A stretch of 64,000 nucleotides of DNA from positions 744,001 through 808,000 of the forward strand of contig NC_045722.1 in NCBI RefSeq assembly GCF_009834535.1. Direction: 5' to 3'. Positions within the stretch are counted from its first letter, which is position 1; every line of letters starts with the position of its first letter. Below, piece after piece: positions 1 through 64,000 of the stretch. The stretch comes from Camelus ferus. Taxonomy: Eukaryota. The translations under genes were made by a program, and so were the position numbers. The notes under the pieces were generated by a model. That model was not told where the DNA came from. It saw only the letters and a program-made list of their open reading frames with translations, and made no database searches.

Positions 1-590
1 CTTTTTTTTCTTTCAACACTGGAAAATTATTATTCTGTTCCCTTCTGACCTCCACGATTTCTCATGAGAATTCAAATTGTCATTTAAATTGTTTCTCTCT
101 TGCTTCTTTCAAGATTTACATAGTACTTCTTTCAATATTTTTTCTTTTTCTTTAGAGTTTTCAGAAATTTGACCATGATATTTCTTGACATGGATTTCTT
201 TGGATTTATTCTGTTTGAGATTCACTCAGCTTCTTGAATCTGTAAATTCATGTCTTTTGCCAAATTTGGGAAACTTTCAGCCATTAGTATGTCTTTGAAT
301 ACTGCTTCCAACTTTCTTTCTCCTTTCCTTCCAAGGTTCAGATGACATGAATGTGAGACCTTGTAGTTACAGTCTCACAAGGCCCTGAGGCTCTGTCCAC
401 TCTTCTTTCCTCCCGCTTCCTCTGTGCTGTTCAGTTGGACGATCGCTGCTGTTCTGTCGTCAGCGCAGTGCCGCCTTCCTCTTCCCCCTCCTTTCTGCCA
501 TCGAGCCTGCCCATCGAGCTTTTTCACTTCATAGTCCTCTAAATGATTTAGAGTTTGTCTAAAATTCAGCTTTAATTTTTCATTGCTATA
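1..590 (-). mobile_element. Ancient L1M fragment (antisense)
   Basis: T-rich antisense L1 motifs such as ttggatttattctgtttgagattcactcagcttcttgaatctgtaaattcatgtcttttgccaaatttggg; similar to the L1M piece near 11090-11200. Confidence 0.7.
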
Positions 591-1089
591 GGCAATTAAC
601 CAGTGCACACTATTTTACTAGAAACATTCATTGTACTTTAAAATCAGTTTGATGCCAAACCTCAAGCCTTTTCTTTTAAAAGCCTTTAGCTAAATACATA
701 TGCTATTAATTTAAAACTGTTCTAGTTTACAGGCTCATAATTAATAATGTCATGAACTATAACCAAGCTCATATAAAAATAAAATATAATTCATATTAAG
801 TATTATCAGAGAATTATAACACATTTTAATGGAAAAATTCTATTTGTCCTTATGATTTAACAATATTATGTAGGTTTATAATAACCCACATTTTTTAAGA
901 AACCAAGTGTTTGGTTTGTAACACATTTCAAGTGAAATCCTATTTTCACATTATATTTATTTATTTTTCAATACAGTTCTTGAAAAGTTTAGCTATATTA
1001 GCTCAAGTGCAAAAATTCAAATTCTGCATAGGTTTGAATGTGCCCTATTTACTTTCCAGTTTTGTATTCTGTGATAACTACACAATCAC

Positions 1090-2250
1090 CATACAAATAA
1101 AACACATAAAANNNNNNNNNNNNNNNNNNNNNNNNNNNNNNNNNNNNNNNNNNNNNNNNNNNNNNNNNNNNNNNNNNNNNNNNNNNNNNNNNNNNNNNNN
1201 NNNNNNNNNNNNNNNNNNNNNNNNNNNNNNNNNNNNNNNNNNNNNNAATGGGCTAATTTCCAAACTATACAAACAGCTTATACAGCTTAATAACAAAAAC
1301 AAACAAACAACCCAGTCAGAAACTGAGCAGAAGACCTAAATAGACATTTCTCCAAAAAGATACCCAGATGGCCAGCAGGCACATGGAAAGATGCTCAGTG
1401 TTGCTAATTATTAGAGAAATGCAAATCAAAACTAGACTGAGGTATCACCTCACCCCTGTCAGAATGGCCATCATTAAAAAGTCCACAAATGCTAAATGCT
1501 GGAGAGNNNNNNNNNNNNNNNNNNNNNNNNNNNNNNNNNNNNNNNNNNNNNNNNNNNNNNNNNNNNNNNNNNNNNNNNNNNNNNNNNNNNNNNNNNNNNN
1601 NNNNNNNNNNNNNNNNNNNNNNNNNNNNNNNNNNNNNNNNNNNNNNNNNNNNNNNAACTGTAATTCAAAAAGACACATGCACCCCAGTGTTCATAGTAGC
1701 ACTATATACAACAGCCAAGACATGGAAACAATGTAAATGTCCATGGACAGATGACTGGATAAAGAAGTTATGGCATGTTTACACAGTGGAATACTATTCA
1801 GCCATAGAAAATAATAATGCCATTTGCAGGAACATGGATGGCTCTGGAGATCATCATACTAAGTGAAGTAACCCAGAAAGAGAAAGAAAAATACCATATG
1901 ATATCACTCATTGTGGAATCTAAAAAAAAAAAAAAGACAAATGAACTTATTTGCAAAACAGAAATAGACTCACAGACATAGAAAACAAACTTATGGTTAC
2001 CAGAGGGGAAGGGGATGGGAAGGAATAAATTAGGAGTTCAAGATTTGCAGATCCTGGCTAGTATATATAAAATAGATAAACAAGTTTATACTGTAGAGCA
2101 CAGGGAACTATATTCGATATCTTGTAGTAGCTTACGGTGAAAAAGAATATGAAAACCAATATATATATTCATGTATGACTGAAGCATTATACTGTACACC
2201 AGAAATTGACACATTGTAAACGGATTATACTTCAGTTAGAAAAAAAAGAA
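1090..2250 (+). mobile_element. 5'-truncated young L1 (ORF2 C-terminus, 3' UTR, A-rich tail)
   Basis: ORF 1368..1736 reads [35 protein letters not shown], the L1 ORF2 C-terminal Cys-rich region. Artiodactyl-type 3' UTR follows; A-rich end at ~2240-2250; two N runs inside. Confidence 0.93.
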
Positions 2251-3137
2251 ATTTTATATTAACTTCCTCTCACTTTGAAGTAATTTTGTGTCTAGGGAGT
2301 AAAACATAGATATCTAAAGACTCCTTCAGTGACCAACTTCAGTCCAGTTCCCTTTCCTCAGAGGCGAATACCTGCATGAATTTGGTGTGTTATCCTTTGA
2401 ATCCATTAAAAAAAAATTCTCAATTCGCAGACAGAATGCATGCTACTATGTCACTGACCCATAAAAAGTTACAAGGATCATACAAAACCTCCCTTATGTT
2501 TTATATCTTTTTTCACTCATCATCATCAAATGTGTCTTGGAATATGCAAAACTCTTCTCAGCATGACACAAAATGCAGAATCTGCTGTTAGAAGCTATGT
2601 CTCTAGGAGACAAGTCTGGGATCTTCCCACTATCACATTGCCTCACTAAACTGTTCTGATTAAGATTTTTTTAAAAAAGAAATATGCTTTCAATTTTGAT
2701 TAAACTTCCATCTGGTCTTTCTAAGTTGTAACAGAAGAGTTGAGAAAGGAGATAAAGTATTTTTGCACTATTTTGTGCTTGCCAAAGATAAGGATAGCAG
2801 AAAGCTGGTTGCATTTTGCCTGCAGAGGGAGGGTTCGGCCAGGAGGTGCTCATCAGTGCTCAAGGCAGTAAGTCACTTTGTGTCTGTGACAGTGGCGAGG
2901 TCAGTTCAGAATTCTAGCACCTAAAATTAAAACCTTCTGACTTTGGACTGCGGAAGTTGAGCAGAATTTTAGAATATATTATTTCAATAATATTATATTC
3001 AATAATTATATTCAATTCAGTAATATTATATTCAGTAATCTTTTATTTTCTGCATTATAAATGAGAGACTTTACCACTCAGATCCTGCAAAATGCCAGTA
3101 CAAATAGAGCCAAGACTAAAATGTTGATGATTTAGAT

Positions 3138-3345
3138 CAGGAATCAGCAAACTTTTTCTGTAAAGGGCCCAAGAGTAAGCATTTTTGGCAACATGGTCTC
3201 TGTTGCAACTATTCAGCTCCTGAGGCCAAAAGCAGCCATAGAGAATACATTAACAAATGGGCAAGACTGGCCAGGTTCCAAAATACCTTTATTTATAAAA
3301 ACATTTGGGTGGATGTGATCCACAGGCTGTAGTCAGATCTTTGCT
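3138..3345. mobile_element. MER58A-like hAT DNA transposon relic
   Basis: caggaatcagcaaactttttctgtaaagggcc...aaaagcagccatagagaatac matches the recalled MER58 consensus. Confidence 0.8.
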
Positions 3346-3355
3346 GGGTTGAAGG

Positions 3356-3758
3356 CAGTGGTACACTGGTAAATGTTTCACAACTGGCTTTTCTGGGGGA
3401 TGGGTAAGCCCTAATTTACAGCATTTGCCCATTTACATGGTGCAAATACTCTCACCATGGTCAACTTCACGCTACCTACTTGACATCACTTAATAGGAAG
3501 GTGACAGAGATCAACAGTGGCACCCCAGTGCACAGCATTTCTCACGAGCATAAACAATAGTAAAATGAGAAAAAATAGTAAGAAAGGGATGAGTTTCGAA
3601 TGTTTATTCCCTTTGTATTGAGTGCATTTTATTTAATTGTAAATGTGTATAATTTAATTTTTAATGATGTCTCTATTTGCCATCTGACTCACAAAATTTC
3701 TAAAAATTTACTAATTGGCTCTGGTGAGCCAGACTGGACCTACTACGGCACACCACTG
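3356..3758. mobile_element. MER63-like hAT DNA transposon relic
   Basis: Terminal inverted repeats cagtggtacactgg (3356) and cggcacaccactg (3758); internal sequence resembles the recalled MER63 consensus. Confidence 0.75.
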
Positions 3759-3928
3759 TGTCGGAGAGCATAATCCAGAATTCTGTCTTAGTGAGTTTCC
3801 TGTTGAATCATAAATTATATGGGGGAGTAAAAGCAAAGACATACAGAGAATTGTGTTAATATGCAACTTCTGCACTAACCTTGAAAAAATGATTTTGTTC
3901 ATTTAAATGAGAGTTGACTGTCAAAGAT

Positions 3929-4017
3929 GGGGAGGGTGTAGCTTAGTGGAAGAGTGTGTGCTTAGCGTGCACGAGGTCCTGGGTTCAATCCCCAGGGCCT
4001 CCATTTAAAAAAAAAAA
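3929..4017 (+). mobile_element. tRNA-Ala-derived SINE (vic-1 type, camelid)
   Basis: ggggagggtgtagcttagtggaagag...cttagcgtgcacgaggtcctgggttcaatccccagggcctcca with A and B boxes and an AGC anticodon-like loop, followed by an A tail. Confidence 0.85.
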
Positions 4018-4139
4018 CCGTGCTTTATTTCTTGGCTCTTTATCTCAACTTTAGCATAAGAAGTAAATTTAGGCCAGTAGATTCTGTCAGCACGTCATGC
4101 ATGGTAATAAACACCACTTCTGTCTGGTTTTTCCTCAAG

Positions 4140-5158
4140 GACTAACTGTGATGCCTGACGAAGAACAAAACTTGAATCATTACGTGCAAGTTTTACAGAA
4201 CCTAATACTAAGTGTTCCCACCAAGGGGCCAGGTCATCAGAGAAAATCAAAGACTCCAAGTAATGTTAATTCTGCAGCATCGAGAGTATCAAAGTTTAAG
4301 GAGGTGAAGTCGCACGATGAAGCCACAGCTGAGAACGATGTGTTGATCAGTCCTGTCACTGACGAAACTACAACTTTCCCTACCAGGGGCTTCACGTTGG
4401 AAGTAGAGAGGGAAAAACACACTAAAAGCACAGCGTTCTGGTCAATTAAGCCAAATAACATTTCTGTTGTTTTACATGCGAAAGAACCTTACATTGAAAA
4501 AGAAGAGCCGGAGCCGGAGCCGGAGCTGCCTGTAAGACAGACTGAGGCACCGAAGCCAGTGCCAAATGCCACCGAACTGCCCACAAGGGAGAACACCGTC
4601 GTGGACACCGCCACAGAGCTGGAGGACGTTCCTCAGCTCTCGGGAGACTACGAAGCGGAACAGTCTGAAGCACTGACGTTTGAAGAACACCCACAGGATT
4701 TGTATAATGAACGCATCCTGAAAAAAATTTCAGATATCAGTGCGCAGGTGCAGCGGGTGCCTCTTCCTGAGAGCCTCAAGCCAGAATACAGAGCGGACAT
4801 CGAAGCTGCCAAAGAGCACCTCAAACGGAGCCTTGCTCTGGCAGCCGCAGCAGAGCATAAAGTGGAGAAGATGTACAAATCTCAGATGTTACCGCTAGGG
4901 CGGAGCAGCGGGGGGGCCGACGACGTTGAAACTGTTATTAACGTGCTGTATAATTCTAGATCTAGGCTACCTGAATATTTCAATATTAGGTATGTTCCGC
5001 CAGGGATGAGAGCAAAAGCTACTATAGTATCCAACACATTGAGAAAAATACTTTGTGTAAGTCTAGGGGAAACGGAAAACCTTATTAGGAAGCTATTAAA
5101 CAATAACATAAAAATGTTAAACCTACTTAATACCCACGACAAAGCTGACTTAGGCTGA
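4140..5158 (+). CDS. SPESP1: Sperm equatorial segment protein 1, large coding exon 2 (signal-peptide exon lies upstream of the window)
   Basis: Translation has the SPESP1 hallmarks PDEEQNLNHYVQVLQNL, FWSIKPNNISVVLHA, EEPEPEPE and KEHLKRSLALAAAAEHK. Acceptor ttttcctcaag ends at 4139 (phase 1); stop TGA at 5156-5158; no disruptions. Confidence 0.97.
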
Positions 5159-5302
5159 CTGCGTTCATTCACAGAAGAAATAAGCACATTAGTGATTCAA
5201 AAGTTGTATAAAATTTTTCTGTTGTAGTTCAGTGTGCTAACATCTCTTCATGTCACGTGTTAACGAAAATTTTTCATATGCACTAAAAACCTAACAGTTA
5301 AA

Positions 5303-5308
5303 AATAAA
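5303..5308 (+). promoter_or_regulatory. Probable SPESP1 polyadenylation signal
   Basis: AATAAA about 145 nt after the stop codon, followed by a T/GT-rich tract. Confidence 0.65.
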
Positions 5309-5869
5309 ATTTTTGTTCAGGAATTTGTAGTTTTTTCTTGTTAATTTTCAAAGTTATGAAGATCTAATCTTTACAGTGGTTAAGCTTTGATTTTACTTGA
5401 ATAGATTAGTTAAATTCATTCATTTTATAAGACTGAAGAGACTGCAATCTATACATGTAGCTGATTTTAAATAATTGCATAGAAGTGTAAAATTTTAGTA
5501 TATGTGATCTTGACTGCTTTTTCAGAGAATCTGAGTTTTCTATTTAAAAAACAGCACAGTTGGAGCTTGTATCAGAGCCGCTTTATCTGAATGCGTGTGC
5601 GCCTTCTTTGGTACGTGGATGGTGTATCAAGATACACCCCTGCTCCTTTGCTGTTACGTTCTTTTGGAGCGTGAGTGAGGGACTGTGACCTGGATTTGCA
5701 GTGCAGTTATTCTCGCTGTGTCTTCTTTTTGTTGGTCTGTGTACATATACACTGAAGCTTTGCAAATGTTTTATTTGGGAGTATGACTAATACCCTTAAG
5801 GTTTCTGCAATATTGTAATTATGGTGAAGATGATTCTCTTTCATTGTTTGACTGGTATTATATTTAAGT

Positions 5870-6000
5870 TCATTTATTTATTCATTCATCTGTCCAGTCA
5901 TTTATAGTTCAAGAAGGATTTACTGACCTTTTATTACATGCAGGACAAACTGCTAGGCTTTGGGGACACAATAGAAAGACTTAATTCCTTCTCTCTTTGA
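5870..6000 (-). mobile_element. L2 3'-end relic
   Basis: ttcatttattattcattcat...tgctaggctttggggacaca resembles the antisense L2 terminus. Confidence 0.6.
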
Positions 6001-6499
6001 AGTTATATTATAGCAGCAAAGACAGACATAACCTCCAACACTTTTAACATTCCTTTTGTGCTAAGTCGTTGTGGAAGTGCTGAGAAGTTTGACCGCCCCA
6101 GGCCCAAGATCGATGGGGAAGCTGCCCTGAGAGAGTGGTGTGTGCAGTGACAGCTCCGGGTAGGGGCGCGGGCAAGGGAGAGGGGGCCTTCCAGGCAGAG
6201 GGGCAGTGTGTGTGGGCGCCCTGGGCTGAGAGTGAGGGTGGCAAGCTCAAGGAGGCGGTCTGTGTTGTATGGAAACACTCTGGCCTAGATTGAAAGCAGA
6301 CAGAAGCGCCCGAAGCCCGGACGAACCTGGCTTAGACCAGAGGGAGGGAGGTGGCGGTCGCGGTGGAGTCAGCAGGGTTTGGTGACTGAACGGACCATGG
6401 GGACTGAGGGAGGAGCAGCGATCAAAATAATTCCCACGTAATTCCTGTGTTGTAAAAGGGGCTGCACAGGTTTATCCATAGTAACACTCTTTACTACTG

Positions 6500-9400
6500 C
6501 TGCTGATTTTTTAAAAACATGTGCAACAGCAAACAGATTAATGTAATGAAGCCATGTACCTACACCAGTTCCAGCAGCTGCCTGCCAGTGAGCGGCCCGT
6601 CTCCCTCGAGCCCCTGCCCCTTTCCTTCTTCCCTGTTTTATGTTGGATTAAGTGTCAGATACTTTTTCATTTTATCTATAAATAGAACAATGTGATGCTC
6701 TGTAAGCTTTTAAAAAATCACTACTGCAATATCACACAAAGATTTAACCGTTTTTAGATCGTCGAATCTAGTCAGTGTTCAAATTTTCAATTGTCTAATA
6801 ATTTTAAAATTTAGGCTATGTTTGTATGAATCAAGATCAAGATCTGAAAGTTTACATGTGGAGATTGGTTGATTTCACTCATTAAGTCTCTGTTAACCTA
6901 AAGATTTCCTTCCACCTCTTTTTTCCTTTTCCCCTTGAAACTTATTTGTCAAAGAAATGGTCGTTTGACCTGCGGTTTTACACAGCGAGGACTTTGCTGA
7001 GTGTGTCCCCACAGTGCCGTTTAGTCTGTGTTCCTGTCCTCCGCGCTTTCGGTGATTTGGTCGTTGGAGCTAGAGAGGCTTTATTAGACCCAGTCTGTTT
7101 GCTTTTGTTTTTGATTTTTGTCAATATCGTATTGTATTCTTCCGTCTGGTATGTCACTTTTCTATGTTTAGCAGCCTTCGGTGACTCTTGCCTAGGTAGA
7201 TTCATTGATCAGCTGTTGCGGAAGGGGGCTGTCGTTCCTTCGTTGGCTGGAATGTGTCTAAGAAGAGAAAGTCCCTCCCATCCGTTGAGTCCCAGTGGTC
7301 CAGTGTGTATTGGAAAGGCGTCAGATGCGTGAATCTTCCTCTGTGTTTAATGGTTTTCAAAATAATTAGTTCATAGAGTCCTCCAGTGGTGACCCGTTTT
7401 AAACACTTAGATATTTATTCTTTTAGAGCAGTTACGTGCTGACAGAAGAATTAATCAGGAAGTGCAGAGCTCCCATCCCCTCCCTCTCCTCCCCCGTAGT
7501 CTCCGCTGTCACTCACATCTCGTGTTAGTGTGGTGCACGTGTCTCGGTTGGTGAAGCAACGTTGACCCCTGTCATTGCTGAGGTCCGCAGCGTACCTTTG
7601 TGTTGTAGGCACATTCTGCTGGCTTTGACAAATGTAAGACGACGTGTGTCCGCCATTGTGGCGTCCCGCACAGTAGTTTCACTGCCCTAAAGCTCACTGT
7701 GCTCCACCCGCTCGTCTCTCCCTCTCCCTCCCCTCCAACCCACGCAGCGCTGGTGTTTTTACTGTTCCTGTACCTCTGCTTTCTCCAGAATGTCATATGG
7801 TTAAACTCATGCAGTAGGTAACCATGTCAGATTGCCTTCTTTCACTTAGCAATATGCATTTAAGATCCTTCCATGTCTTTTTGTGGCTTGACAGCTCATT
7901 TCTGTTAGTGTCAAATAATATTCTATTGTNNNNNNNNNNNNNNNNNNNNNNNNNNNNNNNNNNNNNNNNNNNNNNNNNNNNNNNNNNNNNNNNNNNNNNN
8001 NNNNNNNNNNNNNNNNNNNNNNNNNNNNNNNNNNNNNNNNNNNNNNNNNNNNNNNNNNTCCTCTGGGTAAATACCGGGAGCACAGTTGCTGGATCGTATA
8101 GTGAGAGCTTGTTTAGTTCTGTAGAAACCACCAAGCCGTCTCCCAAAGGGGCTGCACCATTTTACATTCCCCCCAGCAGTGAATGAGGCTTTCTGTTCCT
8201 CCGTATTCTCACCAGCGTTTGATGCTGTCAGTGTTCTGGATTTTTACCATTCTCACAGGTGTGTGTAGTAGTCTTATTGTTGTGACCTATTATTTTTTAA
8301 TTAAACTTTTTATTTTGTGATAATTATAAATACACAGTTGTGAGAAATAATACGAAGGAATCTAGTTAATGTGCTCTTTACTCATATCACCCAGTGGTAA
8401 TACCTTTAAAAATTACAGCACAGTGTCACACTCAAGATACAAATATCGACACAAGATACAGAGCACTTCCCTCACCATGAGGACCCCTCCGATTGCCGCC
8501 TTACAGCCACACCCACCTCCCTCATGCCTTCGCATCTCCCTAACCACTGGCAGCCACTATTCTGCTCTCATTTTCAGTAACTTTGTCATTTCAAGAATGA
8601 TATAAATAGAATTACACAGTACATAATCCTTGGGGATTGACTTTTTTCACTCAACTTTTTCTCCAGAGGCTTATCAAGGTTGTTGCATGTATCAATTCAC
8701 TCCTTTTTAATTGCTGAGTAATATTCCACAGTTTGTTTAGACAGTCACCTGTTTAAGATCTTCTGGGTTGTTTCTAGTTTGGGGCTATTACAAAGCTCCT
8801 ATAAACATTCATTTACAAATTGTTTTGAGCATAGGTTTCATTTCTGAGGCATAAATGTATGGTAGTTGTATGGTAGTTGCATATTCAGTTTTATAAGAAG
8901 CTTCCCACTGTTTTCCAGAATGGCTGTACCATTTCATACAGCACCAGCAATATATGAGTTTCTCTGAAACCTTGCCAGCATTTGATGTTATCACTGTTAC
9001 TTAATGTATTGATTTTAAAGTGTACACTTCAGTGGGTTTAGTATATTCATGAAGTTTTACAACCATCACACTCTCTAGTTCCAGAATCTCATCACCCCAA
9101 AAAGAAGCCCCCTACCCACTGGCAGTCCCTCCCGAGTCATCTCCCCCAGCCACTAGCAGCCACTAATCTGTGTCGTGTCCCTGTGGATTTGTCTCTTCCG
9201 GACACTTGGTTTGATCACACAATATGTATTCCGTTGTGACTGACTTCTTTCACTTCACGTGATGTTTCGTCCATTCTGTAGCATGCGGCAGTGCTTCGTT
9301 ACCTGCTACGGCTGAGTACTGTTCCACTGTGTGGTATACCACATTGTGTTTGTATATTCATCAGTTGACAGACATTTGGGTTGTGTTGGCTTTTTGACTA

Positions 9401-9990
9401 TTTCTAGTAATGCTGTTACTGATACATATGTACATATTTTTTGTGGGCATATGTTTTACATTCTCTTGGGTGCACACCTAGGAGCAGAGTTGCTAGGTCA
9501 TGTGGTAACTTTATGTACAACTTTTTGAGGGGCTTCCAGACTCCTCCAAAGGAGTGAACCATTTTACATTCCCGGTAGCAATGTATGAGGGTTTCAGTTT
9601 CTCCACATCCTCCCTGACTGTTACCAAAGTCTGTCCTTTTTTAGCATAGCAGTCCTTGTGAGAGTAAAATGGTGTATCTCTATGGTTTTGACTTGTATTT
9701 CTCTAATCTCTAGTGGCGTCAAGCACCTTTTAACGTGCCTATTCGCCATTTGTGCATCTTCTTTGAAGGAAAGTCTATTTAGATCCTTTGCCATTTTAAA
9801 GTTGGGTTCTTGCCTTTTTATTATTGAGTTGTAAGAATTCTTTACGTACTTTGAATACTGGCTCCTTATTAGATTTATAATTTGAAGATATTTTCTTTCT
9901 GTCTTTTGTCTTTTTACTTTAACAGTATCATTTGCAGCACAAAAGTTTTAAATTTTCATGTAGTAAAATTTCTACTTCCTTTGGCTACTT
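6500..9990 (-). mobile_element. Nested cluster of old L1M (MA/MB/MC-type) 3' fragments
   Basis: Repeated antisense L1 3' motifs (ccattttacattcccccagcagtgaatgagg; tgagtaatattccac; ccattttacattcccggtagcaatgtatgagg). Internal boundaries are approximate. Confidence 0.75.
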
Positions 9991-10032
9991 GCACTTTGGT
10001 GTTACATCTAAAAAACAGCTGCCAAATGCAAG

Positions 10033-10336
10033 ATCCCTCGTTCAGTATGACTGGTGTGTCCTTACAGAAAGGTAAAAATGCCGTGTGAAACCAAAGACGC
10101 AGAGAGAGTACCCTGTGATGGTGGAGGCAGAGAGCAGAATGCCAGGGACCAACAGGCACCATCAGAAGCTGTGAAGAGGAAAGGAAAGCTTCTACCCAGA
10201 GTCCCAGAGTGGGGGCGGTCCTGCTGACACCTTCATTTTGGAATTTTAGCCTCCAAAACCGTGACAATAAATCTCTGTTGTTTAAAGCCAGCCAGTTTGT
10301 GCTACTTTGTTATGGAAGCCCCAGAAAACTAAAATA
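10033..10336 (+). mobile_element. MLT1 (ERVL-MaLR) solo LTR
   Basis: Typical MLT1 end: ctgctgacaccttcattttggaattttagcctccaaaaccgtgacaataaatctctgttgtttaaagcc...gccccagaaaactaaaata. Confidence 0.85.
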
Positions 10337-10339
10337 GTC

Positions 10340-12290
10340 ATGGTGTTTAGTTTTTTTAAATATCTTGTTTAGTTCTATATGCTAATATTTATTAAGGGTT
10401 TTTGCATCTATATTAATGAAAACTATTGGCNNNNNNNNNNNNNNNNNNNNNNNNNNNNNNNNNNNNNNNNNNNNNNNNNNNNNNNNNNNNNNNNNNNNNN
10501 NNNNNNNNNNNNNNNNNNNNNNNNNNNNNNNNNNNNNNNNNNNNNNNNNNNNNNNNNNNNNNNNNNNNNNNNNNNNNNNNNNNNNNNNNNNNNNNNNNNN
10601 NNNNNNNNNNNNNNNNNNNNNNNNNNNNNNNNNNNNNNNNNNNNNNNNNNNNNNNNNNNNNNNNNNNNNNNNNNNNNCAGTTTTCGTGTCAGCATCATCA
10701 AATATTAGCAACATGAAATGAATCAGGGAGTGTTCCTCTTTCTTCTATTTTCTGGAAGAGATTGTGTGAGTTGGTGTTAATTCTCTTAATATTTGGTGAA
10801 GTTTCTCCAGTGTATCCTTAGTTTTCCCTTGTCTGAAAACATCTTCATTTCCCCTTCATTCCTAAAGGATATTTCTTTTGCTGGGCGTAGCTTTCTGGGT
10901 TGATAGTTTTTTTCTTTCATCATATGGAAAATGTTGGACTACTTTTTCCTGCCTCCATGGTTTTTGATGAGAAACCCACTGTAACTTGTTTTGTCTTTTC
11001 TTAGTGGTAAGATGTCACTTCTCTCTCACTGCTTTTCAAGGGTTTTTCTTTGATTTTAATTTCCAGAAGTTTGCCTACAATATGTCTTGATGTGGATTAT
11101 TTTGGATTTATCATGTTTGGAATTTGTTCAGCTTCTTGAATCTATAAGTTTATGCTTTTTTCCAAATTCAGAAAGTTTTCATCCATTGTTTCTTTGAATA
11201 CTGTTTCAACCCTACTTTCTTCTCTCTTTCTAGGACTTCAATGACATGCATGTTAGATCTTTTATTATAGCACCCTGGGTCCTGGGGCTCTTTTCATTTA
11301 TATTTTCAGTTTATTTTCTCCTTATTATCCAGATTGGGTTGTTTCTATTACTCTGTCTTCAAGTTTACGTATTCTTTCCTTTGTTCCCTCAATTCTTACT
11401 GTTGGGACCATTCACTGAACTTTTTGTTTCCGTTTTTTTGTTTTCCAGTCCTAAAATTTCCATTTGGTACTCCTTTATATCTTCTAATTCTTTACTAAGA
11501 CTATTTCTTCGGGGGGAGTTTATACTTTTTCATTTACATCAAGCATGTTTGTAAAGCTCATTGAAGCATTTTCACGATGGCTGCTTTAACATCTTTGTCG
11601 TATAATTGTAACGTCCCTGTTGTCTGTTGTTGGAATCTGTTGATCGTCATTCCTGCTGAGTTGGTGGGGAAAGCCCTGACTCTGCTCGGCGTGCTTTGAC
11701 GCCGCTACACTGGTGAGCAGGAAGGATGGCTTACTACTGCTGAGGAGAGATGGAAGTGCAGGCTCTCCGCGTGGCCCCCACTGACACATAGTGCAGGACT
11801 CAGTGCACCCGTCAGGACGGAAGTGCTGGCTCCCTCCTCAGCCTTCTCTGTCACCATCCTGCTGGGGGCAGCATGCCTGCTTGGTTCTTGCAGGTGGAAG
11901 TGGTTGGGTTGGAGGTCACAGTTTTTCTGTGATGTTTGGCTGGAATAGAGTGGTTTCTGTCTAAACATTTTCTGTATTGTTAGCCTGCCCCTTCCCAGAT
12001 CCTTCAGCTAGAGAAAGTGGCTTCTGTTGGGGATTTTATGTATGTGCCTCCTCCTGTGTCTGGGTCGTCAGCTTCTTTAGCTCCAAGTCTGGGATATACG
12101 AGGCAAAAGAAAGAGACCTGGAGAGGGCCCCGCCACCTTGCTTCCTGGGCTCAAAGTCTCTGGCCCGTACGCCTTCTTGTTTTCCTGCCTTTTAGGGTCT
12201 CCTTGTGTCTGTTTTGTGTATCATGTCCCAGGGTTTTAAGTGTGTTTAGGAGTTTGTACTTTATCCTAAAGGTAGAAAGAATATTTTGAA
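10340..12290 (-). mobile_element. Old L1 fragments (ORF2 RT piece then L1M 5' region)
   Basis: Antisense RT motif PIVFINIDAKTLNK next to the N run 10431-10677; L1M-type T-rich sequence follows. Confidence 0.7.
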
Positions 12291-12599
12291 GGATTTTAAG
12301 CATCTTTAACAAGTCATTCTCGTTGGCTGCAGTGCAGATAAAGGATAGGAGGGAACAAGACTGGAAGTAGAGGCTAGTTAGGAGCCTTACAGGGATCTGG
12401 TGAAAGCTGATGATTCCTGGATTTGGATGGTAACAGAGGAAGTAGAAATAAGGAGCTGGATCTGAGAGATGTTTAGGAATTAGGAATCAACAGAACTTGG
12501 TGATTGTTTGGTGTCCAGGACAAAGAAAGAAGTCAGCAGTGACTTTGTGTTTCTGACTTGAGCCATGGGGTGCATGGTAATGTACTTTGTTTTTTTAAT

Positions 12600-12780
12600 A
12601 GCACTTGTCACAATTACAATTTTATAGTTATTTGTATAATTATTTATTTAGTGTTTGTCTCCCTTCACCAGACTAAGTCTAGGGGAGAGGGGGCCATGAG
12701 AGTTTTGTTCACTGCTGTAAACTTAGTGTTTAGCACAATGTCTGGCCTGTAATTATATGCTCAATAAATATTAACACATT
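12600..12780 (+). mobile_element. L2 3'-end relic
   Basis: ttttgttcactgctgta...tttagcacaatgtctggcctgtaattatatgctcaataaatatt. Confidence 0.65.
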
Positions 12781-14132
12781 ACAGTATATTTAAGAAGAAG
12801 CATACTTGTGGGAGAAATGATTTTGGGAATGCTATTTTTTAATACATTAAATTTAAGATGCCTATGAGACCTAGCCCAGTTAGAGAGCCCAGCCCACGTA
12901 CTGGCCTAGCGCTTAAGAGATAGCGGTAAATAAGAACCTGGGGGCTACTGCGTATAGATGGAAGTGTAAGCCTTCGAAGCAGAGAGTCTGTACAGTGGGC
13001 GGAGAGGAGAGGAAGGCTTAGAACAGAGGCCTGGGGACTCCAGGCTTAAAGAGACACGTGAGGAAGAGGAGCCCCTAAAGCAACGGGGGAGAGAGTAGAG
13101 CAGCAGGAGGCGCACCGGGAGGGAGCCGAGGGCTTTGCAGGAACAGGGGAGCCACCCTGCTGCAACTGAGGGAGGAGACGAGACGCAGAAGGAAAACCAG
13201 CTGCTCCGTTACAGCAAAGACGGTTTGGGTAGAGGTGTCGGTGAGCAAGGCATGTTGGAAGATAAGCTGAGGTAAGAAAATGGAGATAGAAATGCAGACA
13301 GTTGTTGAAATATTTAACTGACTAGAATGAGAGAGAAGGTGGTATCTGGAGGGGAAGTTTTCGTTATTTTCAGGCGGGTGAGACTGAATCACGCTCAGAA
13401 GCCGATGAGAAGGAGCGAGCAGGAGGGGACAAGCTGAAGATGAAGAGGAAAGGTGAGAGGGTGCCGACGGGAGTGGCGCGACGCAGAGCACTGGGTGGGG
13501 CCGCTGATGTCTCTGCTGCAGTGGGAGGAAGGAAGGGGAAAGAATGGGCTCAGATAAAGGGGGCTTTTAGGTTTGGTAGCAGAAAATTGAGCGAATTCCA
13601 GATTGTAGCTGCTTTTTTTCCAGTGACGTAAAACACATGTTGCTATTGAGTGAGTTAAAGGTTTAAAAGGGATGGCGTACGTGAAGGGACCAGTACGTGG
13701 TAAGCGCTCCCTAAGTGAAAGCTCTGTGTCGTAGCTTTGCAGAGGCGTCGTGTGATCGTAGGGACCAGTGCAGCGCAGCGTGACTTGAGAACACTCAGAA
13801 TGTCTCCTTTACATTCTGGGGAGTGCATGAGGCCCTGTCTTGAGAAAATGTGTCCATTGGACTAAAGCACTGCAAGGCACTGCTCTACTTTATCGTTTCT
13901 GTTTCGGTGGGATACTCTGTTCTAAATTGAAGCCAACATCTACTTGATTCCAGACTGTTCCTGTTTAAACCCCCTTTGATATTCCTGTGGACCGAGCCTT
14001 GACTCCAGCACCAGCTCTGACTGCGCAGGAGGAACTCGAGCAGCACTTTGGGCCTTGGCGTCAATCACCCTGACTCGTCTCACAGACCAGCCTTGGCCTT
14101 GTGCCCTAGTCCTGGGACCTGGGTCTCTTGCT

Positions 14133-14178
14133 ACTCCTGAGACTTCACTCTTGCCACTCCTGAGACTTCACTCTTGCC
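14133..14178. repeat. Perfect 23-bp tandem duplication
   Basis: actcctgagacttcactcttgcc occurs twice head-to-tail (14133-14155 and 14156-14178). Confidence 0.95.
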
Positions 14179-14350
14179 TCGGGAATCAGGGTCCTGGGCC
14201 CTAACCCTTGGCTGAGCAACCCGTCACCCTCTCTACTGCTCTGGTCCCGCTCCTTGGGGGCTAGGGTCTTGCTGGATCCTGCCCTGGGGCAGTCAGCACT
14301 AGTGGGCTTGCCTGATGCTTCCTGCCTCTGCGAGTTGCCTTCTCCTACGT

Positions 14351-14538
14351 CATTGATTCTTCAGCTGTGGTCCTCACGCCAGCAGCGCGAGCGTCACCCA
14401 GGGACTTGTCAGAGGGGCACGTGATCGGACCCCACACTGAGCGTCTCTGGTCTGGTGGTTGGGAGTGTAGTCTAGCTGTCTGTGTGGTCATGAGCCCTCC
14501 AGGTGGTTCTGATGTGTGATGAAGTCTGAGAGCCAGCG
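14351..14538. mobile_element. MER5A hAT DNA transposon relic
   Basis: tgtggtcctcacgccagcagcgcgagcgtcacccagggacttgtcag...gccctccaggtggttctgatg matches the recalled MER5A consensus with many AT-to-GC changes. Confidence 0.8.
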
Positions 14539-14954
14539 CACCACAAGGACCTGCAGCTTTCCAGGGCATCAAGCTACAGTGAGAAATCACTGAGAGCACG
14601 TTTTCTCTCTGCACGCTCGGCCTGGTGAACTGCACCTTCCGTGGGGACAGCTGCATCTGACACTCGCTGCCCGTCACGGGGTTGTGAGCTGAGTTCCGTG
14701 TTGGCTCCTGCCGGCCTTCTCAGTCCTAGTTGCCCTCGTGTAGAATTGGGAAAGTTGCTAATATGTGGTTAGAGGTTTGATAGACGAAAGTCTGCACATG
14801 TCTTAAGTCTCCTCAAATAGTACAGTCACAAATCAATCCATGCTTCTCATTTTGAAGAACCGCCTTCAGTGGACAACTGTTTGGAAGTATGTTGCATTTT
14901 GCTTTGCAGAAGGCATGAAAATGATCATTTCTGATTCGAAAATGAGATAAAAGC

Positions 14955-15339
14955 CCTTGGGCCAGGGGTGTTGCTGTTCTGGTTGTAGCTGCTGGCCCCC
15001 GGGGGGCTCCGAGCAGGGCTGCAGCCGGCGGTGGCGGCCGTTGCTGCCGCCCCGCTGTCGCCGCCTCTGTTGTTGGAGGTGGTGTCCGGCTGTCGTTACC
15101 CCCACGTTCTGGTTGCAGGCACCGCCTCCGCTGCGGCTGAAGCCTCCTCCGTAGTTGCCTCCTTCACCGCTGCCTCCTCCTCGCTTCTGGGAGCTGCCTT
15201 GGGTGCCTCCGGTGGACCTCGGTCATCATATCGCTGGAAACCACCGCCACCCCCGCAGCCCCAGAAGCCACCGCTGCCCCGGCAGTCGAGGCGCGTTTTG
15301 GGGGTGGCCCAGCCCACGCCCTCCTCACTGTGCTGCCTC
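14955..15339 (-). pseudogene. HNRNPUL1: Internal mRNA-derived fragment of HNRNPUL1 (RGG / low-complexity C-terminal region)
   Basis: Minus-strand translation across frameshifts gives [40 protein letters not shown] and SPARSPPGASSYNQNSNTPG. These match recalled human [40 protein letters not shown] and [20 protein letters not shown]. Confidence 0.88.
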
Positions 15340-17412
15340 TCCCCCTGCTATGGGAGCGTTTCTCTTGATGTCACCCCTAAAGGGGGGTGACCGCTGCCTT
15401 CCTGCAGCGCAGGGTCACATGAAGATCGGACCCAATGACCGCAGGCTCGTGGAGGCTTTTGCTGACTGTGAAGCTCCATACCCGCAATGCCTGGGTCAGG
15501 TGGGCGCGTGGCTCTCAGTGAGGGAGTCACCCCTCCGCTCGGCGGGGGCGCCCCCCCAGACTCAGGGCCTTGCCTTCTCCTCCTCTCTTCCTGCTCCTCT
15601 GTTCGTGCAGCTCAAGCCAGGCTGGGCTTTCCTGACTCGCTCCTGAATCCCGTCCAGACCCACCTTCCTTATCCCTCCCCCCTTGCTTTCAGATTCTTAG
15701 CTGACCGTTTAACTTTTCTATAGAAACTGGAATCTTTCTGGTATTTCCATCTTACACCGGAACTGCCCCTCCCCGGATCTGCTGGGAAGTCTCACGTGGC
15801 GCGCAGACCGCTGTCGAGCCTGCAGGAGGTCTGACGATCTTGCCATCTGGGGTCGGGTCTCTTCCTGTCTTCCTGCACCACACACATGCAAGCTTCCTGC
15901 CTCCCAGAGCATCCTGTCACGTTGTTGCTCTCAAGCCACGCTCTCACCCTTCGACAGACCTCATCCTGTTTCCTCACTGACCTCACGACATTCCATTGGC
16001 ATGATCTGCTGGTCCCTTGGTAGCCCTCTGAGTGTCTCCAGCTGCTGGGCTCTCGCCTAGACTTCTGAGGAATTGGACCTGCTGCTGGTGCCAAGAGCTA
16101 ACACGCAGGGAGCTGCCAGCGGGACTTGTGCCTGGGACACCGTGGTCCAGTCATGGCAGGCCCCCCGGGAGGCTCTGCTCCCTGCCAGGTCCCCGCAGGA
16201 GCCCTGGGAGAAGGCTTGATGAGCACGGACCCCCAGGGTCCAAGTTGGGGGACCAACCGTCCTGGCTGGCCAGGGGCCAGGGGCTTTGCAGGACATGGGA
16301 CATTCTGTGCTAAACGGGGAAAGTCCTGGTCGCCCCATGTCCAGGACAGTTCAGCCTCAAAAGGCCAAAAGGGGACCTTTCATGTCCTGCTTGGCATCGC
16401 GGCCCCTCCACTGACTGTGCTCACCTGATAAGGGCGTAAATAGTGGTTTTGCCTGAGCCCGAAAGCTCTGACCCTGTCCCGGCGAATGGTGACAAGGGGC
16501 AGGCCCCGGCAAGCTCCCTGGTGATGTGGGGAGCTGAGACTCCTCCACAGGCAGAGCGGAGGAGAGTGTGTCTGTTTTAGCTCAGGCGGAGGCTCCATCA
16601 GGTAAGAGAAAGCCCAGGAGACAGTGGTCCAGCCCGTTACCAGGTGAGCTCGCTGCTGCCAGGATGCCCACACGTGGGGTCCCGAAGCGCGTGCAGAGCA
16701 GACCTCTCTTCAGGTGGGTGCAGTGGGGGATGGACTTGGAAGTGTGTCCTAGACGACTTAATGCATCTGCCTCCTGGTCCCCTGCTCACCTACCACCGCA
16801 CCGTGAGACCAGGGGCCGCGGAGGGAGGGACACTCCTCCTGGTCTCCCTTCTCGTGCTATTTCAGTTTTCACTACGGGCCTGACTTGCCTCAATGAAAGG
16901 GAATGGAATCATCTTGGACCCTCCCTAAGCAGGCAGAGTGCATCCTGTAGCTTCATGTCTTTGTGTCGTAGTGTCCTTCCATGCTCCTCAACCCAGGATT
17001 TGCAAAAGGCCCCCGAGGGCCTGAGCGGTCAAAAGACGGGGTTGTGCAGGCTCTGGCTGCCCCGGTAGCTGCTGCTCCTGGGGACGCAAGATGCAGGCCT
17101 GGCCTTCCCAGCCCGGTGTGCCGGGGGATTGCACCCTGGAGTTTAAAAGATGTCTCTGTCAGTCCTGGGATGGGAATGAGCTGGCTGTGTTGCTTCAGAA
17201 AGACACTGTGTTCCGTGATCTGTGCTGCACGATGTGCTCTCTCTAAAGAGAAGTGTTCTTTTTTAAAAAACACCTTTATTATGGTATGTTTCCTGTACAG
17301 TAAGCTGCACATATGTACAGATGTACAATTTGATGAATTCTGATCAATGTGTGCACCCATGGGATCACCACTGCAATCAGGACAGCTAACATTTCCATCC
17401 CTCCCGAAGAGG

Positions 17413-20400
17413 TGCAATTTTCAAACTCCCAATTTATCCCTTCCTCCCCCCTTTACCCCCTGGGAACCATAAGTTTTTTCTCTATGTCTGTGAGTCTGTT
17501 TCTATTTTGTAAATGAGTTCATCTGTGTTTTTTTAGATTCCACATATAAGCGATATCATATATTCGTCTTTCTCTTTCTGGCTCACTTCNNNNNNNNNNN
17601 NNNNNNNNNNNNNNNNNNNNNNNNNNNNNNNNNNNNNNNNNNNNNNNNNNNNNNNNNNNNNNNNNNNNNNNNNNNNNNNNNNNNNNNNNNNNNNNNNNNN
17701 NNNNNNNNNNNNNNNNNNNNNNNNNNNNNNNNNNNNNNNNNNNNNNNNNTATATAGTGCTGCTGTGAACATTATAGAGTATGTGTCTTTTCGAATTAGAG
17801 TTCCCTNNNNNNNNNNNNNNNNNNNNNNNNNNNNNNNNNNNNNNNNNNNNNNNNNNNNNNNNNNNNNNNNNNNNNNNNNNNNNNNNNNNNNNNNNNNNNN
17901 NNNNNNNNNNNNNNNNNNNNNNNNNNNNNNNNNNNNNNNNNNNNNNNNNNNNNNNNNNNNNNNNNNNNNNNNNNCTTTTGAATGATGGCCGTTCTGACTG
18001 GTGTGAGGTGATACCTCATCGTAGTTTTGATTTTCACGTCTCTAACAGTTAGCGATGTTGAGCATCTCTTCATGTGCTTGTTGGCCATATGAGTGTCTTC
18101 TTTGGAGAAATATCTATTCAGGTCTTCTGCCCATTTTTTGATTAGGTTGCTTGTTTTTCGATATTAAGCTGTATGAGCTGTTTGTATATTTTGGAAATTA
18201 GTCTGTTGTCAGTCGCATCATTTGCAAGTGTTTTCTCCCAGTCTGTAGGTTGCCTTTTTGTTTTCCTGATGGCATCCTTAGCTGTGCAAAAGCTTCTGAG
18301 TTTAATTAGATCCCATTTGTTTACTTTTGCTTTTGTTTCCATTGTTGAAAAAATACATTGCTGTGATTTCTGTCCGAGAGGGCTCTGCCCGTGTTTTCCT
18401 CTAGGGGTTTTACCGTGTCTGGTCTTGGTTTAGGTCTTTAATCCACTTTGAGTGTATTTTTGTACATGGTGTTAGAGAATGTTCTAATTTTAGTCTCTTA
18501 CTTACAGCTGTCTGGCTTCTCCAGCTCCACTTACTGAAGAGACTGTCTTTTCTCCATGGTGTATTCTTGCCTTCTTTGTTGTAGGCTGATTGACTGTGAG
18601 GGCATGGCTTTATTTCTGGACTCTCTGTCCTGCTCCATTGGATATTCGGGGTCTTTTGTGTTTCCATAAAAATTTTAACATTTTTTGTCTCAGCTCTGTG
18701 AGAAGATGTCCTGGGTAATCCGATAGGGATGGCCTGTAGGTGGCCCTGGGCAGTGTGGCCACTTTAACAGTGCTGGTTCTTCCCACCCAGAAACGTGGTG
18801 TCTCTTTCCATTGGGTGGTGTTGTCTTCAGTTTCTTCCATCCGTGTCTCAGTTTTTGGAGTACAGGCCTTCTGCCTCCCCGGGCAGGCTTATTCCTAGGT
18901 GCTCTGTTCTTTCTGGCGTGATGGTGAGTGGCGCTGCTGCTTTACCTTCTTCTCCTGCTCTTTCATAGCTGGTGTGTAGAGGTGCAGCTGGTTCCTGAAC
19001 GTTGGATTTGCGTCCTGCAGCTTTGCCAGACTCGCCGATGAGCTCTGGCGGTTGTCCGGTCACTTCTTTATGGTTTTCTATGTACAGTATCAAGTCATCT
19101 GTGAACAGTGATCNNNNNNNNNNNNNNNNNNNNNNNNNNNNNNNNNNNNNNNNNNNNNNNNNNNNNNNNNNNNNNNNNNNNNNNNNNNNNNNNNNNNNNN
19201 NNNNNNNNNNNNNNNNNNNNNNNNNNNNNNNNNNNNNNNNNNNNNNNNNNNNNNNNNNNNNNNNNNNNNNNNNNNNNNNNNNNNNNNNNNNNNNTTTGTC
19301 ATGTGTGGCCTTTATTATGTGGAGGTGTGTTCTGTCTGTGCCCACTTTCTGAAGAGTTTTTGTCATAAATGGGCGTTGAATTTTATCAAAAGCTTTTTCT
19401 GCATCTGTTGAGATGATCGTATGGTTTTTATTCTTCAGTTTGTTGCTGGGGTGCATCACGTTGATTGATCTGCAGGCACTGAAAAACCCCTGCACCCCTC
19501 GGATAGCTCTCCCTTTATCATTCATGGTGTAAGATCTTTTTAACGCGTTGTTGGAGTCGATTTGCTAGTATCTTGTTGAGGATTTCTGCATCTGTATTCA
19601 TAAGTGATACTGGCCTGTGGTTGTCTTTTTTTGTGATATTTGTCTGGTTTTGGTATCAGAGTGATGATGGCCTCATAGGTGAGTCTGGAAGTGTTCCTTC
19701 CTCTGCAAAGTTTTGGAATAGTTTCAGAAGGACAGGCGTTATTAACTCTTCCTTAACCACTTGGTAGAATTGACCTGTGACGTCATCTGGTCTTGGACTT
19801 CTGTTTGTCTCTTGCGACAGTCTTTATTTTAAAATCTGTTTTGTCTGATGTAAGTATTGTTACTCCAGCTTTCTTTTGGTTTCCATTTACATGGAGTATC
19901 TTTTTCTGTCCCCTTCCTGTCAGCCTGCATGTGTCCCCGGCTCTGAAGTGGGTCTCTTGTAGACAGCATGTATGTGGACCTTGTTTTCTCAGCGTCTCTG
20001 TGCCTTTTGGTTGGAGCATTTAATCCATTTACATTTAAGGTAATTATTGATACATATGTTCTTATTGCCATTTTGTTAATTGTTTTGCATTTGTTTTTAT
20101 AGGCCTTTTTCTCCTCTTTCTTCTTTTGGTTCTCTTTTCTTATGGTTTGACGACTGGAGAAGTTCCCTTAACATTTGTTGTAAAGCTGGTTTGGTGGTGC
20201 TGAGTTCTTTTAGCTTTTGTTTGTCTGTGAAGCTTTTAATTTCTCCCTCAAGTCTGAGCGAGAGCCTTGCTGGACAGAGTGTTCCTGGTTGTAGGTTTTC
20301 CCCTTTCATCACTTTAAGCATATCGTTCCACTCCCTTCTGGCCTGCAGAGTTTCTGCTGGAAAATCAGCTGATCACCTTATGGGAGCTCCCTTGTATGTT

Positions 20401-21490
20401 ATTTGTTGCTTTTCTCTTGCTATTTTTTATATTTTCTCCTTATCCTTTATTTTGTCAATTTGATGACTTGTCAGTTTATGTGCCTTGGTGTGCTCCTCTT
20501 TGCGTTGACCCTGTGTGGTCCTCTCTGTGCTTCCTGGACCTGGGTGACTGTTTCCTTTCCCAGGTTGGGGACGTTTCCAGTGATCATCTCTCCAAAAATA
20601 TTCCCAGGTCCTCTCTCCCTCTCTCCTCTTTCTGGGACCCTATAATGCGAATATTAGTGTGCTTTATGTTGTCCTGGAGTTCTCTCAAACTACCCTCATT
20701 TCTTTTCATTCTTTTATCTTTTTTCTGCTCTGTAGTAGTGATTTCCACTAATCTGTCTTCTAGCTCACTGATCCGTTCTTCTGCCTCATTTAGTCTGTTC
20801 TTGATTTTTTCTAGTGTATTACTCATTTCAGTGATTTTATTCTTCAACTCTGTTTGGGTATTCTTTATATTTTCCAACTCTTTGCTAAAAATTTCACTCT
20901 GTGCATCTATATTCCTCTTGAGTTCTCTGAACACCTTCACCATCTTTACTCAACTCTTTCTCGGACAAATTGCCTATCTTCTCAACACTTATTTCTTTTT
21001 CTGGGCTTTTATCTTGTGCCTTGGCCTGAGAGATATTCCTCTGCCACCTCGTATTATCTGTCTTTGTATTTGTACTTTTAGGTGGGTTAGTTACGTTTCT
21101 TGACCTTGGAGAGGTGGCCCTCTGTTGGAGATGTCCTATGCATCTCAGCAGTGCACACCTCTCTTGTCACCCAAGGGCCAGGGTCCAGCAGGTCCTAATG
21201 TAGAGTCTGGCCTGTGTTTGTGGATCCCTTCCACAGGCTTTGGGTTTGTTGTTTTCTTTTTTCTGGTATCTACCCTCTGGTGGATTAGGCTGGACCAGAG
21301 GCTTATGCAGGTTTCCTGGCAGGAGGAGCCGGTGCCTGCCCACTGCTGGGTGAGGTTGGTCCTGGACCTCTGGTGGGTAGGGCCATGTCTAGAGGCCTGT
21401 GTGGCTTAGGTCTGCTGATGGGTGGGGCTGTGTTCCCGCTCTGTGTGTTGTTTGGCCTGAGGCTTCCCTGCAGGCTGTTGGGTGAGGCCC
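17413..21490 (-). mobile_element. Internally deleted, 3'-clipped L1 (5' UTR, ORF1, ORF2 EN/RT/C-terminus, partial 3' UTR)
   Basis: ORF1 coiled coil 20584-20943; ORF1 C-terminus GEIKSFTDKQKLKELSTTKPALQQML; EN start ITLNVNGLNAPTKRHR at ~20071; [15 protein letters not shown] and SLFTDDLILYIEN in 18848-19525; many stops and frameshifts. Confidence 0.95.
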
Positions 21491-21759
21491 ACATTTCCTT
21501 CCTCTGGGAATCCTAGAGCCTGATGGTTCTTGGCACCTACCTGTCAAAAACAAAAGGCTAGAATAATATTTTTCTTTCCTCCAACAAAAAGTCTGCTTTA
21601 TAGCTGCTAGCCTTATTCCAAGAACCAATTCTTAGGAAACTGGATTAAGACATAAATGTACAGATTCCTGGATCAGTGCAAGCTTCCCTCCCCACTTAAG
21701 CTGCGTGTGCTCCACCCTGCCGTCCTTGACTGAGTGGCTGCTATAGTCCAGGCACTGCT

Positions 21760-23170
21760 CTTGTCTTGAGATTCATTTGAGAATGAAACAGACACCTGTC
21801 CCAACCTCCTGGAGCTTACAGTCTAGTGGGGGGAGACAGACAAAAAACAATAAACGTGATAAGGAGGTACATTATATAGCACATTAGAAGATGACACATG
21901 CAGTGGAAAGAAGAGGGTAGAGCAGGGTAATGGGGGTCAGTAGTTTGGGGTTTGTGAGACCCATCTTTGAAACAGGGTGCTCTGGGTAGACTTCATGAGA
22001 AGGTGTGAGATGAGCAAAAGCTTGAAGGAGGTGAGGGAGTAAGCCAGGTAGCTCTCTGGAAGGAGGATGTCCCAGGCAGAGGGAATAGTCAGTGCAAAGG
22101 CCCTGGGGCAGGAGTATGTCTGGTATGTTCAAGAAATACGGGGAGGCCAGTGTGGCTGAAGCTGAGTGAGTAAAGAGGAAAGCCTGAGATGAGGGTGGAC
22201 AGGTTGTGGGTGCATGTCATGGAGGGTCTTTGGGGGGCTTTGTGGTTGTTCTGAGTGTGATGAGAAGCCCACTGCAGGTATTAAGTAGGGAGTGACCTCG
22301 TCTAACTTATACTTGCACAGGATCTCCAGGGCAGCTGAAGAGAGGACAGGCTGTAAGGGGATGAGGGTGGAACAGGGAGGGGCGGGGAGTGGCTGGGGAG
22401 GGAGCCCCAGAGAGGCAGTCAGATTCCGTACCCATTTCTAATGTGGCAGTAGAAGCAGCCAGCTTTGCTTGTGGGCTGGATGTCAGACCTGTGGGAAAGA
22501 AAGGAATGGATGAGTGCTCCTAGTTCTGAGGGTGGATGGGGACGGGTCATTTACTGAGATGGGATCACCAGGGTGGCTCAGAGTTAGGGGATACCATGCG
22601 TCCAGCTTTGGACGTGTTAAGTGTGGGATGCATGCTGACGTCCGAGTGGAGATGTTAACTGGCAGCTGGATCTGTGGGACCACAGTTCAGGGCCAAGGTT
22701 GGGGCTGGACACATGCACTTGATGATGCGTTTGAAGACCATGAGCCAGATTAACTTAGTGAGGAAGTTAGTTTAGGTAGAAAAGATAGTCTGAGCCCTAC
22801 TGATAAATACCAGAAAAAAGCAAAGCAAAACAGGATTTATCAATGAGTCAGGACGCTGAGGAGTCAGTGAGCTAGAAGGAAACCAGGAGAGGGTGGGATT
22901 CCGGAAGTCAGGGAGACAGAGGTTCAAGAAGGAAGGAGAACTCACCTTCATCGACCATGTCTAAGGACTGGGGACGACCACTGGGCTTGGCCGTGAGGAT
23001 GCTATTGGTAATTTTATTAAGAAAGATTTCTTTCAGGGCTAGAAGTCTGATGGGAGTGGGCTCTAAAAGAAAAAGGGAATGAGAAAGTGGAGACTGGGTA
23101 ACAACTCTTTCAGGAAGTTTTGCTGCTAAGGAGAAACGGGGCAATAATTGGAGAAACAGTGACCCAGCTG
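21760..23170 (-). mobile_element. L2 relic
   Basis: ctggagcttacagtctagtggggga; agggaatagtcagtgcaaaggccctggggcaggag; ggaggccagtgtggctgaagctgagtgag. Boundaries are approximate. Confidence 0.8.
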
Positions 23171-24404
23171 AGAAGAGGGAAATGATGCAGAAAGCAAGGG
23201 GGTGATGACCGGTCCCAGCCCTGGAGTGGGTGAGAGGATGCAGCAGGGGCTTCAGGGCACAGGGCTCGGGCAGCCGCCAGGAGGGGCACGGGCAGGTGAC
23301 CCGCCGCCTTCTACGCTTGTCCGCCTCTCAGCCCCCCCTTCCTACCCAGCCTGGCGCGGGGAGTGGCCGCAGCAGTGTCCCCACCGTACAGCAAGCAGGA
23401 AAGTCCGTAGCTACAGACCCAGGTCTCCACATCAGGCCCAGGAATCAGCAAATCATCTGCTGTAGGGCTGGAGTGAGGAGGTCGCACCTCTGACAAAAAG
23501 TGCAGAAGAAAAGCACTTCACGCCTCAGGACAACCTGTCAGGAGCGCAGTCAGGCGACGAAGCTCTGCGTCCTTCTACAGCAAGACGCGCCCCGCTTTGT
23601 CCACCCGAGAGAAGAGGAAAGGGGGTGTTCACCGTTTTTCCTTCCATGACGACGTTTCGCTTCATTACTAATCAGACTAAGGCAAATAAAAATGGAAAGT
23701 GTCGTTTTTTGCCAGATGACCAAATACTTCAAAGGCCAGTTCTTGGTACTCCCAAGTGTTTGGTAAGACAGGCGTTTTCTTAATACGTGGGTGGGAGTGA
23801 AAGATTGGCTCAAGGCCTTTGGGAAAGCAGTTTGGCTGCTGGCTGCGACCAAAGCCTCGGAACAGTTCAGACTTCTTGGGCTTAATGATCCCTCTTTCCG
23901 GAATCCAGCCTAGAGAACCTGTTGGGAGCTTGGACAGAGATTTAATAAGATTTCTCACAAACTTGTGTCTGGTGATGGAATAAGTAAAAGAAAATCAGCA
24001 CAAAGGGTTAGTTTACAACTTCTGACTCATTCTTACTTAATAACACAGAGAAAGGTTTGAAATATGTTGGTAACTTCAAAAAAGGTCCAAAATTATCCCC
24101 AATGAATCATTCAATGCTATCTTAGGGATTGTATATCCTCTCTTCAATTATGTGTAGACTGAAAATTATCCTATTTATTGAATTTCCTAAAATGTTAATA
24201 ACCATATATTTCTCCATATTTGTAGTTGGGTTTTCTTCATACCAACTGGGCTGGTTTCATTTCTGCCTATTTTTATTTAAATTCTAATTTTTTAATGGAT
24301 TCTTTTCTTTCCTTTTTTCTTTGAGGATTCCAAATATGCTTACCATTTATTATTTTCACTTCTTACAGAATGAATTCCCCCCGTTACTGGTTTGATTGTC
24401 TGTC

Positions 24405-24473
24405 TTCTCTATTTTTTAAATGAAATGTAGTTGATTAACAATGTTGTGTCAATTTCTGGTGCACAGCATAGTG

Positions 24474-24509
<36 letters not shown>

Positions 24510-25215
24510 GTATTGTTTTTCATTATAGGCCATTATGAGGAAGTGAATATAGTTCCCTGTGCTCTACACTAGGACCTTGTTGTTTATCTCTTTTATATAT
24601 AGTGGTTTGTATCTGCAAATCCTGAATTCCCAATTTATCCCTCCACCACCACCCCCCTTTCCCGCTAGTACACAGGTTGATTTTCTATGTCTATGAGTCT
24701 GTTTCTGTTTTTATAAATAAGNNNNNNNNNNNNNNNNNNNNNNNNNNNNNNNNNNNNNNNNNNNNNNNNNNNNNNNNNNNNNNNNNNNNNNNNNNNNNNN
24801 NNNNNNNNNNNNNNNNNNNNNNNNNNNNNNNNNNNNNNNNNNNNNNNNNNNNNNNNNNNNNNNNNNNNNNNNNNNNNNNNNNNNNNNNNNNNNNNNNNNN
24901 NNNNNNNNNNNCATCTGTCGATGGACATTGATGTTGTTTCCACGTCTTGGCTGCTGTAAGTAGTGCTGCTGTGAGCATGGCAGGGGTGGGGTGCATGCAT
25001 CTTTTTGAATTAGAGTTCCCCCTGTTACATGCACAGGAGTGAGACTGCTGGATCATATAATTTTCAGTCTTTTGAGGAATCTCCATACTGTTTTCCACAG
25101 TGGCTGCACCAAACTACATTCCCGGTTATAGTGTAGGAGGGATCCCTTTTCTCCACACCTGCTCCAGCATTTATCAGTTTGTGGACTTTTGAATGATGGC
25201 CATTCTGACTACAAT
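24405..25215 (-). mobile_element. L1 3' end (ORF2 C-terminus plus 3' UTR)
   Basis: Antisense artiodactyl L1 3' UTR (atagttccctgtgctctacactagg); ORF 24691..25098 MENSMEIPQK...QQSHS; N run 24722-24911 inside. Confidence 0.9.
24477..24506. repeat. (CA)15 microsatellite inside the L1 3' UTR
   Basis: Read directly from the sequence. Confidence 0.95.
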
Positions 25216-25442
25216 GAGGCCACGCATCCTGTCATCCGCCTCCTCCCTGCTCCAATGCTACAGAACAAGAAAGCAGTCTTCTAGAACATGTTCATTTGAA
25301 CTAAAGTCTATGATAAAAATTGTGAAAATTTCTTTTTAAAGATGTCTTCCTTCTAACAAACATTTCAGAAGGACAGGCTTTCCCCTCAATGATATTGTTG
25401 CATGATAACAAAAATCATAAAAACTGCAAGCGTTCATTGTCA

Positions 25443-25655
25443 GCTATTACCAGATACTGATTATAATTCCCTGTGCTGTGCAGTAAATCCTTGTAGCCTA
25501 TCTACCTTATATGTAGTAGTTTGTATCTGTTAATCGCAAACTCCTGATTTATCCTATAATGGAAGAGAATCTGAAAAATGTGTGTGTGTATACTGAATCA
25601 CTTTTCTGTACACCTGATTTACAATGTTGTAAATCAACTATATTTCAATAAAAAT
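25443..25655 (+). mobile_element. Short L1 3'-UTR insertion with 5' inversion (twin-priming structure)
   Basis: 25443-25554 is antisense L1 3' UTR and 25555-25655 is the immediately adjoining sense 3' UTR ending in tttcaataaaaa. Confidence 0.85.
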
Positions 25656-27804
25656 AGAATTTGAAAATTGATAGAACTCTGACCTTGAGGTCTTCCCAAT
25701 TCTAAGAAAAGAAGTCAAGCCTAAATCGAAACCTTGAGGCTGAGCTCCCATGATGTTGTCATCACAGCACAAAGCCTGGGACGGTCCCCCTTGAAAGAAG
25801 AGCAGACGCCCTCCGTCCTGTCTGGTGCTCTGTCTGGACGCATTTGGATCCGGTGGTTGCCGCAGGGCCACGTCAGAACGGGAGCAGCGCTTACCGGTGC
25901 CACCGGAAGATCTCCCCGGTTCCGCAGAACTTACCTTCCCTGGGGACTGATCCGAATGAGAGCCTCTGAGCCTGTGGGCAGAGAACAGGTGGGTGACAGC
26001 AGAGGGATCTGGGGGAGTCCTGCCGGTTCAGGGGCCGACGTGACTCACACAAGGAGCCTTTAGGTACCCCACCAAAGCCACAGGCTTGGATAAACTTCTA
26101 CCAAACAGCTTAAAAACAGAACTAAACTAAACTAAGCGAAAGCTATTTCCCTCATTTTGGAAATGAACCAGAAACATCTGAAGCTACCAGGGGGAAGCCC
26201 CAGTCAGCAGCGGGCGGCCAGGGGCTCTGCCCGAGCCTGTCGCTTGCCAGACAGCACAGAAGTGAACAGCCCTCGAGACTTTGACTGCACAGTCTAAGTG
26301 ATCACATGATTTCTCTTAGATTTTTAACAAAGAGCTTGCAGACCTCCATTTTCCCACAGGTCTCCTGGGCAGAAAGCCCCTCCACATGGCTGTTCCAGCG
26401 TGTTTTTACAGGGGACGTTGGGGCTGGTGTGAGCGCCCCGCGTGGTCACCTGCACAGTCTCACATTCAGCCCCAGATGGGCCGAGTCCCTGCCTGAGCCA
26501 CCTGCACCTGCTGCTTCTGGCCTCTGGGCTTCGCTCTCCTCGTCTGCGGGAAGGTGACGCTCACACCACCAAGCGGGGCCACATTACGTGCTGAGCTGAG
26601 CAGTGTGTGTGGAGTCCTCCGCGGAGCGCTCGGCTTAGGCGGTGCTTTAACACGTATGTCGGGGACTGATGCTCTTGTGGTCGATGCGATCTCACCGAGC
26701 ATTTTTCACCGCGTGTTTCTGGGTCTCCCACCTGCCCAGTCTCCTTGAGGGAGGGAGAGTGGAAGGTCCTGGGCCAGATGGAAGACACCCAGCGTTCTTC
26801 CCAGGGGAAGCCTTGCCACGCCCATGCACCAAACCTCCTTGGCCCGAGCTCGCCGCCACACAGCACATGGATCACTGAGAGGCTGTGGATGCCAGCAGCT
26901 TTTTAGGAAAGTCAGGAAGAGGAGGAGCTGGGGAGAAGTGAACTGTGGGCTTCACGATGCAGGCTGCCAGTGCGGACAGCAGGCTTCGTGGAACCTGCGG
27001 TCTAGAGGACGGCAGAGGATGAGCGTGCCAGGAGACGCGGCCCCGCCACCTGAAGGCGGCAGAGGGCGAGTGGCTCGTTTGTCCAGCTTTCCATTCCGGT
27101 GACAGGGGACGGGCAGGGCTCCTTTCCCCTGGGGGCCCACAGAGGGCGCCCTGGCCGCCGGGGGCAGGAGTTGGGGGACCTGAGCTGCTCCTGCCTGGCT
27201 GCTGGCTGCTGCGTGATCTTTAGCAAGTCACCAGCTGTCTCTGGCGCCGTTTTCTCGTCTGGAGAAGGAGGACTTGGCCAAGCCAGACTAGTAGCCACAC
27301 TGAGCGTTTAGCATCTCATCGGGTCTTCACAGCAGCCCTCTGTGGGAGGCCGACTGTCACATTTACAGACGAGGGAACTGTTGTGCCCTGGGGTCGTCCG
27401 CTGGGGCAAAGCAGGCTGGACCTGAGGTCACGGTCCCGGGGGCAGTTCTGGCCTCTCGTGACGACCTCGTGTCCCACGAGCTCTGAACCCCGAAGAGTCC
27501 CCCCTCCTCGTCGAGGACTTCGGTTTCCTGCTGTGCCGCTTTCTTTGCCGCCATGCCCTCACCCTCCACTTCCCACCGGCTTTCCAGCCTTGTCTCCACC
27601 CCTTCCCCAGCGTTGCCTTTCTCCTTCTGTAGGCCAGCACGCTACGATTTCTGAGAAGAGGGAGGGGAGCAGCTGGCACCCCGTCCCCACCCCTCCGGGC
27701 TTACCAGGTGCATGCAGCCTGTTTCCCAGAGTTGGCTCTGCTTTGGGGAGTGCGTCCTGTGGGGTCCCCAGGGGTGGAGGAAGGGGGGCACTTTAACCCC
27801 AGGG

Positions 27805-27973
27805 CAGTGCTTCTCCAGGTGTGAGCCCGGACCGCCCAGCATGGGTCACAGACATCCAGGGTGCTGGTGGAATGTGCAGATCCCTGGGCCCCACACCGAA
27901 GTGGGTGAGTCTGAATGTGTGTTGTAACGAGCTCCCCGCTTCTGACAGGCACGTGTCAGGGTTGGAGCCGCTT
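27805..27973. mobile_element. MER5-type hAT relic
   Basis: cagtgcttctccaggtgtgagcccggacc...aatgtgcagatccctgggccccacacc...gttggagccgct. Confidence 0.65.
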
Positions 27974-28832
27974 CTCTTTCGGAGCCTGCACTGTTGGGCT
28001 GCAGAGGGTGACGGATGTCTTAGCACTGACCCATCCTTCTGTGAGATTCCTTAGTGGCAAACCGTCCTTATATTGTTGGAGTAAGTCCTTCCTGTTAAAG
28101 CTGGATTGTTGCTTTTTAAAGCAAACTTCAGGATTTAACTTGGTTACGTTTAGTGAGAGTTTGGCATCTCTGTAAGTTAAACTTACAGAATTTTCTTTTG
28201 TGCGTTTACTGTCTTCGTCGGGATTGGGTATCGCTAGCTTTGTAAAACAAACAGAATCTTACCGTCGTGTTTTACAATCTGAGATAGTCTGACACTGGAC
28301 GTGTGTTTTGAAGACTGGCAAAGGCTCGGCCATAAACACAAGCTGGGCCAGGCATTATTTTAAATGGTTGACACTGAACTCCTTTTGCAATTTCTTAAAT
28401 AGTCACTGGTTGGCTCAGGTTGTTACTTCTTGAAGTGAATTCATTCCTCTCAGTCGACCGAGCGTTTGCACACAGAACTCTCATGTTTCTGGATCCCCTT
28501 CCTTTTCTGGAATCTGTTGCCTTTCTCAGTATCAGTGCTGCCTTGTTCTCACTTTTTCTTTAATCACACTTTTCTACTTAATCTTTTCAAAGAACCAACT
28601 TGTTTTTTCACTATATTGAGGCATAATCGATGTGTAATAATTAAAAATGAACGACTTGATGAGCATTGACATATGCACATCTGTAAAACCATCACCAAAG
28701 TCGTTTTGACCTTTTTAGTTTCCTAGTTCCCTAACTTCAGATTTTATATTTTAGAGTCTCCCCTTCTACTTGTGTGTGTTTTATTCTTTTTCTAGTTCCT
28801 TAAGTGGAAGCTAGCTCATTAATTTTTTTTAG

Positions 28833-28982
28833 TTTTTTGTTTGTTTGTTTGTTTTTCCAAGGGGGTAATTTGGTGTATTTAATTGATTGATTGATTGATT
28901 ATTTTAATGGAGGTACTGGGCCTTGAACTCAGGACCTCGTGCATGCTAAGCCCTCACTCTACCGCTGAGCTAGACCCTCCCC
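28833..28982 (-). mobile_element. Full-length vic-1-type tRNA-Ala SINE
   Basis: Reverse complement ggggagggtctagctcagcggtagagtgagggcttagcatgcacgaggtcctgagttcaaggcccagtacctcca, then a (TCAA)n tail, aattaccccc and an (AAAC)n end. Confidence 0.88.
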
Positions 28983-29021
28983 ACCACTAGCTTATGTATT
29001 TTAAACCTTTATTTATAAACA

Positions 29022-29665
29022 CAGCTGATCCTCATTTTTCATGGTAGTTGTGTTCTATAAAGTCACCCCAAACCCTGAATGAGCCAAGTCTGAACCTTTA
29101 CTCCCAGGGAAGATACAGGGTTTGGTTCCTGCCAACCTCTGGGCACAAATTTTTCAAATAACAATCAATACACAATTTTGTTTTATGTGTGTTTCTGTTT
29201 AAAGATTCCTCTGACAGCAGAAATCATTGGTTGTTTCACACAGATCTTGCATCAGTGCATTGGGACTCGTGCCTGAACGAAGCCCAGCCTCTCGTGCGTT
29301 CCTCCACGAGGCGCGGCGCGTGGCTGAGGCACAGCAGCCAGGACTGCAGCCCTCCTCCCGGGCATCTCAGAGAGCAGACTCACCGGCAGAGGGCGCAGAG
29401 CGTGGGAAGCGTGCAGCCCTGCGTCGTCCGTGGGAAGGGCCCTTGTTCACAGTCTGAGAGCTGAACGAGCAGGCAGGGCGCCGCCTTGTCCGACCGCAGC
29501 TGGACGTGCACGCCAGCCCCTCAGATGCTTCCACTTCATGGGTGCCCACGGTGACCTCGAAAGTGCTGCCGAGCGTTGATCTGGTGGGGGCGGGGGGTGT
29601 GTGACAAATTTCACCAAGTAGGCAAATTCACAAATATGGAACCTGCGAGTGACGAGGATCGGTTG
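29022..29665. mobile_element. MER82 (Tigger family) DNA transposon
   Basis: TIRs cagctgatcctcatt and gtgacgaggatcggttg, followed by TA; internal ttttatgtgtgtttctgtttaaaga matches the recalled MER82 consensus. Confidence 0.85.
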
Positions 29666-30510
29666 TAGCTAAATCACTTAAGGTTTCATTAAACGCATGG
29701 GATGTAGACAAAAGCCATCCTCCCAGAGGAAAATTAATAGAACAAGAGGCTGTAGATCCTCACTCATCGCCTCAGTTTTGGTTTGCTGGGTCCTGACGCC
29801 CAGAAAGTGCTGTCCCCGTGTTGCCCCTGACCGCTGCTCCGATTGCAGGGCAGCCGGCCCATCTGCGAGGTTTCAGATGGCGGACTCTACGTTGCGGATC
29901 AAGCCCTGGGCCTGGAGAGCCAAGCCGGAGGTCCGCGTCCTGACGTGGCTCGGACTCGACGTGCTCAGGCAGAGGGGAGACTCGGGCACGATGGAGGAAC
30001 CTCGGGCCTCAGCGCTGAGCTCTGCCTCTGTCTCTGACCAGCTAAGTAACTCAGCTGCTCTGAGCCTGCTTCCTCCCTGTGAGACGTCGGAGGGAAGAAA
30101 CGGGTTCAGAGCGGCTGAGTAACTTACACCTGCTAACAGAGACCAAGCGAAACAGTGAGCAGGAAGGGTTCGAAAACAGCGAAGAGCTGTGCACGTGTGA
30201 GGTAGGAGGGTCGCTGCCATCGTGTCAGTAGCGCTCCCGGAGGGGACTGTTCTCTGACCTCGAGCTCCCAGTCTGGGGTCCAGCTCATGGGGCCCTGTCA
30301 TTCCAGAGCCTAGAGGTTTAAGCCTGGGCCAGCCCATGCCAGCTGGAAGGAAGAGAGGGCGACTTGGTGCGGCTCCCACCGCCGAAGCTGGTTCAACCCC
30401 CTGGGAGGCCCAAGGCCCTTGCTGGAGGAAGGCAGAGGCCCCGGGACCATCGTGAGGCCCCATAGCCTCGTCCACCCCAGACCCACACGCCTGTCTCCTT
30501 TGTCTCCCAG

Positions 30511-30634
30511 CGCCGCGAGTGCCAAGGAGGACGCCAAGTGGCTGCAGTGGGTGACGCGCCAGTTTGAGATGATTGCAGGTGAAGACGGGGAGACTGGTCT
30601 GCAAGAGTCCAAAAGAGCCCTGAATGCGGAAGAG
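30511..30634 (+). pseudogene. NOX5: NOX5 pseudo-exon 2 (EF-hand 1); ATG mutated to GCG
   Basis: AASAKEDAKWLQWVTRQFEMIAGEDGETGLQESKRALNAEE versus recalled human TMSAEEDARWLRWVTQQFKTIAGEDGEISLQEFKAALHVKE. Acceptor ctcccag at 30510; donor reads GCAAGA. Confidence 0.96.
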
Positions 30635-32149
30635 GCAAGAGCCCACTTGGGGATGGGGCCCTGGGTCCGCGTTTCGCGGAGGACGAGCAGCCTGGTTTGC
30701 AGGGCGAGGTGCCGCGCAGGAGGGAAACGTTGCTCCCGGCCCCCGGGGCCCCACTTCTGAGCAGGGCCAGAGGATGTTTCTGTCTCTGCCGCGGGGCTCT
30801 TCCGCCCCTCTCGGTAGCCGTGGCTTCCTGGGCCTTCAGACGTATGAAGCTGGAAATCGTGCCCTGTCAAGTCTTAAGATGCTATTGACCTCGCAGTCAC
30901 CGCCCTGCTCGGCGACGGAGGTGACGCTGACCCGCACCTCCTGCCACTGAGTAAGGTTCCCACGGCTTGTGTCCACTAGAGGCCGTTTGCACTGCCCCAC
31001 CCTCCCCAGTCCTTCTCGGTGCCAGACCCTCTGCCCATTCCCAGCACAGCCTGCGTGCCCGACAAACAGCAAGGACGTGAGCAGGGAGGCAGGAGGGATG
31101 AGCCTCAGATGCCAGCCTCTCCGCATGCGTCCCTGGGCTGGCGTCTGGTGGTGGCCTGCGTCCTTTAGAAGCACCAGCCGGCGAGCATTTGAATGCCCCT
31201 GTTGGATGGGAGGGACCCTCACTTGCTGGCACCAGGGATGTTGCTTGGAACTCTAAATGTCCTGCCTCCTTTCATGGTCAATACGGGGAAGGGAAAAAGA
31301 GACCTGCCCGACAGGGGCTGTACAGTATCTCAGATAACGGCCATCCGTGTCGGCAGAGGGTAGTAACGCATCACTCAAGGGACCCAGGGCGCAAGAGTGA
31401 GGCCAGGGCAGGGCTGACGCCCACAGGTGAATGTGGTGCTTGGGACTCTCACTTTGTCTGGGTCGGTCAGCACGGCCTCCAGGGGGGTGTCGGGCCTGAC
31501 GGATCTGCAGCAACGACCCGGCCTGTCCTAGACCCTGTGTTTCCAGCGCCAGCACCAGGCCTGGCAGGCAGGGTCTGCGCGAGACATGGTTGTTGGATGA
31601 ATGATGAATGGAGAGGATGAACTGGCAAATGAGAGCCAGTGCCGTTGGGAAACAGCCCACACTGAGGGCGCCTGGACACCAGGGCAGGGGAGGCCCAGGC
31701 CTCCGGCGGCCTGCGCTTGTCCCTCCTTCCTGTGCTCACTGCCCCACGGGGCCACCCTGGGAAGGACCAGGCAGGACCCGGGGTGGCCTTTGTCTAACCC
31801 TTTTCCCCTGTTGAGTACGGGGCCACCAGGGGTCTGGATGGCAAGGCCGACGGGGACGGAGAGCCTGTGCAGATTACCAGGCACCAGGGCCGGAGAGGGG
31901 CCCAAGGCCCGGACACAGCCATCCTCGCTGCCTCTCGCTAGAGCCCAGACTTGCCCTCAGCTGGCTGGAGGGCCGTGGACACGGCCCCCTGGAGTGGCTT
32001 CGTGGGTAGATCACACCTTGTGTTCAGGCACCTGGGTGCTCCCTGAATCCCACCACCCCACAGCATGCACACACACACACACGCAGTGAGTGAATCCAGA
32101 GCCCAGCCCTGTGGCCACACTTGCCTGTCTCCCCCTCTGCTCGGCACAG

Positions 32150-32291
32150 TCCTTCTTTGTTGAGAGATTCTTTGCCTTGTTTGACTTGGATGGAAGTGGC
32201 ACCATCTTGCTCCAGGAGCTGTGGCGGGCGCTCACCCACGGCAGCCCCGTGGGCAAACCCGGATTCCTCTTCCAGGTGTAGGACGTGGATG
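32150..32291 (+). pseudogene. NOX5: NOX5 pseudo-exon 3 (EF-hand 2); premature TAG at 32279-32281; 9-bp deletion
   Basis: SFFVERFFALFDLDGSGTILLQELWRALT---HGSPVGKPGFLFQV*DVD versus recalled human SFFAERFFALFDSDRSGTITLQELQEALTLLIHGSPMDKLKFLFQVYDID; AG and GT intact. Confidence 0.97.
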
Positions 32292-32366
32292 GTGAGGCCC
32301 TTTGTGGGGCTCGGGGGGCTCGGGGGGGGGCAAGGGACTTGGCCCGTCTCAGTGGCTGTCTGGCTC

Positions 32367-32430
32367 CCCTCCCTCCCTCTCTCTGTCTCTCTCTCTCTCC
32401 CTCTCTCTGTCTCTGTCTCTGTCTCTCTCT
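32367..32430. repeat. (CT)n/(CTCTGT)n simple repeat
   Basis: Read directly from the sequence. Confidence 0.9.
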
Positions 32431-32569
32431 AGGTTCCCCGCCCTATCTCTGTCTGGTTCCTGCCTCCCTTTTGTTGGTTAGAAGGTGGGACTCTGTCCAG
32501 GAGACAAATGGCCTTGATTCAACTCACCGGAAGCCAGGACTTTCCTTTGTTCTTTCCTATGTTTGAAAA

Positions 32570-33480
32570 AAGAAAGTGTTTTGTTGATTTTTGATAATAA
32601 AAATAGCCCACTGTGAACATTTTAGACGATACAGAATGGTTTAAAGAAGAAAGCAAAAATCACCCGTCATGTTTTTCTACACCGCCTTCTAACTGATCAC
32701 ACACACGTGTGCACCACACACTTTTTTTAGACAGAAAGGTGTCACACTGTGTGCACTGCCCTTTCCACTGAATATAAACACTTGTGCACGTAAGACTGTT
32801 ACTTTAGACCATCATTTTAATTGTAGTAAAATATATATAATATTAAATCTACCACTTTAACCGTTTTTATGCGCATTAAACACACTCACGCTGTTGTGCA
32901 GCCGCCAGCAGCGTCCACCTCCGGAACTTTCCTGTGTCTGCAAGCTGACACTGACACCCCTCCCTCCTCCACCCCCACCGTTCTGCTTGCTGTTGCTGAG
33001 AATCTGACGGCTCGAGGTACCTTCTGGAAGTGGAAGTATTCATGGTTGTCCTTGTGCAACTGACTGACTTCCCGCAGCACAGTGGCCTCAAGGCTCCCCC
33101 GTGCTGCACCGTGTGGCAGGATTTCACCCGTTTTTGAGACTGAGTAAGACTCCGTTGTGTGTGATACTGCACTTGCTTACCCACCCGTCTGTCGGTGGAC
33201 ACGAGGGCTGCCTCCCCCTCTCGCTACTGTGAGTCATGCTGCTGTGAACATGGTGCACAGATATCTCTTCAAAAAGACCATGCTTTCTGTCCCTTTGGGC
33301 ACGTCCCCCAGAGTGGAGTTCCTGGCTCCTCTGTCCGCAGGGCCTGTCACCTTCCACAGCGGCCGCACCGTCTTACGTTCGCACCAGCAATGCACAGAGC
33401 TTCCGGTTTCTCCAACCCTGGTTACTTTCTGGTTTGTTGCTTTTTTTTATGATAACAGCCATCCCAGTGGGCGTGAGGCG
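32570..33480 (-). mobile_element. Old L1M 3' fragments
   Basis: Antisense L1 motifs (tgtgagtcatgctgctgtgaacatgg; gttcgcaccagcaatgcacagagcttccggtttctccaacc), heavily GC-shifted. Confidence 0.7.
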
Positions 33481-33959
33481 GTGACTCAGGGTGGTTGCAG
33501 CGGCACCGTGGCGGCTGCTTCGTGTCCCTGCTCCGGTGTGCTCCGGTGCCCCACGCAGCGCAGGCTGGCCGCCACCGTCTCTGACTGAGGCCGGGTTACC
33601 GCGGTTCACACCTCGGCCCCACGGGTTATTAGTCACGTGGCGCTGGGCAAGCTCCTTAACTTCTCTGTGCCTCATTTCTCCACACATCACATAAAAAGCA
33701 CGGTCATCGTAGTAGTAGCTTCTCACGAGGCTGGTGGAGGGGCCGTCGCTGACCTCTGTGCACTCAGAACCGCGCCCGGTGTGGCTGCCCCTTTCCAGGT
33801 GTCAGCTGCGGCTCGTCACCATTCGCTCAGACCCCGTTTCCAAAACAGACAGTTCCGTTGTTCCCCGCTCTTTTTTTTTTTTTTTTTTTTGGCATTATAA
33901 GTGACACTGCCGTGACCATCCTGGTGTTCACACCTTTGGCAACTTTGTGGCTTAGAGGG

Positions 33960-34530
33960 TCTCTGAAGGCCTGAAGCCATCAAAGGAAGGGAAGCTGAGG
34001 TGGGGAGGAGGCGCCCAGCAAGACTGGGGTGGTTGGTGAGGCCAGACCGTGTGGGCCCCAGAGGCCGTGTCTGGAGCTTCAGGGCAGTGAGCAGCGGGGA
34101 GCCACTGAAGAGCACTGAGCAGGGGAGTCACGGGGCTGGATTTGCACCTGAGAAGCGCAGCCTGGCTGCAGTTGTGCCCCCTCTGGCCCTGGGTTCCTCT
34201 GGCTCTCATCCCCACCTGACGCGGGCTCGCCAGGCCTCACGGGCCTCGCCGAGGCTGGGACCGGCCTCGTCCTGCTCTCCTGGGTGCTCTACGTCCGCGG
34301 TGAGCACTTAGCGGGTGCAGGAGATGGGAAGACAGGTCGTTGGACGCACCTGGGGATGAGGGACGTTTAGGGTCAGCGGAATAGAAGGACAGAGGAGTAA
34401 GGAATAAGAATGCGTGCACAAGAATGATTGTGAAGGGGACACTGGGTCTGAAACTGGCTCAGGAGAGAATAAGGCTGGATGGATGAGAGGGTGTGAAGGG
34501 GACCGGGGAGGGGCTGGGGCTCTGGATGTG
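33960..34530 (-). mobile_element. L2 relic
   Basis: ggggagccactgaagagcactgagcagggg; gatttgcacctgagaagcgcagcctggctgcag; ctgaaactggctcaggagaga. Confidence 0.55.
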
Positions 34531-35625
34531 GCAGAAACCTGTTGCCCGGTGGCTCTCGACCAGGAGAGCTGAAGACAGGAGGCGTGGCCGGGGAGCGCGG
34601 CGTTAGCTCCGCATCGTGCTGTGGTGACAGACTTTGGCTTTGCCCCAGGTGGCGGCCACAGTACCAAGGAGACTTTCTGTCCCTGTGCAACCACCTTCTT
34701 CCAGATGCTGCTTTACGTGCTATATAATCAATCACCTGTTATCCTTGAACCAATTCTGCAGAAGGGGGGTGATCAGCCCCATCCTAGAGATGAGCAAAGT
34801 AAGGTGCAGTCTCTACGGGGCTCGGAGCCGCCGCCACATGGTGGGGGCAGAGGTGTGTTGCTGCGACAGGTGTGTCTACACCCAGACGCCCTGAGATCAC
34901 TGACACGAGTCCTCCTGCTCAGGCTGGTTCCAGGCCCCTGGATCCCCCAGTTCGCGGATGCTCAGGTCTCTCATGTAAAATGACAGCCTGGAGTCGGCTT
35001 TCGGTGTCCGTGGGTCCACGTCTGCGAGTCAGTCAGACGCGGCCAGAACCTGCAGTGGGGAGTCCGCCCACACGGGGGTCCGCGGTCGTGTGGTCACGTC
35101 ACTCTTAGCCACTCACCCACACGTAAGGCCACCAGGCTGGAACTGAGGGCCCAGCGGTGGCCTCTCAGGGCCGCGTGGGTGAGTAGAGTCTGCTACCAGC
35201 CAGGGAGCAGCAGGGAGCCCCTCCTCACTCTGCCTCACACACAGTTCGCCTCTGGGTAGTCGGGGCTCCGGGCATGCAGCTCCTTGTGGACTCTGAGCGG
35301 ATGGTCTTGGAGGTCGAGTGGTACTTAGAGAGGAGGCTGGAGATGCCGGAGGAAGCCTTGCACTGAAACCAAAGGTTCTCCATGCTTGAGGAGGTGTTTG
35401 CCTCTGTTGAGCAAACACTAGGGAGCCATGGAAGGTTTGTGAGCAGAAGGTGCCACATGCTCTTCCATTGCCTGGACTATACTCCTGAAGACGGTTGGCA
35501 GAAAGCTGGAGATGACCGGACAGGAAGGGGTCACTGCTCGATGCAGTGGTTGTGCAAAGCAGGGGGATCTGCAAGGACAGAGTGGGGTCGGGGGCCCCCC
35601 CTCGGCTTCCTCTCACTTGGAGCAG

Positions 35626-35835
35626 GCAGCCGCTCCATCGACGCGGACGAGCTGCGCACCGTGCTGTAGTCGTGCCTGCAGGAGAGCGCCGTCTCGATGC
35701 CCGCAGAGAGGCTGGACCAGCTGACACTGGTGCTCCTCCAGTCGGCCCACCGGGACTGCAGCGGCGCCATCACCTTCGGGGAGCTGCGAGCCGAGCTGCA
35801 GGGCTCCCCGGGGTCATGGAGAGCCTGACCGTCGG
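35626..35835 (+). pseudogene. NOX5: NOX5 pseudo-exon 4 (EF-hands 3-4); TAG at 35667-35669; 1-bp deletion at ~35805
   Basis: GSRSIDADELRTVL*SCLQESAVSMPAERLDQLTLVLLQSAHRDCSGAITFGELRAELQG, then a frameshift before GVMESLTV. The exon is 210 nt, versus 211 expected from the recalled human peptide. Confidence 0.97.
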
Positions 35836-36689
35836 GTACCTCCCGTCTGTGCAGGGCACTGCGGGTTGGCCATTACACTCCAGCTGCAGAGTGGCCCGCT
35901 CCCGCCGGTCGGCTCCTCCTCGCCCACCTTCTCTTGGGGACAAAGGTTCCACCTTCTGCATGTCTCTTTAGAATCGGCTCACAATATTAAGCACCTACTA
36001 TGTGCCGGGCATTTTTACAAATACACCAGTGCGAGGAAATTACAGTTACAGAAGGGCGTTCAAGTTACTCCACCTGAAGCAACGAGCCTAGGCTCACACA
36101 AGGCGTTGGCCAAGGCAGTTTATTTGCTCAGCCGGTCAGCCAGCCACTCGCGGGCCGAGCCCTGCTCTCAGGGATGGCGGAGGCTGCTGGGCTGCATTCC
36201 AGGTGGAGAGACGTAATCTATACCAACAAGCAGACACATAAACTAGGTAAGCACAAACCTGATAAGAACTGCAGAGAAAATAATATAGAAAGGGTGTAAC
36301 AGACCCAGACCCGACTGACCCCAGGCTCTGAGTGGCGCCACCTCAGTAGTTCATTCTTGCGTATTGACTTTCTTGTGCGTTACCATGTGTCTCAGGCCCT
36401 TCCATCCTTTTCAGTTGCCTCCCTTTTTTTCTAGTTGGGAAGTAAAGAGAGGTAATAAAAATGGCTGTGGAAGTGGCATCAGACAGACCAGAGATTCATC
36501 CTAGGCCCACTTTGCTGTGTGACTATAAGCAAGTCACTTGACCTCTCTGTTTCCTGGTATAAAAGGAAGCCATCTTGCTTGCCACAAGGCTCCAGAGGGT
36601 TAGTGGGCTACAGAGGGAGTGGGGTCTCCAGGTTCAGACTCCTGTGGTCCCTCCCACCACATCCCTCTGAGTGGAGCCCTCTCCCCCAG

Positions 36690-36924
36690 TGCTGCCCACT
36701 GGCTGACGCCTCCCACTGCCAGGCCACGCCAGCGCCGTCCTCGCCCGCTGACCTCCGCCTACTGGCACAACCACCGCAGCCACCTGCTCTGCCTGGTCGT
36801 CCACGCGGGCCTCCCCTTGCTGCTCTTGGCACTGGCAGCTAGTGCGCACCGGGCCCTCGGTGCCAGTGTCATGGTGGCCAAGGGCTGCGGCCAGTGCTTC
36901 AACTTTGACTGCAGCTTCATTGCG
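36690..36924 (+). pseudogene. NOX5: NOX5 pseudo-exon 5 (polybasic region, TM1, start of TM2); reading frame intact
   Basis: AAHWLTPPTARPRQRRPRPLTSAYWHNHRSHLLCL...GASVMVAKGCGQCFNFDCSFIA; 235 nt; AG and GT intact. Confidence 0.97.
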
Positions 36925-38176
36925 GTAGGGCTCCATGGGCGCCTGGGGACGCGGGTGGCGGGGCTAATGTGGCTCCTCTTAGACAAAATGACCCACCTGT
37001 GGACACCTGCAGCGCCAGAGTAGGATGGCACCTTAGAAATCAGCTGGGCCAGTACTCAGTGGTGGAGATTAAGACTCAGAGAGGGTCAGTGAGTTGTTCG
37101 TAGTCACGCAGCAGGTAAGGAACATAGTTGACACTTCTGTGTGCTTACCGTGTACCAGCCAGGGTGCTGAGCACTTTCCATTCAATCCTCACAGTAACCT
37201 AGGTGGGCCCAGAGGAGGCGGGGTGGGCTCCCGTTCAGGGTGCCAGCTGGAGAGAGAACACTTCGAGGGGCCTTGACTGCCAGACTAAGGAGCCAGACTG
37301 TGGTCCTGGGGACCGGAGACCGAGGGCTCCAAGTGTATTTGATGGAAAGTACAGCAAAACAACTACACGACAACACAAGTGGAACTATCACAACTAAAAC
37401 AAAACACAAACAAACAGAGAACACCCTCCCCGCCAGTTACCCAGCACGTGCTTATTTATCGCCGTGCGCCCTGCTGTCCTTCACCAGGGCTTTGCGGCAC
37501 GAGACAGCCGGGAGGCAAGGGTCACCCTCACGGTCAGGGGTGTTCGTCTCTAGTTCAGATACTCTCCTTGACAGTATCGGCCTCTCATCTGAGTGGGCCC
37601 CATTTTAGCCGCAGGACTGGCTGCAGAGAACCCACGCCGGCAGCGGGAGCCGCGTGACTCATTGCGTTATTAGCAGCCCTTTCAACCTGCACTGTCTCTG
37701 AAGGGAGCTTTTTCAGCTACTTGTCCTTCCTGGGGGTGGTTAGTTCAGTTCGTGAAAACCGGATACTGTGATCTGCACGTCCCCGTACCGCGGCTTGCAG
37801 AAATGCATTCAAGCAAACGAGCAAGTGGGCAGCCCTCACCGTCACCGCCCGGGACGTCTCAGGAACCACAGGCGACTCTGCCCGTCTGACGGACGACTAC
37901 GCGAGGGCCCACGTCAACACAGACACTGACCACCAGGAAGGGCTTACGTGCTTCTCACATGTTCAGACAAAAGTAATAGGAGCAGACGTCCTGTAACACG
38001 CGCTCTCCCCTCCCCAGACCCGGAGGCCCCACTCTGCAGACCGCAGCGGTGGCCCTGCGGGAGCAGCGCGGGCTAGGGGCCGGGAGGTGGTGGCGGCCCG
38101 TCCGGGGGCACGGCCGGCTCCGGGCAAGGGCGGGGCACAGAGCAGGCAGGCTGGCTCTCTCCCGCTTTGCCGCCAG

Positions 38177-38315
38177 GTGCTCGTGCTCAGGCGCTGCCCC
38201 ATGTGGCTGGCTCAGGCCCTGCCCCTGGACCACAACGTCCAGTTCCACCGGCTTACGGGCTGCGTGGTGGTCGGGCTCTGTCCTGTGCACACTGTGGCCC
38301 ACGTTGTGAATTTCG
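38177..38315 (+). pseudogene. NOX5: NOX5 pseudo-exon 6 (TM2-TM3); 15-bp in-frame deletion
   Basis: VLVLRRCPMWLAQALPLDHNVQFHRLTGCVVVGLCPVHTVAHVVNF; it lacks five residues of recalled human LTWLRATWL; both TM3 heme histidines are present. Confidence 0.96.
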
Positions 38316-38494
38316 GTGAGTAGCCTCGGGCTGGAGTGTGGGTGCGGTGGGACGTGGGCTTCCCACAAGCCACCTGGTTATCCTGCCCCTGTGTGTCCGC
38401 CTGCCCGCTGGGCGTGTTGGACTTTGGACGGGGAGGGGTGGGAGCCCCAACGGGCAGGAGGAGTGAGAGCAGCTTGTCTCGTGCTTGTCTGCAG

Positions 38495-38665
38495 CACTCC
38501 GGGCTCAGTCCGGGGCCAGCGCCTTCCAGTTTTGGGAACTGCTGCGCACCACGAGGTCCGGCGTTGGCTGGGTCCGCGGCTCGGCCTCCCCAGTGGCGAG
38601 GTGCTGCTGCTGCTGCTCGGTTTGCCTGCTCCAGCTCCCGTGGCCGTCGCAGCAGCCACTTAGAG
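38495..38665 (+). pseudogene. NOX5: NOX5 pseudo-exon 7 (TM4); frameshifted; last recognisable exon
   Basis: LRAQSGASAFQFWELLRTTRSGVGWVRGSASP, then VLLLLL and FACSSSRGRRSSHLE in two other frames. The exon is 171 nt versus 179 expected. Confidence 0.95.
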
Positions 38666-39099
38666 GTGCCCCAGCCCTTGCCCCTGCCTCTCCCAGGCTG
38701 GGCTCCCACTTTCTCGTCATGCTGTGTCCCCTCTGTGTCCCCTCCAGGGCCCGGGAGGGTCCCGGGCTGGCCTGCACGTGGTGGACACATGACTGGGTTC
38801 TGCCCTTGGGCGGTGGTGTGTCTGGAGGATTCTGCCTTTAGCTGCCTTGTCCCCTCGCCCTGTTGGGTTAGGCTGGGCTCAGGACTCGCAGGGAGAGGGA
38901 GGAACACGGGCTCTCCCGGGTTCTGGTCCCTACCCCGCTGCTTATGGGCACTCATTTCCCTCATCTGTAAAACGCAACTACAGTTCTTCCGAAGGGCGTG
39001 GGAGCCTATGGAGGAACCTAGTAAAATCCACAAAGGACCCCATGTGGGACTTGCAACCACGTGTGTCTGAAGTCTTTCGCTCCAGACAGACTTCAGGCA

Positions 39100-39114
39100 C
39101 CACTGGGGGGCGCT
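39100..39114 (+). promoter_or_regulatory. CTCF-like motif
   Basis: CCACTGGGGGGCGCT has one mismatch to the CCASYAGRKGGCRCT core. Confidence 0.45.
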
Positions 39115-41119
39115 GCGGAATCAGCGATCTCGAGAGCTTTTGTTTTGCCGGGAAGGAGACTGGTTCCTGAGTGCCAGTGAATCGAGGAAGGGCCGGTGAA
39201 GACCCGGCCCCACCCTGAAGCCCCCGCTCAGGCAGTGCCTCCAGGCCCAGACTCGGCAGAACTGTGAGGTCAGGAGACCTCGTTTCAAGATGAGAGTTTC
39301 TCTAGCTGCCAGCCCCTCACCCCAGCACACAAATGCACACACCACCCCGACCTGCCCAATCCCTGCCCCTGCACACATGCACGCGCACACACGTGTGCAC
39401 ATGCACACGAACACACGCACGCACACGTGCTCATGAACAAACACAGACACGCGTGCACGCAAGCACGCACACGCACCCCTCCCTCCCTGTACCCGGAGCT
39501 GGGTTCTGGGCTTCCCTCTGCTCTGCAAGGTCAGGAAGGGCCAGGCTTGGAGGAGACTTCTGTGTTTCAGGCCCTGCGCCTCACATCGCCATAGGTGGCA
39601 GGATGGGATTTGCTGGTGCACAGACGACCCGGGCCGTCCATCTGGGCGTTTCCTGGATGTCCAGGAACAAATGCACCCCGAAGGCCGGCTGTTCTCCCTT
39701 CACCCACGTGTCGGCAAGGTGTGGACACAGCTGGGCCTGCGATGGCCAAGGCCGACCCACACCCGGAGAAGAGAGACTGCGGATCGGGGGTGGGTTATGG
39801 GGTGTGTGCTGCCCTTCCCCCTCACGCTGTGAGCTCCCGAGGTCAGGCCTGTGGCCCCGCAACCTCCCACAGAGGGAAGGAAAGGGGGCCTAACCCGGAC
39901 ACCAGTTCCCACCAGGGGGAGGGGTCGCTTGAATGGACTCATCCATGCAGGCGGGTTGGGCCAGCCTTGCAAGTGGGCGGAGCAGGCGGCCGCCTTCCAG
40001 GTGCAAGTTCAGGGGCCTGGGAAGTTCCCTCCCAACTTCTTTTCTTCCGCGTGCAGAGGTGAGGACTGGCGTGGGCGTCCCGACGGCGATGGCGATGGCG
40101 GGGCCCTGCGCCTCCAGCCCCCGTGTAGCAGGAGGGGGTGGGGCTCAGGGTCCCCGGTCCCTCTGCAACACATCCTGCCCCTCTTCCCATCCTGCTTTTC
40201 TGCCTCTAACTCAAAAGAGATGAATGACTTTGAAAGAGCAAATGAATCAGAAATAGGGAAAGCAAAAAAGAGTAATTTTGCCAAGTTATTATTCAAAGGC
40301 GCTGTCCGGGACCGGGCGCGAGAGCAGCCCCATCCGTCACCCGGCAGAGCCCTGGGGGCCGCGGGGGCGGCCGTGCTGCCTGTGCTCTGGGCGTGCTGGG
40401 CGCTGGGGCCCTCTGCCAGCTGCCACAGATGGAGGGAGGGCGGGCGGCCAGAGGGACACTGAAGGGCCCAAGACAAGGCTTACTGGCCTGCTTTTCCTGA
40501 TGGGCCGGGGCTGGAGGCTGCGCTCTGGGCTGGGCCAGCTCTGGGGGGGGGGGGGTGCGCCCCTGGAGCAGCGCGAAGCCTGGGGCTGGAGCCTGCTCTG
40601 CCCTGCTGCCCCCACCCCGACCCTTCGCTGCCCTGAGGGAGGCAGCCACCACCCCATCCTGCCGCAGGGGCCCACCACACCTGCCCCTGCGTGCCACTTA
40701 GCCCACCGCACACCCTTGGGGAGGGGATGAGCGGCTGGATGGTAACAAAATCATTGTGGCACATGTTCGCTTCTCCTTGTATTTTTAAATTACTTTATCA
40801 TAATTTTTATGCATAGGTTATCCCTGCTTATTACATTGTAATTATATTCCACTTGGGGGCGGCAAGGAAATCGGATTCCTTTCTGTGCGCAAGTTCCACA
40901 TAGAGGAAGCCCTTGGAAAGCAAGTGCGGAAGGAAAGGGAGCAGGAGGGAGGGGCTGAGCCTCCGGCAGAGCCTCAGTGCGTCTCCGAGGTCCCACCAGC
41001 CCTCGTCTGGGAGCTGTGGCCCCAGGCTCCGCATCAGAGTGCGTTTTGGTGCCTTAACTAGATGAGTTTGTTGGATTCCTGCCACCGGGGTGCTGGAGTT
41101 GACCAGTGGGAGGAAGAGT

Positions 41120-41275
41120 CAAGGCCCCTGCTCTCAGTTTCCTCGTCTGTAAAAGGGGGTCAGTGACAATGGTACCCATTAGGGGCAGTGATGACAACAT
41201 GGTTAAATGAACCGGTGTGCACGAGGCGCTCGAAACACTGCTTGGCAGGGAGTACGTCTCAGTGACGCTTTTATT
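41120..41275 (+). mobile_element. MIR relic
   Basis: ctcagtttcctcgtctgtaaaagggg core followed by a MIR-like 3' part. Confidence 0.75.
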
Positions 41276-41289
41276 CACGCCTTGGTCCG

Positions 41290-41470
41290 TTGGACTGCTG
41301 TAGCACCGCAGATGGGGGGCTTATAAACAGCGGAAATTGCTCCCTCAGTCCTGGGGGCTGCAGTCAGCAGGTGCCAGCGCGGTCAGGCTCTGGCGAGAGC
41401 CCTCTTCGCGTTGCCCCACTGCCGTCAGGGCGCGTCTGCCGCCTTTATGACCGGTCACATCTGGGGGCCT
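41290..41470 (-). mobile_element. MLT1 LTR fragment
   Basis: gggggcttataaacagcggaaattgctccctcagtcctgggggctg is an antisense MLT1 end. Confidence 0.65.
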
Positions 41471-42680
41471 AATTGATGCCCTCCCCTCCCGGGGAGGACA
41501 CCAGGCTCCCAGGGGTCTGCAGACACCGCCGTGTCCCCGGGGAGGCGCTGGCCGGCTGTGTGGGCGGCGGTGCGGCAGACAGCAGCCCTCCCTGCTCCTC
41601 TCCCAGAGCGCTGGTCCCAGGCTGCGGGAGGCGGAGAGGATCCAGTCAGGCCGCCGGCTCATTAGCGCTGCATTGTGAATTCCGGGGATAATGTAGGCTC
41701 TCCTCTCCCCTGATTGCTTCCGAAATCTCCTGCCTGTTTATCACATCTGAGTGCTTCTCCACCCTCTGCTCTTGGCTCTGTCTGCTCCTCTTCTCCAGGA
41801 GAGGAGAGCAGAAATGCTCCTGAGGGTTTCCAAGCAGCCTTGCAGACAAGAAGGCGATGAGGCTGTCTGCACATCGCAGGGGAGCAGGCGATGGGGTGGG
41901 TTTTGGGGGCAGGAGAGCCCCAGAAAGCACCGATCCCCCAGGAAGGAAAGCCCCCTCCTCTCCGAGCAAACTCTGTCAAGTCAGCTGAGGCTGCTTATCA
42001 GAGAGTCACTCAGTCACTCACGTCACAAGCACAGTGGCAGGTGACAAGGACACAAGTGTGGCGCCCATGCAATGAAGCAGATGCCAGCGCAGGGCCTCAT
42101 GAGCTGCTGCGGTGGCCAGAGAGGGCAGCCACGGTCAGGGTGGGGTGAGAGTCCCTGACCTTGATCCTGCAGGAGGCATGAGACACGGGTGGGGGTGTAT
42201 TTGTGTGCACAAGCCCTGGCACATGCAGAAGCACAGAGGAGTGGCTGGAGGGCAGGTCGGGAGACTCGCGGGGGAGAGAGTGCAGCCGTGGAGGTGGTCG
42301 GGTGGAACGGGCAACCCCAGCCCCAAGTCAGGGGTGAGGCTGCGCTTCCTGAGGGCCTCTGGGCCCTGCCCCACAGCTGGCAGGCCCTCTCCCCGGGCGG
42401 CCATCTCAGCGTCTCCCACTGCAGAGTCTGAGTGCTCAGCTCACCTCCTTGCTGCTCTGGTGGGTTGGCTGCCTCTGGCCCAGGGTCCGTGTCCAGTCTC
42501 ATCAGCCATGGGGAGGGGGGTCTGGACGTCACAGGACTGCACGGTCTGGAGCTGTGACCTGATCCCCACAAGGGCTGTGGGCGGGGCCGGCAGTGAGCAT
42601 GCCTCCCACTGGGACCACCTTGTGCTTCTGTTCACACCGTGCACCGGTTCCCACTGTCACTCCCTCGTGGCCCCAGGTGG

Positions 42681-42683
<3 letters not shown>

Positions 42684-42728
<45 letters not shown>
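42684..42728. repeat. (TG)~22 microsatellite
   Basis: Read directly from the sequence. Confidence 0.95.
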
Positions 42729-42730
<2 letters not shown>

Positions 42731-44819
42731 GTGTCCTCTCCGCCCACAGCTGGGTCCTCTCTCCCCTCACAGCTCCTCCAGTGCTTAGCGAACAGCAGCA
42801 GAGACTTTTTCTCTGGTCAGGTTGTATCCAACGTCATTTGAATTGTTTTACTGTTTAGTTCTGATTTGCAGTAGAATGTCTGTCCCTTTGTCAGGGCCTC
42901 ACCCCGTGAATAGCGAAGGGCAAGACAATCTGACCCCAACATCCTTTCCCCTTTCTTCTTTGCAAACTGACCCCCGACCTTGTTCTGGGCATACAGAATG
43001 ACCAGGTTAATTAGTCCTGAAACACTGACGTGGGCACGTGCCTGTTCTCAGCAATGGTGAGACTCTGGGAAAGTTTGAGTCTTCTTAATAAAAGGAACAG
43101 GAGAGGCTGCTGCCACCCCCGCCCCCTGCTTCCTGTCTTGGCCAAGATGCCAGGACGTCTGGAGGGACCCTGCAGCGACCAGGAGGCAGAAGCCAAAGCA
43201 CAGGCCGAATGGGGGTCGGAGGCAGAGAGCCGGGCCCTCGCCGGCGGCCCCCGCTCTGGGACAGGAAGTGTGCCTTCCTCCCAGGGCAACGCTGTGGACT
43301 GAGGTGTGCTCCTCGCGCTGAACGGACTCCTCACCGATTCACTCGGTGTCTGTGCGATCTGTGTATGCTAAGATTACACGTGGGGCAGGCTGGGAGGACC
43401 CACAAACTCGGGGACCACCCTGAAGTTTGAAAAGAGGAGCTGTGAAGATCCCACTGGTCCCCGGCCCTCGGCTTTCCTCTGCCACCGCCCCCCGCGCCCC
43501 CTCCAACTTGCCCTTGCTCCCTCCGTGTCCCCCAGGGAACGGGCAGAGTCGCTCATTTTCCTGTGAGTCAAGAAGAGTGACTCAGCGCCAGCCATCACCT
43601 TCTGGCCTGGCCCCGACCCCCAGAGCCAAGGAGGCAAGCAGGACCCAGACCTCCCCAGGCAGGGGACGCTGGGGCCCCACCAAACACCCGACGGGAGGGA
43701 AGCCAAGAGGGGGCGGCTCTGGAGTCATCGTCTGTCCCGTGGCACCAGCCTCGTGTTGTGCCTGACGTGAGCCACGAGCCTGCTAACCACCCACCAGTCA
43801 GCCTCGGTGCGGCCGCTGCTCCGACAGTCTTAGCCTTGCTCCTGCTCTGCACCCGGGGCCTGACAACCCCACCCCGCCCCGCCCCGCAAGCTGTCCCGGG
43901 GGGGCTCTTAAAGGGCTCCCAGCAAACAGGTTCTGCACAGCCCCGCGCCCCCTCCCGTGGGTGCTGAAGAGAGACTCTCCCCCGAGACGCCACAACCTCC
44001 AGCGTCTGCCGCCCAGCAGTGAAGGGCACATGCCCATTCCACACCCGGGAGGGGAGAGTGAAGACCATGAAACAACCCGCTTTCCTGAGCCCCCCTGTGG
44101 ACTACAGCCTGACCTTTGCAGGCCTCTGCTCAGCCCCGCTGTTTTCACATCCAGCTAAACTCAGGCCCGTGCGTTCCTCGGCTCCTCCTGCCGCAGCGCC
44201 TGGTTCTCCAGCTCCGCTGCTAGCGATGCCCCTGCTCCTCATTCTCTGCCACACCAGCTGATGCACTTCTGTGTTTTTGAACCGTCTGTTCCTGGAAAGC
44301 AGAGGAAAGTAGCAGATTGATGTACTGGCTGTGTGGCCAAGTGACTTATTTTTAATGTGACTGAACAGGACGCACACCTGCCTGTGGAAACGCACCCACC
44401 CGGAATCGTCAGGGACTCAGGTGGCCGTGTGGGCAAGGGGAGGACAGGCCTCCCAGGAGGGAAGGGGGGGAGCAGAGGAGAGGAGGTGGGCCGCTCCCTC
44501 GAGTCACGGTGGCAGCAGCACCGGGAAGCGCCAGCCGGGCCAGGTGCCCCCCGGCTTGGCTGATGCCTGAAATGTCGTCATCAGACTTCCATCCCTCTGC
44601 TTCAGTCAAACACAGTGTGTCCCCCGCTGAAGTGCACACGTGACAGGTCAGCGCATAAAGCCACACCCGCCTTTTCTCCGCGAGAAGGGCCTTCTATGAA
44701 AGCAGGGCTGGGCTGGGCGTTAACACAAAGTGTGCGGGGATCACCAGGGAGGGAACAAGATGGCACAGCGAGAAAACCGGGGTCCTGGAGACTCTCTCCC
44801 CTCCATGACTCTCCTCAGT

Positions 44820-45200
44820 CGCAGCAGCCCCGAGTCTTCGCCGTGTCCAGGCGCCCGCGTGGTACTTCCCGCCGTGGTGGCAGCAGCCGCCGCGCTCCCC
44901 CGCCCCGCTGTCTGCGGCCAGCCCCCGGGTCCCCGCACCGCCCGCGGGCCGCTCGGGGCTTGCGCGCGTCTGTGTGTCAGCAGAGCAATGTGGCAGGACG
45001 GGCCGTGGCGGCTGGTGGACTGGCCCCAGAGCCCACACGCGTCTCTGTTTGCCGCCGCCTTCTCCCGGGTCATCGCGCTCCCCTCCTGGCTTGTGCCCAG
45101 AGCAGGTTAGAAACGCCTGAGCCACCGCCTTCCAGCGCTGACGCTCCCTCCCGAGGCCCTGGCTCAGCCCCGTGGGCGCCTGCGCCACCCACTGTCTCTT
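44820..45200. other. CpG-island-like patch
   Basis: Dense CpG; the line 44881-44940 is 51/60 G+C. Confidence 0.7.
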
Positions 45201-45444
45201 TCCTGGTGCCTCTTCTCCCCTCCCCCGTTCGTCGGTAATGCCTTTAGGATGGGCAGAGCGTGTCCACAGGAGCCTTTCTGGTGATGGACATGTCCTTTCG
45301 GGGTGGTGGGAGGATCCCAGGGGCAGCGTCTCATCTCTGTGTTCTGTTCACCCAGACTGCGCTGGGCTCCTGGTCAATCCCCCTCACCCCGTTCCTGGCG
45401 TCTGGCCCAGCAGCACACTCCGTGCTAATGGACGGAATGAGGCA

Positions 45445-45828
45445 GAGGTGACGACCTGTGACTTCTGCGGCCAGGTCATAAAGGGCATTGCTGCCTCTGT
45501 TTGCCCTGGGGAACCACTCACGCCGGGGATAGCCTGCTGCCGTGTCGTGAGGACACTCAGTCAGCCTCGTGGAGAGAGCCACACAGGGGCGGCTGAAGCT
45601 CTCACCAGCAGCCCTGGAGTGAGTGGACCCTCCAGCCGCGTCAAACCGCAGTGACTGTAACCCCAGCCAACATCCTGACCGCAGCCTGATGAACCCCCTG
45701 AGCCGGGAGCCCTCCAGCCAGGTGCCCCCCAATTCCTGACGGCAGAAACTGAGCCATGTTAAATACTCATCACAGCTGTAGGACACAAGGTTTTGGGATA
45801 ACGTGTTAGGAGCAAGAAATAACTAACG
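45445..45828 (+). mobile_element. MLT1 solo LTR (F/G-like)
   Basis: ccagccaacatcctgaccgcagcctgatga...caattcctgacggcagaaactgag...ttttgggataacgtgttaggagcaagaaataactaac. Confidence 0.75.
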
Positions 45829-46513
45829 CAAGAGCCACTGCTTCCTTGCTTTCAATAGCAAAAAAAGTTAGAAATGCCAGAAACGTCAGCAATGAAGCTT
45901 AAACAAACCATGAGAAACCCGCGGTCTGGAGCCGTTAGACGGAGGCTGCGTGTGACAGCCCTGCCGGCTCCCTCTCTGCCGGTCCCCAGACGCACTGCGG
46001 GGGCAGGGTGAGTGCGATCGGCGGGCCCCAACCACGTGAAAACACAGGAGTCGCGCGCACGTCCGTCGTGCCTACTGTACAACCATCTCTGTGCACACGC
46101 GCACGCGGACCCAAGGGGTGCAGGCGGACGGTGCGGGTCGGTCTGCTGGTGGGGATCTGTCTGCGACGAGGGCGGAGGAGCTGGGTGTGGGGGCGCCGTG
46201 CGGTCTTGACCTTTTGCTGTGAAGTCTCCTGCGTGTGTTGTTTCAGGCTCTTATAACAGAAGCGTGCCTGTGTACTCCCTGTGTGAAAAGTCAAGGAAAA
46301 TCACGGAAAGGGAAAGAGACGGGCAGATAAAAGAGACGGCAGGGGGGAAGAGGGGAAGGGGCATTTTGCTGCCCACGGGGTCAGGACTGCAGGCACCTTA
46401 TTTAAAAGCCATGTCAAAGGACCCCCCGTCAGTGGCCCCTTCGCAGCGCGGCATCCAGGCTGGGTTAGGTGCCTCAGGGCCCTCCGTCATGGGGCTGTCA
46501 CGCTGCACGGTAA

Positions 46514-46867
46514 CGCTGTGGACTGAATTTGCTCCCACAAAGTCGTATGCTGCAGACCCAATGTGGTCATGGTTGGCACAAGGAAATAATGAAGGTTAAG
46601 CGAGGTTGCAGGGCGAGGCCCAGGTCCGATAGGGTCAGCCTACTTTTGAGAAGAGACTTCAGTGAGCTCTCTCTTGCAGGCACCGAGGAAGCTTGCATCA
46701 AGGCCGCCATCTGCAAGCCGGGGAGAGAGCACTCAACTCAGCAGACCCCGCACTGGCTGGACCTTGATCTCGGACTTCCAGCTCCTACAGCCGTGGTAGA
46801 ATAAAGGCCTGCGGTTTAAGCCACCCGGTCTGTGGTATTTGGTTCCTGCAGCCCCGGCAGACGGTGC
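46514..46867 (+). mobile_element. MLT1A-like solo LTR
   Basis: Starts tgctgtggactgaatttg; ends ccttgatctcggacttccagctcc...aataaaggcctgcggtttaagccacccggtctgtggtatttgg. Confidence 0.8.
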
Positions 46868-49800
46868 AGGTCGTAGTCCCCTCCCCCCTGCCACCCTCTC
46901 TGCACAGAGAGGTCTCCGAAGGCAAGACTTTGTTGCCTGTAGTTGTGGTCCCCAGGACCTAGCACAGGGCCTCACACACCTCTGTGTGTGTTTATCTGAT
47001 ACATCAACACTTGAAATTAGCCATTCATACATAGCAAAACAAAGAGCACAGAGTCAAAATGCAGAGTTCATTCTGGCCTGTGCAGTTAATTCATTTATTC
47101 CTTGACGTTACTCAGCTTGCCGGTGTTTACTGAAGGCCTCCCACGTGCCAGGCAGACAGCGCAGTGCATGTGAGCTTCCTCATGCTGAAGTGGACGTGGT
47201 GACCACCTAGCTTTGCTGGAACCTGAAGGAAACCAAGTATTCTGCCTCCCCCCGGGTGTCTGACTGAACTCCGTGGGCCTGTCAGAGCCACAGCGATGCC
47301 ACCAGCAGGCTTAGGTCTGCACAGTGTCTCAGGTTTGGCAAGAAAGCTTTCTGCAGATGTCAACACGACCACTCGGTTCCCTGCAAACCAGCATCCTGAG
47401 GGGCGGGGCTGCCCTTTCTAGCTCACGAGCAATGCCACTAGAAAGTCCCAGCACAGTCACGTCCTCTAGAGGACAGACTCTAGAGGCAGGAGGCGGTAAT
47501 CACCGCCCAGCTGCCTGCTGTGCGCAGCGTGCAGGACTCGGGATTTCCGCCGTGTCGCCCCTGGTCCTCACAAGAGCACTGATGGATGGAGAGACGGAGG
47601 CTCGCAGGAGTGACAGCTCCAGCTGAGGCCAGTTGGGGGGTCTTCCCTTCAACTTCTTAGAGCAGGTGGGGCTTCAGAGACCCGTCACAGGGAGAGAGGA
47701 GCCTGGCGAACCCCATGCCACATGTCCCGGGACCCAGTCCTCTCTTCTTCCTCTTCAGTGCTGCTCCGAGGCCAGGAGTAGGGACGAAATGAGTTTGGAA
47801 ATTTTGAGCTGAGGGAAGAAAACATTTTCTTTCTTTTAAAGGGGGCAGCTGTTAGGGTGTTTGCATATTGGGCTCTTGGGCAGCACCTGGCAGACTTGAC
47901 AGGCTTTCAAAATGAAGTTACTAATGGAAATTACGCGTTGGAGATTATGCAATTTCCAGAGAAACTGCTAAGAGAGAGTGGCTGGTGCCGGGAGATGGGA
48001 AGTGTGGCTCTGGGTTGTCGCAGCTGTGCACGGAAGGCACGGAGGCCAGGCCTGGCTGGAGTGGCATGGCAGGGGTCGCCTCTCAGACCCGGCTCTGCAC
48101 AGAAGGCGGAGCCAGGGCAAAACTCTAAAGACACAGCACGTGCGTCGGCCTGCCTCCTGCCCCCAGCTGTGGACGTGAGGGCTTCGAGTCTTGGACACAG
48201 GCGGGCAGCGCTATGCTGGACCTGATTCCTGATTCCTGGGCGTGCGGCTAGCCTGGGGGTCAGCTAATTTTGATTGCTGACCATCCCCGAGACAGTGGGG
48301 GTTATTGGAGGAGACCGAGAGGCCTGGGGCTCGGCTCCGGGGAGAGCCGTGGGCTGGCATGGGGGGTGAGGCTGGAGAGGGCAGCAAGGGCCGCGTCATG
48401 ACCCGCCTCTGAGTAGGCGGCCTTGGTCTTGGGTTGTACCTGTCGCACCTCCTTCCAACCCCTGTTGGGCAGTAAATTCTAGGGTTGCCCTGCCAATGAC
48501 CGCAGGGTTTGGAGCATAATGAGGTTTGTGAATGTGTGTGTGCTGGGGGGCTGCAGGGATCGCTTAATTAGCTTCTTTTCTGAAGAGCTAATGTGTTCAT
48601 AGAAGTCAAAATTCTCAAAAGACTGAGAATCTTCTGTTCCCCCCCACCCCCCCGCCCCAACGACCTAATTTCCCTTCCTAGAAGCAAACCGCGGTGTCAG
48701 CCTCCTGCGTCCTCTCTGTCTTTCATATCTGTTGTTTTCTCTCATGCTTTACTTCCATTTAATTTTCTGACTTCCCTCATTTCTCTTGCTTCCTCTTAAT
48801 TGGTTTTTAACAGTATTTATTCTCCCTCTGACTCCTTCGGATTTTAGACTCCATTTGAAGCATGCGGGTTAAATGGCTCTCTCTTCCCTCCGCTCCCTCC
48901 CTCAGCTCCGCCAGCTCCAGCTTGCGTCCTCCCGCGGTTGCACGCCGTCCCCGGTCTCCGTGTGCTCTTTCTTCACAGACGCCGTCGCCTCACTGTCTCC
49001 TTAACTCTCTGGCTGGAGCCTCCACCTCTCCGTGGAAACGCTCTTTGATGCACCTTCGCCTGCTGTTTGTTTTATCTTTTTTCCCTTTTTTTCTTGTCAA
49101 ACCTTTGTATTGATTAACCGTCACTGAAGCAGCTGATTCTTTGACTTCCTCACGGACCTCCTGTATGAGGGCGGTCAAGGTTGCCTTCCAGGTGGTCTAA
49201 ATGTTCCTTGTGACCCAGGGTTAATATAAGGGCACTTAGCCTTGCGTTGCCTCCAGCCCAGGGGAGGCTCTTCCCGGCGCCAAGTGCCTCCTCCCCTGTT
49301 GCCGCAGAGACAAGTACGGCTCCTCTGGGCGATGATGCCCCGGTTAGTCCTGGCCCAGCAGACCTCATGCCACCAGCATATGCACCTGCTCCCTGCTGCT
49401 GGGGACGAGGGCTTGCAGATTTGCACTGCAGGTGTGCCCCCACCTTCTGATGAGTGTCATGCAGCTGTCCCTGCGGCTGCGGCACACTGTCCACGTCCAC
49501 CTCCTCTGCGGAGGGTCTCTGGCTTGGGGCAACTCTCCCACCTGTTCTGTGTTTTAAGTGTCTCTTACTTTCACTAAAAATGGATTTTTTAATTTCTTAA
49601 ATCCTTTTTGGTTTGGGATGGTTTCCAGTAAAAGACATGAGGATCACTAACTTTACACCGGCTTCGAGTCAGACGCGCTCAGCTTGGAAAGATCATGCTG
49701 GCTGTGGCGTGGAGCCCAGGCGGAGGCAGGAAAATGGAGGCTGGAAGACCAGCGAGGAGATTGCCCTGCACTGGGGAGCCAGAGGCATGGATCCAAGGCA

Positions 49801-51509
49801 GACTTGGGGGGTGGTGCTGACGGCGTTTACCGGCTGATCAGGTGTCTGAGTGGGGCAGGGGGGGCGTGGCTCAGGGGGAGGTGGGCTACATCAGGGCGGC
49901 TGCCCAGGAAGCTGCTTGTGACCTAAAACGGGCCGCACTTCCTGCCGAGTTCCAACCCCCTGCCGCTTAGGCTGGGCCCTCTGGGAAGGGCACCGAGAGT
50001 CCTAATGGGACAGCGGGCTCCTGCCACTTCCCTGGGAGGTTCCCCGCAGATTGCTGGGTGAAACTGCTGCAACCTCGGAGAAGACCTGCGGCAATCGGAA
50101 GCGGAGCCTTAACCAAGCCTCCCTACGGTGAGGCCTGAAAATAGGGTTTGCAAGATCAAAACAAAACAAAACAAAAAACTGGGTGTAAAATGCTCTGTAA
50201 AATTGATATCTCAGTGTTTCCTGCCACGCCCGACTAAGGAGCATGGATCCCCGACTTCCGAGGGTGGGGTGGTGGCTGACGGGGGGTCATGCAGCCCACC
50301 CTGCCTCCAGGAAAATGTCAGGATGTGGTAAGTCCTGTTTTTCCTTCACGTGCAGTCAGGGCCGAGAACCCAGGGCCACGCAGCCGCACAGATGGTCAGA
50401 GCTCAGAGCTAGGAACCTGCCGGCCCCAGGCCTAAGCAGGCCCCCAGGAACGCAGCTGCCTGCCTGCCTGCGTCCGGGCCGGACGTCCTCCGACCGAGCC
50501 TTCAGTTCTTCTCCAGGGGACACGCCGCCCAGGTAGTGTGTCTTCTGTATCTGTTGGCTTTTTTTATTTTAACACTTTACCCTGGCCTCCTCCTGGGACG
50601 TGTTTCCTGACCCAGCTCACATCCCTACAGCAGCGCTGGCGTCCGCGCCTCGCGCACACCGCTGTGACAACTTGGAGCCGCGTCCCCAATCTAAAAAAGC
50701 TGTTCCCTGTCAGCGACTTCTCTGGAACGTCTCCAGCAGTTCCTCCGCTAGTTATCGGGGCTCACGAGGATTTGCTTTAGCAAGAATAATCCTGGAACGT
50801 TGACTTTTGCCCCTAAAACTCAGGCTGTGCTCTGCTCTACAGTGGAACGTGATACAAGCATTTAAAACGGGGCTTATATAAGACAGGGTGGTTGGGGTGG
50901 GGGGTGGTGTTTAAACTTTGGAAGAATGCTTACCACCGTGTGAAAAAAAGCAGGATGCAAAATTGTATGATTTCAAGTATGTTAAAAGTACGTGTGATGG
51001 AGTGAAGACAGACTTCTCGCCCTGCCCTCCCCGCCACCCCACACCCGCCCCGTTTCCCTTCCAGGTCACTAAAGCAACGTGCTTTCTTGTCAAGTTAATG
51101 ATGTCTCGTCATCCAGCCTTGACAGAGAGGAGGTCAGTGTTCTCTAGGGCTGATAAGGTCAGGGTGTTTGATCACCGGAAATAGCTACCAGTGTAGTAAC
51201 AGGAAGACTATTAATTTCTTATGTGGGTCAAATATTATTTGTATGGCTGTGGGTTTTTTCCGGGAAGAAATTAGTCTTGGGGCAGCGAGGCAGGTTTTAT
51301 TTCAGATGCACCGTTGGGTGAGGCAGCTACAGTCTAAGTGGAAGACCCCGCATTCCCGACCCCCCACACTTGCACCGCCTTCTCCTCCTCTGGAGCCGGA
51401 GCCACTGGGGGCAGTGAGAAGAGACACGGTCACTCAGAGCCAGAGGCTGGGGTTGCGGGAGGCACAGGAGTAGGTTCAAGAATTCCTCCTTGCGACACAA
51501 ACGAACTCA

Positions 51510-52020
51510 TGAACAAAACAGACAGACTCACACACACAGAAAACACACTTACGGCTACCCGGGGAGCGAGGGGCTGGGGAGGGTAAACTGGGAGATCGGG
51601 GTTTGTAGACACTGCCTACTATGTATGTATGTCTCTTAAAAACAGTCAACCCCAAATTATCCTCATGCCAAAGAGGGGCATTTGTGGGGCGGTGCAATTT
51701 TGCTTCCTTCCAAAAGCAAATCTATTAGAGGCCACGTGAACGTTGTTCAGTACATTTTCATTCTAGTGAATATATAAAATAAAGAACAGACACTTGAGAT
51801 GTTAAATAAATAACACTCTTCATTCCAAGAAAAAAGCAAAGTCCTGCTGTGCAGCACAGGGAACTGTATTCAATTCCTTGTAACGGCCTATAATGAAAAA
51901 GAACATGAAAAGCAACACACGTATGTGTGTGCATGATGGAAACACTGTGCTGTGCACCAGAAATTGGCACAGTTGTCAACTGACTCTACTCCAATTTAAA
52001 AAAAAGGTTAAAAAAAGAAG
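51510..52020 (+). mobile_element. L1 3' UTR with A-rich tail, interrupted by a ~200-bp insert
   Basis: acagactcacacacacagaaaacacacttacggctacc ... gcacagggaactgtattcaattccttgtaacggcctataatgaaaaagaac ... aatttaaaaaaaa. Confidence 0.85.
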
Positions 52021-54699
52021 AGGGAACTGGGAGGCTCAGCCAGAGGGAAGATGTAAGGATGGAAACGGAGGCCAGAGAGGAGAGAAGACGGCGCTGCTGG
52101 GCTCGAAGGTGGAGGCAGGGACCCGAGCCACGTGATGTGGTCTCCGGAAGCCAGCCCAGGGGCGGGAGCGAGTCTCCCCAGAGCCTCCGGGGGGAATGCG
52201 GCCCCACCCAGCCGCTGAGCCCCCCACCTCCTGAACTGAGACAGTGCGTCTGACCAGTTTTAAGGCACTACTGCGTTTGTGGAAATCTGTCCCGGCAGCA
52301 ACAGAAAAGCCAGTACGGCCCCTGCCCTCCCTGCGCTCCCCGGGAGCCGTCCTGGGAGCCACCTCCAGAAGCAAAGGCCACCGCGCACTTGAGATTAAAC
52401 AGTGGGAAACAAGGAAAGCGTATTTGCAACACACAAAGTTGACCAAGAGCAGATTTCTTTGATTTATAAAAATTTTGATAAGAAAAGGACCCCAAACCGG
52501 ATTTCTGAATGAGCAAAGAACATGAACACCACGTGCTCAGGAGAAGAAAGGGGGGCGGCTTCGTGCTGAAACGGAGGGATGAGTGACTGGGTGGAAAAGG
52601 GCGAAAAAGGAGCAGCTGCAGGGACGGCCCGCGGCCCCGCGTGGGTGGGGACCGAGCCGCTCGGGCCGCGCTCCGCGTGCTCCTTCCTGGAAGGAACTGC
52701 AAGGAAAAGTTGGAAAGACGGCCTTTGGGAGGGGACCAGCGGAGAATGGCATTCCGTTTTTAACATTTCCTGTTGTTCGAATGTTCTAAATTTAGATTCT
52801 TCCCCAGTTTCATTGAAGCATAACTGACACCCAACATTGTATTCGTTCTAGGTGTTTAAATGATGATTTGGTACGTGTATATACTATAAAGCGATGAAGT
52901 AAGTATTGTCAATCATTTTTTTAATGTCAACAAAAGCTAATTTGACCAAGGAGATTATGACTTGCTTTTAGTTGGCTTCTTGGTACCTCTTTGTATTAAA
53001 AAAACAAAAAGTCAAACCAGCACAATAGAAGGCGGAGAACGCTGGCAGAGAGCCCGTTTTGCTCTATGTGTATTATTTTCTCGCACACGAAGCACTGGGG
53101 CGTTCTGTAAGGGTGCCGCTCAGGCCCCTCCTCCGGGGGCAGAGCCACAAGAAGTGTGATAAACCCCCGGACACAGGTCACCAAGGCCCTCAGATCCAAA
53201 CATGGTTGTCTTGTCAGCCTGGGGCCTCCTGGGCTGTGGGAACAGATTTGTATTCAGGGTTGCCGCTCCCCAGTCATTCAACTGGCAAGTCAGGGGACCT
53301 CTCTGGGCCTCTGTCTCGTCATCTGTGAAAACAGGGATGTTTGTTTTCAGGGTTAATATGAGGCTTAGCTACGACCGTGCCTGGCAGCGCCCAGCTCAGC
53401 GAACGCGCCCGGGCAGGACACGGCAAAACCAAGCTCTCGTCTCCTTCTTCACCTCTTCCTCCCAGCCTGCCGAGGGCTGAGGGCGGCCTCGTTTAACGGC
53501 ACAGGGATAAGAGCGAGTCTTCGCCTGTCGACGTGCAGCGACCTCACAGGGAAGACCCACGCCATGAAGCCACATGCCTGTTCCCACGCTGGTGCGGCTG
53601 TCCCCAGCCTGGCATCTCTGCCAAGTCACAGCAGGTCAAGGAAGGTGGGAGCTCTTCACATGTTTGCCTCCTCCCTGACGCACACTTAAACGTCGCTGCA
53701 GGAACTGACACCCTCAGTGTCACAGCCCGCACGCCCGCCACATGGGGTGGGGCAGAAACCAGCACACTTTGTTCCCGGGGCCCCTGCCGCAGTGTGCTGG
53801 CTTTCTGGTGAATTCGAACAATAGAGCAATTCAACTTTTAGCTGCTCCAGGTGGTAACTGGGGCCAACTACTGAGCTGCAGGGAAAGCTGGACTCTTAGA
53901 ATCCAGAATCCGGAGATGTGAAGGGCCTTTGGGAGTCCTCTGCTCTGGGGGCCACCTCCCACCAGAAGCCTCTCTGCAGCCCCTGCCATGGTGGGCAGCT
54001 CTCACTCGATGAGGAGGGGGTGGTGGGGCTGGGGTACCAACCCCGCCGGGCCGCACGGGTGGTCGGTCAGAGGCATGTCCTGTTTCTTGGGCCTTCGGGG
54101 AGGTTGACTCTTTCCCAAGAAGAATTCCTAACTCTTTTCTCTCGTGCGTCCGTTTATGTGTTCCAGCCACACATTTCGGTGGGAGCCTTTAAGCGCCAGG
54201 CCCTGTCCTGGGCTGTAGCCCTCTCAGCAGTGACAGTGACGTCGACCCTGCCCTTGGGACAGAGCCAGACGTGGAGGAGGGAGGTGAGGAGGTCCTGTAG
54301 CATGGGGGACCTCGGCTAAATAGAGACTGGTGGTCACCCAGGGCCCCGAGGCACCCAACGTGAGCCGGGCGGTAGGGCTAGAAAGAAGGGGGGATTCCAG
54401 AGAGATGTGTGGCCTGGGGCTTGATTAGGTTTGGGGGCATGAGGGGGAGGCAGGTGTCCAGGATGCCCCAGTGTCCAGCTCAGTGGTGGCGGTGGGAACA
54501 CAGAGGAAAGCAGGTTGGGGCCACGGGTCTGGGAAGTCAGAATGAGCTGGGCTTGTGACATGTGGGGTTTGGGGCCCCTCCAGGTGGACAGGCTTAGTGG
54601 CAGCCGGACCCAGGGTTTCAGGGCACAAGAGGGACATCAAGACTGGCATCAGTACCAACAGGAAACAAGGAGACGTGGGGGAAAGAGGAGCTATTCCAC

Positions 54700-55030
54700 C
54701 GGAAGAGAGACTCTCCTTGGCTTGGAAAGTGTAGAGTGAGGACGTGAGGTCAGGCCCCAGCGCAGACGTTTGTCATTGTGAGGGGAAGCCTGGAGCTGCT
54801 GGAGGTCCGCTAAGTGAGGCCTGAGTTGGAAGCCTACGTTACAGACAGCGGGACAGAGAGAGATCCGGTCTTAGATGACACTGTTTGAGCCACTAGATCA
54901 AGCTTTACCTGAAGCTCCTTCTAGACTTTGCCATCATGCAACTCAATAACTTCCCTTTACTGTTTCAGTCAGTTTGAGCAGAGGGTTTATTTGTTTTACT
55001 GCTTGCGATGCAGAGTCCTAACTAATGCAC
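54700..55030 (+). mobile_element. MLT1 (late subfamily) LTR relic
   Basis: gatgacactgtttgagccactagatcaagctttacctgaagc...cttgcgatgcagagtcctaactaatgca. Confidence 0.7.
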
Positions 55031-57929
55031 ATACTGAGGAACAGACCTCCTCGGGTCAGTGTGTGGGGTCTGAGATGGGAGGGAGGGGAGTATCAAGTTT
55101 TCAGAAACTTTGATACTTCTGTGGCCCTGAATCACTGTCCCCTCGAGAGCCATATCAGTGGATTTTCTATTTCGCGATCTCTTTAAAGGTTTTCCCCGTC
55201 TCCCGCTGTGTAACTTCCCTGACAGCGCAATTAACATGATTCTAAAGTCACTTACTCACTAAAAAATGAGGTGTTGCTGGAAAATAGGTTAGACGCCCCC
55301 CCCTCCTTACGTTGCCTGCCCAGATGCTGAAGAGCCGTCCTTGTCAACCGGGGCCAACGGCATGCAACGGCACGACCTTGGATTCCCCCACTCAGACCCG
55401 TCTTGCACGCTGCGGCCAGGCAGGCGCTCTGAAGTGCACACCCTGCCTGGAGAACGCCAGCGCCGCCCACGGCCTGCTGCGAGGAGCTGCAGCCCCTCGG
55501 CATGATGCAGCGCTCACACGCAGGCCCCGCGCCCCTGCACCCGCGTGCCTGCCCCTCCCCTGGACAGGCCGTTGGTGACAACAGCCCGGGCTTGGGGGGC
55601 ACTTTCCGTGGGCAGGCGGTGCACTGAGGGCTGCACGTGGCTTGTCTCACTGAATCCTCATAGCTCCCCTCTGGGAAGCACTCTTACACCCCCGGCCCTG
55701 TCTCCACGACTCAGACACCGCGGGGGCGATGCTGGGAAAGCAGACACGGGATCTGGACTGAGGTTGACCCTGGAGGAGAGAACGGGTGAGGCTCAGCGAG
55801 GAGGGTCAGACAGACAGGACTTCAGATGCCAGGAAGGGGTTTGAGCGTGAAGTAGGGGGAGCGAGGTGAGGGACTGGGGGTGGCCGCGAGGGTGGGAAGC
55901 TGCATCTCCGTTGACGTGGGGCTCCTCCCGCCTCTTGCCGGGGTCTCAGGGGACCTAGGGAGCACCCCCGGCCAGGCTGGGTCCTCTGGCCTCTGTCCTA
56001 CCCCGGAAGCCACAGGTAACAGCTGTGTCCTAGACCCTGCAGGTGGGAAACACTAGGGTGTCGCTGCCAAGCGTGTGTGCGGGTGCGCACGCGTGCATGT
56101 GTTTGCAAGGGACTGTTTGCATCTTCACCACGCTCAGGAGCCTGTGTGACAAGTAGGCCCCCCGGGCACGGCCCCGCCTCCCACGCCTGCCCCTTCTCTG
56201 GGTGGGAGGAGCGCCCAGTTCTCCACTGCAGCTGCTTCCCTCTCACCCCATCGAAGCGCCCCCTGCCTCAGACAATGCAGCATGATTTTTCTGAAAATGT
56301 GTTTTCACAAAACAAAAGCCAGGAAGGGGAGGGGTGTCTTCTGGGTGCTTGGCAACAGCAGCCTGCGGCTGGGGTTCACCCAGCAACGCAGAGGCCTCCA
56401 GGAACAGAAGTCGCCGGCGCTGGGCCTCCTCCCCGGCCGGGAGCAGTGTCTGCAGCGGGAAGAGCCGAGAGGATGACCACCTCCACCACCACCTGCCTCC
56501 CTGATGACGGATTCACTCGACTAACTCGCCTCCGTGTTCACCACTCGAGCCTCAGCTGCGTGAAGGCAGGAGTTCTGTGTCTGTTGGGTTCCCTTTGGTC
56601 CTAGCATACAGTAGGTGCTCAGATGACGTGGGTGCTGGGACAAGGGGTGGGGGGAAGGCAGTGATGTGGAGCTGGAGGGCGGTGGTGGGCAGTGCCCGCG
56701 ACCTCACCTTTATCCCCTCCTAACCGGCCTCTGTGCCCCTCACCTGCAGGGGGGAGGGGGGCTTCCTACCTTGGTCAGCTGCCCTGTCTCCCCACATGAG
56801 AAGCTGCATGGTTTAGGGGGAAGCACACGGAGAGTCAGGTAGAGCTGGGGTGAAGTCCGGCCTGGAGACCTTGGCCAGGTTACCTGGTCTCCTCTGCAAA
56901 CTGGAGGCACTGCTCGTGTTAAATGAGACGCTAGCGTGTGAACGCGCCTGACGCACGTAATTTACATGGCCGTGACCGTCACTCATTCAGGGCACACTGA
57001 GGAGCGCCTGCAGGCTCCCCTCACGGAGCTACTTGCAGAAAGTTCTCCGCATCTCTTACTTTCCGGGGGGGAATGCGGGGCACTTAATTTGCTGAGGGCC
57101 AGGGATCTGGGGATAAGGAAGACGGAGTCCTGTCCACGGAGCAGATTGCATCCCCCAAGGCATTCTGGCCCCTGGTTTCTCCTTCTCATCAACTTCAGGG
57201 CCCTGGCTCAGTGCATTGTCTCTGGAGGGAAGCGAGTGCTTCCGTCCCCTCCAGTCCCTGCTGCTTCCTGAGCCCAAGAGCTCCCGGGTCCTGCATCTCC
57301 TCAGTCGAGGCACCACTTGGAAGGGCCCAGAGGAGCGGGGGAGGCCAAGCTCCTCCCCAGGGTCCGTCTCCCTTGCTGTGAAACTCCAGATCTCTGCTCT
57401 TGGCCTCGCTCTGTGACCCTCTTTTGTATTTCAGTTTTTCCAGCCAAAAGAAAACTGAGAAGAGGAGGGGAAATGGAGCCTCACGGAGGCCCTCACTCAC
57501 AGGGCCTGCCCAGCACTGTGGTCACAGCAGGCTTCCCACACAGGACCCGTGGCCTGGACCCACGGCAGGGTCTTTGCTGTTTCCCCCACACACCTCAGCA
57601 AAATCCTCTCCCTGGTCTGCACGCCCTCACCCCAGACTCACGTGGTGCAGTCCAGCTGTCCTTTAAGACTCTGGAGTCACCTCTTCCAGGAAGCTCTCCG
57701 GCATTCCACCCCTTTCCTTGGAAGAGTGGGCCCTTGCCCTTCTGAGCCCCCTCCAAGCACCCTGCACCTGGCCCTTTATAAACCTCTGTCTGCTGCGTGG
57801 AAGCCATCTGAGATGGGGAGATGCCCCACTGACCGCTGTGCATCAATGACAGGTCCTGGTGGCTCCGGTTGGCCGAGCTCCTCTGACGAGCCTGGCACCG
57901 TGCCGTGTACCACGTGCCTGGACTTGCTT

Positions 57930-58050
57930 AGTCTGAGCAACCCTGTGAGGTAAGAGCCGTTGCCTTTTAAAACAGAGGCATCCGTGCCCACAATCACACG
58001 ATCACTAAACACCAGAGTTAGTACACAGACGGGAGTCAGTCTGAAGCCTT
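57930..58050 (-). mobile_element. MIR relic
   Basis: caaccctgtgaggtaagagccgttgccttttaaaacagaggca...cagtctgaagcct. Confidence 0.55.
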
Positions 58051-60229
58051 GAAGTCCTGGGAAATGGTGGTTAGGGAAGGAGAGGGGAGGAAGGAGGAAA
58101 GGAAGGACAGAGGGAAGGGAGGGGGTCCTCTGTCCCTGCCCTTGGGAGCAGGCTGCCTGTTTCACACCCACAAAGGGGACTCCCCAAGCTGTGGGGGCCC
58201 CAGCCTCTCCCCCAGGCCCCTTCTGGAACCCCCTCAGCCCTTGTCAAATCAAAGCCTGGCCGCGGGGGAGGTCGCTGGGCCAGGGCCGGGCAGGAGCGGG
58301 TGAGCTCACAGGGTTAATCCCCGTGTTTACTTCCTTTCTCTCCTCCTCAGTTGCTCCCTTTGAAGAGCTGCCTCGGGGTTCATGTTGCAGCATCAAACAG
58401 GGATGCAAGATGCAGCTCGCCTTAGCAGTGGGAGCCTGTGAGCAGCTTAGGTCCCTGGGGGCGCCTGGCGCACAGAATTCTGCGCTGAGCCCGGAGCATG
58501 ATGGGGGGTGGGGGGGGGCTCACGGCAGACAGACACGCAGCCCACAGGCTCGGACACACAGACACAGCCACAGCCACACAGACGTGCATGAGCCCACACC
58601 GCCACTCACACGCACGGTGCGTACACGGCCCCCGGTGCGCACTCACGGCAGCCTTAACCGCACGTGTGCACAGGCGTGCGTGCACGTGACATCCATGGAG
58701 ACAGACACACAGCTGCACGTGCAGTCACTACAGAGACACACCCGGAGGTTTCCAGCAACGAACGTAATTTTGTCCCACCAGTGAGGGTTACTCATTCCAT
58801 CTCTGAAATGCTTCTCCTAACTGTCCCTCTTCCTCATCCTGCCGCAGCCCTAGTCCCTTCAACCCCCACCTGGGCTGCCGGACAGTGTCAGCAGTCCCCT
58901 GTCTGGATCTCAGCCCCTATTCTGACCCCTCCTCAGTGCATCCTGTGCATGAGGGCATGGGTATCAGGCAAATCTGACCCCATCTCTTCCTCCGGAAAAC
59001 CCTTCAGAGGCCTCCCTTCCCTACCAGGTGAAATTCAGATCATTTGGCGTCCCCTACAGGGCCGTGTGCAGTCTGGCCTGGGCTCATGGTCTGGCCTCAG
59101 CCCTGGCTTAGGGCCCCAGGGCCCCCCAGGGGAGCTGTCCCTGCTGACTCCCCCTGAGAAGTCCCCCTCCCTGTCCATCATCTCCGCTGTTAACCTACCA
59201 CCCATCCATCCTTCACGGCCCAGTTGAGCCGTCACCTCCCCGCTTCGCACTGACGTCATCCTGCCCCGTGGCTTTCACTGTCCTTTCTCTGGCCCTCGCC
59301 AGTATCACTGTCACCTGCGTGCCCTTGAGCTGCTCCCACTGAACTCCCAGCACGTCCAGTGCAGAGCCCCAAACACACGGATGCTCAACAAACTCCCGGG
59401 GGGGATGAATAAATGAATTGATCAGGTCACCCCAGGTGACCCTTCCCGGCCGGGCAACTCAGGCACGCGCGGTAGCTTACCAGCCTGCGCGGGGTGAAAG
59501 GGCGCATTCGCCTCTCCTGGCGCGCTTGACAGTACCGGCCTCGGAGAAGCTGGGGAAGGACTTTGTGGAGCGGCTCGCTCGTGGTGGCTGCTGTTGTCAA
59601 CTGCGGGTTTTGTTTCCTCTGACGTCTCTCCGCGGATGTTTTCTGATCCCCCACCCCTCACTGCCCGCCCAGCTCAGTGCTGGGCTCCAGCACTGCTTCA
59701 CTGCAGGTTTGCTGTTGGCTCGATCAGCTGCACGGCTTCTGAGGGCTTGTTTCCAGCCTGAGAACCCTGAGCTGAGGATGCTCTTCCCATCTGCCAGTTT
59801 CCCCTGAGCCTGGAAGCCGAGGGCTTTACAGGGTACATTCCTCCTCCCATCTCCCCAAGCTGCACAGCTGCTCTGCTTGTAGTTCTGTGAATCGACCTGA
59901 GTCAGGACCGAGGGGACAGGAACAGCTGGGCTTTTCTGCTCCAAAAGGCAGAGTCATTGCAGCCGGCCCCGCGCAGCGGTGGGCACCCCCAGATACTGCA
60001 CTTGGGGCTGGGGTTCCCATAGCAACCCCTGTGGGACCTGCTGTCCCTGCTTCAGCACAGCATCTCCTGGACTTGAGTGAGAGGGTAGGAAGAGGGCGGG
60101 AGGGAGAGGGCAAGGCTGCAAGGAACATGAAATGACCATCACATGCAGACACCTCCAGTCTTTTAATCCTCACGACGATCCTGAGAGGAACACATGTTAT
60201 TGTCCTCATGTTACACAAGGAAGCTGAGG

Positions 60230-60560
60230 AGAGAGCATGTGCAAAGGCCCTGAGGCTGGAAAGATTTTGGTACATTTGGGGAGCTGGGGCGAGAAGACCA
60301 GTGTGGCTGGAGCTTGGTAAGCACAGGCTAGAGGGCTAGAGGGCTAGAGACTGAGGGTGGGGGACCTGCCAGGCACCAGGCCACCTGGGGCCTCGGAGGC
60401 CAGGCACGGAGTTGAGATAGCATTCAGGATAATCAGAGCTTGACCTCATTTAGAGTTCAAGCTGATCACTCTGGCTGCCTGGTGAAGAACACAGTCAGGG
60501 GCAGCAGACCAGTCAGCAGGTGATGTGGTGGTCCCAGCTGGGGCTGAAGACAGGTGGCCC
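60230..60560 (-). mobile_element. L2 relic
   Basis: gcatgtgcaaaggccctgaggctggaaag; gaagaccagtgtggctggagc; gatcactctggctgcctggtgaag. Confidence 0.7.
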
Positions 60561-63500
60561 AGGCCCCAGGACCGTGCGACACTTCAGGTCACCTCTCAGT
60601 TAAATCAGGGGCTGCAGTCAGGCTGGACGGCCCCTCAAGGGACCCCCTCGCCCCAGCTAGCTCCCAGTCTGTGGGTGCTGGAAGGACCCACTGATGATCT
60701 GATTGGGCTCCGTGCCCAAGTGACAGGTGACGGATGGTGAACGTTCTGCACCATGTGGCCAGCGCCCTGCTCCGAAGTGGACTTTGGAGCCAGGAGGTAA
60801 TTTCAAGAAAGGCGTAGGGGAGCTCGGTAACGCTTCCCCCGCTGCTCAGTCGGTGGAGAGCACTGTAGGGAGCTGGGGTTTTAAAGGGCCCCTTAATCAT
60901 TGTCTGCCTGGCTGGCAGCGTGCGGGAGCGTGGCAGGGACAACCGCGCCTTCCCATTGACGAGGCAGCTAAGGCTCTGGGGCACCCAGCACCCCTTCTCC
61001 CGTTAAACAGCAGAGGAGGGCCGTGGGCGTGGCCTTTGAGATGAATCACTTGAAGCTGAAGACTTGGAGGCTCGACATCTAGACAGAGAGGTGATTAGAG
61101 TCGATAAAATCATGATGGGAAAGGCTGTCCGATCCATCTGCTCCAGTGTGAGGCCCTCCCTGCAGTGGATGGACAGGCTTTAGGACAAAGTAGAAATTCT
61201 GCTTCACCCACCAGAGAGTTAATATTCGGAACCCACGGGCCACCACTTCCAGCCAGGTGCTTCCTCTGCCAAAGACTCACGCACAGAGTGTTTAGATTCA
61301 GGTGGATTCCTGAATAATTAAATCATGAGAAAGGAGGCTGTCTCGTGTGTTGGGGAGCCCGCTGCTATCCTGGGAAGGGGGTGGGGATGGGGGCAGGGAA
61401 CCTCCTTTCCCGCGCATTTCCAGCATGCCAGGCCTTCTGCTCCGTCCTGTCTCCTCTGCAGCCTCGGAGGAAGGCCTTGTTCTCTGGTGACAGAAGGTGG
61501 GACAGAAGCTCGGGGGAGTTCTCACGCTTTGTGGGAGATCACAGAACGGGAGGTGGGGGGGCTGGGATTTGAACCCTGGCGTCTCTGACTTCCAGGCCTT
61601 TGCTCCTTCCACTCTGGGAGGCATCTTTGAAACCACAGACTGCGAGAGGCTGCCCTGTGCCCTGTGGAGTGGGCTCAGGAGCACATTTCAGATGTGGCTC
61701 CCAGCCCCCTCCTCCCTCCCGCGGGGCTGACTCTCTGAGCCTCTGTGGTCCCCGACGCGGCTCCAGGTAGGACTTGACAGGAGGTGAGCCCTGAGGTGCT
61801 GACCGCCAGGCACACCGCAAGCTGGAAGGAAATCCCCCTTACCCTCCCCGCCTCTCCTGGCCCTCTTGCGCGTCTCACTGGTGACAAGGCTGTGAGTCAC
61901 CAGCACGTGCTGATCATCGCTTTCATTTGGCAGCTCCGCTGAGGCCGGGGCAGAGGGCGAAACTGAAGTGCTCACGCCTGAGTCTGCACCCGGAGGCTCC
62001 ATGCCGCGCACGTCCCACGTCCCGGCGCGCAGGCCCCCACCCCCTGCAGGGCCCAGACGGAGGCCCTGCGGCCCAGAGACCCGCCGCCCCGTGCGTGCTG
62101 CCCGCCGACCTCTGCTTCTGCCCAAGGGGGCTGTTCCTGAGTGATGTCTCCCAGTTCCCCATCTTGCTTCCCAGGGAACTTTGCTTCCGGTCTTAGTTTG
62201 GTTTCGGTTTTCTCCGAGGCTTCGGTGAGGAGCTGGTTCTAGAGAGCGTCAAAGTCCCTGGGTTGAAATGGTCACTGGGTTGTGTCAACAGGGGAGACGT
62301 GGGCCTGGGCCAGTCACCCCTCCTTTGAGGCCTTCCTGAACTAACACCGAGACAGCTGCTGCTTCCCTGGCCCAGATCCTTCCCCAGTTGAGGACTTTCC
62401 CAGGTCTGCCTCATTCGCTCCTGACTCTGCAGACGCTCAAATTGGGGAAGGCGCAGGGGCGGGGGCTGCCGCGGGGCCCAGGTGAGGAGCCCTCGACCAT
62501 TTTTAGCAGCAACCAGGCTGCGCTCAGTCAGAGGGAGGGTTTCTGCACACCCCTCCACCCCCCACCTCTAGGACACCTCAGGGTCTCCTCTCCCCTCCCC
62601 TCCCTTCCTTCCCAGACATTTACCAGATGTCTACCATGAGCCCGGCTGAGTCCCAGGGCCTGGGGACCAAGCGGCAAATAAGCCAGGCCCTGTTCAGTTG
62701 GAACGACACTCAGGTGAGGAACACATAAGGAGGGCAGCAGAGGCTTCCCGGGGAAGCGGGGCGCAGGCCTCCCTCTGGGAGCACGGCCGGGCGGGACTGA
62801 CTCCGCTGGGGGAGGCTGGCCTTTGCATTCAGTTGTGGAGTCTGACTAGGGCAGGGTAGCCCCGGTTTTCCAGGGAGAGGGGAGGCCTGAGCCAAGGCGA
62901 GAAGGGCACAAAAGATACAGCATGTTGGGGCCGTCTGGGTCCTGCCGTGTCCCAGGCCCTGGGTTGTCAGGGTTTCGTAGGTAGAGCCAGCCCTAAAGCG
63001 GAGAAAGGGCCCTGGTCTCTCAGACGGCACCGCCAGCCAGGGGGAGCTTAAAGGGCCCAGGCGCGGGCCCCTCCTCCTCTCGAGAGGTGGGAACAGAGGT
63101 GAGGCTGCAGACACCTGCTCTGGGGCCAGACTCCAGGTGCCAGGAGGCCCTCAGTGCAGGCATCTTGGGTGGAAATAGTCTGGCCAAGATTTCTCTAGGC
63201 CGGAGTGAGCACACGCACGCACACACACACACACCCGCCGGCTGGGCTCGCCTCACCGCTCACCCTCCGCCCCTTCCACCAGCAGATGCCCTTTCACACC
63301 AAACTGAGCGTCACCAGTCGCTGAAGCCAGAAAGATGGCGGGAAAGGGCACGAATCCCAGGGGCAGGGGCGGCACGTCCCCCGGACAGCAGGGGCGGGGC
63401 AAGGGAATGAATGGCAGCCCCCCGTCCTGGTGGCTCGCTGGGGGCCTCCTGCGCTGCCACCCACGCTCGGCGGCGACGCCTCCAGTTCAGAGCTGGAAGC

Positions 63501-64000
63501 CGAATCCGTGAGGACTGGTCTCCCCACACCCACCCTCACCGACCCCCTTCATTCCTCTTCTCCTCACTTTCTCACATTTGCACCTTCTTCGCGCTTCCTT
63601 TTGCCTCTGTTCTGTCTTCCCGCCCCTCTGCGGGTGGTGGGGGAGCCGGGATGGGCGGCCTGACCTTCAGGAGCAGCCTGGCGCCCACGGCTAAGCCAGG
63701 TTACGCTCCTGGTAGACAGGACCGGTTTCACCAGCCCCAGACAAGTGTGCTCGGTGACCAGGACAAAATGAGGTGAAGCAAGTCTGCCTCGCGGTGTCGT
63801 CTAAGCACAGGCGAAAACAGGGGCAGCACCACCCACCAAACACCCCCTCTCTTGGCCGAGACGAGTGGCCGCTACTTTTTTTACTTGAAGGACAGTCAGT
63901 TTATAGTGTCGTGACACCTCCTGGTGCGCAGCATCATGTTTCAGGCACACGCATGCAAACATACTCCTTCTCATGTTCTTCTCCATCACAGGCTACTCTT

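What the first reader, a model, noticed from the sequence alone, without database searches (positions are those of the whole stretch)
30511..38665. NOX5 is a multiply disabled unitary pseudogene in what appears to be a camelid genome
Seen: six NOX5 exons in normal order beside SPESP1, so this is the orthologous locus and not a retrocopy. They carry ATG>GCG (30515-30517), TAG (32279-32281), TAG (35667-35669), a 1-bp deletion (~35805), an 8-nt net shortfall in exon 7, and in-frame 9- and 15-bp deletions. Established: NOX5 is the Ca2+-activated superoxide-producing NADPH oxidase, implicated in sperm ROS and in vascular and renal signalling, and it is absent from mouse and rat. Inference: this is an independent loss in the camelid lineage, old enough to accumulate many hits. 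Any link to arid or salt physiology or to camelid sperm biology is speculation.
Basis: partly seen in the sequence, partly recalled or inferred. Interest (0 to 1): 0.85.

Follow-up and report, generated by a model that had tools for sequence, protein, structure and literature searches.

The report
Camel NOX5 is a dead gene
In Old World camels the gene for the calcium-activated superoxide-producing enzyme NOX5 is a wreck: its front half carries stop codons and frameshifts and its whole catalytic back half is deleted. Camels are therefore natural NOX5 knockouts like mice and rats, which is a clear but ordinary kind of gene loss.

Summary
The window is a Bactrian-type camel: 99.8% identical to Camelus ferus and 99.0% to C. 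dromedarius. NOX5 lies downstream of an intact SPESP1, so this is the orthologous locus.

Seven NOX5 exons are present, not six, because a long-isoform ATG exon sits at 27019-27065. Compared with hippo, cattle, rhinoceros and cat, the camel copy has:
- two in-frame TAG stops;
- three frameshifting deletions (1, 1 and 7 bp);
- three in-frame deletions (3, 9 and 15 bp);
- loss of the internal ATG;
- a GT>GC donor change.

The decisive lesion is a clean deletion of about 19-25 kb with its junction at 38984/38985. It removes all nine downstream coding exons: the rest of the membrane domain, the FAD and NADPH domains, and the stop codon.

All lesions recur in independent assemblies. C. ferus covers exons E0-E4. 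Dromedary covers everything, including the junction. Only the exon-3 TAG is missing from dromedary, so it is private to the Bactrian/ferus line.

dN/dS on the camel branch is 1.16 (CI 0.71-2.08) against 0.21 on the other branches. This indicates neutral decay over most of the branch, so the loss is probably pan-camelid. Llama and alpaca could not be tested.

I found no paper describing this loss. It is a new member of a known kind, of moderate interest.

The parts
4097..5158 (+). SPESP1 main coding exon, an intact 353-aa ORF. It is the synteny anchor upstream of NOX5.
   Evidence: Pfam PF15754 SPESP1, E=2.6e-139; ORF list.
27019..27065 (+). NOX5 exon E0, the long-isoform start exon (MSVPGDAAPPPEGGRG). 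The ATG is intact. There is a camel-specific 3-bp in-frame deletion (27048^27049), and the donor at 27066-27067 is GC where all four outgroups have GT.
   Evidence: tblastn with rhinoceros N-terminus, translation; alignment. Identical in C. ferus and dromedary.
30511..30634 (+). NOX5 exon E1. The short-isoform ATG is replaced by GCG at 30515-30517. The GC donor at 30635-30636 is natural and conserved in all five species.
   Evidence: identical in C. ferus and dromedary.
32150..32291 (+). NOX5 exon E2 (EF-hand). It has a 9-bp in-frame deletion (32229^32230) and an in-frame TAG at 32279-32281 (ancestral TAT/TAC).
   Evidence: Pfam EF-hand hits just below the curated cut-offs. Identical in C. ferus. 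Dromedary keeps the TAG letters but has a further 2-bp and 1-bp deletion beside them.
35626..35835 (+). NOX5 exon E3 (EF-hands 3-4). It has an in-frame TAG at 35667-35669 (ancestral CAG) and a 1-bp frameshifting deletion at 35804^35805.
   Evidence: Both are present in C. ferus. Dromedary has CAG instead of the TAG but shares the 1-bp deletion.
36690..36924 (+). NOX5 exon E4 (linker plus first transmembrane helices). The reading frame is open and there is no lesion.
   Evidence: E=2.3e-36 to human NOX5 residues 162-239.
38177..38315 (+). NOX5 exon E5 (ferric-reductase transmembrane region). It has a 15-bp in-frame deletion (about 38198^38199) that removes five residues (LTWLR-type segment).
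   Evidence: Pfam PF01794 hit below the curated cut-off; shared with dromedary.
38495..38665 (+). NOX5 exon E6, the last surviving exon. It has a 1-bp deletion (38593^38594) and a 7-bp deletion (38617^38618), both frameshifting.
   Evidence: identical in dromedary.
38980..38990 (+). Deletion junction at 38984^38985. The left side is intron sequence about 0.3 kb past E6. The right side is sequence that lies about 2.4 kb past the NOX5 stop codon in the outgroups. About 19-25 kb, including nine coding exons, is missing.
   Evidence: Collinearity breaks are camel 38980=hippo 29182 and camel 38985=hippo 52701; the right-hand block also starts at camel 38985=cattle 45052. Junction alignment. Same jump in rhinoceros and cat. 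Junction is contiguous and N-free in dromedary CamDro3.
38985..42974 (+). Former downstream flank of NOX5. It aligns to sequence beyond the 3' end of hippo, cattle, rhinoceros and cat NOX5.

Best explanation
This is the orthologous NOX5 locus of an Old World camel (Bactrian/wild-camel lineage), and it is a unitary pseudogene with no enzymatic function.

Only the seven 5' coding exons survive. They encode the EF-hand regulatory domain and the first part of the haem-binding membrane domain. They carry two nonsense codons, three frameshifts, three in-frame deletions and a lost internal start.

A single clean deletion of about 19-25 kb removed the nine 3' exons. Those exons encode the remaining membrane helices and the FAD- and NADPH-binding dehydrogenase domain, and the deletion also took the stop codon and the 3' end. 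The longest product from the surviving upstream ATG is about 100 residues. No electron-transfer module is left, so no superoxide can be made from this locus.

Shown: the lesions, their derived state, their presence in two or three Camelus species, and neutral evolution of the remnants.

Inferred: the inactivation happened early on the camelid stem, at least about 35 My ago, and is therefore shared by llamas and alpacas. The loss was tolerated because NOX5 is dispensable in this lineage, as it is in mice and rats.
For: - Identity: NOX5 by PDB match and tblastn.
- Synteny: SPESP1 lies upstream, and the locus is collinear with hippo and cattle NOX5.
- Lesions derived: all are changes relative to four intact outgroup genes.
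- 3' exons absent: none are found in the remaining 25 kb of the window or in 36 kb more of C. ferus sequence.
- Deletion junction: mapped to the base against hippo and cattle by alignment, with the same collinearity jump in rhinoceros and cat.
- Independent assemblies: lesions in E0-E4 are identical in C. ferus CB1 apart from one silent difference in exon 3, so the two records are independent. All lesions except the E3 TAG, and the junction itself, are present in dromedary CamDro3 at 99.0% identity.
- Neutral evolution: camel-branch Nd/Sd is 57.5/16.5, omega 1.16 (bootstrap CI 0.71-2.08), against 0.21 (0.15-0.29) on the other branches; Fisher p=2e-8.
- No full-length camelid protein: none is among the 120 best NOX5 homologues, a list that reaches down to fish. 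The only camelid entries are two fragment models built from these same exons.
Against: - No whole-genome search for a second NOX5 copy in camels was possible with these tools.
- No expression data were available.
- No llama or alpaca sequence could be reached, so 'camelid-wide' is untested.
- In C. ferus, exons E5 and E6 and the junction fall in an assembly gap. The deletion therefore rests on two assemblies (the window and dromedary).
- ATG>GCG and the GT>GC donor are not clearly disabling on their own. An upstream ATG exists, and GC donors occur naturally in this gene.
Confidence: 0.93

Rival explanations
1. The stops, indels and missing 3' half are sequencing or assembly errors in this assembly, and the real gene is intact.
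For: The region is GC-rich (about 0.6). The C. ferus assembly has a gap over exons E5-E6 and the junction.
Against: The same lesions occur base for base in C. ferus CB1 (E0-E4). They also occur in the dromedary CamDro3 chromosome assembly (E0-E6 and the junction). Those assemblies differ from the window by 0.2% and 1.0%, so they are independent. Nonsynonymous changes are also at neutral levels, which assembly errors would not produce.
Confidence: 0.01
2. This locus is dead, but a functional NOX5 copy (duplicate or retrocopy) exists elsewhere in the camel genome, so camels are not NOX5-null.
For: Whole-genome absence was not tested. NOX5 duplication has been reported in humpback whale (PMC6657726).
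Against: No camelid full-length NOX5 protein is among the 120 top hits, although three or more annotated camelid genomes are public and hits as distant as fish are listed. A search seeded with the camel fragment found only locus-derived fragments. The exhaustive representative search found a single camel-like hit.
Confidence: 0.03
3. The remnant still does something. It might yield a short EF-hand peptide from the upstream ATG, or a regulatory or read-through transcript with SPESP1.
For: The E0 ATG is intact and exon 4 is still open. In human, SPESP1 lies inside the NOX5 transcription unit (own knowledge).
Against: Omega is 1.16 over all seven exons with no sign of constraint. Bactrian-dromedary differences in the exons are about 0.8%, close to the flanking 1.0%. 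The ORF from E0 ends after about 100 codons. EF-hand ligand positions are changed, with D>H and E>G in the fourth loop.
Confidence: 0.04
4. The loss is recent and confined to the genus Camelus. Llamas and alpacas keep a working NOX5.
For: Only Camelus sequences were compared. One stop (the E3 TAG) is demonstrably young, being private to the Bactrian/ferus line.
Against: At least 63% of the roughly 60-65 My camel branch must have been neutral to give the observed omega. That predates the Camelini-Lamini split of about 16-25 My (own knowledge). Eight of the nine small lesions and the large deletion already predate the Camelus crown.
Confidence: 0.2

Closest known systems
Loss of Nox5 in mouse and rat (muroid rodents)
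   Same: A lineage-specific absence of the same gene in otherwise normal mammals. It shows NOX5 is dispensable (abstract of PMC4950256).
   Different: It is an independent event in Artiodactyla. Squirrels, gundi, rabbit, pig, ruminants and hippo keep the gene. In camels a recognisable half-gene remains at the locus, with a mapped deletion junction.
Functional mammalian NOX5 (human structures 6sz5 and 8u7y-8u87; hippo, cattle, rhinoceros and cat genes)
   Same: Same locus, same exon order and phases for exons 1-7, and the same conserved GC-AG intron after E1. Identity is 65-80% per exon.
   Different: Camels lack nine exons, covering the remaining membrane helices and the FAD_binding_8 and NAD_binding_6 domains. 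The surviving exons carry stops and frameshifts.
Classical unitary pseudogenes (for example GULO in primates)
   Same: A single-copy orthologue decaying in place. It combines exon deletion with point lesions and has a neutral dN/dS.
   Different: The gene and lineage differ. No phenotype is yet linked to the loss.

Membership tests
NOX5 orthologue (EF-hand NADPH oxidase) | Position downstream of SPESP1 and collinear with NOX5 of other mammals | tested here: met
   SPESP1 at 4097-5158. Collinear blastn blocks with hippo, cattle, rhinoceros and cat.
NOX5 orthologue (EF-hand NADPH oxidase) | N-terminal EF-hand domain | tested here: met
   Exons E1-E3 align to NOX5 residues about 2-160. Pfam EF-hand hits for E2 fall just below the curated cut-offs. 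The domain is recognisable but broken.
NOX5 orthologue (EF-hand NADPH oxidase) | Complete six-helix ferric-reductase membrane domain | tested here: not met
   Only the exons up to residue about 367 remain. E6 is frameshifted and the next exons are deleted.
NOX5 orthologue (EF-hand NADPH oxidase) | FAD-binding and NADPH-binding dehydrogenase domain | tested here: not met
   No tblastn hit in 25 kb of the window plus 36 kb of C. ferus downstream sequence. The region is deleted relative to four outgroups.
Unitary pseudogene | Disabling lesions that are derived and reproducible in independent assemblies | tested here: met
Unitary pseudogene | Neutral evolution of the remnant (omega about 1) | tested here: met
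   Omega is 1.16 (0.71-2.08) against 0.21 on functional branches. The method was parsimony ancestors plus Nei-Gojobori counting, not a full likelihood model.
Unitary pseudogene | No functional copy elsewhere in the genome | tested here: inconclusive
   No camelid full-length NOX5 is in the protein databases. The genomes themselves could not be searched.
Unitary pseudogene | No functional transcript or protein | not testable with these tools
   No expression data were available.

The most novel reading that the evidence does not exclude
NOX5 was lost at the base of Camelidae more than 35 My ago, convergently with muroid rodents and possibly sirenians. Under this reading the loss was favoured rather than merely tolerated, for example by lowering Ca2+-triggered vascular or renal superoxide under chronic dehydration and salt load, or by changing sperm redox physiology. 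All camelids would then be natural large-animal NOX5 knockouts.
Probability: 0.1. Interest if true: 0.65.

Novelty: new member of a known kind. Interest (0 to 1): 0.4.

Why it matters
NOX5 biology is hard to study because mice and rats lack the gene. It is implicated in human sperm function, hypertension, diabetic kidney disease and vascular disease. A second, independent and well-documented natural loss in large, long-lived domestic mammals gives a comparative handle. Camel sperm, vessels and kidneys must work without NOX5, so whatever replaces it, or the absence of NOX5-driven pathology, can be examined.

There is also a practical point. The two database proteins derived from this locus are gene-model artefacts and should be annotated as pseudogene fragments. 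They are 'NADPH oxidase 5, partial' in C. dromedarius and a C. ferus hypothetical protein. As a class of finding, a lineage-specific unitary pseudogene is ordinary.

Tried and rejected
- Searched for 3' exons by tblastn with five mammalian NOX5 proteins, over the window and 36 kb of further C. ferus sequence. Only chance-level hits (E>0.3) appeared.
- Searched the protein collection with the 248-aa open frame spanning exon E6 and the junction, hoping for read-level contigs from other camelids. No hits.
- Scanned metagenome contigs for the junction sequence, looking for host contamination. No hits.
- Six literature searches on NOX5 with camel, camelid, pseudogene and gene-loss terms. No paper on a camelid NOX5 loss turned up.
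- Rejected 'the exons decayed beyond recognition' as the reason for the missing 3' half. The flanks align cleanly to both sides of a single gap in four outgroups.
- Rejected ATG>GCG as a key lesion, because the long-isoform ATG exon upstream is intact.
- Llama and alpaca sequence could not be obtained by any available tool.
Full report
**What is there.** Window 30.5-38.7 kb holds six exon-sized blocks on the + strand that translate to the N-terminal half of NOX5.
- Exon 4 (36691-36924) matches human NOX5 structures (6sz5, 8u7y-8u87) over residues 162-239 at E=2.3e-36.
- tblastn with green monkey, squirrel, manatee, hippo, cattle, pig and rhinoceros NOX5 gives E=1e-9 to 1e-21 per exon, in the normal order.
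- A seventh exon lies upstream at 27019-27065. It encodes the long-isoform start MSVPGDAAPPPEGGRG.
- An intact SPESP1 coding exon lies at 4097-5158 (Pfam PF15754, E=2.6e-139).

This is therefore the orthologous locus and not a retrocopy.

**Whose genome.** An exhaustive protein search with exon 4 returned a 273-aa 'hypothetical protein CB1_000359007 [Camelus ferus]' that contains exons 3 and 4 of the window verbatim. Its scaffold (L001, KB016649.1) is 99.8% identical to the window. A second fragment model, 'NADPH oxidase 5, partial [Camelus dromedarius]' (P0167), led to the dromedary CamDro3 locus (L006). That locus is 99.0% identical to the window and contiguous with it from 20.5 to 52.6 kb. 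The window is thus a Bactrian-type camel, C. bactrianus or C. ferus. Both comparison assemblies are independent of it.

**Lesions, polarised.** I fetched the intact NOX5 genes of hippopotamus (L002), cattle (L003), white rhinoceros (L004) and fishing cat (L005). Each has 16 coding exons and all Pfam domains. I aligned every camel exon to them.

Corrected exon limits are E0 27019-27065, E1 30511-30634, E2 32150-32291, E3 35626-35835, E4 36690-36924, E5 38177-38315 and E6 38495-38665.

Camel-specific changes:
- E0: a 3-bp deletion, and donor GT>GC at 27066-27067.
- E1: ATG>GCG at 30515-30517.
- E2: a 9-bp deletion, and TAT>TAG at 32279-32281.
- E3: CAG>TAG at 35667-35669, and a 1-bp deletion at 35804^35805.
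- E5: a 15-bp deletion.
- E6: a 1-bp deletion and a 7-bp deletion.

E4 is open. The GC donor after E1 is present in all five species, so it is a natural GC-AG intron and not a lesion. The E0 ATG is intact, so ATG>GCG removes only the short-isoform start. The GT>GC donor is at most weakening. From the E0 ATG the frame runs about 100 codons to the E2 TAG.

**The missing half.** No NOX5 exon is detectable after 38665 in the remaining 25 kb of the window. None is detectable in 36 kb of further C. ferus sequence either. In hippo and cattle the next exon lies only 1.1-1.2 kb downstream.

blastn shows the camel is collinear with hippo up to camel 38980 = hippo 29182. It resumes at camel 38985 = hippo 52701, which is 2.45 kb beyond the hippo stop codon at 50249. 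The right-hand block starts at the same camel base against cattle (camel 38985 = cattle 45052, stop at 42006). Against rhinoceros and cat the alignment resumes at 49158 (stop at 46616) and 46157 (stop at 43789).

A multiple alignment places the junction at 38984^38985 with a few bases of microhomology. The left side lies in a MIR-like element; that identification is from my own knowledge of the MIR consensus. One deletion of about 19-25 kb therefore removed nine exons. These encode the remaining membrane helices and the FAD- and NADPH-binding domains. The stop codon and the 3' end went with them.

The junction mapping here explains it.

**Not an artefact; shared versus private.**
- C. ferus carries E0-E4 with identical lesions. 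One silent difference in E3 shows the records are independent. Its E5, E6 and junction fall in a 4-kb N gap.
- Dromedary is N-free across E0-E6 and the junction. It shares the 3-, 9-, 15-, 1-, 1- and 7-bp deletions, GCG, the GC donor and the large deletion.
- Dromedary has CAG where the window and C. ferus have the E3 TAG. That stop is therefore private to the Bactrian/ferus line.
- Dromedary also has its own extra 2-bp and 1-bp deletions next to the E2 TAG letters.
- Exonic divergence between the two camel lineages is about 0.8% (9 substitutions in about 1,070 bp, 5 of them amino-acid-changing or nonsense). This is close to the 1.0% of the surrounding DNA.

**Selection.** I used parsimony ancestors on the tree ((camel,(hippo,cattle)),(rhinoceros,cat)) and Nei-Gojobori counting in the ancestral frame.
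- The camel branch has 57.5 nonsynonymous and 16.5 synonymous changes, omega 1.12-1.16, bootstrap 95% CI 0.71-2.08.
- The other branches pooled give 0.21 (0.15-0.29). Fisher's exact p is 2e-8.
- The camel ratio does not differ from the neutral expectation (binomial p=0.69).
- Solving the usual mixed-branch equation, at least 63% of the camel branch was neutral.

With a roughly 60-65 My branch and a Camelini-Lamini split at about 16-25 My (own knowledge), the inactivation probably predates that split. This is inference. No llama or alpaca sequence could be reached.

**Other copies and the literature.** Among the 120 best homologues of a full-length NOX5, many artiodactyls appear: hippo, pig, cattle, yak, goat, sheep, deer and musk deer. 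The list reaches down to fish, but no camelid appears. The only camelid entries are the two fragment models from this locus. A whole-genome search was not possible.

Literature searches found the well-known absence in mouse and rat (PMC4950256). They found nothing on camelids.

**Verdict.** Old World camel NOX5 is a unitary pseudogene whose catalytic half is physically gone. It has been decaying neutrally for most of camelid history. It is a new example of a known kind of event. Links to desert physiology or sperm biology remain speculation.

Noticed in passing
window 3932-4003 (+): Rfam tRNA match (38.9 bits) about 100 bp upstream of the SPESP1 coding ORF. It is most likely a tRNA-derived SINE rather than a tRNA gene.
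   Followed up: no
window 30635-30636 and orthologous sites in L002-L005: The intron after NOX5 exon E1 uses a GC donor (GAG|GCAAGT) in camel, hippo, cattle, rhinoceros and cat. This is a conserved natural GC-AG intron.
   Followed up: partly
P0006 (Trichechus inunguis), P0159 (Dugong dugon); hit list: The manatee and dugong NOX5 models are flagged LOW QUALITY PROTEIN, and the manatee model shows many small gaps. No cetacean NOX5 appears among the 120 best hits, although hippo does. NOX5 may also be decaying in sirenians, and its state in whales deserves a look.
   Followed up: no
P0001 (C. ferus EPY85633.1) and P0167 (C. dromedarius 'NADPH oxidase 5, partial'): Both database proteins are gene-model artefacts. 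They are stitched from pseudogene exons plus intronic or intergenic open frames, and they splice around the stop codons.
   Followed up: yes
L001 12375-16458 versus window 38071-45011: The C. ferus scaffold has a 4,084-N gap where the window has 6.9 kb. This hides exons E5-E6 and the deletion junction in that assembly.
   Followed up: yes
window 32327-32364 versus L001 6204-6666: Just after exon E2, at a GC- and CT-rich low-complexity stretch, the C. ferus scaffold has about 425 bp more than the window. This is either length polymorphism or an assembly difference in the repeat.
   Followed up: no
L006 30791-32054 (about window 51.3 kb onward): The dromedary annotation calls a 2,060-aa product that starts about 12 kb downstream of the deletion junction. 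No long conserved ORF was evident in the window there. Its nature was not examined.
   Followed up: no

What the first reader, a model, noticed from the sequence alone, without database searches (positions are those of the whole stretch)
38666..64000. The whole catalytic 3' half of NOX5 is missing from 25 kb of gap-free sequence
Seen: after exon 7 I could not find coding remnants of VFYWTH, GPNFWKW, EWHPFTISS, DGPYG, GAGIGITPF, VDFIWIN, LHMYMT, GRPDW or VFFCG, and there are no Ns after position 24911. In human, as recalled, the next exon follows within a few kb. Inference: a large deletion or a rearrangement breakpoint lies shortly after 38665 and removed the last heme-binding helices and the FAD- and NADPH-binding domains. 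It could be the founding lesion or a later event.
Basis: partly seen in the sequence, partly recalled or inferred. Interest (0 to 1): 0.75.

Follow-up and report, generated by a model that had tools for sequence, protein, structure and literature searches.

The report
Camel NOX5 lost its back half
In camels a single clean deletion of about 23,000 bases removed the whole enzyme-making back half of the NOX5 gene, so camels, like mice and rats, cannot make this calcium-switched producer of reactive oxygen.

Summary
The window is Camelus DNA: 99.8% identical to C. ferus and 99.0% to dromedary. NOX5 exons 2-7 lie at 30.5-38.665 kb on the + strand. Motif scans, tblastn with squirrel, hippo and cattle NOX5, and a 105-sequence profile HMM found no trace of exons 8-16. 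This covers window 38666-64000 and the next 36 kb read from the C. ferus scaffold. The decayed exons 2-7 still score E 1e-10 to 1e-37 in the same searches.

Hippo, cattle and a third mammal align collinearly with the window up to 38985-38987, about 320 bp into intron 7. The alignment then resumes 2.4-3.0 kb beyond the NOX5 stop codon (hippo, cattle), in the same orientation. So 23.5 kb (hippo) or 25.1 kb (cattle) is missing: all nine 3' exons, covering the end of the ferric-reductase domain and the whole FAD- and NADPH-binding domains. The junction shares 3 bases (TCT) and its flanks share no repeat, which points to end joining. The independent dromedary assembly crosses the same junction without a gap, so this is not a misjoin and it predates the split of the two camel species.

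Not settled: whether the deletion came first, and whether alpaca and llama share it. This is an ordinary kind of event, but I found no published report of NOX5 loss in camels.

The parts
30518..38665 (+). Retained 5' part of the NOX5 pseudogene. Exons 2-7 lie at about 30518-30637, 32147-32293, 35625-35833, 36688-36928, 38177-38317 and 38485-38665. They carry in-frame stops in exons 3 and 4 and frameshifts in exons 4 and 7.
   Evidence: PDB NOX5 (6sz5) matches at E 9e-38. tblastn with squirrel, hippo and other NOX5 proteins places the exons, and the profile HMM confirms them.
38666..38984 (+). Stub of intron 7, about 320 bp, with the GT donor at 38666-38667. Its last ~100 bp look like a MIR-type repeat core.
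   Evidence: It aligns to hippo L004 up to about 29190 and to cattle L005 up to about 19905. The MIR-core-like motif is at 38960-38975. Calling it MIR rests on memory of the consensus; no repeat library was run.
38985..38987 (+). Deletion junction: 'TCT', 3 bases that could come from either flank.
   Evidence: Alignment A2 and the sequence read. The left flank in cattle and L002 reads ...ATTCT|CTACC, and the right flank in hippo and cattle reads ...TATCT|TCCAAAGG. The camel reads GTTCTTCCGAAGG.
38988..42974 (+). Sequence orthologous to the intergenic DNA that begins 2.4-3.0 kb 3' of the NOX5 stop codon in hippo and cattle. It is collinear and in the same orientation.
   Evidence: It matches hippo L004 52701-60247, cattle L005 45052-51811 and L002 46512-52514.
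39940..39947 (+). Junction of a second, smaller camel-specific deletion of about 2.8 kb (hippo) to 3.2 kb (cattle). The lost sequence is intergenic and conserved among hippo, cattle and L002.
   Evidence: It is also absent in dromedary L006.
42975..64000 (.). Remainder of the interval. It has no NOX5 remnant and no recognisable coding sequence. The outgroup loci I could fetch end before this point, so its orthology is untested.
   Evidence: The four longest ORFs here (at least 170 aa) have no Pfam family.

Best explanation
In an ancestor of the living Camelus species, one interstitial deletion removed about 23-25 kb. It ran from about 320 bp inside NOX5 intron 7 to about 2.4-3 kb beyond the stop codon. 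It took out exons 8-16. By established knowledge of NOX enzymes, these include the transmembrane helix carrying the second pair of haem-binding histidines. They also hold the whole FAD- and NADPH-binding dehydrogenase region, and probably the 3' UTR, whose extent was not mapped. The two ends were rejoined by end joining at 3 bases of microhomology (TCT, window 38985-38987); no recombination between repeats was involved. What remains (the EF-hand exons and the first transmembrane exons, themselves carrying stops and frameshifts) cannot encode an oxidase, so NOX5 is a dead unitary pseudogene in camels. Shown here: the absence of the exons, the collinear jump, the exact junction, and the same junction in a second species' assembly. 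Inferred: the repair mechanism, fixation across the genus, and the absence of any copy elsewhere in the genome.
For: Absence of exons 8-16: no motif, tblastn or HMM signal in window 38666-64000 or in the 36 kb beyond it. The decayed exons 2-7 serve as a positive control at E 1e-10 to 1e-37.

Collinear jump in three independent outgroups:
- Hippo: 29182-29190 jumps to 52701.
- Cattle: 19899 jumps to 45052.
- L002: 25860 jumps to 46512.
All three map to window 38954-39170, narrowed to 38985-38987, and the downstream blocks keep order and strand for 4 kb.

The outgroup interval that is lost holds exons 8-16 and the Pfam FAD_binding_8 and NAD_binding_6 domains.

Independent assemblies: dromedary GCA_000803125.3 (L006) is 99.0% identical and runs without any N across window 32343-40542, with the same junction. 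The C. ferus scaffold has a gap there, sized 4.1 kb against 6.9 kb actually present in the window. That leaves no room for an extra 23 kb.

Mechanism: the two breakpoint flanks share no repeat in hippo, cattle or L002.

Databases: they hold only N-terminal camel 'NOX5' models, P0002 and P0170. No camelid appears among the 120 best full-length NOX5 proteins, although hippo, cattle, pig, deer, sheep and goat do.

Constraint: omega on the camel branch for exons 2-7 is 0.69 (95% CI 0.44-1.20), against 0.24 between hippo and cattle.
Against: I could not search the whole camel genome for a displaced copy of exons 8-16. No read-level data were seen. No alpaca or llama sequence could be reached, so the age of the deletion relative to the point lesions is unknown. 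The microhomology call rests on outgroup sequence standing in for the unknown ancestral camel sequence.
Confidence: 0.92

Rival explanations
1. Assembly artefact: the 3' half exists in the animal, but the assembly collapsed or misjoined here.
For: The older C. ferus scaffold has an N gap exactly over this region, window 38071-45011, so the region was hard to assemble at least once.
Against: The dromedary assembly, from a different species (99.0% identity), crosses the junction without a gap and has the same join, with its own substitutions nearby. The C. ferus gap is sized at 4.1 kb, not about 30 kb. The join falls in unique sequence with no repeat shared by the flanks.
Confidence: 0.02
2. The exons are simply further away: intron 7 is very long in camels and exon 8 lies beyond the window.
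For: None beyond the fact that the window ends at 64000.
Against: The sequence right after the junction is orthologous to DNA 3' of the last NOX5 exon in three mammals. A further 36 kb of the C. ferus scaffold has no NOX5 signal. Intron 7 is 1.1-1.2 kb in the outgroups.
Confidence: 0.01
3. Rearrangement, not plain loss: the 23 kb segment was excised and inserted elsewhere (or the locus was duplicated before the deletion), so a 3' NOX5 fragment survives at another locus.
For: A genome-wide search was not possible with these tools. A second 2.8 kb deletion lies only about 1 kb away, which could hint at one complex event.
Against: Both flanks are collinear and in the same orientation, the signature of a simple interstitial deletion. 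No camelid protein with NOX5 FAD or NADPH domains appears among the listed database hits. A 3' fragment alone could not make an oxidase in any case.
Confidence: 0.05

Closest known systems
Loss of Nox5 in mouse and rat (Kawahara, Quinn and Lambeth 2007, PMC1940245)
   Same: A mammalian lineage lacks a functional NOX5 while the flanking markers keep their synteny. The animals live without the only calcium-activated, subunit-independent NOX of the Nox1-5 group.
   Different: For rodents the paper reports the gene as absent. Camels keep the 5' half as a decayed pseudogene, and the lesion that removed the catalytic half can be mapped to the base. This is an independent event, in Tylopoda and not in Rodentia.
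Unitary pseudogenes of camels noted elsewhere in this scan (HELZ2, ECI1)
   Same: Lineage-specific death of a gene that is otherwise conserved, at its syntenic position, shared between camel genomes (AI notes, which I did not check).
   Different: The notes listed describe these genes only as broken or dead and do not say how. Here half the gene is physically gone through one deletion.
Microhomology-associated end-joining deletions (NHEJ or MMEJ), as catalogued for germline structural variants
   Same: The join is clean, with 3 bases of microhomology, no inserted bases and no flanking homologous repeats.
   Different: The mechanism is inferred from the scar alone, and the ancestral camel sequence at both breakpoints is unknown.

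Membership tests
NOX5 (EF-hand NADPH oxidase) gene | N-terminal EF-hand region followed by the ferric-reductase transmembrane region, orthologous to NOX5 of other mammals | tested here: met
   Exon 5 matches PDB NOX5 6sz5 at E 9e-38. Exons 2-7 match squirrel, hippo and cattle NOX5 and the NOX5 profile at positions 17-343. The locus is collinear with the hippo and cattle NOX5 loci.
NOX5 (EF-hand NADPH oxidase) gene | FAD-binding (PF08022) and NADPH-binding (PF08030) dehydrogenase domains | tested here: not met
   No signal in the window or in 36 kb beyond it. In hippo NOX5 these domains lie at aa 418-550 and 559-730, entirely inside the deleted exons.
NOX5 (EF-hand NADPH oxidase) gene | Intact reading frame | tested here: not met
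   There are in-frame stops in exon 3 (FLFQV*DVDG) and exon 4 (RTVL*SCLQ), and frameshifts in exons 4 and 7.
Unitary pseudogene created or completed by a genomic deletion | Outgroups have the missing sequence at the same place, and both flanks stay collinear | tested here: met
   Hippo, cattle and L002 all show this.
Unitary pseudogene created or completed by a genomic deletion | The junction is reproduced in an independent assembly or individual | tested here: met
   Dromedary L006 has the same junction and no gap.
Unitary pseudogene created or completed by a genomic deletion | No functional copy elsewhere in the genome | not testable with these tools
   Only indirect evidence: no camelid among the 120 best full-length NOX5 proteins, and only N-terminal partial models from C. 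ferus and dromedary.
Non-allelic homologous recombination deletion | Homologous repeats in direct orientation at both breakpoints | tested here: not met
   There is no in-register similarity between +/-600 bp around the two breakpoints in hippo, cattle or L002.

The most novel reading that the evidence does not exclude
The 23 kb deletion was the founding lesion of a NOX5 loss shared by all Camelidae, alpaca and llama included, dating to tens of millions of years ago. The camel family would then be a second natural NOX5 knockout among mammals, after the murid rodents. It would be a large-animal setting in which to ask what NOX5 does in sperm, blood vessels and kidney.
Probability: 0.2. Interest if true: 0.5.

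Novelty: new member of a known kind. Interest (0 to 1): 0.4.

Why it matters
NOX5 is the one NADPH oxidase that the standard rodent models lack, and this has held back study of its roles (abstracts of PMC4950256, and PMC6220544). If camels are a second, independent lineage without it, the gene is dispensable in a large, long-lived mammal, and camels become a natural comparison. For this scan, the mapped deletion turns 'multiply disabled pseudogene' into an irreversible loss: no read-through or rescue of the point lesions could restore an oxidase. The result also explains why public camel gene models for NOX5 are partial or chimeric.

Tried and rejected
- Pfam scan of the four longest ORFs of 43-64 kb and of two ORFs beside the junction: no family.
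- Search for an ORF product spanning the junction in the 5.8-billion protein collection, hoping to reach alpaca or llama contigs: nothing.
- Search with the C. ferus model P0002: it returned only C. ferus and dromedary among camelids.
- Exact scan of JGI metagenome contigs for the 22-base junction, in case of host contamination: 0 hits. This is uninformative.
- Look-up of squirrel P0005: no gene with that product is on record. One cattle look-up had to be repeated.
- NAHR between repeats: rejected.
- A weak alignment of the hippo right flank to the MIR-like left flank was judged spurious, because one search found nothing in register.
- L003 (P0011, a compact NOX5-like gene of 9.8 kb) was fetched but not used.
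- The N runs of the window were left alone. The dromedary and C. ferus loci were not read at the positions matching them.
Full report
**What the window is.** It has eight N runs, the last at 24722-24911, and none afterwards. It matches a Camelus ferus scaffold (GCA_000311805.2, L001) at 99.8% identity and the dromedary chromosome assembly GCA_000803125.3 (L006) at 99.0%. It therefore comes from a Bactrian-type camel, as earlier notes of this scan suggested. On the + strand it carries the 5' part of NOX5. The exon at about 36688-36928 matches solved human NOX5 (6sz5) at E 9e-38. tblastn with squirrel, hippo and other NOX5 proteins places exons 2-7 at about 30518-30637, 32147-32293, 35625-35833, 36688-36928, 38177-38317 and 38485-38665. 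These exons are damaged. There are in-frame stops in exons 3 and 4 and frameshifts in exons 4 and 7. A run of five residues of hippo NOX5 has no counterpart in exon 6.

**Checking the observation.**
- tblastn with nine NOX5 relatives and with the C-terminal halves of hippo (aa 366-742) and cattle (aa 385-755) NOX5, at relaxed word settings, gives nothing below E 0.5 for residues past about 345, and nothing below E 0.3 anywhere after 38850.
- A profile HMM built from 105 vertebrate NOX5 proteins was run without filters on all 4163 stop-free pieces. It recovers profile positions 17-343 at E 1e-10 to 1e-37. Nothing reaches E<2 for later positions.
- The decayed exons 2-7 act as a positive control: exons 8-16 with similar decay would have been found.
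- The C. ferus scaffold extends 36 kb beyond the window, and it too is empty of NOX5 signal.

**What happened.** I fetched three loci with a complete NOX5: an unidentified mammal (L002, GCA_046562895.1), hippopotamus (L004, GCA_030028045.1) and cattle (L005, GCA_000003055.5). In all three, exon 8 follows exon 7 after 1.1-1.2 kb, and the remaining nine exons span 17-22 kb. All three align collinearly with the window through exon 7 and into intron 7, then jump:

| Outgroup | Left block ends (locus / window) | Right block starts (locus / window) |
|---|---|---|
| Hippo L004 | 29182-29190 / 38980-38989 | 52701 / 38985 |
| Cattle L005 | 19899 / 38974 | 45052 / 38985 |
| L002 | 25860 / 38954 | 46512 / 39170 |

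After the jump the blocks keep their order and strand for 4 kb, as far as the fetched outgroup loci reach (window 38985-42974). The right breakpoint lies 2.45 kb (hippo) or 3.05 kb (cattle) beyond the stop codon. The missing interval is 23.5 kb in hippo, 25.1 kb in cattle and about 20.6 kb in L002. Apart from dispersed repeats, nothing from it is present in the window or in L001.

**The junction.** The window reads ...CAACTACAGTTCTTCCGAAGGGCG.... The left flank in cattle and L002 reads ...ATTCT|CTACC. The right flank in hippo and cattle reads ...TATCT|TCCAAAGG. Bases 38985-38987 (TCT) can therefore be assigned to either side, which is 3 bases of microhomology with no filler. The left breakpoint lies in a sequence with the CTCATCTGTAAAA motif that I recall as the MIR core; no repeat library was available to confirm this. 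The two breakpoint regions share no in-register similarity in any outgroup. Recombination between repeats is therefore not supported, and end joining is the likely repair route. That is an inference from the scar.

**What was lost.** In hippo NOX5, Pfam places Ferric_reduct at aa 256-382, FAD_binding_8 at 418-550 and NAD_binding_6 at 559-730. Exon 7 ends at about aa 367. The deletion therefore removed the end of the transmembrane domain and the entire dehydrogenase region. By established knowledge of NOX enzymes, the lost part of the transmembrane domain includes the helix carrying the second pair of haem-ligating histidines, the VFYWTH...HGPNFW stretch seen in P0005. It probably also removed the 3' UTR; the right breakpoint lies 2.4-3.0 kb past the stop codon, but I did not map the UTR. 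No product of the remnant could be an oxidase.

**Is it real?** The dromedary assembly belongs to a different species. It runs without any N across window 32343-40542 and shows the same join, with its own nearby substitutions. The older C. ferus scaffold has a gap over window 38071-45011, but that gap is sized at 4.1 kb, against 6.9 kb really present and about 30 kb if the exons existed. A misjoin is thus very unlikely, and the deletion predates the dromedary-Bactrian split.

Public databases agree. The only camel NOX5 models are N-terminal partial or chimeric ones: C. ferus EPY85633.1 (P0002) and dromedary 'NADPH oxidase 5, partial' (P0170). No camelid appears among the 120 best full-length NOX5 proteins, although hippo, cattle, pig, deer, sheep and goat do.

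**Timing.** For 306 comparable codons of exons 2-7, omega on the camel branch is 0.69 (bootstrap 95% CI 0.44-1.20), against 0.24 (0.15-0.36) between hippo and cattle. With the usual two-phase formula, constraint was absent for about 60% (23-100%) of the camel branch. This suggests an old loss that alpaca and llama may share, but the interval is wide. My filter on locally alignable codons may also bias omega downwards. Nothing here orders the deletion relative to the stops and frameshifts. I could reach no alpaca or llama sequence.

**Comparison with what is known.** The literature records NOX5 as lost in mouse and rat, with flanking synteny kept (PMC1940245). Searches combining NOX5 with camel, Camelus, camelids or alpaca returned no report of a loss in camelids. 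Large gene-loss catalogues outside this library may list it. The event is an ordinary kind of thing: a lineage-specific unitary pseudogene with a mapped deletion. It is a new member of a known kind. Its interest lies in what it implies for NOX5 biology, and the mechanism itself is unremarkable.

**Rest of the interval.** From 42975 to 64000 I found no coding signal. The four longest ORFs there have no Pfam family, and the start of a 2060-aa dromedary gene model at about 51.3 kb has no convincing ORF. A second camel-specific deletion of about 2.8-3.2 kb of conserved intergenic DNA lies at window 39940-39947, about 1 kb after the main junction, and the dromedary shares it. Whether the two deletions came from one complex event is unknown.

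Noticed in passing
window 39940-39947: A second camel-specific deletion. Hippo L004 53639-56420 (about 2.8 kb; about 3.2 kb in cattle) is conserved among hippo, cattle and L002. It is absent here and in the dromedary, only about 1 kb 3' of the main junction. It may belong to one complex event with the main deletion.
   Followed up: partly
L001 36164-36274, 40584-40712, 58694-58756, 61643-61843; L006 10001-22054: Public camel gene models stitch the retained NOX5 exons to non-homologous downstream ORFs. These are C. ferus EPY85633.1 (P0002) and dromedary 'NADPH oxidase 5, partial' (P0170). They are annotation artefacts of the pseudogene.
   Followed up: partly
window ~51290 (L006 30791): The dromedary annotation starts a gene model with a 2060-aa product here. 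I saw no convincing ORF in window 51.1-52.6 kb, and no Pfam family in the four longest ORFs of 43-64 kb.
   Followed up: partly
window 32147-32293, 35625-35833, 38177-38317, 38485-38665: Disabling lesions in the retained exons. There are in-frame stops in exon 3 (FLFQV*DVDG) and exon 4 (RTVL*SCLQ). Residues are missing relative to hippo in exon 3 (three) and exon 6 (five). There are frameshifts in exons 4 and 7. Omega on the camel branch is 0.69, against 0.24 in hippo-cattle.
   Followed up: partly
L001 12375-16458 (window 38071-45011): The 2013 C. ferus scaffold has a 4084-base N gap exactly over the deletion junction, so that assembly alone could not have shown the deletion.
   Followed up: yes
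window 39374-39425 and 42684-42728: A CA-rich 24-bp tandem repeat (2.2 copies) and a (TG)22 microsatellite lie in the retained 3' flank.
   Followed up: no
window 38960-38975 and 41142-41157: Two MIR-core-like motifs (CTCATCTGTAAAA...) lie on the + strand. The first sits at the left breakpoint. No repeat library was available to confirm the family.
   Followed up: partly
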